Source: a virus
Taxonomy: Duplodnaviria > Caudoviricetes
Virus record (IMG/VR): IMGVR_UViG_3300033156_000251
Coordinates: 1-50,623 of that record
Length of the DNA: 50,623 nucleotides
Reading direction: 5' to 3' (one strand)
Part shown: positions 1-50,623 of the stretch, piece after piece
Layout: each line of letters begins with the position of its first letter
Position numbering within the stretch: position 1 is the first letter of the stretch
Notes under the pieces: generated by a model
What the model was told of the DNA's origin: nothing
Seen by the model: only the letters and a program-made list of their open reading frames with translations
The model's database searches: none
Program-made: the position numbers and the translations under genes

Positions 1-114
1 AAGAAAGCCTGAACAAGTAGTCTTTACAGACAAAGCCACTAGAAAGATTGTAAATAAGACTACAGAGTTCGCTGAAAAATACTCTTCTGCTATACCCATT
101 GTTCAATCCGAAAA
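1..114. repeat. Terminal overlap, identical to 50510-50623
   Basis: The first 114 nt (aagaaagcct...ccgaaaa) recur exactly at the window end and an ORF reads through in frame, indicating a circular or circularly permuted genome of ~50,509 bp. Confidence 0.97.
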
Positions 115-583
115 TTTTAGGTTCAAGCTGGCCAAAATAAGCGCAGCAATTGCCGCCAGGACTTTCAGCACAGATAAAGAATACGAAAAGCTAATTGTAG
201 AGACAGACCATGTTAACTGTGCTGTGTCACTATTGAACTCTTTTTATACTAAACCTAGTATGAACTATGACCAGTTTAGCCAAACTACATCTGCTGCTTC
301 TGTAGTAGCTGAACCAGATAAAGTTGATGAAGCTTTAAAGACTTATGGTAAGGATGAGTTAGCTATTGTAACTGGCCTGCTTGAAATGCACCAAATCTCT
401 GTCGATGCTTTAGCTGATTATGTGGAAGACCCCTTGAATACTAAAAACATGGTAGGTGATTTAGTTCGAGCTAGATGCTTATATAGAGTAGAAGGGACAA
501 TATACTATAACAAGAGTCCTGACTTTATAAAACTATTACGTAAAAAGCAGAAGGAATTATTAAGGAGAAAGAAGAATGGATGA
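2..583 (+). CDS. C-terminal part of the primase-MCM helicase (continues from 48228 across the junction)
   Basis: The frame from base 2 (RKPEQVVFTD...) is open and in frame with the ORF-track 224..583 ORF and with the ORF starting at 48228. Total 2865 nt = 954 aa. Confidence 0.9.
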   Translation, partial: RKPEQVVFTDKATRKIVNKTTEFAEKYSSAIPIVQSENFRFKLAKISAAIAARTFSTDKEYEKLIVETDHVNCAVSLLNSFYTKPSMNYDQFSQTTSAASVVAEPDKVDEALKTYGKDELAIVTGLLEMHQISVDALADYVEDPLNTKNMVGDLVRARCLYRVEGTIYYNKSPDFIKLLRKKQKELLRRKKNG

Positions 584-1043
584 TTGTCTAATTAAAGAAC
601 CTGCTGATGTGCTTCAAATAATAGAGTTGTTCAAGAAGCAGAAAATAGTAAAAGGTGATCTGTTGAGTATGTTAGAAACTAGTATAGCAGAAGTACGTGA
701 TATGGTACTAACAGCTGTAGAAGTAGTAAATTGGCGTCAGTGGTTCTTAAGAACAGGCTTTATAGTGTACAGTATACTATCAGAGTACAAGTTCGACGAG
801 CTACATTTTGCAAAGTTCTTGTTGGGTAAGCATAAGCTATATGGTATGAAGCCACTTCTGGGCTGGAGAGAGTTGGGGATATTGATGAGGCTTGACTCTA
901 AAGTAGCTCGGTTAATCAATATCACAAATAGTCAATCAGGTGTAAATCTAGGCGATGAGACGGTAGAAGATACATTAAAGGACTCACTCGGTTATTGTAT
1001 TTTGGGATATTTACTGACATGTCAAAACAGAAAAGAAAAGTAA
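576..1043 (+). CDS. Nucleotide-modification-associated all-alpha (MazG/DUF1599-like) protein
   Basis: KHKLYG...GILMRLDSKVARL...ETVEDTLKDSLGYCILG pattern, located in the nucleotide-metabolism cluster. Confidence 0.65.
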   Translation: MDDCLIKEPADVLQIIELFKKQKIVKGDLLSMLETSIAEVRDMVLTAVEVVNWRQWFLRTGFIVYSILSEYKFDELHFAKFLLGKHKLYGMKPLLGWRELGILMRLDSKVARLINITNSQSGVNLGDETVEDTLKDSLGYCILGYLLTCQNRKEK

Positions 1044-1399
1044 AACTACATACAGAAAAGAGAAAACGCTTAAACGAGACCAGGTTGGGTATTACAAGAA
1101 AAGTACGAGTGGCTCAGTTGGATTATTATATCACTGTGAACTTTTTTGAAGATACTGATAAACCCGGAGAAGTGTTTATAAAGATTGCCAAGGAAGGCAG
1201 TACCATAGCTGGATTGATAGATGCTTTATGCACAACCATCAGTATTGCTTTACAATATGGAGTTAATTGGGAAGTACTCGGACAAAAGTATTTGCAGACT
1301 ATCTTTGACCCACGCGATGATGAGGCTAGTTCATTAGTTGACAGTATTGCTAAGTCCATAACAAAAATTATTGAATTAAGAAAGGAGCTACTAAAATGA
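1019..1399 (+). CDS. Stand-alone TSCPD/NrdJb-like domain (class II ribonucleotide reductase C-terminal domain)
   Basis: YITVNFFED..PGEVFIKIAKEGSTIAGLIDALCTTISIALQYGV...SLVD; ATG at 1019. Confidence 0.8.
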   Translation: MSKQKRKVKLHTEKRKRLNETRLGITRKVRVAQLDYYITVNFFEDTDKPGEVFIKIAKEGSTIAGLIDALCTTISIALQYGVNWEVLGQKYLQTIFDPRDDEASSLVDSIAKSITKIIELRKELLK

Positions 1400-1584
1400 T
1401 CTCACCAAAAGAGATACATAATCTAGAGCAAGGAATGCAGGAGTTTAAGGATTACTTTATTCCAACACTTAAAACTTTTTTTGAAGGATTAAATGAGAAT
1501 GGTTTTACAAGAGAAGAATCTTTTAGACTCACAGAAGAGTATATGCTAGTATTCTTGTCTAGAGCTTTTACTAATAATTCATAA
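1396..1584 (+). CDS. Small hypothetical protein
   Basis: AAGGAG RBS, and ATGA overlap with the upstream stop. Confidence 0.7.
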   Translation: MISPKEIHNLEQGMQEFKDYFIPTLKTFFEGLNENGFTREESFRLTEEYMLVFLSRAFTNNS

Positions 1585-1608
1585 TAATCTAGAAAGGGAG
1601 TAATTCAA

Positions 1609-2277
1609 ATGAATGTAGATGATATACAGAATGAAATTGTAGTACCCGAACATCCCATAGTAGATATTTTTATCCTACAAGAAGGTTTGATGAAGACTTA
1701 TGACCAAATTGAGAGGTTAAATAAGTTATATGTACCTAGTCCGCCCTACTACATAGATGATGTTAAGGTGCAAGTCCGTATTAAGGATATGTTTTGGCGC
1801 ACTACCGAAGAATTAGCTGAGGCTATGGAAGTTTTACCTCCTCTGCCTCAACTATGTAGATGGAAACAATTTTGGGATATTAGTCCTACAATAAGACACT
1901 TCTTTGAAGAATTATCTGATGCTTTGCATTTTTTAGTAGAAGCTTCTATTATAGCAAATTTAGATCCTTCTTCAGAAGTAGAACCTTTGTTTGATTATCC
2001 CGAAGTAGCTTTTAATGCAAATGATGATTTAGATATAGGACAACTTGCAGCAAATATAATTTTCAGTATGGGTCTTGCTGCTAACATACTCAAAAACAAA
2101 CCATGGAAACAAACTCAAATGCCTACTGACGTTGAAAAGTTCAAAAATAAGCTAATCAAAGTATGGGCAGACTTCGCTACATTGTGGCAAGAACTGCAGT
2201 GTTCCATAGAAGATGTTTATAAACTATATGTTAAAAAGCATGATGTTAATGTATGGAGACAGAACACGCACTACTAA
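1609..2277 (+). CDS. Dimeric all-alpha dUTPase/dCTPase (MazG-like)
   Basis: EELAEA and EELSDALHF acidic helices, NKPWK motif, and C-terminal Y..K..VN..RQ...Y. Confidence 0.8.
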   Translation: MNVDDIQNEIVVPEHPIVDIFILQEGLMKTYDQIERLNKLYVPSPPYYIDDVKVQVRIKDMFWRTTEELAEAMEVLPPLPQLCRWKQFWDISPTIRHFFEELSDALHFLVEASIIANLDPSSEVEPLFDYPEVAFNANDDLDIGQLAANIIFSMGLAANILKNKPWKQTQMPTDVEKFKNKLIKVWADFATLWQELQCSIEDVYKLYVKKHDVNVWRQNTHY

Positions 2278-2278
2278 A

Positions 2279-3061
2279 ATGAGAAAAATCTATAACAATA
2301 TAACACAGCTTTCAAAAAGCTTATTGCCTTATATGCTGGGCAGCTCCGGTGGCGTAATTAAATCTAATGCTTATCATATATTTGATGTGCTACTACAGAG
2401 TAAGACTTGTGAATATGATATAGACCTGGGACTAATAACGGGACACACTAAGAACAGGTGGACTAAATTGATTAGTCAATATATAGACAGAACTAGACTA
2501 GACAGTTTTATTGAATTAGCTAGGGGTTTAGATAATCAATGTAGCGTAGCTATGCAGTTTAAAGCTGTTACACCTAGGAAACTACATCATCAATATGGCA
2601 ACTGTCTGTTAGCTATAGTATATAGTAATAACACTCTTACTTTGTTTAGTAGAACATGCTATGTAGGGTATATGAGCTACTTTGATTTGGCTTTGGCGCA
2701 TAAGATAGCTTGTACAATAAAGGACCCAAAAGATATACGCTTTAAATGGTACATATCAGATTTACAAGTAAGCTTTCTTCGTACATTGCAGGTCATCATG
2801 TTAGATAAAGACCTTAACAAAAAACTAGTTCAATTATCAAAACATCCTAAAAAGCTTGCACAAAGTAGTGTATCCTGGCAAAGAATTGTAGGAGTTTATA
2901 GGCGTAGATTCTTATATCATTATGAAAAGTCGGGTGATAGTATATTAGAAGAAATAAAGTATGGGCCTACTAAGAGATATGTCAAGAAGTGGCTAATTCT
3001 TCAAAATAAACTCCCGGGTACTTATCCCCAAAGTTTTACAGTAAGAGAGCTTTCATTATGA
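2279..3061 (+). CDS. Divergent thymidylate-synthase-fold protein (paralog 1)
   Basis: GNCLLAIVY...LFSRTCYVGYMSYFD: Cys, Arg and an Asp 11 residues after the Arg, spaced as in the TS fold. Likely ATG at 2279. Confidence 0.55.
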   Translation: MRKIYNNITQLSKSLLPYMLGSSGGVIKSNAYHIFDVLLQSKTCEYDIDLGLITGHTKNRWTKLISQYIDRTRLDSFIELARGLDNQCSVAMQFKAVTPRKLHHQYGNCLLAIVYSNNTLTLFSRTCYVGYMSYFDLALAHKIACTIKDPKDIRFKWYISDLQVSFLRTLQVIMLDKDLNKKLVQLSKHPKKLAQSSVSWQRIVGVYRRRFLYHYEKSGDSILEEIKYGPTKRYVKKWLILQNKLPGTYPQSFTVRELSL

Positions 3062-3612
3062 ATAGAAGAGGTAAATTGATTAGACTCGATAGACTTAGAA
3101 ATCCAGATTGTAAGCGATGTAGCTTATATAAGTCTACAAAACATGTCTGTATATTAGGCAAAGGAAATGTAATGGCTTCAATAATGTTAGTAGGTGAAGC
3201 TCCAGGAGCTGCTGAAGAGAGAACAGGAAAGCCATTCATGGGCAGAGCCGGAAAGCTACTTGATAAACTACTGGTGTCTTTAAAGCTGCAGAACAAGGTG
3301 TATATTACAAATCCTGTACATTGTAGACCGCCTGATAATAGAAAGCCTACAAAGCAAGAGATAGAAGCATGTAGGATATATTTCGACGGCGAGCTTAATA
3401 TCATAAAACCTAAAACCATAGTTCTGATGGGTAGAACAGCAATTGAGTCTTACGGATTTGGGCCTGAAGTGAATGCAGGCAGTAAGCCCTTTCTGTTCGA
3501 CGAGACTTGGTACATTATTCCAACCTGGCATCCTTCGTATTGTCTCAGAAGAGGTAAAGCTGCTACTCATGATTTATTTAACGCTCTGCTACGAGCAAAA
3601 GAAAGGGGTTGA
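3058..3612 (+). CDS. Uracil-DNA glycosylase family 4 (Fe-S)
   Basis: CKRC, GEAPG.AE...G.PF.G.AG, CRPP.NR.P...E...C and HPSY motifs. Confidence 0.93.
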
Positions 3613-3617
3613 GAATT

Positions 3618-3812
3618 ATGTTGGTACTCAGTAGAGGAATAGGAGAATCAGTACAAATTGGAAATGATATCACTGTGGCAGTAGTAGATGTACGAGGAAA
3701 CAGGGTACGTTTGGGCATTATTGCACCGAAGAAAGTTTCTGTACACCGTCAAGAGATTTATCAGTCTATTAAGAAAGGAGTTAAGAATGAGAATTTACAC
3801 CAATCCCTATGA
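3618..3812 (+). CDS. csrA: Carbon storage regulator CsrA/RsmA
   Basis: [46 protein letters not shown] matches the canonical CsrA pattern. Confidence 0.95.
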
Positions 3813-4539
3813 AGCGATGCGGGAGACAGAACGAGAACTCTGGGAAATGGCCATTGAAGTTCACCCCGAAACTATGCAGGATAAACTGGTTAGAGACAAT
3901 CCCGATTATCTAACTAAAGAGATACGTGGCTATGCTTTTAAAATCAAGGACTGGCAGTGGAACATTACAGATATTAAAAGAGTGATGAAGTACTTTTTTA
4001 GAGAGGAAGCGGATGATGTTCTTACTTATGTGCTAGTAGAATTCAGAGAGCGCGTTTCTGGCAAGGTCTATAATCCAGGCAAAGCATACTTACACAGACA
4101 GCAACTGTGGAAAGAATATCTACATGAGGGTAAGTTCGCTTATACTTATTCTGAAAGGCTTGCTCCTCAAATAAAGATTATACTACATGAGTTACAAAAG
4201 CACCCTGAAACTAGACAGGCTATCCTTAACATCCATAGTAATATCAGACCCGTAGAAGGAGATGTTTGGCCGTCTGATGATTTGCTTAATATAGGCGGAG
4301 CTGGAAGAGTGCCATGTAGTATGTACTATCAAATTATGATACGAGAGAAGAAGGTAGACCTTGTATACTGCATGCGCTCATGTGATTTTTTACAGCACTT
4401 CCCTGTAGATATAAGCCTAGCATTACTAATACAAGATTGGTTTGCTGATAACCTAAAATTGCTAACAGGTACTTTTACCTACTTTGTGGGAAGTTTACAT
4501 GCTTACCACAAAGATTTGAAAGAACGGGAGATATTCTGA
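3787..4539 (+). CDS. Thymidylate-synthase family enzyme, probably dCMP-specific (dCMP hydroxymethylase/methylase-like)
   Basis: [26 protein letters not shown] (Asp at the position of ThyA Asn177) and GSLHAY. AAGGAG RBS before ATG 3787. Confidence 0.85.
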
Positions 4540-4540
4540 A

Positions 4541-4966
4541 ATGTTTAATGAAAGACCAAAACGAGAGACAATTTATATGAAGTTTGCTTACCTATGGGCA
4601 GCTCGTTCCTTATGTAAGCAAGAGAATCGTAAAATTGGGTGTGTTATAACTACAGAGGATATGCGACTAGTTCTCTCAACCGGGTACAATGGGCCTCCTA
4701 GGCCATTAGGTAATTCAGCTTGTAGAAACATCCCTGGCGATTGTGGTTGTAGTCACGCAGAGGCTAACGCTATTGCTATGGTGGACGGCACTATACCCGA
4801 CAAAATTATGTTTGTCACCATGGCACCCTGTGAGTATTGTGCTAATCTAATTGTTCAATCAAACATTTTTAAAGTATTCTATTGTGAGCCTTATAGGGAC
4901 AGTAGAGGTTTAGATAGGTTAGAAGCATGCGGCGTGATAGTAATAAGAATGGCCTACCCCATTTAA
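4541..4966 (+). CDS. dCMP deaminase
   Basis: TGYNG, HAEANAI and PCEYC zinc-deaminase motifs. Confidence 0.92.
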   Translation: MFNERPKRETIYMKFAYLWAARSLCKQENRKIGCVITTEDMRLVLSTGYNGPPRPLGNSACRNIPGDCGCSHAEANAIAMVDGTIPDKIMFVTMAPCEYCANLIVQSNIFKVFYCEPYRDSRGLDRLEACGVIVIRMAYPI

Positions 4967-6909
4967 AAGGTAAGGTAGTATCAATAGACACAGAAGCTAC
5001 AGGGCTAGATCCTTATCACGGAGACAGAGTGTTCTGTTGGTCTTATTTTACAAGTAAGGGCGAATGGGGTTTTATGCATAAGACTTCTAAAAACCTTCAA
5101 TGGCTAGAAGATTTGTTAAATGACAGTAGTAAACATATAGTATTTCACAAAGCCAAATATGACCTGCAGATGTTATATTTTGAAGGTATTGATGTTTTCA
5201 ATCTTAAATCAGATATTCACGATACTATGATTATGTCCAAGGTTCTTAATTCAGTAGAGAAGCGACACAATCTACGGTATCTCTCTCAAAAACATTTATC
5301 AGTGAATACCTCTGATAAAGATGATATTGAAGATTGGATAAAAGCTAATAAGCGAGCCTTTACCAAACAACATGGTAGGCCACCTAATTTTAGTGATGCT
5401 CCTAAGGAGCTTGTCAAGAGAAGGGTTATGTGGGATGCTCAGATGACTTTCTGGTTATTCAATAAGTTATATCCCCAGGTTCAAAAGATATGTCCTGGCT
5501 TATATGAGACGGAAAGGAAACTAATCTTTGTTTGCCTGGACATGGAACTAACAGGCATAACCATTGATATATCACGAGCCGAGAAATTGAGAAGCCAAGC
5601 TTTACACAGTCTCAGTAAATTACAAACAGAGCTTAACAAACTTGTATGTCCTCTAACTATAGAATATGGTAATAAGACAGAAGTTGTTAAAGAGTTCAAT
5701 CCTAACAGTCCTTTAAAACATCTTCCAGCCGCTTTCAAGAAGTTAAAGCTCAAGCTTAAATATAGAACTAAACCGAAGAAGAATAAAAAGAAAGGTGTTA
5801 AGACTGGTGGCGGTAACTGGTCATTTGATGAATACTCCTTAATCAGATACACCTCAAAACCGCTAGCAGAAGTTTTACAACAAGCTAGTAAAGAGAATTG
5901 GTCTTTTGGTAAATTTTATAGCACCATACACAGGGTTGTAGCCAAACACAAACTATCAAAAGCCGAACTTCTACCTGCCCTTGTACTGAAATACAGAGAA
6001 CTTACTAAATTAGTATCTACCTACTATAATCATCTTATTGAAGATTGTACTAATATTCACACAACCCCAAATGGTACTAAACTAGGTATACTACATTGTA
6101 AATTCAATCAGAGTGAAGCCTCTACTGGTAGATTCAGTTCATCAAAACCTAACCTACAAAACATGCCCAGATTGTTGGGGCCTCGTGAATGTTTTGTGCC
6201 TCGTAAGGGTAGAAAGTTTTGGTTAATAGATTATGCTCAGGTAGAGATGAGATTTTATACTCACTTCGCCAAAGATAAAAAGATGGCGGAAAGAATTCCT
6301 ACTGATTTGCATAGAGGTACAGCTTCTGAGATGTACAAAAAACCACCTGAGCAGGTCACACATGAAGAAAGAGAAAGAGCTGCTTCTATAAATTTCGCAG
6401 TTATTTATGGGTCTGGTCCTGCTACTATGGCTGAGACTTTATCGCGTAGAGGTTCACCTACTACTCAATCTGAAGCAGTACGATTCATAAATAAATATCA
6501 TAGTATATATCCTTCTGTTCGTAGAACTGCTAGAGAACTATCTCGTCAGTTAATCTCCCAGGGTTATATAACTAACCCCTTCGGCAGAAGATATTATATA
6601 CCCAGCAAGTTCAGCTATAAAGCTCTTAACTACATGTGTCAGGGTACTTCTGCCGACTTAATCAAACAAGTTATGGTTAAGGTTTGGACTTGGCTACGCA
6701 AAAATGGGTTCAAAACCAAAATACTCTTAACCATACATGATGAGCTTGTATTTGAGGTGCCCCACTCAGAGGAGCAAGTAGTAGTACCAAAATTAGTTGA
6801 GATGATGGAAGACAGAAGTTCTTACTTCATACCCATCACTGTAGGAGTAGATGTCGCTAAGAAGAACTGGAATAGGAAGGTGAAATATGAAGTTACCCCA
6901 AGTTTATGA
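4927..6909 (+). CDS. Family A DNA polymerase with 3'-5' exonuclease
   Basis: DTEATG exonuclease motif, TGRFSSSKPNLQN, DYAQVEMR, QGTSAD and IHDEL. Start position is uncertain. Confidence 0.95.
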   Translation: MRRDSNKNGLPHLKGKVVSIDTEATGLDPYHGDRVFCWSYFTSKGEWGFMHKTSKNLQWLEDLLNDSSKHIVFHKAKYDLQMLYFEGIDVFNLKSDIHDTMIMSKVLNSVEKRHNLRYLSQKHLSVNTSDKDDIEDWIKANKRAFTKQHGRPPNFSDAPKELVKRRVMWDAQMTFWLFNKLYPQVQKICPGLYETERKLIFVCLDMELTGITIDISRAEKLRSQALHSLSKLQTELNKLVCPLTIEYGNKTEVVKEFNPNSPLKHLPAAFKKLKLKLKYRTKPKKNKKKGVKTGGGNWSFDEYSLIRYTSKPLAEVLQQASKENWSFGKFYSTIHRVVAKHKLSKAELLPALVLKYRELTKLVSTYYNHLIEDCTNIHTTPNGTKLGILHCKFNQSEASTGRFSSSKPNLQNMPRLLGPRECFVPRKGRKFWLIDYAQVEMRFYTHFAKDKKMAERIPTDLHRGTASEMYKKPPEQVTHEERERAASINFAVIYGSGPATMAETLSRRGSPTTQSEAVRFINKYHSIYPSVRRTARELSRQLISQGYITNPFGRRYYIPSKFSYKALNYMCQGTSADLIKQVMVKVWTWLRKNGFKTKILLTIHDELVFEVPHSEEQVVVPKLVEMMEDRSSYFIPITVGVDVAKKNWNRKVKYEVTPSL

Positions 6910-7735
6910 AGATCTACATAAAAGAGTACTAGCCAATAAAGATTTACGACTGTATCACGATGTTTATTACAGTTGTGACTGGAATCTTTGGGATGTCTGG
7001 ACACCATCAGGATATGGGATACAGAAAATTCCTTTCCTGCAGGGTGTTTATATCGACTTTAACCATCTGGAAGATACAAAAGAATTATTTCACAAGTATT
7101 GGAACAGAAGTAGTTTTAGAACCAAAGGGTTTGCTGTTACTTTTCATTTTGGTAACATCATCCAACAAAAGCCAGAGATTTTAAAGCTCATAGATCAACT
7201 AAAACTACAGGGAAATAAAGGCAGTAAAGAAGCCAGGCAGATTAGAACCAAGCTAAGAAAGTTAGGACACAGTGGGGGTTTAATTGATACTAAAAAAGCT
7301 ACGGGGGGTTTATGCATTACTTCTATTATATTCAGAGCAAGTCCCGTGAGGGAGATCTACCCTCTTGTAACTTTTAGAACTGTAGAAATTACTAGAAGAT
7401 TATTAGCTGATATAATGTTGGTTGAGAATGTTTTTAGACAAGTTCTCTCAGACTGTTATCAATACATTAAGAAGGTGGAAATAAACTTTGGTATTCCTTG
7501 GGTGGCTAACTATAATCTTATACTTGTCAAGAATTTATTACCTGTCGCAATTAAGTCTTTACATCCCAGCTTAAAATCTTATTTGAAAATCAACAAAGAA
7601 GTTAACTATACAGCGCATAAAAAAGCCCAGGAGTTGTCTAATAAATTTAGTAGCTCCCCCATGATTATAAATGGAAAGGTACAAGCTGAATTCAGGAAGT
7701 TCAAGTTCCGTCCTCTGATTAAACGAGGCGAATAA
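6887..7735 (+). CDS. Divergent thymidylate-synthase-fold protein (paralog 3) with inserted RKLGH module
   Basis: GLCITSIIF...FRTVEITRRLLAD (Cys, Arg, Asp at R+11). Contains RQIRTKLRKLGHSGGL. Confidence 0.5.
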   Translation: MKLPQVYEDLHKRVLANKDLRLYHDVYYSCDWNLWDVWTPSGYGIQKIPFLQGVYIDFNHLEDTKELFHKYWNRSSFRTKGFAVTFHFGNIIQQKPEILKLIDQLKLQGNKGSKEARQIRTKLRKLGHSGGLIDTKKATGGLCITSIIFRASPVREIYPLVTFRTVEITRRLLADIMLVENVFRQVLSDCYQYIKKVEINFGIPWVANYNLILVKNLLPVAIKSLHPSLKSYLKINKEVNYTAHKKAQELSNKFSSSPMIINGKVQAEFRKFKFRPLIKRGE

Positions 7736-7744
7736 TTTTTTAGT

Positions 7745-7773
7745 CTGAAAGGTTTACGAGTTTTCGTTATAAT
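7745..7773 (+). promoter_or_regulatory. Sigma70-like promoter of the candidate sRNA
   Basis: CTGAAA (7745-7750), 17-bp spacer, TATAAT (7768-7773). No ORF follows before the terminator. Confidence 0.65.
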
Positions 7774-7779
7774 AAAGTT

Positions 7780-7845
7780 GGCTCAGGAAGAGCTCTGCCC
7801 GGCAGTCCTCCCGCAATTGCGTTGCTCCGGCTGCTGGGCTTTTTT
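7780..7845 (+). ncRNA. Candidate trans-acting sRNA: CsrA-site hairpin plus anti-RBS loop terminator
   Basis: GGCUC-AGGAA-GAGCU hairpin, then an 11-bp stem (7797-7807 with 7829-7839) around a 21-nt loop containing AUUGCGUUGCUCC, then U6. Confidence 0.7.
7797..7845 (+). terminator. Intrinsic terminator with an unusually large loop
   Basis: GCCCGGCAGTC...GGCTGCTGGGC followed by TTTTTT. Confidence 0.75.
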
Positions 7846-7943
7846 ATATACCCTCATTTTTAGGCCAAAAATGGCTGTTTTCGGTCAAAATGGCCGTTTT
7901 TGATATCAAAAAGGCTGGTTTTTTGTAGAAACTCAGAGAGTCT

Positions 7944-8123
7944 CGTAAGTCTTTATTTTGCAAGTATTTACGTGAATTGTAATTACTTAGGTAAGTTCTT
8001 ACTTTACAAGCACTTACAACGATTTTTGAGATGCCCACGGGTATAATTATACCCATATTTAATTTAATAAAAATTTACCCAAAATTTTTTGCTACGTAAG
8101 TGCTTGTTTTGCATAGGTTTATC
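7944..8123. repeat. Three copies of a 29-bp imperfect palindrome (7944-7972, 7990-8018, 8095-8123)
   Basis: For example CGTAAGTCTTTATTTTGCAAGTATTTACG. Five more copies occur elsewhere. Confidence 0.8.
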
Positions 8124-8154
8124 AAAACCCTGAAAATTTTTTTGTAAAATTTCA

Positions 8155-8183
8155 TTTACATACCCCCTTTCCTATAGTATAGT
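8155..8183 (+). promoter_or_regulatory. Early sigma70-like promoter
   Basis: TTTACA, 17 bp, TATAGT (with an adjacent TATAAT at 8183-8188). AT-rich upstream; lies ahead of the small-gene cluster. Confidence 0.65.
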
Positions 8184-8218
8184 ATAATTGTAATTTAAAA
8201 TTGAATACTTAATTTTAA

Positions 8219-8231
8219 GGAGCAACGCAAT
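8219..8231 (+). promoter_or_regulatory. Shared extended RBS motif GGAGCAACGCAA (also 8470-8481, 8767-8778, 9147-9158, 10434-10445 with one C>T, 44881-44892)
   Basis: A 12-mer running from the SD to the ATG, identical in five genes and with one substitution in a sixth. Confidence 0.9.
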
Positions 8232-8457
8232 GAAAACTTATTATCTCACAATCTGGTACACTCAAAGCAAACATCCAATTTATTGGCAAACTGTAAAAAG
8301 GTACATGGGTAAAGGTGAATTCTTAGGGGTAGGCGCAGACCAAAGCGGTTCCTACATAGCCTTCGGATTTCCGACTGAGAGAACTGCAGAAAACGCTAAA
8401 AAGAGGTTAGAGAAAAGTGATATCGAAGGCATAGTTGATATTGATATTGAAAGCTAA
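8230..8457 (+). CDS. Early hypothetical protein
   Basis: Preceded by the GGAGCAACGCA RBS motif. Confidence 0.8.
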   Translation: MKTYYLTIWYTQSKHPIYWQTVKRYMGKGEFLGVGADQSGSYIAFGFPTERTAENAKKRLEKSDIEGIVDIDIES

Positions 8458-8481
8458 AAATTTTATCAGGGAGCAACGCAA

Positions 8482-8742
8482 ATGAAAACTCAAAAACGAC
8501 AAGCAATCAAAGACAAAATCTTCGCCGACACACTTTCAGTTCGCAAAGGTATCTACACAGCAAAGTGGACGTATTTTTACTCACACGGTAAAACGGCGGA
8601 GTACTACAAAAAAAGAGTACAGGAACAACTTGAAGGTGCTGAAATTTTAGAATTCGGAGATCACTGGCACGCATTCTGCGGTGGAGCAAAAGCTGGTTCC
8701 GCCAGGGACTCGTACTTCTGGGTAACATTTAAATTAGCATAA
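8482..8742 (+). CDS. Early hypothetical protein
   Basis: Preceded by the shared RBS motif. Confidence 0.8.
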   Translation: MKTQKRQAIKDKIFADTLSVRKGIYTAKWTYFYSHGKTAEYYKKRVQEQLEGAEILEFGDHWHAFCGGAKAGSARDSYFWVTFKLA

Positions 8743-8779
8743 AAGTCTGAAACTAAAAATTAAAAGGGAGCAACGCAAA

Positions 8780-9124
8780 ATGGCAACTACAAAAACAAAA
8801 ACAAATCATACGGCACACATAGCACATAACGTCTGCAAAGCACTAGCTAAGCAAATAGAAGAGGCTAAGGATCCAGACGAGAGAGCCAAACTGGAAGTAC
8901 TATACGAAATAAATTCAGGTATTAAATCTACGGCATATAGTTTGGAGAGTAACCTACTAAAAGCCATAGAGAGATTAGAGGACGCACTTTCAGATTTAAG
9001 AGAGCATAGGGTTAGTTCCTTAAATACCTGCGGTCTGCTTCAAGGGGTCGAGGAACAGGTCATGTCTGACTTGGGCAAGCTGGTAGGACTTTACGAAGCA
9101 AGAGATTATGCTGAAAGGATATAA
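8780..9124 (+). CDS. Early helical hypothetical protein
   Basis: Preceded by the shared RBS motif. Confidence 0.8.
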   Translation: MATTKTKTNHTAHIAHNVCKALAKQIEEAKDPDERAKLEVLYEINSGIKSTAYSLESNLLKAIERLEDALSDLREHRVSSLNTCGLLQGVEEQVMSDLGKLVGLYEARDYAERI

Positions 9125-9158
9125 CACTAACCTGATAACTTTTAAGGGAGCAACGCAA

Positions 9159-9425
9159 ATGAAAACGAAACTGTCAAAAAAACAATACATGCAAAATCTC
9201 AGACAAGAGGTTCAAGCAGAATTACGAAGCCTATATAAAGAAATGCAGGCGGATGGAGAGGAATTCGTAGACCATACATCTTCGGTTAAGAAAGCCTCCC
9301 TGTCTAAAATAGTAGAATTACTTGAAGTAGAATATGCCTGGGACGCAGAGAGCATTGCTCGAGTATTACTATCAGCAGCAGTTGAAGAAGTTGATGATTT
9401 CATGATAGAAGGTCTCAACTCATAA
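9159..9425 (+). CDS. Early acidic hypothetical protein
   Basis: The shared RBS motif places the start at 9159 (MKTKLSKK), not 9108. Confidence 0.8.
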   Translation: MKTKLSKKQYMQNLRQEVQAELRSLYKEMQADGEEFVDHTSSVKKASLSKIVELLEVEYAWDAESIARVLLSAAVEEVDDFMIEGLNS

Positions 9426-9441
9426 ATCTGGGAGACTAGAA

Positions 9442-10221
9442 ATGAATACACAAACACTACAAAAATATTTACAGCCCAAACTTAACAAGCTTATTAAACA
9501 GGCAGAGCAGTATCACAAACAAGCCTGTGGTATAGTCGAAGCCGAACACAAGTCTAAGTTGTTAGCCAAACGCAAACATCAATACTCTCTCAATCCTCAT
9601 CGGACAGAGCGCATACATCCTGACGAGATAAAGGACAAGGCTCTTCGTAAAGAAGCTCGTGAGGTGGAACGTAAACTATTCGTAAATTTAGACAATCTGC
9701 TACTCAACAAGAGTTTAGTAACACAAAATGCTCAAGAGGTTAAACGTCAAGCAGAATTAGTGATAGCAAACCTGCAACGTCTAGAGAATGCTTTACAAGA
9801 ACTGCCTAAGTGGGTCAAGTACACAGAAGAGCAAGCAAAACTACTACGTTACGAACGGCGTAACGAGATATCACTAACGAAAAGAATCTTTGGGACTGAG
9901 GCTCCACCCAAAGCTTCTTCTAATAACACCGGAGCCAGTGAAGGAGAAATTAAAATGGCAAAGAAAGACACCACATCAATCAAAGAACTCTTGACCAAAC
10001 TTGAGAACGAGGTCGACCAGAAGCAGAAGCGTCTGATTAGAGCTGCACTTCGAAGGCTGGGTCACCGGGGCGGTCTAGGTAAAAAGACTGCTAAGAAGGT
10101 GGTCAAAAAGACTACTAAGAAAACCGCTAAGAAAACTACTAAAAAAGCTACCAAAAAGACTGCTAAGAAAGCTACTAAAAAGACTGCTAAGAAAGCTGCT
10201 AAAAAGAGTGATAAGAGCTAA
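9442..10221 (+). CDS. Coiled-coil protein in frame with a C-terminal RKLGH-module/histone H1-like protein (internal start 9955)
   Basis: GGGAG RBS before 9442 and AAGGAG RBS before ATG 9955. KKTAKK/KKATKK repeats at the C-terminus. Confidence 0.75.
   Translation: MNTQTLQKYLQPKLNKLIKQAEQYHKQACGIVEAEHKSKLLAKRKHQYSLNPHRTERIHPDEIKDKALRKEAREVERKLFVNLDNLLLNKSLVTQNAQEVKRQAELVIANLQRLENALQELPKWVKYTEEQAKLLRYERRNEISLTKRIFGTEAPPKASSNNTGASEGEIKMAKKDTTSIKELLTKLENEVDQKQKRLIRAALRRLGHRGGLGKKTAKKVVKKTTKKTAKKTTKKATKKTAKKATKKTAKKAAKKSDKS
10081..10206 (+). repeat. 12-bp-unit coding tandem repeat (KKxx) forming a histone H1-like tail
   Basis: aaaaagactgct/aagaaaactact-type units encoding KKTAKKTTKKAT... Confidence 0.85.
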
Positions 10222-10291
10222 AGCCGAAAGTCGGGCATAGTCGCCCGGCTCTGAGTAAGATGGTAACTTATTCACTGACGAGGTAAACCAA

Positions 10292-11416
10292 ATGGCTAAA
10301 TACAAATACAAAGTTGTTTGTAGGAACTGCGGCAATATAGAAGGCATGAACCGAGAAGGACTTGACTTGTCTCGACTAAGGTGCTTCAGTTGTAAAAGCG
10401 TAGGGAGTTACAATTATGTTAAACTCAAAGAAAGGAGCAATGCAATGAAACGGAAGTGGAAGTTGGATGACAGAGTAGTAGTTGACTTTGATGGTGAACC
10501 ATATTCTGGTTCAATCTCAAAGCTAACTAAATCAAAAGCAACAATATTATTTGATGATGGAGATGTGTTTAGTGTAAAGCTTAAGGACTTAAAGCCTGAG
10601 CCTGAACCCGAGTCTGAGTCTGAGCCTGAACTCGAGTCTGAGTCTGAGCCTAAGGCTACAGGCAAATCAAGAAGAGGAAAGAAGGGAGGTTATATCCAAT
10701 ACACTGTCGAGTGGGATAAACCCAAAATCAACTTCAAGTTTAAGGCTGAGTCAGGTGTTATGTTTTATGGCTGGTGGAGAAAAGTTCCATCAGAAGTTGA
10801 ACAAGCTTTCGGTGTCGATCTTATGGTAGAGTATAAGGGTTCGAGGTACAACGTTGATACCCTACACTACTACGAGCATGATCCGCGTAACAATATCAAC
10901 TCCCTCAACGCAGATCTTTGTGCTGCTGCTAACAAATGGTTGTATCAAAAATGTCAAGGCACGTTTGATACAATAGAAAGTCTTCAACAAAGAGCAGCCA
11001 AGCCTACTATTAGAATCAACCGGTTGGAAACTCTTGACAAGATTATTCTTAAGCTTAAAGAGTACAGAGACGTAGCTCTTAGGTCTGGTGGCACTCGGAC
11101 AATGATGTTTACTGGGGATTTTCCTGAAACTGACCCGAGCATGCGTATTCAAATGGATCTGACTAAACAGGCTTTAGGTCTTAAAGGCAAAGCCGTTCCT
11201 AGTCTTATCAACGGAGTCATGCTTGATGAGGTAGCAACTGACAACAGCAAGAAAAAGAAGGGGAGAGGTAAGAGTCTTGAACTTACACCTGATCCCAAAC
11301 TTGTAGAGTCTTTGATATCACAACTGAAGTTATCAAAAGATAAAGCAGAGAAACGCAAACTTCGAAGCGCTTTGAGAAAGATGGGTCACAGAGGTGGAAC
11401 TAGAAGTATTAGTTGA
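10292..11416 (+). CDS. Zn-ribbon + Tudor/SH3-like + RKLGH-module protein (internal start 10445)
   Basis: CRNC..CFSC; DDRVVVDFDGEPYSG...ILFDDGD; C-terminal KRKLRSALRKMGHRGG. The shared RBS motif precedes ATG 10445. Confidence 0.75.
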   Translation: MAKYKYKVVCRNCGNIEGMNREGLDLSRLRCFSCKSVGSYNYVKLKERSNAMKRKWKLDDRVVVDFDGEPYSGSISKLTKSKATILFDDGDVFSVKLKDLKPEPEPESESEPELESESEPKATGKSRRGKKGGYIQYTVEWDKPKINFKFKAESGVMFYGWWRKVPSEVEQAFGVDLMVEYKGSRYNVDTLHYYEHDPRNNINSLNADLCAAANKWLYQKCQGTFDTIESLQQRAAKPTIRINRLETLDKIILKLKEYRDVALRSGGTRTMMFTGDFPETDPSMRIQMDLTKQALGLKGKAVPSLINGVMLDEVATDNSKKKKGRGKSLELTPDPKLVESLISQLKLSKDKAEKRKLRSALRKMGHRGGTRSIS

Positions 11417-11464
11417 TGTACCTTTAAACTAAATTTAATAACCCTAATTGGAAAGGACACGACA

Positions 11465-11671
11465 ATGGCTAAAGAAAAGACAAACACACTAACTGTCAAG
11501 GTGGAGAACTCAAGCCTGGTTATTAGCATCCCGCTTATTAAGCCACCGAAGCCTTCAAAGTCTGGAAAGAGTTTGACAGTAGCTACTACACATGGTAATA
11601 TACCCACTCAGGCAATTATAAACAACAAGCCTGTGATAGTTGGTGTCAACGCTTATATTAAGGCTGACTGA
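11465..11671 (+). CDS. Small conserved-looking hypothetical protein (PSKSGK...GVNAY)
   Basis: AAGGA RBS; compact beta-rich sequence. Confidence 0.75.
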   Translation: MAKEKTNTLTVKVENSSLVISIPLIKPPKPSKSGKSLTVATTHGNIPTQAIINNKPVIVGVNAYIKAD

Positions 11672-11710
11672 AACTTTTTTCAGTAAGGCTTACATACACC
11701 CCTCCTCCTG

Positions 11711-11747
11711 GGCAGGTTTTAGGTGATATCCTAAACCTGCCTTTTTT
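11711..11747 (+). terminator. Intrinsic terminator of the early operon
   Basis: GGCAGGTTTTAGG-tgatat-CCTAAACCTGCC followed by T6. Confidence 0.85.
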
Positions 11748-11750
11748 ATG

Positions 11751-11852
11751 CGTAAGTATTTATAAAATAAAGAGTTATGTTGTATATTGCGCTTAATATC
11801 ATACGATTTTTAGTCGATTTTGACGTAAGTACTTTATTTATAAGCATTTATA
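11751..11852. repeat. Two copies of the 29-bp palindrome (11751-11779, 11824-11852)
   Basis: CGTAAGTATTTATAAAATAAAGAGTTATG and CGTAAGTACTTTATTTATAAGCATTTATA. Confidence 0.75.
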
Positions 11853-11895
11853 TTGCCAGAAGATTTGCCACCCTGAGTGATTATACATACCGGAT

Positions 11896-11918
11896 AAAAA
11901 AAGGCCGCGTATGGCCCT
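11896..11918 (-). terminator. Possible terminator of the late operon
   Basis: Minus strand reads AGGGCC-atacgc-GGCCTT-TTTTT. A second imperfect hairpin lies at 11961-11999. Confidence 0.5.
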
Positions 11919-12022
11919 GCTAACTGCCTTAATACGGCTCATAGCTAAGCCTGATAGACGCTAAAATAGCGGCCAAATAATTATTGACCGCCATTTTAGG
12001 TGTTTTCAGATATACTAAGGCT

Positions 12023-12277
12023 CTATTTAACTACGGGCGATTTAAGTAAGTCATAGCCTCCGGACGCTACTAATCCAATAACCACTGAGGACATCACTGG
12101 ATTATCTAAGTTTGTAAGATAACCCAAACCCAGTGCGATACCAACTGAAAAGAAAGGTAACCACTCACTTACTTTTTGAATGGCTTCGATTCTTTTTAGG
12201 ATCTGCACAATCGCTCCCACTACAGGAACAAGTGCCATCATTGAAGGTGTCAGTGTGACTGTGAATTGATTCTCCAT
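12023..12277 (-). CDS. Holin-like membrane protein
   Basis: 84 aa with about three hydrophobic segments, GLVASGGYD motif, at the end of the late operon. Confidence 0.65.
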   Translation of the reverse strand: MENQFTVTLTPSMMALVPVVGAIVQILKRIEAIQKVSEWLPFFSVGIALGLGYLTNLDNPVMSSVVIGLVASGGYDLLKSPVVK

Positions 12278-12279
12278 GA

Positions 12280-12507
12280 CTATTTCTCCTTACTAGACAA
12301 TGTTAATATTTTACCTACCGCTACCACCAAACCACCCAAAGCTAGGATCCACACACCTAACTTCGGGTCATATGTGGTGACAGTGGTACCTACTTGTTGA
12401 GCGGTCTGTCCTATCTCTTCTACTTGTGGCCCATGTTGGGTTGCCTGTTCCCATACAGCACAACCTGGCAATAACATTAAATAAACTACGGTTAAAAGCT
12501 TGTACAT
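12280..12507 (-). CDS. Lipoprotein with C-terminal TM segment (unimolecular spanin-like)
   Basis: GGAGG RBS, signal peptide with lipobox LLPGC, and a C-terminal hydrophobic helix. Confidence 0.5.
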   Translation of the reverse strand: MYKLLTVVYLMLLPGCAVWEQATQHGPQVEEIGQTAQQVGTTVTTYDPKLGVWILALGGLVVAVGKILTLSSKEK

Positions 12508-12524
12508 AAATTTCACCTCCAAAT

Positions 12525-14567
12525 TTAATTTAGTAATGCACTTGAGTACTTAGACCAATCAACAGAAATTACAGCCCACTGATGCTGTATTGATTTATGC
12601 AAATCTATGTTCGTCCACCTATACCATTCACGATAATCTGCCCAGTTTGCTGCTTCAAAGTCTAGCCAGCTGCGCGACGTTCCACTGGTATGTGGCCAGG
12701 GAGACTGGCTCGTATCAATCAAAACTTCATACTCAGTTTCATCTTCATTCAACGCTAATTCAATATAGCTATTATAAACAGTGGCTCCACTATTCACCGG
12801 CTCATGGTATATGGTGTGTGTGTCGTCTAGTTTAATATAACAACCATCTGCTCCCAGTTCTGGATCGCTAAAATGTGGATAGTTATCCTTCTCGATAGCA
12901 CAGTGCTTTACCCGAAGCTTTACCGTATTAGTGCCGAGTGCACAAGTGTATGCGTCTTGCTTCGGTGATACAGAACAACCCACAGTAGTGAGTTCAAAGA
13001 TATCATATATCAAACCGTTGTGTTTGTATTTGTATGTATATGGCGAAGAGCCATAGACTACTACTGCTCCAACTGCATAACCACATTCGGCCCAATCTGC
13101 ATAGTTTGTCCAAACCAATCTTCCATTACTAATGGTAGCTGCATCAGCACTTGCTGCACCTTCGGCACAAGATTCCAATGAGTTGTCATCCTCATCAGGA
13201 TCAGGATCAACAGCCTTCATCTCTTTAAGTTTGCAAGTGACATCATAAACTACTTCTCCATCTAATAAATTCAATTGAGAAAGCATAGCATATATGTCTT
13301 GTAGAACGTCATGGTAGAGTTCAAACTTGGTGTGAGTCTCATCCAAGATAGGATCATGTCTTGCTGCAATTTCTGCTTCTTGGGTAGGTCCATAAGCAGC
13401 ACTATAAACAGATTCTATATCAATAGGAGCATAATACTGTTTGTAAGTTTCTCCCATCGCGTCATACTGTGCTTGCGTAATGAGTAGTTTGCCTTCACTG
13501 TATCCAGGTGGGTTAGATCCACCAGGCCACATCTTCGCATCGCCTGAACTGTCCTGAACACGTCCAAAACTATACCTGAATGTTCGTCTCCAACAGCCAC
13601 AGGGATACGGGTGATCTGTAGTGTTTCCTGCATCATGTAGCCATTTAGGTATGTGCGGATAGTCTGGGTCCCACCACCAGTCATAATGCTCATCACCTAG
13701 TTCTCTCAGTAATAGCTCATATGCTGAGCCATTGCAATTCCATAGCTCATCATACAATTTAACATATATAGGATGATCTGCATTCTCATCTGGATTGTAA
13801 GTAACACCGCCATAGCCTGGTATTCCTGTTTCCCACGCAGATATCCAATCGCTATCTACCTCTTTCACAAAATCACGCGTATATACTTCAAAGATATATA
13901 TCGCCCATTCTTGATACGCGTCTCCCATTTTAATTTCATAGTTGTGCTGCCCCGGGCCCGAAGGGCTTTGACTGTTTAATGGCTCACCTTGTGTAATCGC
14001 ATACTCGCTCACACGTGGAGGATACAAACCCATCAGCTGCCAGTCTCCCCAGTCATTGACATAATGGGTTCGCAAATCGCCGGTGATTTGTGTCTTGTCA
14101 AGCTTATCATGCGTGTTAATCACAGGTGGCAAAAACTTATTCGCAAGCTGTGTAAAATCATAAGAATCATATCCTCCACCAGGCCAAGCTACATCATATC
14201 TGCAAATCCATCTGTCCGATAGTTCTCCCCAATGACTGTATTTGTTATAGTTGACGCCCAAGTACCAATAAGAGTTCAGGTTGCCTTCACTGTCAGTGGG
14301 AGGATTATCTATCAGATTTTGTTCTGTCATATATTGATTGTTGACGTATATTTCGTTTTCAAATTTGATGTGCAAGTCTCCACACTGCTGCTCACCTTTG
14401 CCTGTTGCCCAAGACACCCAGTCCGCACGTGTGATATTAACTGGTTCAATCCACGTGCCGGCATAGCGATACTGCAGACACCAAAACCATTTGCGAATAT
14501 CCTCAAACAGCTTGTTGTCTATCTCATCACCTTTTTCACATGGCCATTTACCAGCATCGAAAACCAT
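12525..14567 (-). CDS. Tail tip / receptor-binding protein (putative)
   Basis: 680 aa, rich in W/Y/D, last large gene of the tail module. Confidence 0.55.
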   Translation of the reverse strand: MVFDAGKWPCEKGDEIDNKLFEDIRKWFWCLQYRYAGTWIEPVNITRADWVSWATGKGEQQCGDLHIKFENEIYVNNQYMTEQNLIDNPPTDSEGNLNSYWYLGVNYNKYSHWGELSDRWICRYDVAWPGGGYDSYDFTQLANKFLPPVINTHDKLDKTQITGDLRTHYVNDWGDWQLMGLYPPRVSEYAITQGEPLNSQSPSGPGQHNYEIKMGDAYQEWAIYIFEVYTRDFVKEVDSDWISAWETGIPGYGGVTYNPDENADHPIYVKLYDELWNCNGSAYELLLRELGDEHYDWWWDPDYPHIPKWLHDAGNTTDHPYPCGCWRRTFRYSFGRVQDSSGDAKMWPGGSNPPGYSEGKLLITQAQYDAMGETYKQYYAPIDIESVYSAAYGPTQEAEIAARHDPILDETHTKFELYHDVLQDIYAMLSQLNLLDGEVVYDVTCKLKEMKAVDPDPDEDDNSLESCAEGAASADAATISNGRLVWTNYADWAECGYAVGAVVVYGSSPYTYKYKHNGLIYDIFELTTVGCSVSPKQDAYTCALGTNTVKLRVKHCAIEKDNYPHFSDPELGADGCYIKLDDTHTIYHEPVNSGATVYNSYIELALNEDETEYEVLIDTSQSPWPHTSGTSRSWLDFEAANWADYREWYRWTNIDLHKSIQHQWAVISVDWSKYSSALLN

Positions 14568-14568
14568 T

Positions 14569-15204
14569 TTATCTAAACACCGCCATCACACGTTTGTCAG
14601 TTTCGTTCCACCGGATAGACCCATCTTCTGGAGCAGGTGAAAATGTTTCTTCAAAGTAATAAGTGCTTGTGTTTGTGTCATAAGACACCAACACTATGTC
14701 ACCTTCACTAAACCACGGCACTAAATCTCGAAAGTCATTCACACCAGAATAATTGCTGAAGTCTGGGTCCACTCGCCACTTCGGTTTTATTGCGTCTACT
14801 ACTGCCCAGTAATTAGCGTCTGGTGGTTCGTGATTTAGATTGTCATCAACTAGAGAGCTGTAAACAGTTCTTTCAGTACCATGCCAACACTTGTTCCCTG
14901 TGTTGTACGTAGTAGTAGAAGACCATTCCTCTACATTGTCACTTTCTAAAACAACTACATATTCACCATAGACACCATACTCTGGGCCTCTTAATACTTT
15001 ATAGTGTTGCATATTACTTATGGCTTCAACAGTGCCGGTGATTGGAGGTCTTCTAGTAATGAAGCCAGAAGTATCTACATATCCATAAGAGTATAGGGAG
15101 TTAGCTAAGTTATATAACAAATCAACAGCACGATTGTATTCGCCTGCGCTAATACGGTCAGTGTATGGCTTCAAATGTTTGAAAGGTTTTATAGACAACG
15201 TCAT
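14569..15204 (-). CDS. Minor tail protein with carbohydrate-binding-module-like motif
   Basis: EWSSTTTYNTGNKCWH...YSSL..NLNHEP...YW resembles CBM5/12. Confidence 0.55.
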   Translation of the reverse strand: MTLSIKPFKHLKPYTDRISAGEYNRAVDLLYNLANSLYSYGYVDTSGFITRRPPITGTVEAISNMQHYKVLRGPEYGVYGEYVVVLESDNVEEWSSTTTYNTGNKCWHGTERTVYSSLVDDNLNHEPPDANYWAVVDAIKPKWRVDPDFSNYSGVNDFRDLVPWFSEGDIVLVSYDTNTSTYYFEETFSPAPEDGSIRWNETDKRVMAVFR

Positions 15205-16028
15205 AATACTATATCACTAAAATCTACTAAATCATAAAACTTTTTGACAGTACCATTCTCATCATAGATATTTTCAAAACTAAGACTCCCACCTGTGGCT
15301 CCTGGTCTAGGCCATTTATTCCATGTCGTAGCTCTGTAAGTCATGCGAACAGTTAATGCCCAGGATTTTGTGCCTTCACTAGTAATTTCTCTGGCCAGAA
15401 CAGGATTGCCGCATAACAATGTTTCAGCTGGAAAGGTTTTGTTCAATCTGCGAGAGGATATACTGCTATCATTCACACATCCCGGATGAGTCCAAACCCA
15501 ATCGGGTATGTAATTTATTTGGTGCAGTGTATACACCCAATCTACTAATCGTACAATCTTTGCTGGAGCTTCATTGGCTTCCAACGCTACTTTATTTGCT
15601 CCAGTTCCCCAGTATAACCCTTTTGAGCCTAATGTAAGAAATTCTGCTGCCGGCTCCAAAGACTCAGTGATGTACGTAGTTTCTCCTTCCTCTGGTAATT
15701 CATATGGCAATGCACCATATGTTATTGTCAATTGCGCTAATGTATAATCACCTAAGGGGTGGCTGGAGTTTTTCACTCCAACAACTGGAGCTATACTGAC
15801 ATCAGTGACGTATAGTCCGTCCAAAGGTATAGTAGTATATGAATTGTATTCTTGTGGAGGGTACCAAACATTACCCACCTGATAGCCCAGTAGTAATTTG
15901 GCTAATTCAATTCTATCCTCCCACGCACACTGCAACATATCAGTTACAGTAATTCTGTCACTAGACAGATTTTCCCTGGGATACCCAGGCACCCTATTAT
16001 AAGTTATACCATGTATAGATTTACCCAT
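15201..16028 (-). CDS. Minor tail (distal tail/hub-like) protein
   Basis: Lies directly after the tape measure gene; beta-rich. Confidence 0.6.
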   Translation of the reverse strand: MGKSIHGITYNRVPGYPRENLSSDRITVTDMLQCAWEDRIELAKLLLGYQVGNVWYPPQEYNSYTTIPLDGLYVTDVSIAPVVGVKNSSHPLGDYTLAQLTITYGALPYELPEEGETTYITESLEPAAEFLTLGSKGLYWGTGANKVALEANEAPAKIVRLVDWVYTLHQINYIPDWVWTHPGCVNDSSISSRRLNKTFPAETLLCGNPVLAREITSEGTKSWALTVRMTYRATTWNKWPRPGATGGSLSFENIYDENGTVKKFYDLVDFSDIVL

Positions 16029-16030
16029 GA

Positions 16031-17704
16031 CTATGGCCCTACCACGTAAAGATTATCAAGTTTGTTTGACAACGCTTTAGTTTCCTTTACTGTATTATAA
16101 GTGTTTTTATTTATTTGTTTGAGCTCATCTGTGTTTGGATCCTTCTTCTTCAATGTCAAGCCTACTGCCAACTGTTGCCAAGCTTCACGTAAACCTATAA
16201 AACCAATCTTGCCCATAGATTCCGCAACTTTGGTTTGTTCTTCTTGAGCTTTTTCAGCCTTCTTGACTAGGTCTTTTTGGGCTTTTGTCACACTACTTTC
16301 TTCTTTTATTTGTTGCCACTTTGCTTTGATATTAGCGTCTTCCCTTTTTATTGTCTCTCTAAAGTTTATAAAAGGTTTTTCTAAACTCGAAGGGACTGGT
16401 ACTGATCTTGCTTTAATACTGGAAATACTTTTTCGTATATCACTCAAAGTAGTTCTAGGTCCAGTTGCTTCCTCACCCATAGTTGTTATTGCATGAGCAC
16501 CAGCAGCTATGCGTAGAGTCATGCCTAGAGGAGTATAGCCTAGTATCTTTCCTAGAATTGATTGTGGGTCTAACATTTTCAACTCTAGGTCCAGAAGTGG
16601 CTTTTTAATCGCTCTGACAAAAGCTTCACCTGCTATTTTAGCTATACCCTTAAAAGCTACAAATAGTTGCTTACCCCATTTTATGACTTGTTCCAAAGCC
16701 AAATCTAACGCATAACCTATAGCAGTAGATAGACTGTCAGACCGCCATAGCTCTTTAATAAAATCCCAAGCTGCTTTTATTCTTACAACTAATTTATCAA
16801 CCCACTCGCCAACTGCCCAAAGAGCTTTGGTAAGTTTCGCTTCTGCTTCAAAGTGTGCAAACTTATCTGTGAGTTTGCCAAACCACTCCATCAATGGTTT
16901 GACAAGTTCTCTAACAACTATTGTTCCTACTGTAAGCAACCTGTCAAAAGCATCGGTGATTCTCTTTATACTTTCCTGATGAGTATATGCCCAGTCACGT
17001 GTGCGTTCCGCCCAATCCTTTAACCTTCTGCGTAATGGCTCACCTATGATTTCAGCAATATCTCCCATAGCATTTTTCATTTGCGTCAATCGTCCTCGAG
17101 TGGTATCTGCGGCGGCTTCAGCAAGTTGAAATGCTTTCGCTCCTATGACTAAGAGTTTATTGAACTTTTCTTGAGAACTCAAGTTGTCACCCAACACAAT
17201 ACCATACCGGGTGAGCATTTGAGTCTGGCCTTTCGCTGCACGCCCGATAAGCATAAAGGCAGTTTGTAGGTCTAGTTCATATTTAGCAGCAAGTCCAATT
17301 GCAGCTTTGGTCGCGTCTTTCAGTTTGTCTGTTGTTACACCTAGATTTTTAGCGTAAGCCATCTGCATTAGAATATCTTCATCCCCATACACTGTCACTT
17401 TCTGTATAGCTGCTGCATATTCTTTGAACTGCTTCATGCTTTTCTCGCTGTAGTCTCCCGTTGTTTTTAAAGCAGCAGCCAGTGTTAGAACAGCCTTCTC
17501 TTGCTTTACTGCTTTATAAGTAGCAATACCTAAATACGCAGCAATTGCCAATGCTACCTTTTTAGATATATTGTATAACTTCTTAAATGCTGCCTCCATA
17601 GTACCAACAGCCTTTGATACAGCCGACTTCGCAGCACTCAATGCGCTTCTTAGGGGAGACAGGCTTGCTTTAATTACGACATATGCTTCCATTAAGGGAT
17701 TCAT
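16031..17704 (-). CDS. Tape measure protein
   Basis: Ala/Lys-rich and helical, with QKVTVYGDE and ADTTRGRLTQMKNAMGD patterns. Follows the chaperone genes. Confidence 0.9.
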   Translation of the reverse strand: MNPLMEAYVVIKASLSPLRSALSAAKSAVSKAVGTMEAAFKKLYNISKKVALAIAAYLGIATYKAVKQEKAVLTLAAALKTTGDYSEKSMKQFKEYAAAIQKVTVYGDEDILMQMAYAKNLGVTTDKLKDATKAAIGLAAKYELDLQTAFMLIGRAAKGQTQMLTRYGIVLGDNLSSQEKFNKLLVIGAKAFQLAEAAADTTRGRLTQMKNAMGDIAEIIGEPLRRRLKDWAERTRDWAYTHQESIKRITDAFDRLLTVGTIVVRELVKPLMEWFGKLTDKFAHFEAEAKLTKALWAVGEWVDKLVVRIKAAWDFIKELWRSDSLSTAIGYALDLALEQVIKWGKQLFVAFKGIAKIAGEAFVRAIKKPLLDLELKMLDPQSILGKILGYTPLGMTLRIAAGAHAITTMGEEATGPRTTLSDIRKSISSIKARSVPVPSSLEKPFINFRETIKREDANIKAKWQQIKEESSVTKAQKDLVKKAEKAQEEQTKVAESMGKIGFIGLREAWQQLAVGLTLKKKDPNTDELKQINKNTYNTVKETKALSNKLDNLYVVGP

Positions 17705-17943
17705 CGTCTACCTCCAAACATACTCAGGGCTAATTTGTGTTGTGCTTCTGCCGACAGAATACGTGGCTGTATTTCTCCGCCTAATTCAAAAGATATTAAG
17801 ACATCCACCTGTCGTAATAAAGTAATAAACTGTCTGAGCGTCATACCCAACACCTCTTGCAAACTAAATCCATAAAACCTACACAGTAAAGCTATCCCTG
17901 TTGTTTGACTGATTCTTCTGCCTTTTTGTCCAGCATTTTTTTT
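17701..17943 (-). CDS. -1 frameshift extension of the tail assembly chaperone
   Basis: After the A8 run the -1 frame is open (NAGQKGRR...YGFSLQEVLGMTLRQF...FGGRR*) and ends overlapping the tape measure ATG. Confidence 0.8.
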   Translation of the reverse strand, partial: KKNAGQKGRRISQTTGIALLCRFYGFSLQEVLGMTLRQFITLLRQVDVLISFELGGEIQPRILSAEAQHKLALSMFGGRR

Positions 17944-18350
17944 AGCTCACTACCCTGTTGTGCTGGAAACATTGCTTTTGTAACTACCTCCAATGCTTGT
18001 AGGGTGATCATTGATTTAACATCCTCTTCGGTAATATCAGGGTGTTTATAACGAAGACTCAAATAAGCGAGATAGACTATTCCTTCCATCGTGTAAGTTT
18101 TTTCTTCGAGCTCTTCTTCTGAGATGGAATTATCCAAGAGTTTTAGCAGTTCTATCGAGTCTATGTTACCCACTTCCTGGGCATCTCGTATGAGTCTTCT
18201 TCTACGCTTCTCATTTAACTTCTCTTGCTCATCCATCAAGTGTGCTTTGAAATCAATATAGTCACCCAAAGAGAGTTCAGTGAAAGTATATTCCTTTCCT
18301 TTTAGTTTGAGCTTTGTTTCTTTACACTTGAAATTGTTTAATTCATTCAT
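17892..18350 (-). CDS. Tail assembly chaperone
   Basis: Located between the tail tube and tape measure genes. Slippery CTA AAA AAA A near the 3' end. Confidence 0.8.
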   Translation of the reverse strand: MNELNNFKCKETKLKLKGKEYTFTELSLGDYIDFKAHLMDEQEKLNEKRRRRLIRDAQEVGNIDSIELLKLLDNSISEEELEEKTYTMEGIVYLAYLSLRYKHPDITEEDVKSMITLQALEVVTKAMFPAQQGSELKKMLDKKAEESVKQQG

Positions 18351-18772
18351 TAGACAGTCCCCTGAGTTACTTCGTTAGTTACAGCATCCTTAAATTGGAA
18401 TGAGTATGTTACCGTTTCAATTCCGTCCTTGTCAATACCTATGTCTGCTCCGACACATATAGCACCATCCTCGGCACTGGCATATCCACCATCAGCTTGA
18501 ACACCCGTTCTTAATAGCTCCAACGTACCTATAGCGCCAGGATATATTTCTATATCGCCAGGCAGATTGCATGTGACAGTAGCAGTAACACCTTTAAAAC
18601 CTACTTCCCTTGTCTTACCAAAGTTTGTAGACTGTGTTACACTACTCTCCGCCGTAGAAGCAGTTCCAGAAACACTCCACTCAACCAGATTGGAAATAGC
18701 CGAAAAGTCTCCAGCACCGGAAGCTTTCCAATATGCTTGAGCTTTTTTACCATGATAGTTTGCTTCAGCCAT
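18350..18772 (-). CDS. Tail tube-like protein 2
   Basis: YHGK...EWSVS.TASTAESS...GFKG...VTYSFQ; paralog of the neighbouring gene. Confidence 0.7.
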   Translation of the reverse strand: MAEANYHGKKAQAYWKASGAGDFSAISNLVEWSVSGTASTAESSVTQSTNFGKTREVGFKGVTATVTCNLPGDIEIYPGAIGTLELLRTGVQADGGYASAEDGAICVGADIGIDKDGIETVTYSFQFKDAVTNEVTQGTV

Positions 18773-18790
18773 AATATAAACTCCTTAAAA

Positions 18791-19165
18791 TTATGAATAA
18801 GAGATACCAGTAGCATCATCCATTTCAAAGGAATAACTTATTTTCCCAATATCATCCTTATTAGCAGTCTCAGTGAAGCCAGTACAAATTGCATTAAAAC
18901 TGAAATAGTGTGAACTATCAATATACAAGTTTAACTCCGCTTCTGCACCTAACTGTGAAATAACATCCCTTGTGGTTCTAGCATTACCTTCAACTGAAGC
19001 CGAGGCGTCTTCAAAACCTGCTTCAAAATCTTGCCAGAAACCAGACTCTTGCATCACGGTAGATTCTGCCACGTCTGCAGAAGGTGTCATAGACCAACCT
19101 GTAATAGCTTCAAGAGTGTTGCCTCCGATTGTTACTTTAGCGGTTTTACCATGAAATACAGACAT
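18791..19165 (-). CDS. Tail tube protein 1
   Basis: FHGK...GWSMT.SADVAEST...GFED...ISYSFE. Confidence 0.75.
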   Translation of the reverse strand: MSVFHGKTAKVTIGGNTLEAITGWSMTPSADVAESTVMQESGFWQDFEAGFEDASASVEGNARTTRDVISQLGAEAELNLYIDSSHYFSFNAICTGFTETANKDDIGKISYSFEMDDATGISYS

Positions 19166-19176
19166 AGTTTATTCTC

Positions 19177-19644
19177 CTAAATACCCATTAGTGTATATAA
19201 ATTGCTAGCACCGGTGCACGGTATTTCCGTGGCTACCGTACCAGTATAGCTTAATAAACAACGATAAGTTACAGTACACTGCCAAATGTTTTCCACCTTT
19301 GTGAAATTGGCAGTTTCCCTTTTGAGTACTAACGTGTCGTAGTTGTCCACCAACAATTCATAGAAGTCAAAACCCGTACCAGCTGCGGTGTTACCTTTTA
19401 GATATTCAAATATATCTGTAATTTCCTTCACAGACTGTGCTTTGCTGAAGATGCTAAACTGCAACAAAACATCTTCAATCAAGTTGTGACTGTCGAAGTC
19501 CTGGTTGTCATTTACCAGTGTGAAAACTATATAAGGAAACTTCGCATCCGCTGGTGCTACGGTATTGTACATATCCGTCACACTGTTGTGTAAATCAGTG
19601 TCGTTTAAAAACCTATCATAAATAGCTTCAAATAGAGTTTGCAT
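19177..19644 (-). CDS. Tail terminator/completion protein
   Basis: AP..AKFPYIVF motif and synteny. Confidence 0.75.
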   Translation of the reverse strand: MQTLFEAIYDRFLNDTDLHNSVTDMYNTVAPADAKFPYIVFTLVNDNQDFDSHNLIEDVLLQFSIFSKAQSVKEITDIFEYLKGNTAAGTGFDFYELLVDNYDTLVLKRETANFTKVENIWQCTVTYRCLLSYTGTVATEIPCTGASNLYTLMGI

Positions 19645-19949
19645 CAGTCTTTTAGTAACCTCTTGATTTCCTTTAAATTCTTATGTAAAGCAGGCCGTAG
19701 GAATGGTCTGGCTGCCATCCTACTAGTACCCAATTCCACATAGGGTGCGTATTCAACATTACTACCAACAATAGCCATGTTCTTGTCTAAAAATTCATGT
19801 GTTATGCTACGCTTTAAAGTACCCGTCCTGACAGGACAGAACTTTTTGGCATCCCTCTCTACAAGTAATGTTGCCCTTACTAAACCTCTATGCACTTTCT
19901 TCCCTGCCACTTTCATAAACTTTTCAGTATTGTCTTTGCTTATGGGCAT
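19644..19949 (-). CDS. HK97 gp10-like neck protein
   Basis: PVRTGTLKRSI...VEYAPYVELGTSRMAARPFLRPA. Confidence 0.92.
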   Translation of the reverse strand: MPISKDNTEKFMKVAGKKVHRGLVRATLLVERDAKKFCPVRTGTLKRSITHEFLDKNMAIVGSNVEYAPYVELGTSRMAARPFLRPALHKNLKEIKRLLKD

Positions 19950-20449
19950 CAGTCTAATCCTAACAAAACTATATCATACTCTATAGTACCTGTTGTTTTA
20001 ACATCTAGCTTCAAATTTTTATTTACTGTAACATCTATCCCTGCGGCAGTAGGACAAGTCCAGAAAAACACACCACCTGGCGGGATTTCTAAAATATCCG
20101 AATCATCAGAGAATAATGGCACTCCATTAGTGGCACCACCAACAAGAAGCGTCAGTGACTCGTCTTGATTCTTGATGTAGACCATTTTCAAAGCTGTCAT
20201 GGTGAGCAAAGTACCAAAAGCTGTTTTCAATACACCGCCGTCGTACAGGTTCAAATTCTCACCAGCTTCAGTAACACTACGCTTATCATGCCACAATAGA
20301 TTAGCTTGATTTGCGCCTGTGCCGAAGGTCCAGTTGACACTAGCACTAATACTCAGTGCATCAACAACGGTATTCAGATCCAAAGCTTTTTGGTTGCTAA
20401 GAGATATACCTATGTTAGTACTACCGGTTAAATTCGTACTATCCGCCAT
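19949..20449 (-). CDS. Virion structural protein (putative)
   Basis: Beta-rich ORF within the neck module. Confidence 0.6.
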   Translation of the reverse strand: MADSTNLTGSTNIGISLSNQKALDLNTVVDALSISASVNWTFGTGANQANLLWHDKRSVTEAGENLNLYDGGVLKTAFGTLLTMTALKMVYIKNQDESLTLLVGGATNGVPLFSDDSDILEIPPGGVFFWTCPTAAGIDVTVNKNLKLDVKTTGTIEYDIVLLGLD

Positions 20450-20454
20450 AGTTT

Positions 20455-20610
20455 TTATCCTTCATCCAATAAGTTACTGAGCTTGCTATATAGCTCTATA
20501 CTTTCATTGTTCAATCTGCTAAACGTCTTTTCTAACTCATGCAAGTCTTCTCTCAAGATGATCAGCTGTCTCAACAAGTCTTGTATTCTTTTCCTATCTT
20601 CAAGTTCCAT
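20455..20610 (-). CDS. Small coiled-coil protein (51 aa, not in the ORF track)
   Basis: MELEDRKRIQDLLRQLIILREDLHELEKTF...DEG*; fills the intergenic gap exactly. Confidence 0.6.
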   Translation of the reverse strand: MELEDRKRIQDLLRQLIILREDLHELEKTFSRLNNESIELYSKLSNLLDEG

Positions 20611-20923
20611 CGCTTTGCCTCAGTTTGATTTCAAGAACTAATAGTCTGTTCATATTATCCACATTGCTTACATTCACCACATCATAAGTTACTCCATTGT
20701 ACTTGATACAATAATCAGTAGTGATTTCAACTGGTCTACAATAAACCTTCCCGTCGCGATAATAGGTGTTCTTGTCGAACTGTATCTTTTCAGCACCTTT
20801 GACCCAGTTGATCCTGCAAGGCAAATTCTCGTATACCAAATTCTCTGTGGTATACCAACTTCCCATGCCATCACTAATCTTGTCTGTTCTATAAACATCT
20901 ATCTTACTGTTGTATAGGTTCAT
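20600..20923 (-). CDS. Head closure (head-tail joining) protein
   Basis: DGMGSW...LPCRI...YDVVNV pattern and synteny. Confidence 0.8.
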   Translation of the reverse strand: MNLYNSKIDVYRTDKISDGMGSWYTTENLVYENLPCRINWVKGAEKIQFDKNTYYRDGKVYCRPVEITTDYCIKYNGVTYDVVNVSNVDNMNRLLVLEIKLRQSDGT

Positions 20924-21774
20924 ACTGCACCAAGCAAAGGCTTTCGCCGTATATAGTTTCTAATTAGCTTATCTGCTTCTTCTATACCTGTCAAAAACTT
21001 TTCACCTGAATCACGAGTATAACTATAGTCACCCAACCGTTCTGATTTCATGTCTCCGTAGCTAGTATATAATGTGTTGTCGTTGTCATATTTACAGAGC
21101 ATTACTACCGCTTCTTTAATACTTGCAGGACAACTAGTCCAGCCATATGTACCAGCAATACTCACATTCTTGACACCTCTAGGAAATACTCCAGTAGCAC
21201 TATCTGTTAGATAATGCAATTCTGCCAATGTGGCAAAACATACCGTTCCTGAGGAGAATGTACCGGTGTAATCACTACTATCTGTGTTATTCAAAGTAAA
21301 AGTGTTATCACCTACCTTAGTGACACCATACTCCCCATCCAAGCTAGGCGTAATACCTGTGACTTGAATAAGTCTGGCTGTCTCACCTGTTGTAAAGCCA
21401 TGATTGGTAACTGTCACAGAAACAGGGTCAGTCCCAGACAAAGTTATATTTTCAATATCTCTGCATTGAGCCGTAGCCAGAGCAGCACGAAAAACACTGT
21501 TGTTATCGAAAGAGTAAAGTCCTGCATCTAGAACCACGCCACTGATTTTGATTTCTGTGATACTCAGAATGTCTGGCATCAACCCTAAGAAAAGTTGATT
21601 CTTGCCATTGCCATTCAAAGTGATATTAAAACTCTTAGCGTAAAAGTAGTCCCTAGTTATTCGTTCTACCAGTGATTCTGCTCTCTGTATGGTAGCTAAC
21701 TTCTGTGCATCAGTAGCTTCACTAGCCCAATTGTCTATATCACTTTCTGTTATGTAGTTACCTGCCACAGCCAT
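20920..21774 (-). CDS. Head-tail adaptor with inserted beta domain
   Basis: YITESDI...AESLVERIT, FPRG..NV.I.GTYGW...P..IKEA and SERLGDYSY, with an inserted VTVTNHGF..G domain. Confidence 0.8.
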   Translation of the reverse strand: MAVAGNYITESDIDNWASEATDAQKLATIQRAESLVERITRDYFYAKSFNITLNGNGKNQLFLGLMPDILSITEIKISGVVLDAGLYSFDNNSVFRAALATAQCRDIENITLSGTDPVSVTVTNHGFTTGETARLIQVTGITPSLDGEYGVTKVGDNTFTLNNTDSSDYTGTFSSGTVCFATLAELHYLTDSATGVFPRGVKNVSIAGTYGWTSCPASIKEAVVMLCKYDNDNTLYTSYGDMKSERLGDYSYTRDSGEKFLTGIEEADKLIRNYIRRKPLLGAV

Positions 21775-21786
21775 CTTTTAACCTTT

Positions 21787-22311
21787 CTACATCCAACCTT
21801 CAAAGCCCAAGCTAGTATGTTCAGACCAGTTACCATAGAGTCGTGCCTTCATAGAACCCAGTGCTGTAACTTTCAACAAGTATTTGGTGTCGGGTTTTAG
21901 TATCCATTCATTTTCATTGCGAGAATTGCTGGATTCTGTTAAATGCAAACCAGTTGTGCCACAAAATAATGTTTCTAACAAAGTTCCATTGTCAGTGATA
22001 GTGGGATTCTTCTTTGCTGTTGTAGCACTCGTATTTGCAGAATTTCTATTGCGATTGACTGGTGTCACGTCACTGCCAGCACTCGAGTACGTCACGCCTT
22101 CGAAAAATTCAATTTTTGATTCGGCTGTTACGTTGACTCCCCAAATTAGATGAACCCAATCATCAGAATCAGCTGTGACTAACAGCAACATCAAGACATC
22201 ATCTGCTGCCATTGAGTCATCAATCACCTGGGCAAAGAAGGAGTTTCCTGCATGTATCCTTGAATGAGGATAACCTATGTTGATAGGCGTTCTTGTGTAT
22301 TCATCAATCAT
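21787..22311 (-). CDS. Hypothetical virion protein
   Basis: AAGGAG RBS; lies in the structural operon. Confidence 0.6.
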   Translation of the reverse strand: MIDEYTRTPINIGYPHSRIHAGNSFFAQVIDDSMAADDVLMLLLVTADSDDWVHLIWGVNVTAESKIEFFEGVTYSSAGSDVTPVNRNRNSANTSATTAKKNPTITDNGTLLETLFCGTTGLHLTESSNSRNENEWILKPDTKYLLKVTALGSMKARLYGNWSEHTSLGFEGWM

Positions 22312-22331
22312 TGCTATAACTCCTTATCTAT

Positions 22332-22361
22332 AAAAGGCAGTTGTTTTTAGGCACAACTGCC
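22332..22361 (-). terminator. Terminator after the capsid genes
   Basis: GGCAGTTGT-loop-ACAACTGCC-TTTT on the minus strand. Confidence 0.7.
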
Positions 22362-22377
22362 AAAGCCTCCTGAATGG

Positions 22378-23106
22378 TTAACGCACCTGTGCAACCTTGT
22401 AATAGTCAAGACGCAACACATTAGCATTTGCCTCGCCGTTCAGCTGAGCAAAGCTGATGGTCAATTCTTCATCATCTGGTATGTTCGTGTTGTGCGTTGC
22501 TATTTCAGTTCCATTCACGTTACAAGTGACATTCCCGGCGCCATCGAAGTAGAACCCTACAGTAACAAAAGTGTTGTCCACCAAATCAATACCGGTGTCT
22601 GTCTTAGTTTCCGAAGAATCTTTTTCGCAAACGAAATCAAGGTTGGCGTCACCATTGTCTTTGACGAAATAAACACCGTCCGACATGCCACCAGTCAGAT
22701 CAGTGTCCTTGATGCAAAGACCAACGATCACTGTAGGATTAGCAATAGCAGCACAGTCTACAGCAAACCTACATTCGTAATAAAGCGGCTTGCCTGAGGC
22801 TAGCTTGAATGGCTCTGCGTTCAGTTGTAGATTCACTCTGTCTAATGCATTATCATCCACAGTCAAAGCAAGTATTCCACCTGCCGCATCTTCAATAGCC
22901 TGAGACGCACCACCATCAGTATCGGTGTCTACGATAGTCAGGATCCAGCCTGAACCAGTCGCAGAAGATGTAGCCGACGCTGGAAGCCACTGGTAAAAAT
23001 CATCTTCAAGGCGATGTGTTTTAGACTTAAACCAGTGCTGTAAAACACGGGACATAGTTTGCTGTATGTCCGTATCAATCATTTCCAAATCTCTATATCT
23101 TGACAT
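22378..23106 (-). CDS. Capsid decoration/lectin-fold protein (putative)
   Basis: Acidic and beta-rich, downstream of the major capsid gene, followed by a terminator. Confidence 0.55.
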   Translation of the reverse strand: MSRYRDLEMIDTDIQQTMSRVLQHWFKSKTHRLEDDFYQWLPASATSSATGSGWILTIVDTDTDGGASQAIEDAAGGILALTVDDNALDRVNLQLNAEPFKLASGKPLYYECRFAVDCAAIANPTVIVGLCIKDTDLTGGMSDGVYFVKDNGDANLDFVCEKDSSETKTDTGIDLVDNTFVTVGFYFDGAGNVTCNVNGTEIATHNTNIPDDEELTISFAQLNGEANANVLRLDYYKVAQVR

Positions 23107-23431
23107 TGTTATTCTCCTTTATCAATAGTGATTTTCTTGAAACTCTTTTCTTTGATTTTTTAGAAACTTTCAAGCTCTTCTTTTTTGACTTCTTTCGGAG
23201 TTGGTTTTTGGCTACTTCAGAAGAACTCTTCTCAGCTACTTTTGGTTTTGCTCTTTTTTTATCCTCGATTTTAGTTTCTACCAAATCAATTTTTGGGTAA
23301 CGAGCAACTATCCAATCTGCTTGGTCCTTATTATGTGTTTCCCAGGACATATTGTGCGTAAAGGTAAAACCCTTACCCTTATATTCGACTATCCTGGTAG
23401 GGCCAAAATTGAAAAGTCTGTAAGTAACCAT
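23093..23431 (-). CDS. Small basic head-associated protein
   Basis: AAGGAG RBS before ATG 23431; Lys-rich C-terminus. Confidence 0.65.
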   Translation of the reverse strand: MVTYRLFNFGPTRIVEYKGKGFTFTHNMSWETHNKDQADWIVARYPKIDLVETKIEDKKRAKPKVAEKSSSEVAKNQLRKKSKKKSLKVSKKSKKRVSRKSLLIKENNNVKI

Positions 23432-23458
23432 AACCAACTCCTTTCTTCTACTCTAATT

Positions 23459-24541
23459 TTAAGCTATATCCAACTCAACCACTAGTACACAAGCATTCAC
23501 GTTTTCAACTGCTACGTCAGCTCGCATTGAATAGAACCAATAAGTAGCCTCATCAGCAGCCTCTCGCTGCGACTCAATCTTGATTTCCCTTTGTATACCT
23601 ACAATCAAATTACCTTTAGGCGTAAGCAACATCTCAGTATGTGAACCGCCACCAAGCTTTCCGTCATCATCCAACGTAGTTGGTATAAGAGGACAAGGCA
23701 CGATAGGTACCTGGCCAAATTTAATACCCTTTTCAGCGCCGAGGATTGCCTGGTCACCCAGAATAGTAGATCTTGCAGCAAGAGCATCCACATAGTCCTG
23801 AACAACTTGGTCATTGCAGCAGAATCTCAGATTGCTAAGCCCAGCCATTTTGTATTTAGATGGTAAAATCTTTAGTGGTTTACTGAACTTGAACTCCCAG
23901 TTATAAGGAGCAGAAGTGTTTTGAGTAGCAATCCGCTGATTGACACTGCCCAAATCAAAATCGGAATCTGCATGCAGAATAGTAGAGCCACCACTCACAG
24001 CATTGTAATAAGGATCGGTGTCATCATCCGCATTTCTAATCCTGTAGCTCCAACCATCCCACAAGCTTCTAATATCATCAGCACCAAATCCGCTGTGGCC
24101 ATCCGTATCACCGATGTAGAAAGCTTCCTCTAATTCGTTGGCAATCTTAGCAGCTACCAATTTCATGATGTGATCCTTAAATGTCACACCGGACTCAATA
24201 CCAGTAACATCCTCAAGGTCATCATCATAAATCGCCACACAGCCACGTACCTTCTTACTCGTCAGTGCGATCTTGTTCTGAGTAAACTGCTTCAAGTAAT
24301 TGCTAGAACTAAAGGTGCTGGCAGGGTGCAAAAACCTGTCCGTACCTACGCCCAAAGCTCGAACATTCTTCGTGGGTCGTGACATCTTAACCACACGTGC
24401 AACTTGTTTCATCAGGACTGATTCATCTACAATATAGTCAATGAATCGGTCTGCCTCTTCTGCTTCCAACGTAATAGAAGGAAGCGAAACCATTTTTTGT
24501 ATGAAGTCTTTTTTCTTTAGTAACGTTTTATTTGTCTTCAT
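23459..24541 (-). CDS. Major capsid protein (HK97 fold, XkdG-like)
   Basis: LEAEEADRFIDYIVDES...IANELEE...GD...LTPKGNLIVGIQREIKIE. AAGGAG RBS before ATG 24541. Confidence 0.9.
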   Translation of the reverse strand: MKTNKTLLKKKDFIQKMVSLPSITLEAEEADRFIDYIVDESVLMKQVARVVKMSRPTKNVRALGVGTDRFLHPASTFSSSNYLKQFTQNKIALTSKKVRGCVAIYDDDLEDVTGIESGVTFKDHIMKLVAAKIANELEEAFYIGDTDGHSGFGADDIRSLWDGWSYRIRNADDDTDPYYNAVSGGSTILHADSDFDLGSVNQRIATQNTSAPYNWEFKFSKPLKILPSKYKMAGLSNLRFCCNDQVVQDYVDALAARSTILGDQAILGAEKGIKFGQVPIVPCPLIPTTLDDDGKLGGGSHTEMLLTPKGNLIVGIQREIKIESQREAADEATYWFYSMRADVAVENVNACVLVVELDIA

Positions 24542-24554
24542 AGTTATAAACTCC

Positions 24555-25454
24555 TTAATCCATAATCTTGATGCTCGGCCACGGATCATCTACCTTAGAA
24601 GTCTCAGCATCATCGTCGTCATCTTGTCCTTCTACACTCTTCTTGATACCTGTACCTTTTTCAACTGTCTCAAGTCGTTTAGACAATTCCTCTAAGGTTT
24701 TAGTAAGTTTGTTCTCATTCTCTTCTGCTTTTTTACTTTCAAGCTCCTCAATGGACTTGGCTATCTTTTCAATACTTTTTTCGACTTCTGAAGTCTCAGA
24801 CTTTTTTGTCTCTTCACCTACATCAGGAAGAATGGCTTTCAAAGCATTAAGAGCTTCAACAGCTTTTCTCAATTTATCTAAAGTGTCTTTGGAAAACTTA
24901 GCTCCAGCCTTTGCAACTTCTCCCTTCTCAGTTTTTGCAGGATAGCCATATCCATACCCGGCATATTTGGCTAATGTTCCTACAGCTTTTTTGAGATCAT
25001 CTGGAAAGTCTGCTTTGTACTTATTGACCAATTTAAGTGCTCCCTTAATAGCGGAGATTGCCTTGTCAGAAAGTTTCTCTGCCTTCTCAAAGTCTATTTC
25101 AAGATCTTCTTCTTCAAAGTAACTTTTGAGTAGTTCTACAATTTCGTCATCCATTTTATGTTCTCCTATAGTTTTCTTAATAGTCTTTGTATCTGAGCCA
25201 ACCATTTTAGTTCCACACTTCGGACATTCAATTCTTGCACACGGTACAGAGACACCAGCTCCTAGCTTTTCGTGCTCTATACTGTAGCCACAAGCAGGAC
25301 ACACACAGTATTTAGCACCGCCATCTCCCTGCAAATTACCACCAGTGCCTTTACCTTCACCGCGTGCCTTGAAGAATAGAAACTTCTTTTTATTTGCTGG
25401 TTCATCTACAAATGACACTTCTGTAGTTTCAATATCTTTCAATTTTCTTGCCAT
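24555..25454 (-). CDS. Scaffold protein with N-terminal protease segment and Zn finger
   Basis: Starts MARKLKDIETTEVSFVDEPAN; CVCPACG...CPKCG; coiled-coil C-terminus ending DDPWPSI. Confidence 0.8.
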   Translation of the reverse strand: MARKLKDIETTEVSFVDEPANKKKFLFFKARGEGKGTGGNLQGDGGAKYCVCPACGYSIEHEKLGAGVSVPCARIECPKCGTKMVGSDTKTIKKTIGEHKMDDEIVELLKSYFEEEDLEIDFEKAEKLSDKAISAIKGALKLVNKYKADFPDDLKKAVGTLAKYAGYGYGYPAKTEKGEVAKAGAKFSKDTLDKLRKAVEALNALKAILPDVGEETKKSETSEVEKSIEKIAKSIEELESKKAEENENKLTKTLEELSKRLETVEKGTGIKKSVEGQDDDDDAETSKVDDPWPSIKIMD

Positions 25455-25464
25455 AATCAAATCC

Positions 25465-28400
25465 TCATTCCGTTCTAGCATAACCAGCCATACTATAACC
25501 AGTAAGTTTCCCAGATTTTATATCATCCCAAATTTGTTTATCTAATATACGAGTAGTTAGCAGCCAGCTTCCTTTTTTTACTTCATGGCCTGCTATCACC
25601 AAGTCATTTGGAGCGATATAACTTTCTAGTACTCTAGCTTTTACTGGTTTACCTTTATGGTTCATTTTAAACTTTTGAACTTCTTCCATGAATTGGTAAG
25701 CAGCTTTACGAATCTCATCCTCAGTTGTCATGTCACCCTGAGAATCCACTTCATCGGGTTCGTATACAATTCCACATACTATTCGCTCATCTGATTTCTG
25801 TACAAAGAAGGGTACGTACTTCTCAAACTTCTTCTCTTCGGATTTAAGTCTTGAAATCATCCAGACCCTTCCTTCCCCAACAGGTACATAAGCAAATAAG
25901 TACTCGCCATCCTTCAACATTTTGCAATTGGCAAAGACCATCTTCTTAGCATGCCTATCAGCCTGGGTTACTTTAAAACTGAAATCATCTAATTGTAGCA
26001 TAGCGGCATAAGTGTTAGCGAAAGCACCTACCTCTCCAGGTTCAAATATCTCCAATCGTTTGGAACCAGCATCCATCCAGCTAACAGGCCCACGTATAGT
26101 TTCAGCTGTAGGTTCTTCAGCATGCGGTGTCTTCCACCCAAATCGAAGTTTGGCGTTAGGTTCATTCAAGAATTTATCTAGCTTGCTGAGGCCTGTCAAG
26201 TTACCTATCATGATCTCCCCACCTTCAAAATACTTGTCACCTTTACGTGCAAGCCTCAAATCTAGATGTGCTGCTTGTTCACCTATGGCTCCCTTCAGAA
26301 GCATTCTGAGTTTTCGATAATTGTGCCTGGAAGCATAAGCTTCACTTGCTACTTTTTTCAAATCATCTAAATACTTCTCTTCTATACCCATGATGTGCAA
26401 TTGCAAAACACCCCTACCTGTATCACCTACTTCATAATCAATATTGCCCTCAACTTTCTTCTGCAGTATGTTTCCTCTTGAAGCTATCGCTACAACTTGA
26501 TTAGCATAATACGGTTCTTTCCTATCCTTGTCTATATCTATGACCCTAGGTCCCAGCCACTGTAATTTATTGTTCTTTTCATCAGGGATAATCTCCTCAA
26601 TACCTATAGTAAGGATGTCTCCTGGCTGAGCCTCAATTTTTGTATTGAAAGTGTTTCCAAAATCTACGTAGGTCTTACCTCTGAATTTTATAGTGTTGGT
26701 ATAATCAGTGTCGCCTAGAAGAACACCACAGTGATAATTATAAGCATCGCCTTTTTTGGTTGTGTTGCGTTCAAAAACTATGACTTTGATTTCTGCTTCC
26801 AACTTTATCTTTGACCATCCTTCGTTGCTGCCATCTGTATCCCAAATGCTGTCAAGTGCTTTTATCACAACACCTTCACTCTGAGGCAGTTTAGAAAGTT
26901 TGTTAAAAGCCCTTTCAAGTTCTTTCTGGTTATGGGCTACAACGAAATTAGTCAAGGCGAAGTTGTCACTTCCTTTTAGATATTTGTTATAGAATTCCTC
27001 TAATTTCTTACGTCTGTCCTTCAAAGGTTTTTCATGCAAATCTTCAGACCAGTATGGCAAATCAAAACACGTAGCTTTGATTACATCACCCTCTTCAAAC
27101 ACGGGTTTGTCAGCCATTAACGTCATGAGTTTGATTCTTGGTAGAGGCTTTCCTTTTCTGTCAATACCCAGATTGAAATCCAGTATAAAATCTTCATTGA
27201 CTTTAGAAAGCACATCGGTCAAATCCTGAAATGCCTTGGTTCTGTCTTGTCTGCCTTCACTCCATATCCTAAGCTTGTCCCCTGACTTTTCGGCAATACA
27301 ACGAAAACCATTTAGCTTTTCTTCTACATCTACTGGCCACTTGTCTTTGATCCAGTCAGCTATATCTTCAAATCTAAAAGCTTCAGTTATATTCGCCATG
27401 GTAGGCTTCGGTGGTGTATATTTACCAAAGGGCTTCAGGACGCTTTTCAAAAACTCAAATTTGTCTTTGATATTCGGAGATGTATTGTCAGCAAAGTTTT
27501 TACTTGCCTCTCCTTGTATCTCTTTTACAGAGATGATTTCACCTGCACCGTCACCTTTGGTGGCCCATTTCTTAAAACAATTTTTACAAAACCACGCATG
27601 TCCGTTTCCTTCCGCCCACAAACACTCGATAGTAGGTTTAGCAGAACAACTCATGCACTGGTCTCTTCTGTGTCTAGATTTTTGTAGCTTGTCCAACTCG
27701 AGTACTAAAATAGCAGAGTTGTCTCCGCCAGATATCTTGTGCAATTTAATGCTATTGTCGGGCACACCTATCTCGGAGACAACTTGTTTTTTGAAATCTG
27801 GGATATCCTTGTATATTTGTTTGTGAGTCGGGTCCTGTCTTTCGCCTAAAGGTACGATAAAGATAGCACGCTTCTTAGCGACACGTACAGCTTCGCCAAT
27901 AACATCATTAGTATTAGCTACGTGCTCCAGGAAATGTACGCCTATGACATTATCAAAGATGTTGTCATCGTATGGTATTTCCTTCTTCTCCAAATCTACA
28001 TTATCAACTCTGAGTCCTTTACTCTTACACATGTCTAAGGCAGTCTTGTTGTTGTCTATACCTTTTACTCTATAAATACTAGACAGGCGTTTCTCTAAAC
28101 GACCAGACCCACAACCTAACGACAAGACTGTGTCACCGACAAGATACTTGGTAAGTTCCCTATACTCAGCTTCAAAATCTTTTGACCACGTGTCAAGTCC
28201 TTCATAATAAGCTCGTTCTGTCTCAGCTGACTTTCTATAGTCCTCTTTTACTTCTACCTTCTGAGAATCTTCTTTAGGACGTAAGACTAAATCGTAGAGT
28301 GGTATATATGTACTATGAGGCCCACGTTCAGAATATATAAATTCCTTTTCTTTGCTAGCTACGTTCTTCTGCTTGTCAAGTATCCTAACAAGCTTGAGTT

Positions 28401-28806
28401 CCAAACCGGTATCTCTCCTAGACTCATTCTCACGTAGTATAATATCCACATCTCCCGCTTTCTCCATGTTATTTACTGCAGAACCTCCGAGAGACACGTA
28501 GTCAGGTACAACTACTATTTCTCCAAGATTAGTCGTGTCAATCCCAAGCTTGACGATTTCCATTGCTTTCTTAAAAGCTGCCCTATCTATATCTTCTGTG
28601 CTATGCTCAAGCTTACGGCGATTGTATTCATTGAGCAATAACCTATACTTCGACAGAAAGCTCGAACGGTTCAAACTACCTACTACAGCTTTGTTATTCC
28701 CTTTGAAATTCTTATTCCAAAGCTGTATGAAACGCAGCCTTAATATCAGCAGCTCTTTATCTGGAGCCTTAGAAAGACTCGTCCTAGTAACTTCTTCTAT
28801 ACGCAT
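25465..28806 (-). CDS. Multidomain prohead-protease polyprotein: nucleotidyltransferase + SAM methyltransferase + Zn finger + ATP-dependent DNA ligase + LigD-phosphoesterase-like + XkdF-type protease
   Basis: GGS...DVD; LSLGCGSG...HFLEHV; CMSC..CKNC; EEKLNGFR..FDL..EGVVIK..WSKIK; HLDLRL; IVYEPDEVDSQGD...H...GSW...IKSGKLTGYSMAG. Confidence 0.85.
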   Translation of the reverse strand: MRIEEVTRTSLSKAPDKELLILRLRFIQLWNKNFKGNNKAVVGSLNRSSFLSKYRLLLNEYNRRKLEHSTEDIDRAAFKKAMEIVKLGIDTTNLGEIVVVPDYVSLGGSAVNNMEKAGDVDIILRENESRRDTGLELKLVRILDKQKNVASKEKEFIYSERGPHSTYIPLYDLVLRPKEDSQKVEVKEDYRKSAETERAYYEGLDTWSKDFEAEYRELTKYLVGDTVLSLGCGSGRLEKRLSSIYRVKGIDNNKTALDMCKSKGLRVDNVDLEKKEIPYDDNIFDNVIGVHFLEHVANTNDVIGEAVRVAKKRAIFIVPLGERQDPTHKQIYKDIPDFKKQVVSEIGVPDNSIKLHKISGGDNSAILVLELDKLQKSRHRRDQCMSCSAKPTIECLWAEGNGHAWFCKNCFKKWATKGDGAGEIISVKEIQGEASKNFADNTSPNIKDKFEFLKSVLKPFGKYTPPKPTMANITEAFRFEDIADWIKDKWPVDVEEKLNGFRCIAEKSGDKLRIWSEGRQDRTKAFQDLTDVLSKVNEDFILDFNLGIDRKGKPLPRIKLMTLMADKPVFEEGDVIKATCFDLPYWSEDLHEKPLKDRRKKLEEFYNKYLKGSDNFALTNFVVAHNQKELERAFNKLSKLPQSEGVVIKALDSIWDTDGSNEGWSKIKLEAEIKVIVFERNTTKKGDAYNYHCGVLLGDTDYTNTIKFRGKTYVDFGNTFNTKIEAQPGDILTIGIEEIIPDEKNNKLQWLGPRVIDIDKDRKEPYYANQVVAIASRGNILQKKVEGNIDYEVGDTGRGVLQLHIMGIEEKYLDDLKKVASEAYASRHNYRKLRMLLKGAIGEQAAHLDLRLARKGDKYFEGGEIMIGNLTGLSKLDKFLNEPNAKLRFGWKTPHAEEPTAETIRGPVSWMDAGSKRLEIFEPGEVGAFANTYAAMLQLDDFSFKVTQADRHAKKMVFANCKMLKDGEYLFAYVPVGEGRVWMISRLKSEEKKFEKYVPFFVQKSDERIVCGIVYEPDEVDSQGDMTTEDEIRKAAYQFMEEVQKFKMNHKGKPVKARVLESYIAPNDLVIAGHEVKKGSWLLTTRILDKQIWDDIKSGKLTGYSMAGYARTE

Positions 28807-28810
28807 AGTC

Positions 28811-29116
28811 TCAACTCTGTTTATATAATACTAATAACCAAGTTACTACTGCCACAGTGCCTGCTATTATAATGTATTTCAAAATGTCCAACCAGAAATT
28901 AGAAAACACTCTATGTTTATTGGCGTCATTATAGAGATAATTTAGTTTGTCAATAACACCTGGGTTTTCAAAAAGTACACTACGATTATCTGCTACGTCT
29001 CTTTCCAGCATCTCATGTTGCTTTGTATGTTCCGCCTTCCAGATAAGAAGTTGATCTACCTTATTGTCAATGATATCTAGCTTTTCATAAATCTTGTCAC
29101 TGTTTAAATCTGCCAT
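28811..29116 (-). CDS. Coiled-coil protein with C-terminal TM helix (holin/XhlA-like, putative)
   Basis: Soluble N-terminus and a single C-terminal hydrophobic helix. Confidence 0.5.
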   Translation of the reverse strand: MADLNSDKIYEKLDIIDNKVDQLLIWKAEHTKQHEMLERDVADNRSVLFENPGVIDKLNYLYNDANKHRVFSNFWLDILKYIIIAGTVAVVTWLLVLYKQS

Positions 29117-29141
29117 GATGTACTTTCCTAAAAACCTTTTA

Positions 29142-29285
29142 CTACTTCTCTTCTGATGTTTGTTGTAAACTTCCTAAAAACTCAAAATCGTCTAAGGTGC
29201 CAAGAAACTTCTTCTTCTTCTGCGACTCTTCTACTCCATCCTCATTGTCCTTCTTCACTTTTTTAATTTCTTCAATTTCAGACAT
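29142..29285 (-). CDS. 47-aa charged peptide directly after the MuF-ART gene (candidate inhibitor/immunity)
   Basis: MSEIEEIKKVKKDNEDGVEESQKKKKFLGTLDDFEFLG...*; starts 3 nt after the MuF stop. Confidence 0.5.
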   Translation of the reverse strand: MSEIEEIKKVKKDNEDGVEESQKKKKFLGTLDDFEFLGSLQQTSEEK

Positions 29286-29288
29286 AAA

Positions 29289-32200
29289 TCATAACTCCGT
29301 TAAGTAAACGTTCTTCCCTACTACCTTATCAACTTTAAAAGATGTGCCTTTCGGAAATAGTACTTCTTGCTCCGTTTTTTGCCAGGACAGGTTAGTAAGA
29401 TCCCTTCCTGATTTACTTTTTACTATTAGTCTTATATCACTGGGGTATCTTTCATCAACTAGCTTTTTACTTTTTGAACACGACATAAAAGACTTAGATT
29501 TAAATATGTTCCCAGGAACGAAAGTTCTTTCAAAGAATTTTTTGTTGCTCTTGGTTATATACATACCTCTATAGCAAGTTCCACTCCAGCCATCAAGTTT
29601 CAATAAAGACTTTTGTAGCTCATCTGCCTTTTTAAGATAATACTTAGTTTTTACTGGATCCTCAAAACCTTCACGTAAAGCATGGTTCACATTGACATAT
29701 CCTGGGCCTGTATAATCTTGTATGTTGCGCATATCTGCTTCAGTAAACTTTTCGCCACTTGCTTTAACAGGCATTGGTTTTGCCTCATCAGGTGCTACCA
29801 CCTTTTTTGGCCTGGCTACTGCTTTTGGTTTAGGTGAAGTCTCAGGCAATTTAGCTTTTGCTGGTAGTTCTTTTAAGTGTACTTCCCAGTAATCCCCTCC
29901 ATACTTTCTATCATACTTCAGCTTGGAACTAACTATTTTAAATTTCGTATTCTTTCTAATGAGAACTTCATTTTCTGCCCTATGCATGAAATCTCTAAAC
30001 TTGCCTAACTCCGCTCCTGATTTCAAATCTATCTTCATTACAACCCCTACTCTATCAGGCTGGGAGATTTCCGTTTGTACAAATGGCTTTATTTGTTTTT
30101 CATATTTAGCGGTGGAAGCAAAAGACTCAGCTGTCCAGGTCTTCGCTTTTTTACCAAACATTTTAGCCGCTTGCTTTCTGCTTAGGGTCATGCCTCGATA
30201 AACAGTACCCTTATAGTCGGGCATATGACTTACTAGCTGCTCCAAGTAAGGCAGATAATAAGAAGCCTGTTTGCCTCTCCAGGAAGAGACGGGTTTAATT
30301 CCTCTTTGTATCTTAGTCATCTCTTCAGATATAAAATCCTCTGACTGCCATTGATAGACTGCAAACCTTTGTCTAGCGTTTGCATATTTGAAAACTTCTT
30401 TGTGACTTAATTGACCGGTCGGTATGGGAGTTGGTTTTACATATCCCTTCTTTTTGTTCTCTTTCAGAGCCTTTTGCCAGAGCTTCCACTTGGGGTTTAA
30501 AACACGTTTATCACGCTCATTCAGTATGTATTTATAATACTTCCAGTTTATCGGGCACAAGCCACCTTCTCTTGCTAGAGCATACAAACGCTCATCATCA
30601 GACATGGTTTTACCTCTCATGGCTGTTCTAGTGTCAGTGCCCCAATTAGGATAGGTTGGTTTACCAACTGCCACGGGTTCTGGTTCTGGAGCAGGTTTTG
30701 GTTTAGGCTTAGGCTTAGGCGTCACTTTCGGTTTAGATGGAGCCTTAGGCAACTTACCTTCTACAGGTTCAATGTAATAAGTTATTTCCTTAGCACCCTT
30801 TACTCTACGAGTAGTTTTACGTAATACTCTGAATCTTGTAGCTGCCCCAACTAGCACTTCTTGCTCTTCTGGATTTGCAGCTACAGTTGTAAAGTCAGCA
30901 CATCGGCGAGGCGCTTTCTTTACTACAAATAGAACTTTCGTATGAACATCTTTTATCTTAGCTCCATAACCTGCAAAACCCTCCGCCCATTTCCGGCTCT
31001 TAGAAAAGCTAGTCAAAGCAGATGTGGTAAATTCCTTGTTAGCAAGCTGTTCTTCTAACCTGGCCAAATCCTTCTTTCCTTTTGTCCCTATAAATCTCAT
31101 GCCTCTGTATATTTCACCCTTCACAGGTGGAGCAGTTGAAATCAGACGTTCAAGACGAGCAATAGTTTCTAATTGCAAACGTTGATTAGCAGTTAATGCT
31201 GAAAGTTTCTTTTTACCAGATAATATAGCTGCTTCCAGTTTTCGTAGTAGGTTAAATTCTGAAGTACTATAACCAGCAACTGCTGACTCATCTCCCCAAG
31301 TAAATGACTTGCGCCATTCTTCTATTGTTTTGTAACGAGGTAGCCTAGACATGTCAGATAAACCACCCTTGTGCCCAAGCTCTGCAAGTTTCCGGCGTAT
31401 CTTCCTACGCTCATCTGCGTCAAGTGTCCGGTGCACAGCAGTCATCAGTTCTTCTACTGTCATACCTTCTGTCACACCTTCTGGGACTGGAATTTTTGGC
31501 CTAGGTTTAAGCCCACCCTTATGTCCTAATTTCCGCAGTTGCCGGCGTATTTTACGTTTATCTGCAGGGGACTTAGCCTTAGCTAATTTATCTAGCAAGT
31601 CGTCTATGTGCCTATCCCTTAACTGGTCAGGTGGAATACAAGCTGCTTTTGACATCTTGATAATTCCCCTACAGACTGGAGTGTTTGCCACAACTGGTAA
31701 CAAAGCACATCTGCAGTTTGGGTGTACTGGTATAAGACTTTTGGCTTCCTTGAGAGTATATATTCTTCCATTCATTTCACCACATGTAGGACAACAACCT
31801 TCATAGGCAGAGAATTCAAGCTTTTCTACTCCCAAGTCACTCATACCAATTGTATAACCCAAATTCTGTGCACGAGCAGTTTCAGTTCTTGCAATAGTTA
31901 TTGTTCTACGACGATGTGTCTTACCAGCATATTTTTGTACTCTCTTGTCTATCTCATCCGCTGTAAGTTCGGGGTATCTTTCTTTGTCTGATAGCAGGTT
32001 GCGGTAATTTACAATAGACTTAGTTTGCCTCTCAGTAAGCCCAACTAGAGGACGCAACTCTCTGGCAATTTTATCCATCGACTTACCTTCTTTTATACCA
32101 GTAGCGATGTAGGTGCGTATGCCTTTACGTGTTTCGTTATTCACCTCTCTTACTAAATTTGCTGTAAAGCTCTTTGCTGCTTTTACAGCTTCAGGATTGA

Positions 32201-32504
32201 GAACATCAAAAGCCCCGCTTATAAGGAATAATTTATAAGCTGCATCACCACCATCCTTCATAACTGATAGAGTAGCTGGTTTAAGTATTTCCTCACCCTG
32301 GTCTTGTAGATATTCCCAATCGGTTAGCTCTGCCGTAACATCTTTAGCAAATTTATTTTGTAGATCTGACTGTATTTGCTTAATAGTAAAAGCAAACCAT
32401 TTCTGTACAGCTTCCTGAAACACTTTCTCATTACGCAGTAAGTGCCAATCTAGCTTACGATGTATCTGATTCAATTTAACTGCTTTTGCAATTGGTATAT
32501 TCAC
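29289..32504 (-). CDS. MuF/SPP1 gp7-like minor head protein with three ADP-ribosyltransferase domains
   Basis: IARTETARA...CCPTC...PVHPNCRC MuF core, and three R-S-E sets: YRG/TSFS/EQE, YRG/ASTA/ENE, YRG/MSCS/EQE. Confidence 0.9.
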   Translation of the reverse strand: MNIPIAKAVKLNQIHRKLDWHLLRNEKVFQEAVQKWFAFTIKQIQSDLQNKFAKDVTAELTDWEYLQDQGEEILKPATLSVMKDGGDAAYKLFLISGAFDVLNPEAVKAAKSFTANLVREVNNETRKGIRTYIATGIKEGKSMDKIARELRPLVGLTERQTKSIVNYRNLLSDKERYPELTADEIDKRVQKYAGKTHRRRTITIARTETARAQNLGYTIGMSDLGVEKLEFSAYEGCCPTCGEMNGRIYTLKEAKSLIPVHPNCRCALLPVVANTPVCRGIIKMSKAACIPPDQLRDRHIDDLLDKLAKAKSPADKRKIRRQLRKLGHKGGLKPRPKIPVPEGVTEGMTVEELMTAVHRTLDADERRKIRRKLAELGHKGGLSDMSRLPRYKTIEEWRKSFTWGDESAVAGYSTSEFNLLRKLEAAILSGKKKLSALTANQRLQLETIARLERLISTAPPVKGEIYRGMRFIGTKGKKDLARLEEQLANKEFTTSALTSFSKSRKWAEGFAGYGAKIKDVHTKVLFVVKKAPRRCADFTTVAANPEEQEVLVGAATRFRVLRKTTRRVKGAKEITYYIEPVEGKLPKAPSKPKVTPKPKPKPKPAPEPEPVAVGKPTYPNWGTDTRTAMRGKTMSDDERLYALAREGGLCPINWKYYKYILNERDKRVLNPKWKLWQKALKENKKKGYVKPTPIPTGQLSHKEVFKYANARQRFAVYQWQSEDFISEEMTKIQRGIKPVSSWRGKQASYYLPYLEQLVSHMPDYKGTVYRGMTLSRKQAAKMFGKKAKTWTAESFASTAKYEKQIKPFVQTEISQPDRVGVVMKIDLKSGAELGKFRDFMHRAENEVLIRKNTKFKIVSSKLKYDRKYGGDYWEVHLKELPAKAKLPETSPKPKAVARPKKVVAPDEAKPMPVKASGEKFTEADMRNIQDYTGPGYVNVNHALREGFEDPVKTKYYLKKADELQKSLLKLDGWSGTCYRGMYITKSNKKFFERTFVPGNIFKSKSFMSCSKSKKLVDERYPSDIRLIVKSKSGRDLTNLSWQKTEQEVLFPKGTSFKVDKVVGKNVYLTEL

Positions 32505-33937
32505 AGCCAGTTTCCCTCATCATCATCATCATCGTCATCGACTTCTTCATCTACCTCATCTCCAATTTCTTGACCTGCCTTGGCTTTGTCTATGAAGTCA
32601 ATTTCAGATTTGCTAAGTGATTCTTCCGGTGCTTCACCAATCTCTATTAGAGTACTTGACAAGTAGAACTTATCTCCCTCAGAATAAGGTTTATATCCTA
32701 ACTCGTTACGTACTTCATTTGGAGTGAGTACGCCGTGCTCTATTTGTTTAAGCATACGGTCTACCTCACTATTATAATCACGCAAGTCTATGTTTTCAAA
32801 CTTGAACTCATACGTCTCGCTTTGTAAAAGCTTGCTATTTATAATATCTTCCAGATCGGTCTGAAGCGGTTCTACTACGCTTTGCACGTATACTCGAATA
32901 GCTTCTTCTGCTACATTACCACCTAAAGCTCCGGTGACACGAACACCAACTCTTTCTGGTGGCATAGAATAAGCGATGAGAATATCATCCCTACGCATTT
33001 GTTCGTAAAGCCTAAAGCTCGCTTCTTTGACTTCGGTAGATAAAGGTTTGTAAGTGAAGGTGCAATTCTCAGGCTGAGACACGACTAAGGTTCGGTGTGC
33101 ATTCTCATTACCCTTGAATTCCCCATTCAAAAATTCTGTAATAGTCTTGTCAGACCCTTCTTCCCAGTCACCTTCTAGAATAATGATAGCAGAGGGTATG
33201 CCATAGTTCTCAAAGAACGCCAGATTATAATCTCGCAGACTAATCAATCCTAAAATATCACCTATAGCCGAGATTCCATTTGGTACTCCATAATAGTCAG
33301 ACTTGGGGTAGAAGTTCTTATAGAAAATCAGCTCATTAGCACGTGTGTCGTAGTCGAACTTTCCTTCTCTCCCATCTTTGGCAGAGATGTCTTTCTCTAA
33401 GCCAAACTTCTTAAACCAAACCTTATTGCCGTTGCGTATCTGACAATACTTCTCTCCGGATGAATGTACTCTGATGGTATGTGCTGGAACGTGATAGATC
33501 TGTGCAGGTGTTCCTAAGTTGTTCCTCACTACCTCCAACCCAAACCACCCTATGGATCCCCAGTCAATCAGAAGTTGTTTCAGAATAGTTCTCAGATGCT
33601 CTTCAGGGTTTGGATTATCTAAGAATTCATGTAGTCGTTTAAACTCAGCATCATTCTCTTTACATCCTTCACGGAGTTGAAGATTCCATCCTAAACCAGC
33701 TACGTCAATAGCTAACTGATTTATACATCGCATGTATATGGCGTTAGATTCATAAAGTGTAAGCAGCACATCCGGAGAATAAGGAGGCCAAATCAAATCG
33801 TTCTGCTTCATCCAATGAGATGTCTCTTTAAGCTGTTGTGATTCTTTCTGCTTCACTGCTGCTTTCTTCAAAACAGAGTATGGATAAACACCCTTGGATG
33901 TCTGAATATATACTTTGCCTTTCTTAGTCTCAGCCAT
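32501..33937 (-). CDS. Portal protein (PBSX/HK97-like)
   Basis: YYGVP, FFENYGIPS, LTPNEVRNELGYKP. Likely ATG at 33937. Confidence 0.93.
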   Translation of the reverse strand: MAETKKGKVYIQTSKGVYPYSVLKKAAVKQKESQQLKETSHWMKQNDLIWPPYSPDVLLTLYESNAIYMRCINQLAIDVAGLGWNLQLREGCKENDAEFKRLHEFLDNPNPEEHLRTILKQLLIDWGSIGWFGLEVVRNNLGTPAQIYHVPAHTIRVHSSGEKYCQIRNGNKVWFKKFGLEKDISAKDGREGKFDYDTRANELIFYKNFYPKSDYYGVPNGISAIGDILGLISLRDYNLAFFENYGIPSAIIILEGDWEEGSDKTITEFLNGEFKGNENAHRTLVVSQPENCTFTYKPLSTEVKEASFRLYEQMRRDDILIAYSMPPERVGVRVTGALGGNVAEEAIRVYVQSVVEPLQTDLEDIINSKLLQSETYEFKFENIDLRDYNSEVDRMLKQIEHGVLTPNEVRNELGYKPYSEGDKFYLSSTLIEIGEAPEESLSKSEIDFIDKAKAGQEIGDEVDEEVDDDDDDDEGNWL

Positions 33938-34151
33938 TTGTCTTTCCTTGCTTATTGTCAAATACTACCAAATGTGCACCCAGATCTACATCTAATAATC
34001 TTTCATCTGCTAAAGTTTCGTAGTAGAGCTTGACTTCTTCATCATAACTAATATCAAGTATCACTCGCCTGCAGTTCTTTGGTATTATTCCAGCAGACTC
34101 CAACTCTTCTATTAGGCGAGTGTCATGTCCTGTGATAGTTTTCTTGAACAT
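33930..34151 (-). CDS. Hypothetical protein
   Basis: ORF with RBS between the terminase and portal genes. Confidence 0.6.
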   Translation of the reverse strand: MFKKTITGHDTRLIEELESAGIIPKNCRRVILDISYDEEVKLYYETLADERLLDVDLGAHLVVFDNKQGKTNG

Positions 34152-34172
34152 AGTCTACTTTCCTTCATAATT

Positions 34173-35468
34173 CTATGCAGCATAAACATAGCCCTTCCTG
34201 GACGGTCTTTCTACTGAATAAATGACATATCTCAGAGCATCACAAGTATGGTCATTCTTTTTAAGAGGTATATCTTTTGGGTTGTTACTCTTTGTCCCTT
34301 CTGGGTATTTATAAGAAGCAAGCTCTTGACAAGTATGTTTACAACTGTTGAAGATAAATAAGCTAGGCTTCCCATTTGCTTTGACTTTGAGTTTACTCTG
34401 TACCAGTTCAATACCCTTACTGATATCTTTTCTCGCTGGTTTTGTTATAATACCTGCCTTCCTGAGTTCGGCCCTGTCACCTGCGTTTTCCGGATCAGCC
34501 CAAGAAGCTACATACTGCTCATCCTTACTCAATCGCTTGACAGCTGAAATATGTTCTCCTATACCAGTCTTGGCTTTGTAATACTCACGATAGACATACC
34601 AATTATCATCACCGTCCTGTGCTAGCCAAAGACACACGAAGGGATTAGTAAAACCAAAATCAAAGCCTCTGTATCTTCTCCAGGTATCAGGTATCTTGAA
34701 AGGCTTAATAACATGTGTGGCACGATTGTAGCTTTTATACACTGCTCCATAGAAGGAAGCAAAATGTCCTTTGATACGAGTAGCCTGTACTTCTTCTGGC
34801 CATTGTGCTATCATACTATCTATTCGTTCATCTGCAACATACCCACCTCTTGAAACACGGTTCGAGTTTAGGTCTGCGTAAAATACTTCATCCGTGGGCG
34901 GTAAATCTTCAATCCGTTCTTCCAGAAAAGGTTGTGGTACTATAGGTGTCATTGACCAGCTCAGGTAACCCTTCTTTACCATAAGCCTGGCCATTATCTC
35001 ATCAAATATGCCTTGAAAATCATGGTGGCACTGCTCATCACAATAACAAGAGTCAATAGCTCTACCCTGAAATAATTCTCTCCCCTGGTTGAAAGCCTTG
35101 AATTCTATCCTAGTGCCATTTTTAAGAAGGACTTTCTTTGGTACTCTGTCCTGCCCGTAACTGACACTGAAGATATGGTGTTGAGGAATGAACTTCTTCA
35201 AGTTCTCCTCCCAAAGAATATCTCTAGCTTGTTCCCAGCTTTCTATGCATACCCAATGAAGTCCTTGATGGATAGTTCTATAAGGATGAACACCCATAGC
35301 TACTTGTGCTAAATCAATCATGTTAGTATGTGTCTTACCTGACTGGTTGCCACCAAAAAACCAGCGTATATTCGCCTTCGATTTGTGAAAGGCCTTCTGC
35401 ACATCATCCAAAGGCTTATATAAAGCAAGCTCTTTACCTAACCACTTTATTTCTTCAATCGTAAGCAT
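34173..35468 (-). CDS. Terminase large subunit
   Basis: GGNQSGKT Walker A, YCDEQ Walker B, and GFDFG and DHTCDALRY nuclease motifs. Confidence 0.95.
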   Translation of the reverse strand: MLTIEEIKWLGKELALYKPLDDVQKAFHKSKANIRWFFGGNQSGKTHTNMIDLAQVAMGVHPYRTIHQGLHWVCIESWEQARDILWEENLKKFIPQHHIFSVSYGQDRVPKKVLLKNGTRIEFKAFNQGRELFQGRAIDSCYCDEQCHHDFQGIFDEIMARLMVKKGYLSWSMTPIVPQPFLEERIEDLPPTDEVFYADLNSNRVSRGGYVADERIDSMIAQWPEEVQATRIKGHFASFYGAVYKSYNRATHVIKPFKIPDTWRRYRGFDFGFTNPFVCLWLAQDGDDNWYVYREYYKAKTGIGEHISAVKRLSKDEQYVASWADPENAGDRAELRKAGIITKPARKDISKGIELVQSKLKVKANGKPSLFIFNSCKHTCQELASYKYPEGTKSNNPKDIPLKKNDHTCDALRYVIYSVERPSRKGYVYAA

Positions 35469-37285
35469 TACGCTTCTTTCTCAAGTCTACCAAGTACATT
35501 ATCATTACTAGTAACATTCTCACCACTTGTGTTTTTCATCGTCTGACGTAGCAGGACTTCTTTGCTATCCTTCTCTCGATACTCCAACACCCATGGATTT
35601 CCAGATGTGTCTATTACTTTGTCTGCTTTCACCATATCCTGTATGTTTGCAATACCATCATTGTCAGGTGCCACTTTATTAGGTGCGTAATTCGGTTGTG
35701 AGGTTGCCAGGACTGCTCCATCGGCACCAGTCAGTTTGTCTAAATCATTCTGTGCAGTATTTATTGCCGCAGGTATAGTAGTACCAGTGTCTTCCAGGAT
35801 ATCGTGCAACCGTTCAGCACCTGAATATGCCTCACTGTCGTGCTCAGTCAAGTCTTCAGACCAGACAGCATCGGCTATTTCACCTGCCGTCGGAGCAGTG
35901 CCAGCAGGATCAGGCACCACGATATTCGGAGCATAGTTCGGCTGAGAACTGTTGAGTATTACACCATCCGTGCCGGTTATTATATCCAAGTCCGCCTGCG
36001 CTGTATCCAGCTTGCCTGCCAGGATGCTCTGGTCAGCAGGATCATCAGGGAGATTGTCTGTCTTAGACTTGATAGCAGCAACATCTCCGGTGCCTCCAGC
36101 TTTGATTATGTTGTGTATATTCGCAATGTTCGTGTTGTCTGGTACCACAGTATTCGGAGCATAGTTGGGTTGTGAACTGTCAAGCACTACACCGTTAGTT
36201 CCAGTAATGATGTCTAGATCTGCCTGCGCAGTATCAAGCTTTCCTTCAAGAACACTTTGATCGGCAGGATCGTCTGGCAAATTATCAGTCTTCGCTTTAA
36301 TCGCTGTAACATCACCAGCACCGGTAGGCTTGATCAAATTGTAAGTACTGGCTATGGTCGTATTGTCAGGAACCACCGTATTGGCACCGTCTGTTCCTCT
36401 CATGTCATCGTTGACTTTGCACGCTTCTATTTTGTGTGTCGCAGGATCATAGCCAGAATCTGCAAAATCTTTCAGGTCTGTGGCACTTTGTGCGTCTCCA
36501 CCTATCTGGGTGACATTAACCTCTGCACCCGCTACATCCGCAGCAGTGGCGGTGGTCCAGTTGTCTTGATTGATTTGCAACTCATCCGTGTCGGCCAGTA
36601 TCGCGTTCACATCGGCACCTATATCGTTGCCGGTTTGTGTCACGCCACCAATCTTTTTAGCATTGACATCCAGCGAGCCGGACAAATCCTGAGCGTCAGA
36701 TGAGATGAGTATTTTATTGTCTGAGCCTTTAGCGTTTGTAGTTATTAACGCCAGGTTGTCTGAAGCCGTACCGCTTTCATTGATTCTTTCGATATTGACG
36801 TTTGGCAAATCGCCCACCGTCGACGTCTCTGTTGTCTTGCCATTGTATTTCCTGCAGTCTGAAGCAATGTAGCCAGCAGTACCATTTTCAAGTGCTGCTT
36901 CCAAATTATTAGCAGCAATTGTGTCATCACTTATCTGTTTAATATTCACGTCTAAATAATCAGAGCCGAACAAAGCATCATAAGCATTTTGTGAGAGTAC
37001 CATAAAATCATGCCAGACAGACAATGCTCCGTTCTTATGCACGCACAACTTCAATCGTCCGAGTGTATTGGTGTCAGTCGCATCTAGAGGACAATCATAC
37101 ATACCTAACTCATCATGCGTGCAAGAAGTTGCGTCATTCTTCTGAGCAAAATCTCCACCATTCTTAGAAAGCCTTACATCTGACTGAGCAATTGTTAGAC
37201 CAGTCTCTTCTGTGTTACCATCGATGTCATCCAGAAATGGCCCAATCTTTACAGTTGCAGCTGTTGATTGTCGTAAGTATTGCAT
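35468..37285 (-). CDS. Fibre-like virion protein with ~76-aa internal repeats
   Basis: Repeated AIK.KTDNLPDDPADQS...DTAQADLDIITG..G...SQPNYAPN.V.PD; rich in D/T/A/G. Confidence 0.6.
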   Translation of the reverse strand: MQYLRQSTAATVKIGPFLDDIDGNTEETGLTIAQSDVRLSKNGGDFAQKNDATSCTHDELGMYDCPLDATDTNTLGRLKLCVHKNGALSVWHDFMVLSQNAYDALFGSDYLDVNIKQISDDTIAANNLEAALENGTAGYIASDCRKYNGKTTETSTVGDLPNVNIERINESGTASDNLALITTNAKGSDNKILISSDAQDLSGSLDVNAKKIGGVTQTGNDIGADVNAILADTDELQINQDNWTTATAADVAGAEVNVTQIGGDAQSATDLKDFADSGYDPATHKIEACKVNDDMRGTDGANTVVPDNTTIASTYNLIKPTGAGDVTAIKAKTDNLPDDPADQSVLEGKLDTAQADLDIITGTNGVVLDSSQPNYAPNTVVPDNTNIANIHNIIKAGGTGDVAAIKSKTDNLPDDPADQSILAGKLDTAQADLDIITGTDGVILNSSQPNYAPNIVVPDPAGTAPTAGEIADAVWSEDLTEHDSEAYSGAERLHDILEDTGTTIPAAINTAQNDLDKLTGADGAVLATSQPNYAPNKVAPDNDGIANIQDMVKADKVIDTSGNPWVLEYREKDSKEVLLRQTMKNTSGENVTSNDNVLGRLEKEA

Positions 37286-37288
37286 TTT

Positions 37289-37939
37289 TTAGTTCTCTCG
37301 CATTTGTTTATAATGATTCATAAATACAGGCTTAGGTATGTCCAATGTTAATTCTCGAGTGTAACCACTCGCTTGCATATTAGTGTGGCCAGAATTCCTG
37401 GATTGAACTGCATAGATATATCTGTAAGCCAGCGTGTTGCAGGTTATAGACAAAACATCTTTCAAAACGCCACCTTTGTCGACGAAATTTCTGGTGGTTA
37501 TGTACGCCAACAAATTACTTCCACTGCGTTCCACTACTACATAATAATCTGTATTTGGTTCAGGCCCCGGAGCAAGCCAGCCATCCGACACAAGTTCGCC
37601 ACCAGTCATTGAGAGTATTTTCAATTGTTCAGTGTCATCGTAAGCATGGAATTCCAATTCATCTTTGTCGTTTACGTACATATAATTCCAATCATGTAAT
37701 TCATTTGCCAGTGCCCAGTGAACTACAAAGCCATAGTTTTGTATATCGTGAAACTGCACGATGAAACGATGAGAGAAATCCCCGCTGAAATGATTCACAC
37801 CTTTGTCAGCATAGACGTACGAAGAGACATTCCTGTCCAGACCCGTCCATGTCACTTGTTTAGTTGTACGGGTTATGTCACTACCTGGATCAACTTCTGT
37901 ATAATTATTGAAGTTCTCCACTTTCGTCTCCGATATCAT
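37289..37939 (-). CDS. Lectin/concanavalin-like beta protein (putative virion)
   Basis: Beta-rich with aromatic residues. The start may be the GTG at ~37921. Confidence 0.5.
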   Translation of the reverse strand: MISETKVENFNNYTEVDPGSDITRTTKQVTWTGLDRNVSSYVYADKGVNHFSGDFSHRFIVQFHDIQNYGFVVHWALANELHDWNYMYVNDKDELEFHAYDDTEQLKILSMTGGELVSDGWLAPGPEPNTDYYVVVERSGSNLLAYITTRNFVDKGGVLKDVLSITCNTLAYRYIYAVQSRNSGHTNMQASGYTRELTLDIPKPVFMNHYKQMREN

Positions 37940-38255
37940 CTATATCTACGTTCCACCCAGATTGTGTATACTCTTCTTCTAAAAGTGCTCTGTACTGAGA
38001 CAAAGCCTCGGCCACCATTAACATCTTGGATTTCCAGACACGGTAAAATCTCTCCCAGTCTTCATCTGAAAGCACTGTAGCGTATGCAAATCTAGCTTTC
38101 AACTTCGCAGGCAATTTGCTATATGTCTCTTCGGTTATACCTACTGTCTTCCACTCAGCGAAAATATTATGTAACTTTTTCAATACATTTTGAGCCTTGC
38201 TGAGATATTGATACCTGTTATGATTGGTCGTACATGTCTTTGGAAACTTTATCAT
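37905..38255 (-). CDS. Hypothetical protein
   Basis: ATGA-coupled to the small terminase gene. Confidence 0.6.
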   Translation of the reverse strand: MIKFPKTCTTNHNRYQYLSKAQNVLKKLHNIFAEWKTVGITEETYSKLPAKLKARFAYATVLSDEDWERFYRVWKSKMLMVAEALSQYRALLEEEYTQSGWNVDIDDIGDESGELQ

Positions 38256-38590
38256 TCTCCAAACCTTTCTTTAAGCTTCTGTCTTATTTCCTCGGCGATG
38301 TTGTCATCCATGGAAGATTCAACCAATCCCATTAAACCCTCTATGGCTTTCAATTTAGGCAGCATGTAATTTGCTATATTGCTCATTGCTCCTGGGTCTC
38401 CCCAGGCAGATTCAATCCAGGTCTCCATAAAAGAAGCTTTCTTTTTCTTCTCTACGTTCTCAATTGCTTTACGAAGATCTGCAATGGAGAATTTGTTGGT
38501 GGAGCCCTTAGGACGCCCATTGCCTTTTCGCTTAGGGTCATAACCCTTTTTGAATTGACCTGGTTGTGAGCCGTATCCCTTTCTAGCCAT
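38252..38590 (-). CDS. Terminase small subunit (putative)
   Basis: GQFKKG...GNGRPKGSTNK N-terminus and YMLPKLKAIE; first gene of the packaging operon. Confidence 0.75.
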   Translation of the reverse strand: MARKGYGSQPGQFKKGYDPKRKGNGRPKGSTNKFSIADLRKAIENVEKKKKASFMETWIESAWGDPGAMSNIANYMLPKLKAIEGLMGLVESSMDDNIAEEIRQKLKERFGE

Positions 38591-38778
38591 TCAACTTATA
38601 CTCAATAAACATTTTTTAGCATTTGTTAAATGTATTTTTCAATCCTTATTATATACGCACGCACGCGTTACTTAACTAGAAAAAACTGAGGCATGTCTTA
38701 TCCTAGGTAGTCTATGGTAGTCTTTACTAGCCTATACTACAACACAAAAAAAATTTTTAGCAAAATCTCAAGTAGTTC

Positions 38779-39249
38779 TCAATTTCTCAAGTAATATAGG
38801 CCTAATCCGACTGCGTCCGCTTCATCGGGTTGTGTTATTTCTACCCCCAAATGTTTTTTAATTCTCTTCTGAGTGATGTGCTTCGGAACACTACCTTTCC
38901 ATTTGCGAACAGGTATAAGTTCTACCTGCATGCGTCTACTTACACACATGCTTCTGAGCGTGTAAACAAAACCTGTGAGCTTAAGGACTGAGCCACTGTT
39001 GCTTGCTGCTCTTCCTTTCACACTGCCTATGAAAAGCTCTGGCTCTTCAATAACAACTCTGCTAACATCATATTTCTTACAGAGTGAGATTAGTTCTAGT
39101 GTGATTAAATCCAACCTCTGCAGCCATTTCAGTTCTTTGTTTGTGACAGTCACTACGCCACTTCTGATATATTCACCAGCCACAAACAAAGCCCAACCAG
39201 CTCGTCTTGTTCCAGGATCAATAGCTAATAGTCTATCTTTCATCATCAT
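38779..39249 (-). CDS. RuvC-like Holliday junction resolvase
   Basis: LAIDPG..RAGWA, VVIEEP, DEADA. Confidence 0.88.
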   Translation of the reverse strand: MMMKDRLLAIDPGTRRAGWALFVAGEYIRSGVVTVTNKELKWLQRLDLITLELISLCKKYDVSRVVIEEPELFIGSVKGRAASNSGSVLKLTGFVYTLRSMCVSRRMQVELIPVRKWKGSVPKHITQKRIKKHLGVEITQPDEADAVGLGLYYLRN

Positions 39250-39260
39250 AGACTATAAGA

Positions 39261-39766
39261 CAAAAGTCTTCGTTCGTAAGCAAAAAGTCTTCGTCATAGA
39301 GAGAGACATGATTTTTTAGCCGAAGGCTCAATCAAAGGTAGACTCTCATAAAGTCTTATATATAAAGAACTTACGTAAATTCTCGTAAAGTCTTGCTAGA
39401 TAAGAACTTGTGAGAAGAATCTTTGTTGTACGAAGACTTTTGGTACATTCAGATGACTAAAATCAGACTTTGAGCTATGAGTTAGATAGGGATAGGTATA
39501 GTATAGTAGGATAGATATAGTATATAGACATATTATTATATTATTATATTTATATATTTGATATATTAGTATACCTTAAAAAAGGATGTATAAAAGAGAG
39601 TGAAAAAACCTTCGTTTTCCTTTATTATATATACATCATCCTACACAGACAAGTTTTTTCACGCACATATAAATTCGAAAACCTAAACGCCGTGAAATAT
39701 GTAATTAAGCAATTATAATAAATAAAAATCAAAGAGTCATAAGTCTTTATTCTACAAGCACTTAAC
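39261..39766. other. Divergent intergenic region, candidate origin/regulatory hub
   Basis: AAAAGTCTTCGT at 39262 and 39283 and inverted at 39430; three 29-bp palindromes (39347, 39384, 39738); AT-rich tract at ~39500-39580. Confidence 0.5.
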
Positions 39767-39848
39767 CAGATTTTTCTCACTCAAATATTCATTTTGACTG
39801 CCTTTTTTGAACCAAAATGATATGTTCAAAACAAAAAAGGAACAAATT

Positions 39849-40652
39849 ATGGCCCGTAAACCTACTTATACAGAGAAAGAGTTTAAATCTGCCTACAGAA
39901 AAGCTAAATCTGTTAAAGAGCTAGCAAGTATGTTGAACTTGTCAATACCTGCAGTGAATTATAACCGACAGAAGTATAACCTGAGCTATGGTAAACCAGG
40001 TAGACCAATTTCTAAAGCTAGCAAGAAATTTAGTTTCAAGTTAGCCAGGAGCTACACTCTAGACACTACTCAGCTTGAATTAGCTCAGCGGTTTGATATA
40101 ACCACTCAGACCGTACGTAACCATTTAAGTAAGTTTATCTATCGTCCTAAGGAATATAGGCTATATCCAAAGCTACCTGTGCCTGAAAAGATATCAGATA
40201 TTCCTTACTTGCACAGACTTGCCAAAGATTTGAAGAATCCCAAAATATCTCGAAAGAAAGCTTATCAGAGATACCAATCTGCTCATACTCTCACCTACGA
40301 AATAGCTCATAGATACATGTATGATACTTCTTTACGGGATTTAGCTAGGCATTTCCACAAGTTGATTCCAGTCATCAAAAAACACCTAGAGAAGTTTGTG
40401 CTCTATCCTCAGGAATATAACCTTCTGAAAGACAAAACAATAAAATACAGAGGCAAGACTTATTCTAAGCTACCACCTCCACGCCGCATAGAGCACATCA
40501 AAGTCATAAACCTTTTAATAGCAGACCCGGAAGCCATTGAAAGACCTACTAAGTTGCTTAACCCTAAGCTGCCTGGAATATCACGCAAACTAGTGACTGA
40601 CTATTTCACTCAGGGTAAAAGAACGCTGGAGGAATACGAGGGAATCAAATGA
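39849..40652 (+). CDS. Basic protein with repeated HTH-like units
   Basis: SVKELASML, QLELAQRFDITTQTVRNHL and SLRDLARHF...KHL. AAGGA RBS before ATG 39849. Confidence 0.6.
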   Translation: MARKPTYTEKEFKSAYRKAKSVKELASMLNLSIPAVNYNRQKYNLSYGKPGRPISKASKKFSFKLARSYTLDTTQLELAQRFDITTQTVRNHLSKFIYRPKEYRLYPKLPVPEKISDIPYLHRLAKDLKNPKISRKKAYQRYQSAHTLTYEIAHRYMYDTSLRDLARHFHKLIPVIKKHLEKFVLYPQEYNLLKDKTIKYRGKTYSKLPPPRRIEHIKVINLLIADPEAIERPTKLLNPKLPGISRKLVTDYFTQGKRTLEEYEGIK

Positions 40653-40840
40653 TGATGGAGGATTACCAGTTCACAATTTATGTTTACGAATGCGGTAATT
40701 GTGGCCATAGAATCGCTCAAGAAGAATATGAGCAAATGATTTATAGGGATATTGAATGTCCAACATGCGGTCAACGTTTGATATCTGACTATATCCCAAT
40801 ATATATGAATGTAGATTTTGGTGATAGTGAATTAAAATGA
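40649..40840 (+). CDS. Zn-ribbon protein
   Basis: YECGNCG...CPTCG. Confidence 0.65.
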   Translation: MMMEDYQFTIYVYECGNCGHRIAQEEYEQMIYRDIECPTCGQRLISDYIPIYMNVDFGDSELK

Positions 40841-40879
40841 GTGGAAATCCAATGAAATGAGTTTAAGGGTGTATCAAAA

Positions 40880-41179
40880 ATGGAAAAGTTAAAATCAATT
40901 CTAATCGGTCTGGTTATAACGATCTTGATAGGATTTGGGACACAACAAATCGCTAAGCGGCAAATGAAGCACGAGGCTGAAATTAAAAAACTGAAGCAGC
41001 AGTTGTGTGAAGCACAGGACTATGTACCCAGCATCAAAGAGCTGCAACAGAGACTATGCAATGCCGGATATCCCGTCAAGGTGGATGGTATTTGGGGCAG
41101 AGAAACAGAAGAAGCGCTAAAGAGGTGTGTATGTGACAGGTACGCAAGAGAGTATTTTGAAGACGAAAGGAGCAGGTAA
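40880..41179 (+). CDS. Membrane-anchored peptidoglycan-binding-domain protein
   Basis: N-terminal TM helix, coiled coil, then IKELQQRL...GY...VDGIWGRETEEAL (PG_binding_1-like). No catalytic domain. Confidence 0.75.
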   Translation: MEKLKSILIGLVITILIGFGTQQIAKRQMKHEAEIKKLKQQLCEAQDYVPSIKELQQRLCNAGYPVKVDGIWGRETEEALKRCVCDRYAREYFEDERSR

Positions 41180-41180
41180 A

Positions 41181-41417
41181 ATGATAGAAGCAGTTGAAGT
41201 ACATGAAACACAAATCACAAAACCAGTCAGCGTAGTATTGCACGAGTACAATCATGATATAAAGACTCGTGTTATGTTGGAACACCCTGTGTTGACAGGT
41301 ATGTGGTTTGGGATTGGTTTGGCACTGTCAGGGATTGCATTAGTAATTCTCTGCTGGGCGATAGGATTACTTTTGACAATCATAGGTTATACTACAGTTT
41401 CAAATTTAATGCAGTAA
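41181..41417 (+). CDS. Small membrane protein
   Basis: AAGGAG RBS and a long C-terminal hydrophobic stretch. Confidence 0.65.
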   Translation: MIEAVEVHETQITKPVSVVLHEYNHDIKTRVMLEHPVLTGMWFGIGLALSGIALVILCWAIGLLLTIIGYTTVSNLMQ

Positions 41418-41428
41418 AGGAGGACAGA

Positions 41429-41635
41429 ATGTATATCGCAAAAGTGACAGAATTTCCAACGTGTGATATCTGCGGACAGAAAGATGCGGTTGTCGATGGC
41501 AAGACAACCTTCGGCAGTTGGGCCTACATGTGCGATGACTGCTTCAAAGCATATGGCAGAGGATTAGGTATAGGAAAGGGACAAATACTAGTTTTAGAAA
41601 GAGAACAAGATTATGATGGAAAGACAGGCAATTAA
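41429..41635 (+). CDS. Small Zn-binding protein
   Basis: AGGAGG RBS; CDICG...DGKT..G.WAYMCDDC...GLG.GKGQ. Confidence 0.75.
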   Translation: MYIAKVTEFPTCDICGQKDAVVDGKTTFGSWAYMCDDCFKAYGRGLGIGKGQILVLEREQDYDGKTGN

Positions 41636-41816
41636 AAAGTGTCACTTAATGAAAGACACAACTATAACAGAAGACAGGAAGCTCAGACTGCATTCTATTT
41701 CTTGCCCAGTTATTAAGTGGAAGTACGGCACACCAGCAAAGGAAATGCAATACTTTGTGTATCTTGAGGGTGTGGAAAATCTTACTACAATTCAATTGAG
41801 TATTAACGGTGAATAA
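41613..41816 (+). CDS. Hypothetical protein
   Basis: Fits the operon tiling. Confidence 0.5.
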   Translation: MMERQAIKKCHLMKDTTITEDRKLRLHSISCPVIKWKYGTPAKEMQYFVYLEGVENLTTIQLSINGE

Positions 41817-41836
41817 GAATATGGAAAGGATAAGCC

Positions 41837-42676
41837 ATGTGCAGACCAGCGTCAATGATAGCTACGAAAGACAAGATTTTCTGGAGTAAAACAAATGAGA
41901 GCCATACAGACATCATTGAAGAATTCGGCCTGAGAGAGCAAGATGTACGAGGTGAGTTTTTGATTGTACCTATTGAAATTAAGCCGCCAGAGGGAGACAT
42001 GCTCCGGCCCTTGGATGAATGGGTCTATTCGATAGATATGGGTAGCTTCAAACGAGATTGTATACCTTCTTGGTATGATGAGGAGAAGGTAGAAAGGCGG
42101 GCAAGGACTGAGTTAGAGGAGTGGTTTAAGCAAAAAGTTATCCCACCAGGTAAGAGTCGAACAGTCAAGTACGCTAATGCTTATTGTTATGGTGCAGTAA
42201 AAGCTGAGATGGGTTCAGTTGTAGAAGTCCGAGGTGAAGGTGAAGCTGTGGCCTGTGACAATAGTGTTATTGATGTATATGAGAAAGGCTCTGTGTTAGG
42301 ACGGGACCATTGCCTAATCGCCTCATATAACAATACCTTTGTCAATGCCTATGATGATGCTTATGTATGCGCCTTTGATGATAGCACTGTCAGTTCCTTT
42401 GGTAACAATCTTATTGATGCTTATGATCATAGTATGATTGAAGCTTTCAACAATAGCATTGTTCGAGCTCATCATTATAGCTTGGTTAAAACACACGACA
42501 ACGCAATTGTACGAGCTGAGTATGGTTCAAAAGTTATAGCTCACGATGACAGCGTTGTAATGGCTCACTTTGATAGCCAGGTCACCGGTCACGATAGAAG
42601 CATAATCATAGGCTATGCTGATATACCAAACAAGAAAATCCTTTCTAAGGAAGCCTTACTAGTAGATAGAAGTTAA
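41837..42676 (+). CDS. Protein with 8-aa beta-helix repeats
   Basis: Repeated A.D.S.V-type units in the C-terminal half. Confidence 0.7.
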   Translation: MCRPASMIATKDKIFWSKTNESHTDIIEEFGLREQDVRGEFLIVPIEIKPPEGDMLRPLDEWVYSIDMGSFKRDCIPSWYDEEKVERRARTELEEWFKQKVIPPGKSRTVKYANAYCYGAVKAEMGSVVEVRGEGEAVACDNSVIDVYEKGSVLGRDHCLIASYNNTFVNAYDDAYVCAFDDSTVSSFGNNLIDAYDHSMIEAFNNSIVRAHHYSLVKTHDNAIVRAEYGSKVIAHDDSVVMAHFDSQVTGHDRSIIIGYADIPNKKILSKEALLVDRS

Positions 42677-42688
42677 GGGGGTTGTGTT

Positions 42689-42895
42689 ATGGAAAGACAA
42701 GAATATTACATGCTAAAAAATCTCAAAACAAATCTGTATTTTGGAGGTTTCTCTAAGGAAGTACGAAATAAACCTATATGGGTCTCTGAGCCAACCGAAG
42801 CTAAGGTTTTTAAAGAGATGGAAGCTTTGCGTATGCAGCGACGTTTAGAGTGTCAGTATTTGCCTTATCAAAAGATAGTCATGGAGGAGAAATGA
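42689..42895 (+). CDS. Hypothetical protein
   Basis: GGGGG RBS and operon tiling. Confidence 0.6.
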   Translation: MERQEYYMLKNLKTNLYFGGFSKEVRNKPIWVSEPTEAKVFKEMEALRMQRRLECQYLPYQKIVMEEK

Positions 42896-43440
42896 GTAGG
42901 CGCTACAGGGTAATTTACGCTGACCCACCTTGGAAACACCTGGGTAGATATCGTTCAGCAACTAAATCTAGAGATCCAATTTATTATCCTAGGATGTCCA
43001 CTAAGGAGATATGTGACTTACCTGTTAAAGAATTAGCTGATAAACCCTCTGTGTTGTTTTTATGGGTTACAGATGGTAAACTAGATAAAGCCATGCGCGT
43101 TATAAGAAGTTGGGGTTTTAAGTATAAGACTGTGGCTTTTGTCTGGTTAAAACTTTCAGCTAAATCTCTAAGGCCTGTTAAAATAGTTTCTCCTTGGTTC
43201 ATGAAGTCTACGGAGATATGCTTATTAGGTGTTAAAGGCAAAGTACATCCTCATAGACTAACTACAGTGGATCAATTAGTTATAGCTCCTCGAACGAGAC
43301 ATTCTGAAAAGCCTCATCAAGTCAGACAGCGTATAGAGCTTATGTTTCCTACATCCTCCAAGATAGAACTATTTGCTCGTAAGAAGTATCCAGGTTGGGA
43401 TGCATGGGGAAACGAAGTAGAAAGTGATATAGAATTATGA
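42892..43440 (+). CDS. MT-A70 family adenine methyltransferase
   Basis: IYADPPW, LFLW, WGF.YKT..FVW.K, HSEKP, IELFAR and WGNE. GGAGG RBS before ATG 42892. Confidence 0.92.
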   Translation: MSRRYRVIYADPPWKHLGRYRSATKSRDPIYYPRMSTKEICDLPVKELADKPSVLFLWVTDGKLDKAMRVIRSWGFKYKTVAFVWLKLSAKSLRPVKIVSPWFMKSTEICLLGVKGKVHPHRLTTVDQLVIAPRTRHSEKPHQVRQRIELMFPTSSKIELFARKKYPGWDAWGNEVESDIEL

Positions 43441-44834
43441 CTAACCGAACTCTTATGCCTCATCAACAAAAAGCTTTAGACTTTTTACATGAGCGTAATG
43501 GTCAAGCTGCTTTGTTTTTAGCCTGCGGTACAGGCAAAACCCTAATAGCCATACGCTTCATTCTAGAGCATAATCTACTGCCTGCTCTTATTCTTTGCCG
43601 CAGGGATGATTATTATACCTGGCAACAAGAATTAGCCTCAGAGGGTATATCCGAAAGCAATATTCAATTTATACACTCGAGTCTGCAAGAGCTGGTTCCA
43701 CACCCTGTCTGGACTCTATGTACCTATGATTTGGTACGTAATAAACGCATCTACACCTACATACGAAACTACCAGTGGAGATGTACTGTAGCTGATGAAT
43801 CCCATACCATAAAGCGTTGGCGAGCTCAACGAACAAAAATGACTATACACGCTACTAGACACATACCTTGTCGTATAGCTATGACAGGTACGCCTATTAC
43901 TAATGACCCCGGGGATGTCTTTACCCAATGCTTATTTGTAGATGATGGTAGACTTTTTGGTTCTAACTACTGGAACTTCCGTAGCACATACTATGTACAA
44001 TCAGGCCCAGGGTGGTATTTACGCCACAATGCTAAACGCATTATTGTTAATAAACTACAATCTCTAGCTTATCATGTTGATGTAGACGATGTACTTAACC
44101 TTCCACCAGTAAGGCATTTTGTCAAAGCCGTACCCATGTCAGGCCAACAACGTAGATATTGTAAAAAAATACTAGAAGAGTGGGAACTAGAGCTACCAAA
44201 CTACGAGGTCATTGAAATCAATCAAGTGGTAGCACAACTCACTAAACTGCGTCAAGTGGCTAGTGGTTTTGTGTATAACAAAAAACATAAGCCCGTCTGG
44301 TTAAAGTCACCAAAGTTGAAACTACTGAAAGAACTACTTATTTCAGAGGACTATTTTGGTTCTAAAAAGAAGATTGTTATTTGGTGCTCGCATACTGCCG
44401 AGATACGTCAAATTTATAGACTTGTCACTAGGGAGCTTAATCAACAGGCCATGTTGTTTACAAGCTCTGTAGGTTCCAAAAACAAATTACGAGCAAGACA
44501 AATGTTCCTAAAAGAAGACTCAATTAGGTTTTTTATTGGTCAAGTAGATAGTGGAGTAGGCATGAATGAACTTGCAGTTTCAGACACAGCTATTTACTTT
44601 AGCAATTCTTTCAAGGTAGCTTCTCGTCAACAGTCAGAGGCTCGTATAAGACGTAGAGGCTCAGAGAAACATAAAGCCATTACTTACGTTGACCTTGTCT
44701 GTGAAGGAAGTATAGACGAGCATATATTAAAAAGCTTACAGGCTCACAGGAATATAGCTAACTATATATTATCTCGGCTGCGTGAGAAACGGCGAATCTC
44801 AACTATATTTCAAAAAGATGTTTATGCGAAGTAA
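43437..44834 (+). CDS. SNF2-like superfamily 2 helicase
   Basis: CGTGKT, ADESH, MTGTP and QSEARIRR. Confidence 0.9.
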   Translation: MTNRTLMPHQQKALDFLHERNGQAALFLACGTGKTLIAIRFILEHNLLPALILCRRDDYYTWQQELASEGISESNIQFIHSSLQELVPHPVWTLCTYDLVRNKRIYTYIRNYQWRCTVADESHTIKRWRAQRTKMTIHATRHIPCRIAMTGTPITNDPGDVFTQCLFVDDGRLFGSNYWNFRSTYYVQSGPGWYLRHNAKRIIVNKLQSLAYHVDVDDVLNLPPVRHFVKAVPMSGQQRRYCKKILEEWELELPNYEVIEINQVVAQLTKLRQVASGFVYNKKHKPVWLKSPKLKLLKELLISEDYFGSKKKIVIWCSHTAEIRQIYRLVTRELNQQAMLFTSSVGSKNKLRARQMFLKEDSIRFFIGQVDSGVGMNELAVSDTAIYFSNSFKVASRQQSEARIRRRGSEKHKAITYVDLVCEGSIDEHILKSLQAHRNIANYILSRLREKRRISTIFQKDVYAK

Positions 44835-44841
44835 ACTTTTA

Positions 44842-44850
44842 TGTTATGAT
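44842..44850 (+). promoter_or_regulatory. Extended -10 element (TGnTATGAT)
   Basis: About 40 bp upstream of the 44892 gene, which carries the shared RBS motif. Confidence 0.4.
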
Positions 44851-44891
44851 CCAAAATTAAAAAATAGTCTTAACAAGAAAGGAGCAACGCA

Positions 44892-45311
44892 ATGGAAACT
44901 TCAAAGCTAAGAGAGCAGCTAAGCAACATTCAGAAACTGCTAGAAGAGAAGGAAGAGCTTGAAGCCCGCTTACAGAAGGTCTCCAAAGAGGTTGAGGACT
45001 TATTAAAGAAACTTCTACCTAAGCCTAAACCTAAACGCGGGTTAGCCCATTCTCTTGACTACTATCTAATCAGAGCAATGGCTCCAGGAGCACATATGAC
45101 CCCCTCGGAAATAGCAGCTAAAGTAGTTGAGTTGGGTTATCCTTCAAGTAACAAATCACTCGCGTCTTATATACAAACATATATAACAAAGAAGAGGAAG
45201 GATATTGTAAAAGTAAGACATGGAGTTTATATGCGTAGGGACAACAGAAATCTAGTTCAAATTCACCAACTCAACAATAAGGAATTTAATTATGAAAAAG
45301 CTAATTGTTGA
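44892..45311 (+). CDS. Coiled-coil + winged-helix DNA-binding protein (putative)
   Basis: N-terminal heptads, then MTPSEIAAKVVELGY...IVKVRHGVY. Preceded by the shared RBS motif. Confidence 0.7.
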   Translation: METSKLREQLSNIQKLLEEKEELEARLQKVSKEVEDLLKKLLPKPKPKRGLAHSLDYYLIRAMAPGAHMTPSEIAAKVVELGYPSSNKSLASYIQTYITKKRKDIVKVRHGVYMRRDNRNLVQIHQLNNKEFNYEKANC

Positions 45312-46254
45312 CAACCCATTTCAAGACCCTGTTATACCAAAGAGGACTTCCTGGTCATACTCTTCTCTGAAGTTATTCAGGAAGTGTAAAAGAAAATTCT
45401 ACTGGCAGTACATATTACGCTTATCTCCCAGAAGAGAACCAAGTGCATTGGTTATTAGTAGCGCCATACACGAAGCCTTAGCCAAATGGTATTCATCAAA
45501 AAGAGCTTCCATGAAAAGAATATCTGCCAACATTATTACTACTGTTCAAAAAAAGGCTGAAGAAAATATCAATTTCTACGATCAAGATGAGTATGATGAT
45601 CTTATTGTCACACTCAATACTCTTCAGGGTATACTCACTGCCTATGCAGAATTGTATGCTGATGATAGTCAACTTTGGAAACTTACAAAGAAGAATGTAG
45701 AAACTTGGTTTAGTGTTAATCTCGGGCCCTTCGATTTTAAGGGTCGCATAGATTTATTGCCCACAGTTAAGGGTAAGCTTCTTGTTGTGGATCATAAGAT
45801 TGTAAGCCGTATAGGTGAATCATATGTAGAAAGGCTCCCATTGGATGGCCAACTGCGAGGCTATATTCTGGGTGTATCACCTAAAAGAAAAGTTTCAAAG
45901 GTGGTTTACAACTTGATACGTAAATGCAAACTCCGGCAGAAATCACAAGAATCACTTAAGGAGTTTACTGAGAGAATTCGACGAGATTATTTAAATCGTC
46001 CAGACTTTTACTTTCAACGAGAGACGCTAAGGTTTTCTAAGAGTGATGTAGAAGCTTTTGAGTATGATTTACGAAAAACACATGCAGAGTTTGCTTGGCT
46101 GGTTAATCACTCTATCGACCCACTTGACCCTAGAGATTGGCCCTGCAATGACGCTATGTGTGATGAGTACTTTAGGACATGCGAGTACTTTCCTCTTTGC
46201 ACACAAGGTCTAGATCGTGGTACAGCCAGATTATATACACAGTACAACAAGTAA
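45292..46254 (+). CDS. PD-(D/E)XK RecB/Cas4-like exonuclease
   Basis: SYSSL..F..C, GRIDL, VVDHK, QL..Y, and a C-terminal Cys cluster. Confidence 0.88.
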   Translation: MKKLIVDNPFQDPVIPKRTSWSYSSLKLFRKCKRKFYWQYILRLSPRREPSALVISSAIHEALAKWYSSKRASMKRISANIITTVQKKAEENINFYDQDEYDDLIVTLNTLQGILTAYAELYADDSQLWKLTKKNVETWFSVNLGPFDFKGRIDLLPTVKGKLLVVDHKIVSRIGESYVERLPLDGQLRGYILGVSPKRKVSKVVYNLIRKCKLRQKSQESLKEFTERIRRDYLNRPDFYFQRETLRFSKSDVEAFEYDLRKTHAEFAWLVNHSIDPLDPRDWPCNDAMCDEYFRTCEYFPLCTQGLDRGTARLYTQYNK

Positions 46255-46286
46255 TGTTTAAGTTAAAGAAAGGTGACTTTTCAAAA

Positions 46287-47044
46287 TGATAAAGAAGAAA
46301 TCAAAAAAGAAAATCAAAACCACGTTGGCTCTACCAACCAAAAAATCAGTGGTGGCTCAAACCATACGAGACTACATCATTATGATTTACGGGCCTCCAG
46401 GAATTGGTAAAACTACATTTGTTAATGACTTGTCAGACAAAGTATTGTTCATTTCTACAGACCGCGGCACACGATATATGTCGGCTCTGAGGCACGAAGT
46501 GTCTAATTACAGAGAACTTGATAAAGTACTATCTGCTCTTGAACAAAGAGGAGCGCAGAGTTATGACATTATCTGTTTAGACCATATTGATGACATATGT
46601 ACTATGGTAGAAGATTATACCTGCGAGCAACTAGGGATTGACGCTCTCGGAGATATAGGCTATGCTAAAGGTTGGAAGATGTACAAGAGAGGTATTTGGT
46701 CTATTCTACAGCGTCTGTTAAGGCTAAACAGAGGCATAGCACTTATCGCTCATGAGTCTATTAAGACAATTCGTACTCGTGTGGTTGAAACTGAACGAAC
46801 TATGCCCGACATAGGAAAGTCAGCCTGGAAAGTACTTGTGCCTGCATGTGACCTAGTGGGTTATTGTGGCTTCAAGGTGGTTAAGAAGAACGGCAAACGA
46901 AAACAAGTACGTGTTATACGAACATCCCCTTTGGAGTCCATCTACGCGAAGGACCGAACTACTCGCAATAAACCTGAGGAAGGTTATGAGTTATTAAACG
47001 GTAAGCAATTTGCCAAAAGTTTCATTAAAAAGAAAGGAGTTTAG
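46287..47044 (+). CDS. AAA_24/Sak4-like ATPase (recombinase)
   Basis: IYGPPGIGKTT, ICLD, LIAHE and AKDR. Confidence 0.85.
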
Positions 47045-47048
47045 TTTT

Positions 47049-47186
47049 ATGTGTAGGATACTTAAAAGTGACAGCCTTGGAAAGGAGGATGAAGATGAAG
47101 GATATGAAGAGGATGGGGGAGATACAAGACTAGGCAGATTAGGTTTGTTGGATGAAGAAAATGATAATGAAAATTCAAGAAAGTAA
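47049..47186 (+). CDS. 45-aa acidic peptide (not in the ORF track)
   Basis: AAGGAG RBS; MCRILKSDSLGKEDEDEGYEEDGG...*. Confidence 0.45.
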   Translation: MCRILKSDSLGKEDEDEGYEEDGGDTRLGRLGLLDEENDNENSRK

Positions 47187-47205
47187 AAAAGAAAGGAGCA
47201 TAACT

Positions 47206-48231
47206 ATGGCAAAAAAGAAAAGAAAAGTAGATGATGAGCATGTTGTTGTACCTGTGGATGACCAGCTTGATGAGATATTTGAAAGGTCTTGGGGAGAAGT
47301 AGAAGCTAAGTCCTTCGATGAAATCCCTGATGGGACCTATCAGACAAGAGTTATAGCAGCGGTCATTAACAATGCTCACAGCAGTGGGCGACTACAATGT
47401 AGTTGGGAGTTTCTGATTGTAGAGGGTGAATATAAAGGAAGACACATTTATTTGCACCAGGGTCTGAACACAGAGGATGGTATTGCCTACTTCAAAGGTA
47501 GTTTAGTTCGCTTAGGTTATGACGAACCCAAGTCCTCTCAAGAGCTTAAAAAGACGCTTGAGGAGATAGTTGAAGGACCCACCTATGCTGTTGTTCGACT
47601 TTCAACTCGTAAGAGAAGGGTTGAAGGAAAACTACAAGAGATACAAAACAAGCGTATTATAAAAGCTCTTGACTCTGATGAAGTAGATGATGAATTCGAT
47701 GAGGATGAGCTAACCCCTTCTCTTAACGCCACCCCTACTGAAGAAGAAGAAGAAGCCCTTCCGGATGAGGAAGAAGAAGAGGTAGAGGAAGAGGAAGAAG
47801 AGGAAGAAGAGGAAGAAGAGGAAGAAGAGGAAGAGATTACTCTTCAAAAAGGTGACCGGGTAAGTGCTGAAATTGAAGGTGAAGTCTATGAAGGAACAGT
47901 GCTTAAGGTTAAGAAGAACACTGCTCTTGTAGAATTTGACGATGGAGATCAACTTGATATAGAATTGGATGACCTTGAAAAGCTACCCTCTGGTGAAGAG
48001 GAAGATGAAGATGAAGAAGAAGAACCAAGTTGTAGCCTAGCTTCTACAAAATTCAGTCCTGCCAACAGACGAGCGCTTAAAAAGCTTGCTAAACAGCATG
48101 ACTTTGACCCCAAAGACTTTAACAACAATGCCGAACTACTATGTGAGATAGGTGACTACTGTGGTTTATCAGGTGAGTTCAAGAACCCTTCAATCTTAAT
48201 CAAAGCCATTGAGGAAGTAGCGGCAGAATGA
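47206..48231 (+). CDS. DUF669-like ssDNA-binding protein with poly-Glu linker and Tudor/SH3-like domain
   Basis: FDEIPDGTY...W.F.I.EGEYKGR; lies next to the Sak4-like and exonuclease genes. AAGGAG RBS before ATG 47206. Confidence 0.75.
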   Translation: MAKKKRKVDDEHVVVPVDDQLDEIFERSWGEVEAKSFDEIPDGTYQTRVIAAVINNAHSSGRLQCSWEFLIVEGEYKGRHIYLHQGLNTEDGIAYFKGSLVRLGYDEPKSSQELKKTLEEIVEGPTYAVVRLSTRKRRVEGKLQEIQNKRIIKALDSDEVDDEFDEDELTPSLNATPTEEEEEALPDEEEEEVEEEEEEEEEEEEEEEEEITLQKGDRVSAEIEGEVYEGTVLKVKKNTALVEFDDGDQLDIELDDLEKLPSGEEEDEDEEEEPSCSLASTKFSPANRRALKKLAKQHDFDPKDFNNNAELLCEIGDYCGLSGEFKNPSILIKAIEEVAAE

Positions 48232-50623
48232 TTACTTCATTAGTTAGATACGTTCGGAAGCACGTAAATCCCGAGGAGTATTATAAGTCTATCTTCCCCG
48301 AGGTATCCTGGGCTCCTGGAAGTTCTGAGGCTAAGGTTCTTTCTCCATTTATAGAGGAGAAAGAGCCTAGCCTTACTCTTAACAAAGAGACAGGCGCATG
48401 GTATTCTTTTTGTGCCTCAGACAGAAGAGGTGGTAGTTCTATCGTGTCTTTTCAAGCAGCTTATGACGAGTGTAGTAATAAAGAGGCTGCTATGACTATA
48501 TATCACAGGTTCATACACCCTGTGGTTAATGAGTCGGTTATTCGTAAATATGCGAGAAGATTGTACAAGACTCCAACTGTTCTAAAATATCTTCGCAGTC
48601 GTCGACTCAGTAGCAAAGTTATAAAGAACTTCAAGCTAGGTTGGAACGGCAGTAGAATCACTATACCTATTTACAACGAGCTAGATGTATGCACCAATGT
48701 TAAAATGTATGACCCTAGCAAGAAAACCAAATATAAGATGATAAATTACAAACACTCCAAAGAATCTCGTTCTTACGGCAGTCCTGCTATTCTATATCCT
48801 GTAAAAGAAGTAATAGAAGCTAGTCCTGAAGAACCACTGTTCATCTGTGAGGGCGAGTGGGATGCTCTTAGTTTAATAGGCTTGGGTCTAAGAGCTGTTA
48901 CTTCAACTGCAGGTGCTGGTACTTGGCCCGGGTTCTACAATGAGCTGTTTAAAGACAGACTGGTTGTATTAGTTTATGATAATGATAAAGCAGGTAAAGA
49001 AGGTGCTAAGTTAGTCTTTAAGCAGTTGTTGAATATAGCTAAAACCATTAAGCAATTAGAAGTCCCTAAAAAGTATGGCAAAGATGTTAATGACTACATT
49101 CTTAAAAAGCCTAAAACAAGAATTGGTCAATTCTGGTTGGATTGGGTAAATCGAGTAGAACCATTAGTAGTCAATCCAGATAAACTCGTGAGTACACCAA
49201 AAGCTGAAGTTATAGAAGTTTCACTTGACCAGGCTAGTAATGCTGACTATTACAATAATAGACTAAGAGTTCAAGCCTTAGTAGCAGGTAAGGACTATGA
49301 GCCTTATCTACTCACTAAAAAGGCTAGGGTCATTTGCGAAGGTAGTTGTGAGAATTGTCCTATAGCAGAAAGTCAAAATGGTTATAAAGAGTTAGAGTTA
49401 AATTATGATGACTCTATGGTACTTAAAATGATTGATGCTACGGACGAGCTCATACGCAGGATGATACTCTGCAAAGTAGGTGTGCCGAAGATTAAAAGTT
49501 GTAAGGCAAGAGTGGAAAGGTTGGAGACCTTTAATGTCTTACGAATAAGTATCATACCTACCCTAGACTCCCAGTCAAGAGAATACACTACCAAAACAGC
49601 TTACTACATCGGACAAAATCTACTGGCTAATAAGGCCTATCAGTTTGAGGGCGTTTTAGTACCGCTACCAAAAAACCAATGTGCTACTTTCCTATTCGAT
49701 ACTGCCAGGCCTCTACAAAGTGATATAGATAGTTTTGAACTGACACGAAAACAGGCTCATAAATTAGCAGCTAATTTTAAACCCAAAAATCTAACTTATT
49801 TAGGCAAATTACAAGATATAGCAGACTGGCAATCTTCGTATGTTACTAAGATAATCAATAGGCCCAATCTACATATCGCCGTAGACTTAGCTTTTCATTC
49901 TGTATCTTCCTTTTGGTTTAACCAAGAGTTTGTCCCTCGTGGAATGTTGGATATATTGATTTTAGGTGACACCAAATGCGGCAAGGGCTATGTCACTGAA
50001 AGGCTATGCAAGTTTTATAAACTAGGTGATGTAGCTTCAGGTGATAATTGCAGCTTTGCTGGTTTAGTTGGAGGTCTTCAGAAATTAAATAGCAACTGGA
50101 GAATAAGCTGGGGGCTTCTACCCCTAAACCATAAAAGGCTAGTTATTATAGATGAAGCTTCAAGTATGACGAAGAGAGATATAAGTAGGATGAGCCGTAT
50201 ACGTTCCGAAGGCGTGGCTGAGCTAGTGAAGATAATCAGAGAAACTACTCAAGCTAATGTCCGACTGATATGGCTTTCTAACCCTCGTAGTGGTAACAAG
50301 ATGTATACCTACAACACAGGTGTAGAAGCTGTTAGAGAGCTAATTGGAGCTGTAGAAGATATTAGCCGATTTGATTTTGTTTTTACCGTAGCAACTGATG
50401 AAGTAGCAAGCGAGGATATAAACATCTTTGCTAAGCAGTTTACGCATAAGAATTTCTCAGGTGATTATGAACAGGAGTTGTTCCAAGCTCTAGTTATGTG
50501 GGCCTGGTCAAGAAAGCCTGAACAAGTAGTCTTTACAGACAAAGCCACTAGAAAGATTGTAAATAAGACTACAGAGTTCGCTGAAAAATACTCTTCTGCT
50601 ATACCCATTGTTCAATCCGAAAA
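48228..50623 (+). CDS. DnaG-type TOPRIM primase fused to an MCM-family helicase (wraps to 583)
   Basis: Hand translation: ICEGEWD, YDNDKAG, KDVND (TOPRIM); LGDTKCGKG, SFAGLVGG, VIIDE, LSNP, SRFD (MCM). Missed by the ORF track because there is no stop before the window end. Confidence 0.9.
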   Translation, partial: MITSLVRYVRKHVNPEEYYKSIFPEVSWAPGSSEAKVLSPFIEEKEPSLTLNKETGAWYSFCASDRRGGSSIVSFQAAYDECSNKEAAMTIYHRFIHPVVNESVIRKYARRLYKTPTVLKYLRSRRLSSKVIKNFKLGWNGSRITIPIYNELDVCTNVKMYDPSKKTKYKMINYKHSKESRSYGSPAILYPVKEVIEASPEEPLFICEGEWDALSLIGLGLRAVTSTAGAGTWPGFYNELFKDRLVVLVYDNDKAGKEGAKLVFKQLLNIAKTIKQLEVPKKYGKDVNDYILKKPKTRIGQFWLDWVNRVEPLVVNPDKLVSTPKAEVIEVSLDQASNADYYNNRLRVQALVAGKDYEPYLLTKKARVICEGSCENCPIAESQNGYKELELNYDDSMVLKMIDATDELIRRMILCKVGVPKIKSCKARVERLETFNVLRISIIPTLDSQSREYTTKTAYYIGQNLLANKAYQFEGVLVPLPKNQCATFLFDTARPLQSDIDSFELTRKQAHKLAANFKPKNLTYLGKLQDIADWQSSYVTKIINRPNLHIAVDLAFHSVSSFWFNQEFVPRGMLDILILGDTKCGKGYVTERLCKFYKLGDVASGDNCSFAGLVGGLQKLNSNWRISWGLLPLNHKRLVIIDEASSMTKRDISRMSRIRSEGVAELVKIIRETTQANVRLIWLSNPRSGNKMYTYNTGVEAVRELIGAVEDISRFDFVFTVATDEVASEDINIFAKQFTHKNFSGDYEQELFQALVMWAWSRKPEQVVFTDKATRKIVNKTTEFAEKYSSAIPIVQSE
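50510..50623. repeat. Terminal overlap, identical to 1-114
   Basis: Exact 114-nt match. Confidence 0.97.

Follow-up and report, generated by a model that had tools for sequence, protein, structure and literature searches.

Why should a phage genome encode the same short basic peptide five times, in proteins that otherwise appear unconnected? The window analysed here, a complete phage genome of 50.6 kb (50,623 nucleotides in all), carries a module of about 37 residues in five copies distributed over four proteins, and all five lie within real long open reading frames, at the places where the earlier note had put them. One copy (7184-7297, plus strand) is an internal insertion at about residues 100-137 of a TS-like protein (ORF 6887-7735). 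A second (9967-10089, plus strand) sits in ORF 9442-10221 between a conserved N-terminal region of about 175 residues and a lysine-rich tail, while a third (11291-11413, plus strand) forms the C-terminus of ORF 10292-11416. The remaining two occur in tandem in a MuF-ART protein (ORF 29289-32504, minus strand), copy 1 (31494-31625) directly after the MuF domain and copy 2 at 31347-31472. A loose regular expression applied to all six frames of the window retrieved these five copies and nothing else, and the four proteins, which had been described as unrelated apart from the module, indeed fall into separate BLAST clusters once it is masked.

A short motif in which K, R and L abound might be a chance or compositional likeness of basic helices rather than a real domain, but this reading, whose probability is now negligible, is refuted by leave-one-out, shuffle and profile searches. 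When an HMM of the five copies was run against the 741 six-frame ORFs of the window, the copies scored 57.6-71.7 bits (TS-like protein, 57.6; ORF 9442, 67.3; ORF 10292, 68.5; MuF copies 1 and 2, 69.1 and 71.7) and the next best ORF 7.3 bits. Copies left out of the model were still recovered from the same ORFs at 26.8-36.0 bits (TS-like protein, 29.7; ORF 9442, 36.0; ORF 10292, 35.4; MuF copies 1 and 2, removed together, 35.8 and 26.8), against at most 7.2 bits for the best unrelated ORF. The isolated peptides reached 34.9-44.2 bits; 2000 composition-preserving shuffles of each gave best scores of 11.4-17.6 bits, so that the real copies outscore every shuffled basic helix, a comparison which the earlier note had named as able to refute it. 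The search of phage and metagenome proteins that it had proposed was equally clear: among 1.84 billion proteins, the five-copy profile matched 348 clusters (representatives at 50% identity) at E<=1e-3, and their near-invariant residues include the non-basic G, H and L. The members belong to phage and metagenome proteins, with many uncultured phages among the carriers.

The copies also differ at the DNA level in the way that had been suspected, with diverged nucleotides and a conserved peptide. Over a 24-codon core, pairs of copies agree in 42-54% of their amino acids and 44-53% of their nucleotides; each pair uses the same codon at just 1-5 of its 10-13 identical residues, no exact nucleotide run is longer than 9, and synonymous sites are scrambled between copies. 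In the consensus, L6, L10, R23, L26, R27, G30, H31, G33 and G34 are present at 98-100%; the second helix has a near-invariant arginine ladder, and a near-invariant G-H-x-G-G loop follows. At two positions lysine does not replace arginine, and the His and Gly residues are likewise fixed. The net charge averages +6.1, and +5.4 of it resides in the second half. The module is real, mobile, under purifying selection and strongly basic.

Its portability, claimed from five copies, is borne out by dozens of unrelated contexts (8 or more families and a further 24 singleton contexts) in which it is N-terminal, C-terminal, internal or standalone. Among 156 instances in the best 150 representatives it is terminal in 74 and makes up nearly the whole protein in 6 more; some of these near-standalone forms of about 45 residues may be ORF fragments. 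Most proteins have a single copy, tandem copies being found in the window MuF protein and in P0006. Helical hairpins often pair, and the tandem copies could be taken to mean that hairpins of different tagged proteins associate into helical bundles, cross-linking the set. Such a homotypic tag is very unlikely in our estimation, as hairpins that each carry a net charge of about +6 should tend not to self-associate unless a polyanion is present, and single copies prevail.

Structure prediction for the isolated module yields an autonomous fold of two helices and a loop, which agrees with the original description of a helical hairpin. AlphaFold2 places helices at residues 2-18 and 22-34 of MuF copy 1, followed by the GHxGG loop (pLDDT 83.3), an arrangement consistent with the claimed preceding amphipathic helix; in a prediction of the full ORF 10292 protein, the hairpin occupies residues 335-363 (pLDDT about 91) behind a disordered linker. 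We take the module for a mobile mini-domain of some 37 residues that folds on its own. Its first helix would be amphipathic and lead through an S/T-x-D-x-x-E turn into the second, where the fixed arginines would form a ladder along one face and hydrophobic residues line the other; the near-invariant G-H-x-G-G loop comes last. A PDB profile search returned 13 weak matches at E<=10, none of them significant, and neither these nor the best 50 of 70 Foldseek matches (E<=10; a weak fold search with a hairpin this small) included a known DNA-binding fold that matches the hairpin.

A match to an already characterised domain, which the earlier note had named as fatal to its proposal, did not emerge: among the scores available none reached a curated cut-off of Pfam, PHROGs or NCBIfam, although the best Smoothelin match (E 9.5e-6) may exceed 23 bits. 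Pfam Smoothelin and DUF6800 come closest, and to our knowledge Pfam assigns a function to neither; a literature search returned no paper discussing the Smoothelin domain or DUF6800. Smoothelin (PF12510), an N-terminal domain of about 50 residues from a eukaryotic family, shares with the module a helix, an acidic turn and a basic helix of the form E-[KR]-R-x-I-R-x-x-[LI]-R. Matches at E<=1e-3 were obtained for 6 of 71 small and 6 of 84 larger members (12/155). Two of the scores were 17.0 bits (P0005) and 21.6 bits (P0087, aligned to profile positions 4-45 of 50), the cut-off being 23 bits. Nine of ten chosen members gave no match, and only one of the five window copies did (E 0.29). In both the P0005 and P0087 alignments (residues 16-35 and 29-70, respectively) the match does not extend to the GHxGG loop. 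DUF6800 (PF20607, 43 residues) aligns with MuF copy 1 over profile positions 12-41 (E 8.5e-4). Membership was rejected, as the best score (19.9 bits, one of five window copies) is below the 25-bit cut-off; at E<=0.01 one of the 71 members scanned, a window copy, was matched, and the only other match was P0046 (13 bits, E 0.12).

Like AT-hooks, SAP/HeH, HhH and the lysine tails of H1/Hc type, the module is small and mobile between unrelated proteins, and it is physically adjacent to two of these, AT-hook-type motifs and lysine tails. Within 15 residues after the module, a GRP (AT-hook-type) motif occurs in 12 of the 156 instances, where about one would be expected from the frequency of GRP in the same proteins, and a tail of at least 33% K/R follows in 42 of 156. 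Pfam HC2 matches the tail in 2 of 71 small members and the NCBIfam histone-H1-like model in one of 71 (E 0.0021). HhH has a second helix after its glycine loop, which the module does not. The Pfam families of all these small elements, AT-hook and H1/Hc-type tails included, failed to match the module itself; no Pfam match to SAP, Rho_N (HeH) or HhH was obtained in the 5, 71 or 84 sequences scanned, and membership of these families was rejected. SAP/Rho-N and other DNA-binding domains are reported from injected polyvalent phage proteins in PMC5512222, which also describes nucleic-acid-binding domains as common in such proteins.

The first host protein, the TS-like protein (6887-7735, plus strand, 282 residues), overlaps the end of polA. 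Its description as a TS-fold protein stands as an Atlas lead (feature score 0.95 for a viral cluster with Thymidylat_synt in 29% of its members) and finds no counterpart in Pfam. Structure rows in the Atlas gave TM 0.50-0.58, under the Atlas bar, and there was no Pfam match at E<=1, no PHROG and no PDB sequence match. In a weak alignment (19-23% identity) one Cys aligns with a Cys of the phrog_160 TS-like proteins. One homologue (L015, 40% identical) has kept the module, while another (L011) shows a gap exactly at the insertion point.

The second (9442-10221, plus strand, 259 residues) has the module between a helical N-terminal region and a basic tail, an architecture that recurs in 10 clustered representatives; no Pfam or PHROG family was matched. 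The H1-like tail attributed to it can be read in the translation as a lysine-rich, KKTAKK-type sequence (10090-10218, plus strand) directly after the module. The third (10292-11416, plus strand, 374 residues; 16 clustered representatives) has a Zn-ribbon, a Tudor-like barrel, an alpha/beta domain, a linker and the module. AlphaFold2 predicts the strands at residues 61-96 with pLDDT 94-97, and in Foldseek comparisons residues 60-105 or so superpose on solved single Tudor domains over about 50-58 columns with an rmsd of 1.0-1.6 Å (target TM mostly 0.64-0.87, probability 1.00, E 6e-3 to 1.7e-2). The name Tudor protein is thus supported at the level of the fold, and one of 84 larger module relatives matches Pfam Tudor_2 (1.3e-6).

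The fourth (29289-32504, minus strand, 1071 residues) is a MuF head protein with three ADP-ribosyltransferase domains by Pfam and PHROG. The MuF label is secured by Phage_Mu_F (PF04233; 45.2 bits, cut-off 29.6), alongside ADPrib_exo_Tox (PF03496; 70.5 bits in three stretches, cut-off 23.4) and PHROG matches at residues 406-563, 753-898 and 921-1065; catalytic residues of the ADP-ribosyltransferases were read by eye. The ORF adjoins a putative portal ORF, so called from gene order and reading with no family match behind the label, and the large terminase (PHROG) lies two genes further. The same combination of MuF and ADP-ribosyltransferase is known from MuF-effector (polymorphic toxin or polyvalent) proteins (PMC5576092, PMC5512222). 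A conserved hairpin between MuF and effector is found in the window protein and does not figure in the accounts available from these two papers; the terms “linker”, “conserved motif” and “helical” do not occur in the accessible text of PMC5576092. According to that text, gp7, which is the MuF protein of SPP1, binds to the portal, and the title of a paper cited there names gp7 as a DNA-binding protein.

The module occurs in ten other phage records, with one to four copies each. In the window and in three of these (L007, L013, L011), the module genes other than MuF follow polA on the same strand, within about 0-6.6 kb downstream of it, and have TS-like genes for neighbours; besides polA and TS-like genes, the surroundings of the tagged genes include those for dCMP deaminase and pyrophosphohydrolase. 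This neighbourhood is compatible with a hub-binding adaptor, which would dock the tagged proteins on one conserved acidic replication or transcription protein and so assemble a complex at the replication site. Candidate hubs are an acidic region of the phage SSB-like protein, the host SSB tail and RNA polymerase. Arg, His and Gly residues that do not vary would fit a definite pocket or binding partner, and the SSB-like protein of the window has a run of about 40 Glu and a Tudor-like segment 42% identical to that of ORF 10292 (E 3e-9). The partner is purely hypothetical, however, the fusions to AT-hooks and H1-like tails read more simply as related to DNA, and the near-standalone forms (6/156) would have no cargo to dock. 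We consider an adaptor of this kind unlikely.

A packaging or docking signal, in which the basic hairpin would bind an acidic surface of the procapsid (inner face of the coat, scaffold or portal tail) and so bring about encapsidation and injection, seems to us slightly less probable still. It is in keeping with the two copies in MuF, a head-internal protein, and with the many terminal placements noted above. The C-terminal tail of the putative portal has 13 acidic residues out of 20, and this is the only window ORF of at least 90 residues with at least eight D/E in its last 20. According to PMC5512222, T4 Alt is packaged and injected. In the P22 scaffolding protein, a C-terminal helix-turn-helix targets the coat protein in a similar manner and is, like the module, a small targeting element at a protein end inside a phage. 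This coat-binding helix-turn-helix is basic. Kinship with it was rejected, since P22 scaffolding protein is absent from the 13 PDB sequence matches and the best 50 of 70 Foldseek matches (E<=10), and no other scaffolding protein appeared among the matches listed. Unlike the P22 domain, the module spans phages with unrelated head genes. Three records (G003, G004 and G005, the latter two incomplete at 71% and 84%) have a MuF protein that lacks the module and yet encode three to four tagged proteins each; G003 and G005 have no BLAST-detectable homologue of the window capsid or portal protein, although the contact residues of the module are invariant, and G004 has capsid and portal proteins only about 30-34% identical to those of the window. 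Acidic portal tails do not track the module, the candidate portal of G003 having a basic one, and the tagged genes belong to the replication module rather than the head module.

The comparative evidence leans towards nucleic acid and away from docking onto MuF or a particular capsid, because MuF is without the module in three records and a capsid or portal homologue is undetectable in two. Key residues that stay fixed across phages with differing head genes would suit a universal ligand. The strong positive charge, the predicted hairpin, the AT-hook motifs and K/R-rich tails that follow the module, the nearness of its genes to polA, and the precedents of gp7 and of injected polyvalent proteins point the same way. 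We therefore tentatively favour, with somewhat less than even confidence, a polyanion-binding tether, most likely for DNA; nucleic acid as ligand and tethering as purpose are what we infer from sequence comparison. The phage lineage would append the module to proteins that need to remain on the genome, namely the replication-module proteins encoded next to the DNA polymerase (the TS-like enzyme, the protein with the H1-like tail and the Tudor protein) and, in some phages, a MuF-effector fusion that would be located in the head and exit with the DNA. The fixed Arg, His and Gly point to a specific ligand of defined geometry, and an acidic surface on a protein would answer that description just as well; the window offers two conspicuous acidic candidates, the portal C-terminal tail and the poly-Glu SSB-like protein. 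It also speaks against a tether that the searches described revealed no known DNA-binding fold or family akin to the hairpin, and that a following AT-hook or lysine tail could itself bind DNA, leaving the module free for another role.

An extension of the tether, which we regard as distinctly improbable, is a “genome-escort” set, in which a DNA-gripping hairpin would load a changing group of proteins (chromatin-like coat proteins, a nucleotide enzyme, the Tudor protein and a MuF-toxin fusion) onto the phage's own, possibly base-modified, DNA, with part of the set packaged and entering the host bound to it. If true, this would be a modular, address-tag route to co-injection and early genome protection without known precedent in tailed phages.

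If the module is what it appears to be, it adds to the phage repertoire a new compact and mobile domain family, spread over the 348 clusters, whose functional residues are sharply defined as R-x3-R and GHxGG. It would tie proteins without assigned function into one functional set per genome, and because it links several unannotated families, discovery of its ligand would annotate them at once. The ligand might also reveal what couples MuF-effector fusions to the genome with which they travel. A tether of 37 residues that is predicted to fold by itself may, in addition, serve as a fusion tag.

The observation of one basic helical hairpin of about 37 residues, ending in a GHxGG loop and shared by four otherwise different proteins, was confirmed. 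All five copies were found where the earlier note had placed them and all lie within long ORFs: one each in the TS-like protein ORF 6887 (6887-7735, plus strand), ORF 9442 (9442-10221, plus strand) and ORF 10292 (10292-11416, plus strand), and two in the MuF fusion protein (29289-32504, minus strand). A loose regular expression run over the six frames of the window recovered exactly these five copies. The HMM built from them (A1) scored the copies at 57.6-71.7 bits, with 7.3 bits for the next best of 741 six-frame ORFs, and when each copy was left out of the model in turn it was still found at 26.8-36.0 bits. The similarity is also well separated from that of shuffled basic helices, as isolated omitted copies reached 34.9-44.2 bits versus 11.4-17.6 bits for the best of 2000 composition-preserving shuffles per copy. 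As had been claimed, the DNA has diverged while the peptide is conserved: per copy pair, a codon is shared at only 1-5 of 10-13 identical residues, and the longest exact nucleotide run between copies is 9 nt. Because synonymous change is saturated in the coding DNA, the copies are old and maintained by selection on the peptide, rather than being recent DNA repeats. A possible sixth copy in a small protein upstream of the terminase region (38252-38590, minus strand; 7.3 bits) was rejected on reading the sequence; this protein has a basic N-terminus with a GRP AT-hook-type motif.

The HMM search that the note had proposed covered 1.84 billion representative proteins and gave 348 matches at E<=1e-3, including 8 at E<=1e-10. 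The best 150 of these 348 representatives range from 41 to 1307 residues in length and contain 156 instances of the module, with the consensus x-x-[IV]-x-x-L-[LIV]-x-x-L-x-x-[ST]-x-D-x-x-E-K-R-K-[IL]-R-x-x-L-R-[KR]-[LM]-G-H-x-G-G-[LA]. Conservation is 98-100% at L6, L10, R23, L26, R27, G30, H31, G33 and G34, and nearly all of the mean net charge of +6.1 is carried by the second half. In 50,697 GenBank phage records, tblastn detected no copy of the module, and thus no cultured phage carrying it was found. The same records yielded no match for ORF 10292 and none for P0005, a module-bearing relative for which the short query and the low-complexity filter limit the search, while matches of the MuF fusion were confined to its residues 38-192. 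A degenerate DNA pattern had three matches in species-representative genomes, all in small ORFs of Acidobacteriaceae MAGs, a count that is too low because the pattern covers a single exact variant of the motif. These three (L031:1996-2193, L032:4477-4653 and L033:96-197) have a longer inter-helix loop, and one is near an ORF that by eye resembles a primase-polymerase. Homologue searches among proteins of similar length retrieved 22 unnamed small proteins, those with ORF 6887 and for longer proteins retrieved only the window's own proteins, and a related-locus search with another relative, P0013, gave no match. At a further locus, an open frame of 76 residues (L010:840-1067, plus strand) contains a well-scoring module (35.8 bits). 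This frame overlaps the ORF 10292-like gene P0034 (L010:835-1926, plus strand) in a different reading frame, within the lysine-rich extension at the N-terminus of the latter, and the database start of P0034 is probably too far upstream.

In no family library was the module seen to pass a curated cut-off. Pfam was scanned with the 5 copies, 71 small members, 84 larger members and 18 picked members. The nearest family is Smoothelin (PF12510), matched at E<=1e-3 by 12 of 155 module members. Two Smoothelin matches had bit scores of 17.0 and 21.6, below the cut-off of 23, which the best match (E 9.5e-6) may exceed. DUF6800 comes next, its score of 19.9 bits also falling short of the cut-off, here 25. 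One of the 71 small members matched a PHROGs family (E 9.5e-4), and NCBIfam gave nothing past its curated cut-offs. A sequence profile search of the PDB produced at best a designed protein (E 0.025); a 'GHTGGL' stretch of OTULIN in this search was set aside as a chance match. The 40 novel domains of a study of polyvalent proteins are said to be in Pfam by now. Nothing relevant on the motif, DUF6800 or PF12510 was found in the literature, paper supplements lying outside the search. The module might still be one of those 40 domains (PMC5512222) under another name, although the Pfam scans matched no such family.

Of the 156 instances, 54 have the module at the C-terminus, 20 at the N-terminus and 76 internally, and in 6 it makes up almost the entire protein. 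After masking of the module, the 150 representatives fell into 8 multi-member BLAST families, the largest being MuF (17 members), ORF 10292-like (16) and ORF 9442-like (10) proteins, and 95 singletons, 24 of which comprise 80 or more residues besides the module. Many members of the ORF 9442, ORF 10292 and MuF families carry it at a constant relative position, and within these families it is inherited and not newly grafted. A true insertion is seen in the TS-like protein ORF 6887. The module is retained in its L015 homologue (40% identity, E 9e-77), whereas that in L011 has a gap exactly at the module site (BLAST E 1.4e-6, C-terminal half). Immediately after this site comes a Cys-containing strand alignable with TS-like proteins of phrog_160. 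The TS-fold label itself is an Atlas lead only (feature score 0.95, cluster 29% Thymidylat_synt), and Pfam gave no match for this protein.

The window, 50,623 bp long and with direct terminal repeats, is a complete virus record from a tailed phage with three gene blocks. A block for replication and nucleotide metabolism (about 224-11,671, plus strand) encodes a nucleotide pyrophosphohydrolase, a TS homologue, a dCMP deaminase and polA; the virion block on the minus strand encodes a capsid candidate (a virion structural protein, 23459-24589), the MuF fusion, a putative portal and the large terminase; and a second replication block on the plus strand encodes a helicase, an exonuclease and an SSB-like protein. 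Because the cluster at 1609-7735 (plus strand) combines the pyrophosphohydrolase, a phrog_13667 protein, the TS homologue (phrog_160), dCMP deaminase, polA and the second TS-like protein, it hints that the DNA of the phage contains a non-canonical pyrimidine. The SSB-like protein (47152-48231, plus strand; phrog_378) contains about 40 Glu in a row and, at residues 235-279, a Tudor-like segment with 42% identity (E 3e-9) to the barrel of ORF 10292, which is a second module shared between proteins of this phage. A 1113-residue protein (25465-28806, minus strand) matches head-maturation-protease PHROGs at its C-terminus (residues 983-1113) and an ATP-dependent DNA ligase PHROG internally (residues 487-694). 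The MuF fusion has three ADP-ribosyltransferase domains in series (about residues 406-563, 753-898 and 916-1062), separated by Pro/Lys-rich linkers; such a triple effector load on a single head protein is unusual.

AlphaFold2, given a 71-row alignment, predicted helix 2-18, a turn, helix 22-34 and a non-helical GHxGG end (mean pLDDT 83.3). Foldseek with the 46-residue hairpin had no PDB match at E<=0.001, and those listed were generic hairpins (designed repeats, GroEL apical helices) without meaning. The predicted homodimer of the module (two copies, A4) scored 0.05 with a mark of 0.42, which weighs neither way on binding. The whole of ORF 10292 was modelled from a 21-row family alignment (A5). 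A Zn-ribbon and a Tudor-like barrel (strands 61-96, pLDDT 94-97) are followed by a disordered acidic linker and then an alpha/beta domain (about 140-300), from which another disordered linker leads to the module hairpin (335-363, pLDDT about 91); the pTM of 0.33 shows that these domains are placed independently of each other. For the barrel, Foldseek matched single Tudor domains with an rmsd of 1.0-1.6 A and probability 1.00, at E values of only ~6e-3 to 1.7e-2; an Atlas search with ORF 10292 gave no usable feature match.

Ten other IMG/VR records, those reached through the module itself, were searched. They have 3, 1, 4, 4, 3 and 1, 3, 1, 3, 3 matches, so at least three in 7 of 10, several of the records being fragments. 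In L007, L013 and L011 the tagged genes lie directly downstream of polA, with TS-like genes on its upstream side, as in the window. All five larger records (G001-G005) encode MuF, in four above the Pfam cut-off. Only in G001 and G002, with a capsid candidate and portal 61-69% identical to those of the window, does MuF carry the module; G003, G004 and G005 have MuF without it, yet 3-4 tagged proteins each. The capsid candidate and portal of G004 are about 30-34% identical to the window's, and in G003 and G005 no similarity to either was detectable. Because of the proximity to polA, the module-less MuF proteins and the differing head genes, the tagged set travels with the replication module and not with a particular head. 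Rival explanations are that the module is a packaging signal, a hub adaptor or a self-association tag; these comparisons weaken the versions of docking that are capsid-specific or have MuF as the hub. A single in-frame stop is present in each of the matches G001:C1:24738-26066 (portal, TAA), G002:C1:769-1371 (capsid candidate, TAA) and G004:C1:43173-43283 (module ORF, TAG), for which recoding, a split gene or an error in sequencing may be responsible.

A defined acidic protein surface would explain the strict conservation of Arg, His and Gly equally well. The putative portal (32501-33961, minus strand), so labelled from gene order and reading of the sequence, has 13 D/E in its last 20 codons, including a run of seven Asp, and is the only window ORF of at least 90 residues with at least 8 D/E in its last 20. 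The basic module might bind this tail, but across five records the presence of an acidic portal tail did not correlate cleanly with a module in MuF. As to DNA, a GRP AT-hook-type motif follows within 15 residues in 12 of 156 instances, versus about one expected, and in 42 the module precedes a tail with a K/R content of 33% or more; two of the 71 small members match Pfam HC2, one weakly matches an NCBIfam H1-like model, and in MuF proteins a Pro/Lys-rich linker follows. In proteins that have a basic tail, this tail rather than the module might bind DNA. There is published precedent: the MuF protein gp7 of SPP1 binds the portal (PMC5576092) and is called DNA-binding in the title of a paper cited there, and injected polyvalent phage proteins often have nucleic-acid-binding domains (PMC5512222).

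From the AT-hook, H1-like and replication company, the indifference to head type, the fixed arginine ladder and this precedent, we tentatively consider the ligand to be a universal polyanion, most simply DNA. Of the portable tag proposed in the earlier note, the mobile, self-contained basic hairpin is upheld, while DNA as its ligand is putative and slightly less than an even prospect. The module is real and under selection. It belongs to a familiar kind, that of small mobile tethers or tags, but forms a new domain family, described by no family library, structure search or literature search, and its predicted function is cheap to test.

What the first reader, a model, noticed from the sequence alone, without database searches (positions are those of the whole stretch)
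7745..7845. Candidate phage sRNA whose terminator loop is antisense to a shared RBS of six genes
Seen: a promoter (CTGAAA-17-TATAAT) is followed by ~66 nt with no ORF, ending in an 11-bp stem and U6. The 21-nt loop contains ATTGCGTTGCTCC (7816-7828). This is the exact reverse complement of GGAGCAACGCAAT at 8219-8231 and 44881-44893 (13/13), and of GGAGCAACGCAA at 8470, 8767 and 9147 (12/12). The one variant target (10434, C>T) would still pair by G-U wobble. Every target spans the SD up to or into the ATG. Known: loop-presented antisense seeds block ribosome loading. Inference: one trans-encoded RNA silences a dispersed set of early genes that share a standardised 'address' in their RBS. I know of no described phage system with this layout.
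Basis: partly seen in the sequence, partly recalled or inferred. Interest (0 to 1): 0.93.

Follow-up and report, generated by a model that had tools for sequence, protein, structure and literature searches.

The report
Phage small RNA matching shared RBSs
An uncultured phage and about fourteen relatives carry a tiny RNA gene whose hairpin loop is the exact antisense of a ribosome-binding 'address' shared by several of the phage's own genes, and the loop and the address change together from phage to phage, which points to a built-in RNA switch acting on a chosen set of genes.

Summary
GGAGCAACGCAA occurs 5 times at ribosome-binding sites, once with a G-U-compatible change, and once reversed in the 21-nt loop of an 11-bp hairpin followed by T6. 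The window is a complete 50.6-kb virus record. Fourteen distinct uncultured relatives (DNA polymerase 47-75% identical, GC 34-56%) carry the same large-loop hairpin downstream of the polymerase. In 11 of the 15 phages the loop is 10-14 nt complementary to SD+spacer sequences of the phage's own downstream genes. The address differs between lineages, and each loop matches its own phage's address best. In the window lineage the loop and five RBSs share a derived G>C change (quick tree). A sigma-70-like promoter sits at a fixed position upstream in 9 of 15. There is no Rfam match and I found no description in print. Most likely this is a ~66-nt trans-acting antisense sRNA that occludes the SD of a self-encoded regulon. 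Expression, repression and timing are untested. It is a new variant of a known kind; the closest analogues are P1/P7 c4 RNA and the LhrC/OxyS terminator-loop seeds.

The parts
7745..7773 (+). Promoter-like element of the sRNA gene: -35 CTGAAA (7745-7750), 17-nt spacer, -10 TATAAT (7768-7773)
   Evidence: 10 of 12 matches. A CT[TG]ACA-like hexamer, 16-18 nt, then a TATAAT-like hexamer lies 18-32 nt before the hairpin in 6 of 15 family members (83-92 nt in L127, L240 and L228, which also score 10 of 12). Random windows of the same loci reach these scores in 1.2-9% of trials.
7780..7845 (+). Predicted ~66-nt small RNA. The 5' end is inferred at about 7 nt after the -10 box and the 3' end in the T-run.
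   Evidence: fold. No Rfam family at gathering threshold. The only sub-threshold hit is on the other strand. The transcript itself has not been observed.
7780..7794 (+). Small 5' hairpin (GGCUC-AGGAA-GAGCU)
   Evidence: A 5' hairpin or a CAAGGAWG stretch is also present in close relatives. Its function is unknown.
7797..7845 (+). Terminator hairpin: 11-bp stem (7797-7807 / 7829-7839), 21-nt loop (7808-7828), T6 (7840-7845)
   Evidence: It is the only terminator-like hairpin in the window that keeps a large loop, out of 3 strong ones found. Of 14 relatives' hairpins compared, 14 keep 8-9 of their 9 inner pairs, with 3-5 pair types per position.
7816..7828 (+). Anti-RBS seed ATTGCGTTGCTCC at the 3' side of the loop, next to the 3' arm
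   Evidence: Opening cost is 4.9 kcal/mol and duplexes with targets are -19 to -22 kcal/mol.
8155..8183 (+). Separate promoter-like element of the target operon (TTTACA-17-TATAGT), about 35 nt before the first target RBS
   Evidence: A TTTACA-17-TATAxT element is conserved at the same place in L206, L207 and L246.
8219..8231 (+). Target 1: SD+spacer+AT of the ATG of a 75-aa ORFan (8230-8457); 13/13 complementary
8470..8481 (+). Target 2: RBS of an 86-aa ORFan (8482-8742); 12/12
8767..8778 (+). Target 3: RBS of a 114-aa ORFan (8780-9124); 12/12
9147..9158 (+). Target 4: RBS of an 88-aa ORFan (9159-9425); 12/12
10434..10445 (+). Target 5: RBS of the conserved 323-aa protein (10445-11416); 11/12 plus one G-U
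   Evidence: Orthologues in L207, L240, L127, L128 and L008 carry their own phage's address.
44881..44893 (+). Target 6: RBS of a 139-aa protein (44892-45311). It lies between the SNF2-type helicase and the exonuclease, and its stop overlaps the exonuclease start. 13/13.

Best explanation
The region 7745-7845 is a small-RNA gene of a family conserved in a clade of uncultured ~50-57-kb phages. It lies just downstream of the DNA-polymerase module and just upstream of the promoter of the next operon. The RNA is about 66 nt: a short 5' hairpin, then a Rho-independent terminator whose unusually large loop presents 12-13 nt antisense to GGAGCAACGCAA(T). That sequence is the Shine-Dalgarno plus spacer (and the start of the ATG) shared by six of the phage's own genes. 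Pairing probably nucleates at the open CUCC end of the loop. It would cover the SD and keep 30S subunits off these mRNAs, so one RNA would repress a self-encoded regulon defined by an RBS 'address'.

Shown here:
- the sequence anatomy;
- conservation of the hairpin;
- loop/RBS complementarity in relatives, and its co-variation;
- the conserved promoter-like element in the AT-rich relatives.

Inferred:
- that the RNA is made as a discrete species;
- that it acts in trans;
- that the effect is repression;
- when in infection it acts.
For: (1) Six RBS sites and one reversed copy in the loop, far above chance (7 found against 0.19 expected). They are the top six duplex partners genome-wide after the locus's own antisense strand.

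(2) Family. Of 36 polymerase-anchored metagenome loci examined, 14 have the TGCTCC hairpin and one more (L209) was found by folding. Collapsed with the viral loci, that gives 14 distinct relatives plus the window. All 15 fold into a stem with a 15-29-nt loop that carries the motif at its 3' side.

(3) In 11 of these 15 the loop has at least one + strand complement of 10-14 nt in the DNA held. There are 32 + strand hits against 2 - strand hits, and shuffled loops give 0.03-0.64 per locus. By the contexts printed, 26 of the hits sit at SD+spacer positions directly before a start codon.

(4) Co-variation. The addresses differ: GGAGCAACGCAA in the window; GGAGCAAGGCAA in L206, L207, L126, L211, L127 and L240...GGCAT in L246; GGAGCAAGCA in L216; AGGAGCAAGAA in L008; AAAGGCAATGC in L228. 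Each target set matches its own-class loop best (window 11.5 against at most 7.5 for foreign loops; L008 11.5 against at most 9; L228 10.5 against at most 7; L216 10 against at most 9).

(5) On a quick DNA-polymerase tree the window is sister to L206 (support 100) inside a clade that uses GGCAA. The window's G>C change in the loop and in 5 RBSs is therefore derived and concerted.

(6) In the complete relative G001, all 8 forward sites (4 exact, 4 with one mismatch) are RBSs. The single reverse copy is the loop, and the backwards-read control gives 0. Of the variant targets, 4 of 5 (window 1, G001 3 of 4) are C>U changes that keep a G-U pair.

(7) Targets include lineage-specific ORFans and one conserved 323-aa gene, so the shared RBS is not a leftover of recent gene duplication.

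(8) A promoter-like element scoring 9-10 of 12 lies upstream of the hairpin in 9 of 15, 18-32 nt away in six of them and 81-92 nt in L127, L240 and L228. In L206, L207, L246, L208 and L209 it sits directly after the polymerase stop codon.

(9) Energetics are favourable: duplexes of -19 to -22 kcal/mol against opening costs of 4.9 (sRNA) and 1.8-4.4 (targets) kcal/mol.

(10) Precedent for terminator-loop seeds on SD/TIR sequences: LhrC (passages of PMC4132741) and OxyS-fhlA (discussion of PMC11979758).
Against: - No transcript evidence of any kind.
- Five seed nucleotides are predicted to sit in a 5-bp inner helix (unpaired probability 0.08-0.16), with two flanking ones at 0.16-0.28.
- Pairing 12-13 contiguous bp inside a closed 21-nt loop is sterically demanding.
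- In L126, L211, L008, L227 and L128 no sigma-70-like promoter stands out (7 of 12, reached by 31-83% of random windows). L126 and L211 also lack a T-run and run straight into the next gene. The 'independent sRNA' reading therefore does not hold uniformly.
- L128 has only 9-nt matches. L227 has only a split 6+6 match.
- L208 and L209 could not be tested, because only 353-595 nt of downstream DNA is held.
- The window's own orthologue of a gene targeted in L246, L127 and L207 (9442-10221) lacks the address.
- The excess of G-U-compatible variants could partly reflect transition bias.
- The tree is the quick one; the careful search did not finish.
Confidence: 0.65

Rival explanations
1. This reading keeps the RNA-level pairing but not a free-standing sRNA. 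The hairpin would be the 3' UTR of the polymerase-operon mRNA, or a 5' leader or attenuator of the downstream genes. It would act in cis on read-through transcripts, or after processing, and would fold back on the nearest downstream RBS.
For: - The hairpin is always co-oriented with its first target and lies 200-900 nt upstream of it.
- It also necessarily terminates or decorates upstream transcripts.
- GC-rich relatives lack a recognisable promoter, and L126 and L211 lack a T-run.
- P1 c4 RNA is likewise made from the same operon as its target (review passages, PMC12197685).
Against: - One loop can hold only one RBS at a time in cis, yet there are 6 targets in the window and 8 in G001. Some lie far from the hairpin: 44881 in the window, and 27882, 30527 and 35339 in G001.
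- Strong T-runs are present in 12 of 15.
- The target operon has its own conserved promoter between the hairpin and the first target.
- The conserved -10 box lies right after the polymerase stop codon.
Confidence: 0.15
2. The pairing is real but protective or activating rather than repressive. For example, it could mask the GGAG of selected mRNAs from an SD-directed nuclease (as T4 RegB cuts GGAG), stabilise them, or time their release.
For: A phage nuclease that cuts GGAG in early-gene RBSs is known (passages of PMC3014915). The targets are a selected subset of the phage's GGAG RBSs.
Against: No RegB-like gene was recognised among the ORFs scanned, although not all ORFs were scanned. A duplex over SD-to-AUG blocks initiation while it lasts, so net activation would need an extra release step for which nothing here speaks.
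Confidence: 0.08
3. The repeat is a DNA-level feature. The 13-bp inverted repeat (7816-7828 / 8219-8231) would flank the 390-bp promoter region as an invertible switch, or the motif would be the site of a DNA-binding protein.
For: In every relative the reversed copy and the first forward copy bracket the intergenic promoter region.
Against: - The forward copies are multiple direct repeats placed exactly at SD positions.
- The reverse copy always sits in the loop of a hairpin whose stem co-varies.
- Variant sites keep G-U pairing, which matters only in RNA.
- No integrase or invertase was found among the ORFs scanned.
- All four AT-rich relatives with a recognisable target promoter have it in the same orientation.
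Confidence: 0.04
4. It is an ordinary terminator whose loop happens to hold a relic of an inverted gene start, with no regulatory role.
For: Read on the minus strand, the loop looks like an RBS followed by TTG. Terminators after polymerase genes are unremarkable.
Against: A relic would decay. Instead the loop is kept and tracks lineage-specific address changes across polymerase divergence down to 47% identity. Large loops weaken terminators, yet a large loop is kept in 15 of 15. The minus-strand ORF is not conserved (read by eye).
Confidence: 0.05

Closest known systems
c4 antisense RNA of phages P1 and P7 (immI operon)
   Same: It is a phage-encoded small RNA whose loop-presented sequences pair around a ribosome-binding site of the phage's own mRNA and block translation. 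The RNA and target sequences differ between related phages in matched fashion, which gives heteroimmunity (review passages, PMC12197685).
   Different: By my recollection (no call), c4 is cut out of the same transcript as its target, uses two loop elements on two sites of one mRNA, and controls one antirepressor pathway of a temperate phage. Here there is one loop and 6-8 dispersed RBSs carrying a standard address. There is an apparent own promoter and terminator, and no sign of lysogeny genes in the ORFs scanned. No Rfam family matches.
Bacterial sRNAs with C-rich (UCCC/CUCC) loop seeds that bind SD sequences: Listeria LhrC, S. aureus RNAIII/RsaE; E. coli OxyS-fhlA
   Same: The seed is exposed in hairpin loops, including the terminator loop. 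It pairs with the G-rich SD or translation initiation region and blocks initiation (PMC4132741 passages; PMC11979758 discussion).
   Different: Those seeds are short (4-9 nt), imperfect and redundant, and they act on host genes whose RBSs are not standardised. Here a single 12-14-nt perfect match covers SD+spacer, the targets share an identical address, and both partners are phage-encoded and co-evolve.
T4 RegB endoribonuclease and RegA translational repressor
   Same: This is a phage device that shuts off a set of the phage's own genes by recognising their translation initiation regions. RegB cuts GGAG in early-gene RBSs, and RegA competes with ribosomes on about 30 mRNAs (PMC3014915 passages).
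   Different: Those are proteins with loose sequence specificity. Here the recogniser is an RNA and the specificity is a 12-13-nt code.
3'-UTR-embedded sRNA genes with a promoter inside or just after the upstream coding region (DapZ, MicL; recalled, no call)
   Same: The gene layout is the same: the -35 box lies in the 3' end of the upstream gene in most relatives, and the terminator is shared with the upstream mRNA.
   Different: Those sRNAs use single-stranded seeds upstream of the terminator and depend on Hfq. Here the seed is in the terminator loop, and nothing is known about a chaperone.

Membership tests
Any described RNA family (Rfam 15, 4227 models, including whatever phage antisense RNA families it holds) | Match to a covariance model at the curated gathering score | tested here: not met
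   0 matches in the whole window. (region 7700-7900, E-value up to 1): only GP20-b at 19 bits against a gathering score of 36.2, on the opposite strand.
Trans-acting SD-occluding sRNA (loop-seed class) | Contiguous complementarity to SD/TIR of several mRNAs, above chance | tested here: met
Trans-acting SD-occluding sRNA (loop-seed class) | Seed accessible in a loop | tested here: inconclusive
   the three 3'-terminal nucleotides (UCC) have unpaired probability 1.0, but 5 seed nucleotides lie in a weak inner helix (0.08-0.16). Opening cost is 4.9 kcal/mol against duplexes of about -21 kcal/mol.
Trans-acting SD-occluding sRNA (loop-seed class) | Own promoter and terminator giving a discrete small transcript | tested here: inconclusive
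   A promoter-like element is conserved in 9 of 15. A T-run is clear in 12 of 15, weak in 1 and absent in 2. No RNA data are available (one search listed none).
Trans-acting SD-occluding sRNA (loop-seed class) | Seed and targets co-vary between relatives | tested here: met
Trans-acting SD-occluding sRNA (loop-seed class) | Represses translation of targets | not testable with these tools
   Needs reporters or toeprinting.
P1/P7 c4-type immunity RNA | Two loop elements pairing with two sites of one antirepressor-operon mRNA; RNA processed from that same transcript (features recalled, plus review passages) | tested here: not met
   There is a single loop seed, 6-8 separate target genes, and a separate promoter for the target operon.
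Rho-independent terminator | GC-rich stem followed by a U-tract | tested here: met
   (window). A T-run is present in 12-13 of 15 family members.
Rho-independent terminator | Small loop (the scan tool uses 3-8 nt) | tested here: not met
   The loop is 21 nt in the window and 15-29 nt in the family. The consensus scan only picks up an inner 5-bp sub-hairpin.
Invertible promoter switch | Inverted repeats flanking a promoter, plus a site-specific recombinase | tested here: not met
   The inverted repeats do flank the promoter region. No recombinase family was hit in the 40 ORFs scanned. The remaining ORFs were not scanned, and orientation variants could not be tested without reads.

The most novel reading that the evidence does not exclude
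The RBS 'address' and its matching loop form a private, evolvable code. Each phage lineage would keep its own 12-14-nt address and change it in concert across the loop and all member RBSs. The RNA would then regulate its own regulon and could also discriminate against, or silence, the corresponding genes of co-infecting relatives. That would be an RNA-based heteroimmunity or competition system in apparently virulent phages. New genes would join or leave the regulon simply by gaining or losing the address.
Probability: 0.15. Interest if true: 0.9.

Novelty: new variant of a known kind. Interest (0 to 1): 0.8.

Why it matters
Phage-encoded regulatory RNAs that act on the phage's own programme are few. 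The classic cases (P1/P7 c4, P22 sar, lambda OOP) each control a single locus.

Here one small RNA appears to address a whole set of genes through an identical SD+spacer tag, and the tag and the RNA loop co-evolve across a family of uncultured phages. If confirmed, three things follow:
- It would show that RBS spacer sequence can serve as a regulatory address.
- It would provide natural orthogonal sRNA/RBS pairs (a C-type and a G-type address that differ by one compensated base) that are ready for testing and possibly useful as translational switches.
- It would give a handle on the function and timing of a block of ORFan genes and of a conserved 323-aa protein of unknown function.

Tried and rejected
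- Close relatives. megablast of 6800-9500 against isolated phages found no match. The 282-aa protein as anchor in viral contigs found no relative. tblastn of the polymerase against isolated phages found at most 30% identity, so no cultured relative is available. The 323-aa target found no match in isolated phages.
- Pattern scans of viral contigs. The RBS motif and the loop 14-mer gave mostly single chance hits. Screening the 80 loci with model R1 added only L272, plus L305, which is the contig of L127.
- Covariance model R1. It was built from 6 close sequences and proved too narrow. In 54 sources it recovered its 6 seeds, L216 at E = 0.17 and 3 other weak hits. I therefore did not use it for pair statistics.
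- Alignments. The MAFFT alignments A3 and A6 were not structure-consistent, so I did not run the count of structure pairs. I counted stem pairs in a script instead.
- Genome-contig scan: one distant partial polymerase match, not followed up.
- Sequencing runs: no RNA holder was listed.
- Protein atlas for the 323-aa target: no usable hit. Pfam and PHROGs found nothing for the six window targets. Among the 8 G001 targets, only one was recognised, a PD-(D/E)XK exonuclease.
- Pseudoknot idea. I considered pairing between the conserved 5' CAAGGA stretch and the loop. It is possible in GGCAA-type RNAs, but the window does not co-vary, so I dropped it (sequences, read by eye).
- Minus-strand 20-aa ORF that uses the reversed RBS with TTG: rejected, because it is not conserved.
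- Other polymerase relatives with terminators after the gene (L224, L221, L230, L222, L239): no loop/RBS match of 9 nt or more.
- Hairpin-less relatives. None of 10 loci showed an SD-containing 10-mer shared by 3 or more gene starts. Most of these loci are short, so this is weak evidence.
- The 'at_TIR' column was too lax (any start codon within 12 nt). I rely on the contexts printed instead.
- The tree is the quick version. It held 25 rows, all loci with a near-full-length polymerase. I left out the duplicates L007, L210, L215, L218, L223, L226, L238 and L247, and the partial-polymerase loci L220, L229, L231-L249, L240 and L246.
- Papers. I read passages only (find mode) of PMC4132741, PMC11979758, PMC12197685 and PMC3014915. 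All other papers were seen as search listings or abstract starts only. Supplements were not opened.
- The statement that this layout is not in print rests on the searches and 71 of the held library only.
Full report
WHAT IS THERE

The window is a complete virus record of 50,623 bp with direct terminal repeats. Its + strand carries a replication and nucleotide-metabolism module:
- an SNF2-type helicase, an exonuclease, a Sak4-like annealing protein, SSB and a Toprim-MCM primase-helicase;
- thymidylate synthase, dCMP deaminase and a family-A DNA polymerase at 4927-6909;
- a 282-aa protein of unknown function at 6887-7735.

It has an 11-bp stem, a 21-nt loop and T6 (-30.5 kcal/mol, z = -2.2). The loop holds ATTGCGTTGCTCC.

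Its reverse complement, GGAGCAACGCAA(T), occurs five times exactly and once with a C>T change. Every copy is on the + strand and every copy sits directly before an ATG. Shuffles give 0.19 matches against the 7 observed. This is the most repeated 11-mer in the genome. The six sites are also the six best duplex partners of the loop on either strand, apart from the locus's own antisense strand.

The phage's general RBS is AAGGAG followed by 7-9 nt. The shared CAACGCAA spacer is therefore special to these six genes. Four of them open the operon that starts 374 nt downstream of the hairpin (75-, 86-, 114- and 88-aa ORFans). One is a 323-aa protein later in that operon. One is a 139-aa protein 37 kb away, between the helicase and the exonuclease.

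THE COMPARATIVE TEST

No isolated phage is close. Polymerase-anchored searches found uncultured relatives: 4 distinct ones in IMG/VR and 44 loci in metagenomes, at 47-75% polymerase identity.

An unbiased repeat count in the first relative, L008 (GC 56%), gave the first hit. Its top 11-mer was TTCTTGCTCCT, just after the polymerase stop. Its reverse complement lay at two RBSs, one of them belonging to the orthologue of the 323-aa gene.

I then examined 36 metagenome loci that include the polymerase 3' end. Fourteen have a TGCTCC-containing hairpin within about 50-200 nt of the stop, and L209 has a TTGTTCC variant. After collapsing duplicates this is 14 distinct relatives plus the window.
- All 15 fold into a strong stem with a 15-29-nt loop, and the motif always lies at the 3' side of the loop against the 3' arm.
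- The stems differ in sequence but keep pairing. In 14 of 14 compared, 8-9 of the 9 inner pairs are standard, with 3-5 pair types per position (L227 was left out because of a bulge).
- A T-run follows in 12, is weak in L228, and is absent in L126 and L211.
- In the window this is the only terminator-like hairpin that keeps a large loop.

LOOP AND RBS GO TOGETHER

In 11 of the 15 phages the loop has at least one + strand complement of 10-14 nt in the DNA held. There are 32 + strand hits against 2 - strand hits, and shuffled loops give 0.03-0.64 hits per locus on both strands. From the contexts, 26 of these hits are SD+spacer sequences directly before start codons.

The four phages without such a match are:
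- L128, which has three 9-nt matches (AAGGAGCAA) at RBSs;
- L227, which has a 6+6 match split by an internal loop (GGAGCA..GCAATG);
- L208 and L209, for which only 353-595 nt of downstream DNA is held.

In the complete relative G001 (56.8 kb) the motif occurs 8 times forward (4 exact, 4 with one mismatch). All eight are at RBSs, including three far from the hairpin. It occurs exactly once in reverse, in the loop, and the backwards-read control gives none.

The address is not the same everywhere:

| Address | Phages |
|---|---|
| GGAGCAACGCAA | window |
| GGAGCAAGGCAA | L206, L207, L126, L211, L127, L240 |
| GGAGCAAGGCAT | L246 |
| GGAGCAAGCA | L216 |
| AGGAGCAAGAA | L008 |
| AAAGGCAATGC | L228 |

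A loops-by-targets matrix has its maxima on the own-class diagonal. On a quick polymerase tree the window is sister to L206 (support 100) within a clade that uses GGCAA, and GGCAA is spread over several sub-clades. The window's G>C change is therefore derived. It happened in the loop and in five RBSs alike, and the sixth RBS has T, which still pairs as G-U. Of the five one-mismatch target sites seen (window 1, G001 4), four are C>U changes that keep a wobble pair. That fits RNA pairing, although transition bias may contribute.

NOT DUPLICATION, NOT A PROTEIN-CODING RELIC

The window's six target proteins are not detectably related to each other. Targets 1-4 have no orthologue in the relatives at E < 1e-4. 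The 323-aa gene is a target in six lineages. The window's 259-aa gene (9442) lacks the address although its orthologues in L246, L127 and L207 carry it. So genes gain and lose the tag, and the tag is maintained by selection rather than by descent. The minus-strand reading (RBS plus TTG, 20 aa in the window) is not conserved.

IS IT A SEPARATE GENE?

But a CT[TG]ACA-like hexamer, 16-18 nt, then TATAAT/TATATT, scoring 9-10 of 12, recurs upstream of the hairpin in 9 of 15 phages (18-32 nt from it in six, 81-92 nt in L127, L240 and L228). In L206, L207, L246, L208 and L209 the -10 box starts within a few bases of the polymerase stop codon. Random windows of the same loci reach these scores in 1.2-9% of trials.

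In the window a 282-aa gene has been inserted between the polymerase and this unit, and the promoter-hairpin unit stayed intact. The target operon has its own conserved TTTACA-17-TATAxT element about 35-45 nt before the first address. In the AT-rich clade the picture is therefore a free-standing gene of about 60-75 nt.

In the GC-rich relatives (L126, L211, L008, L227, L128) no sigma-70-like promoter stands out. In L126 and L211 the hairpin lacks a T-run and is followed within about 30 nt by a lysine-rich protein gene. There it may be part of a longer RNA.

MECHANISM

The most economical reading is antisense occlusion of the SD. The loop's open CUCC end (unpaired probability 1.0 for its last three nucleotides) could nucleate on GGAG. 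A weak 5-bp inner helix (opening cost 4.9 kcal/mol) would be displaced. A 12-13-bp duplex of -19 to -22 kcal/mol would then form over SD, spacer and, at two sites, the first bases of the AUG. The targets are accessible, with opening costs of 1.8-4.4 kcal/mol.

The sign of the effect (repression), action in trans and the timing are all inferred. 'Early' is not established. The targets lie at the distal end of the + strand module, behind their own host-type promoter.

COMPARISON WITH WHAT IS KNOWN

- No Rfam family matches.
- Terminator-loop seeds that pair with SD or TIR sequences are known in bacteria: LhrC (PMC4132741, passages) and OxyS-fhlA (as discussed in PMC11979758).
- Among phages the nearest thing is the c4 RNA of P1/P7. 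Its loop sequences pair around an RBS, and its specificity differs between the two phages (review PMC12197685, passages). But c4 controls one operon.
- T4 reaches a similar end with proteins, RegB on GGAG and RegA on about 30 TIRs (PMC3014915, passages).
- Four full-text searches found no description of a phage RNA aimed at a standardised RBS of many of its own genes. This covers the held library only.

I therefore file it as a new variant of a known kind: an antisense sRNA that blocks the SD. What is new is the address-coded, co-evolving, self-directed regulon.

VERDICT

My confidence is about 0.65 in the trans-acting repressor reading, and about 0.8-0.85 that the loop/RBS complementarity is a selected RNA-level interaction of some kind. 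Interest is 0.8.

Noticed in passing
window 6887-7735, 9442-10221, 10445-11416; L126 10088-10390; L211 2330-2625; L008 10134-10457; L255 1119-1523: A short protein motif of the form R-x-x-(L/I)R-x-x-LR-(K/R)-x-GH-x-GG recurs in several otherwise unrelated proteins of these phages. In the window these are the 282-aa, 259-aa and 323-aa proteins. In relatives they are lysine-rich proteins and a 134-aa target. Its function is unknown. It could be a shared docking or targeting peptide.
   Followed up: no
window 7866-7925 and 7950-8150: The region between the sRNA terminator and the target promoter holds three tandem-like units of the form CAAAA(A)TGGCYGTTTT. It also holds a palindrome, GGGTATAATTATACCC, at 8039-8054. 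An 11-mer, ACAAGCACTTA, is present at 8006 (+) and 8097 (-) and again at 14660 and 39754. A TACCCAAAA(T)TTTT stretch is shared with L206 and L207. These are possibly operator, origin or UP-element sequences.
   Followed up: no
L127 10095-10125; L240 ~935-965; L128 ~7295-7315: In relatives with a longer spacer between the polymerase and the hairpin, a mini-ORF with a very strong SD precedes the hairpin. It encodes MKYRKQ-stop in L127 and L240, and ATG-AAG-stop in L128. This could be a leader peptide or a start-stop element that influences the RNA.
   Followed up: no
window 9442-10221: This 259-aa gene lies in the middle of the target operon but has a different RBS (GGGAGACTAGAA). Its orthologues in L246, L127 and L207 carry their phage's address. 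Regulon membership therefore changes between lineages.
   Followed up: partly
window 44892-45311 / 45292-46254: The distant target gene overlaps the start of the PD-(D/E)XK-type exonuclease gene by 20 nt, so repression could spread by translational coupling. In G001 the exonuclease gene itself carries a one-mismatch (G-U-compatible) address.
   Followed up: partly
window 25465-28806 (-) and 29289-32504 (-): Two very large virion-module proteins (1113 and 1071 aa) combine head-morphogenesis or protease-like regions with hits to ligase-like, methyltransferase-like and ADP-ribosyltransferase-like PHROG families.
   Followed up: no
window 17-98 and 50526-50607: 11-mers repeated at both ends with a constant offset fit the direct terminal repeat reported for the record.
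   Followed up: no
window 39807-40652: The first gene of the + strand module has winged-helix and sigma-70 region-4-like hits and a weak D5-like regulator hit. It is a candidate phage transcription regulator that might set the timing of the promoters discussed here.
   Followed up: no
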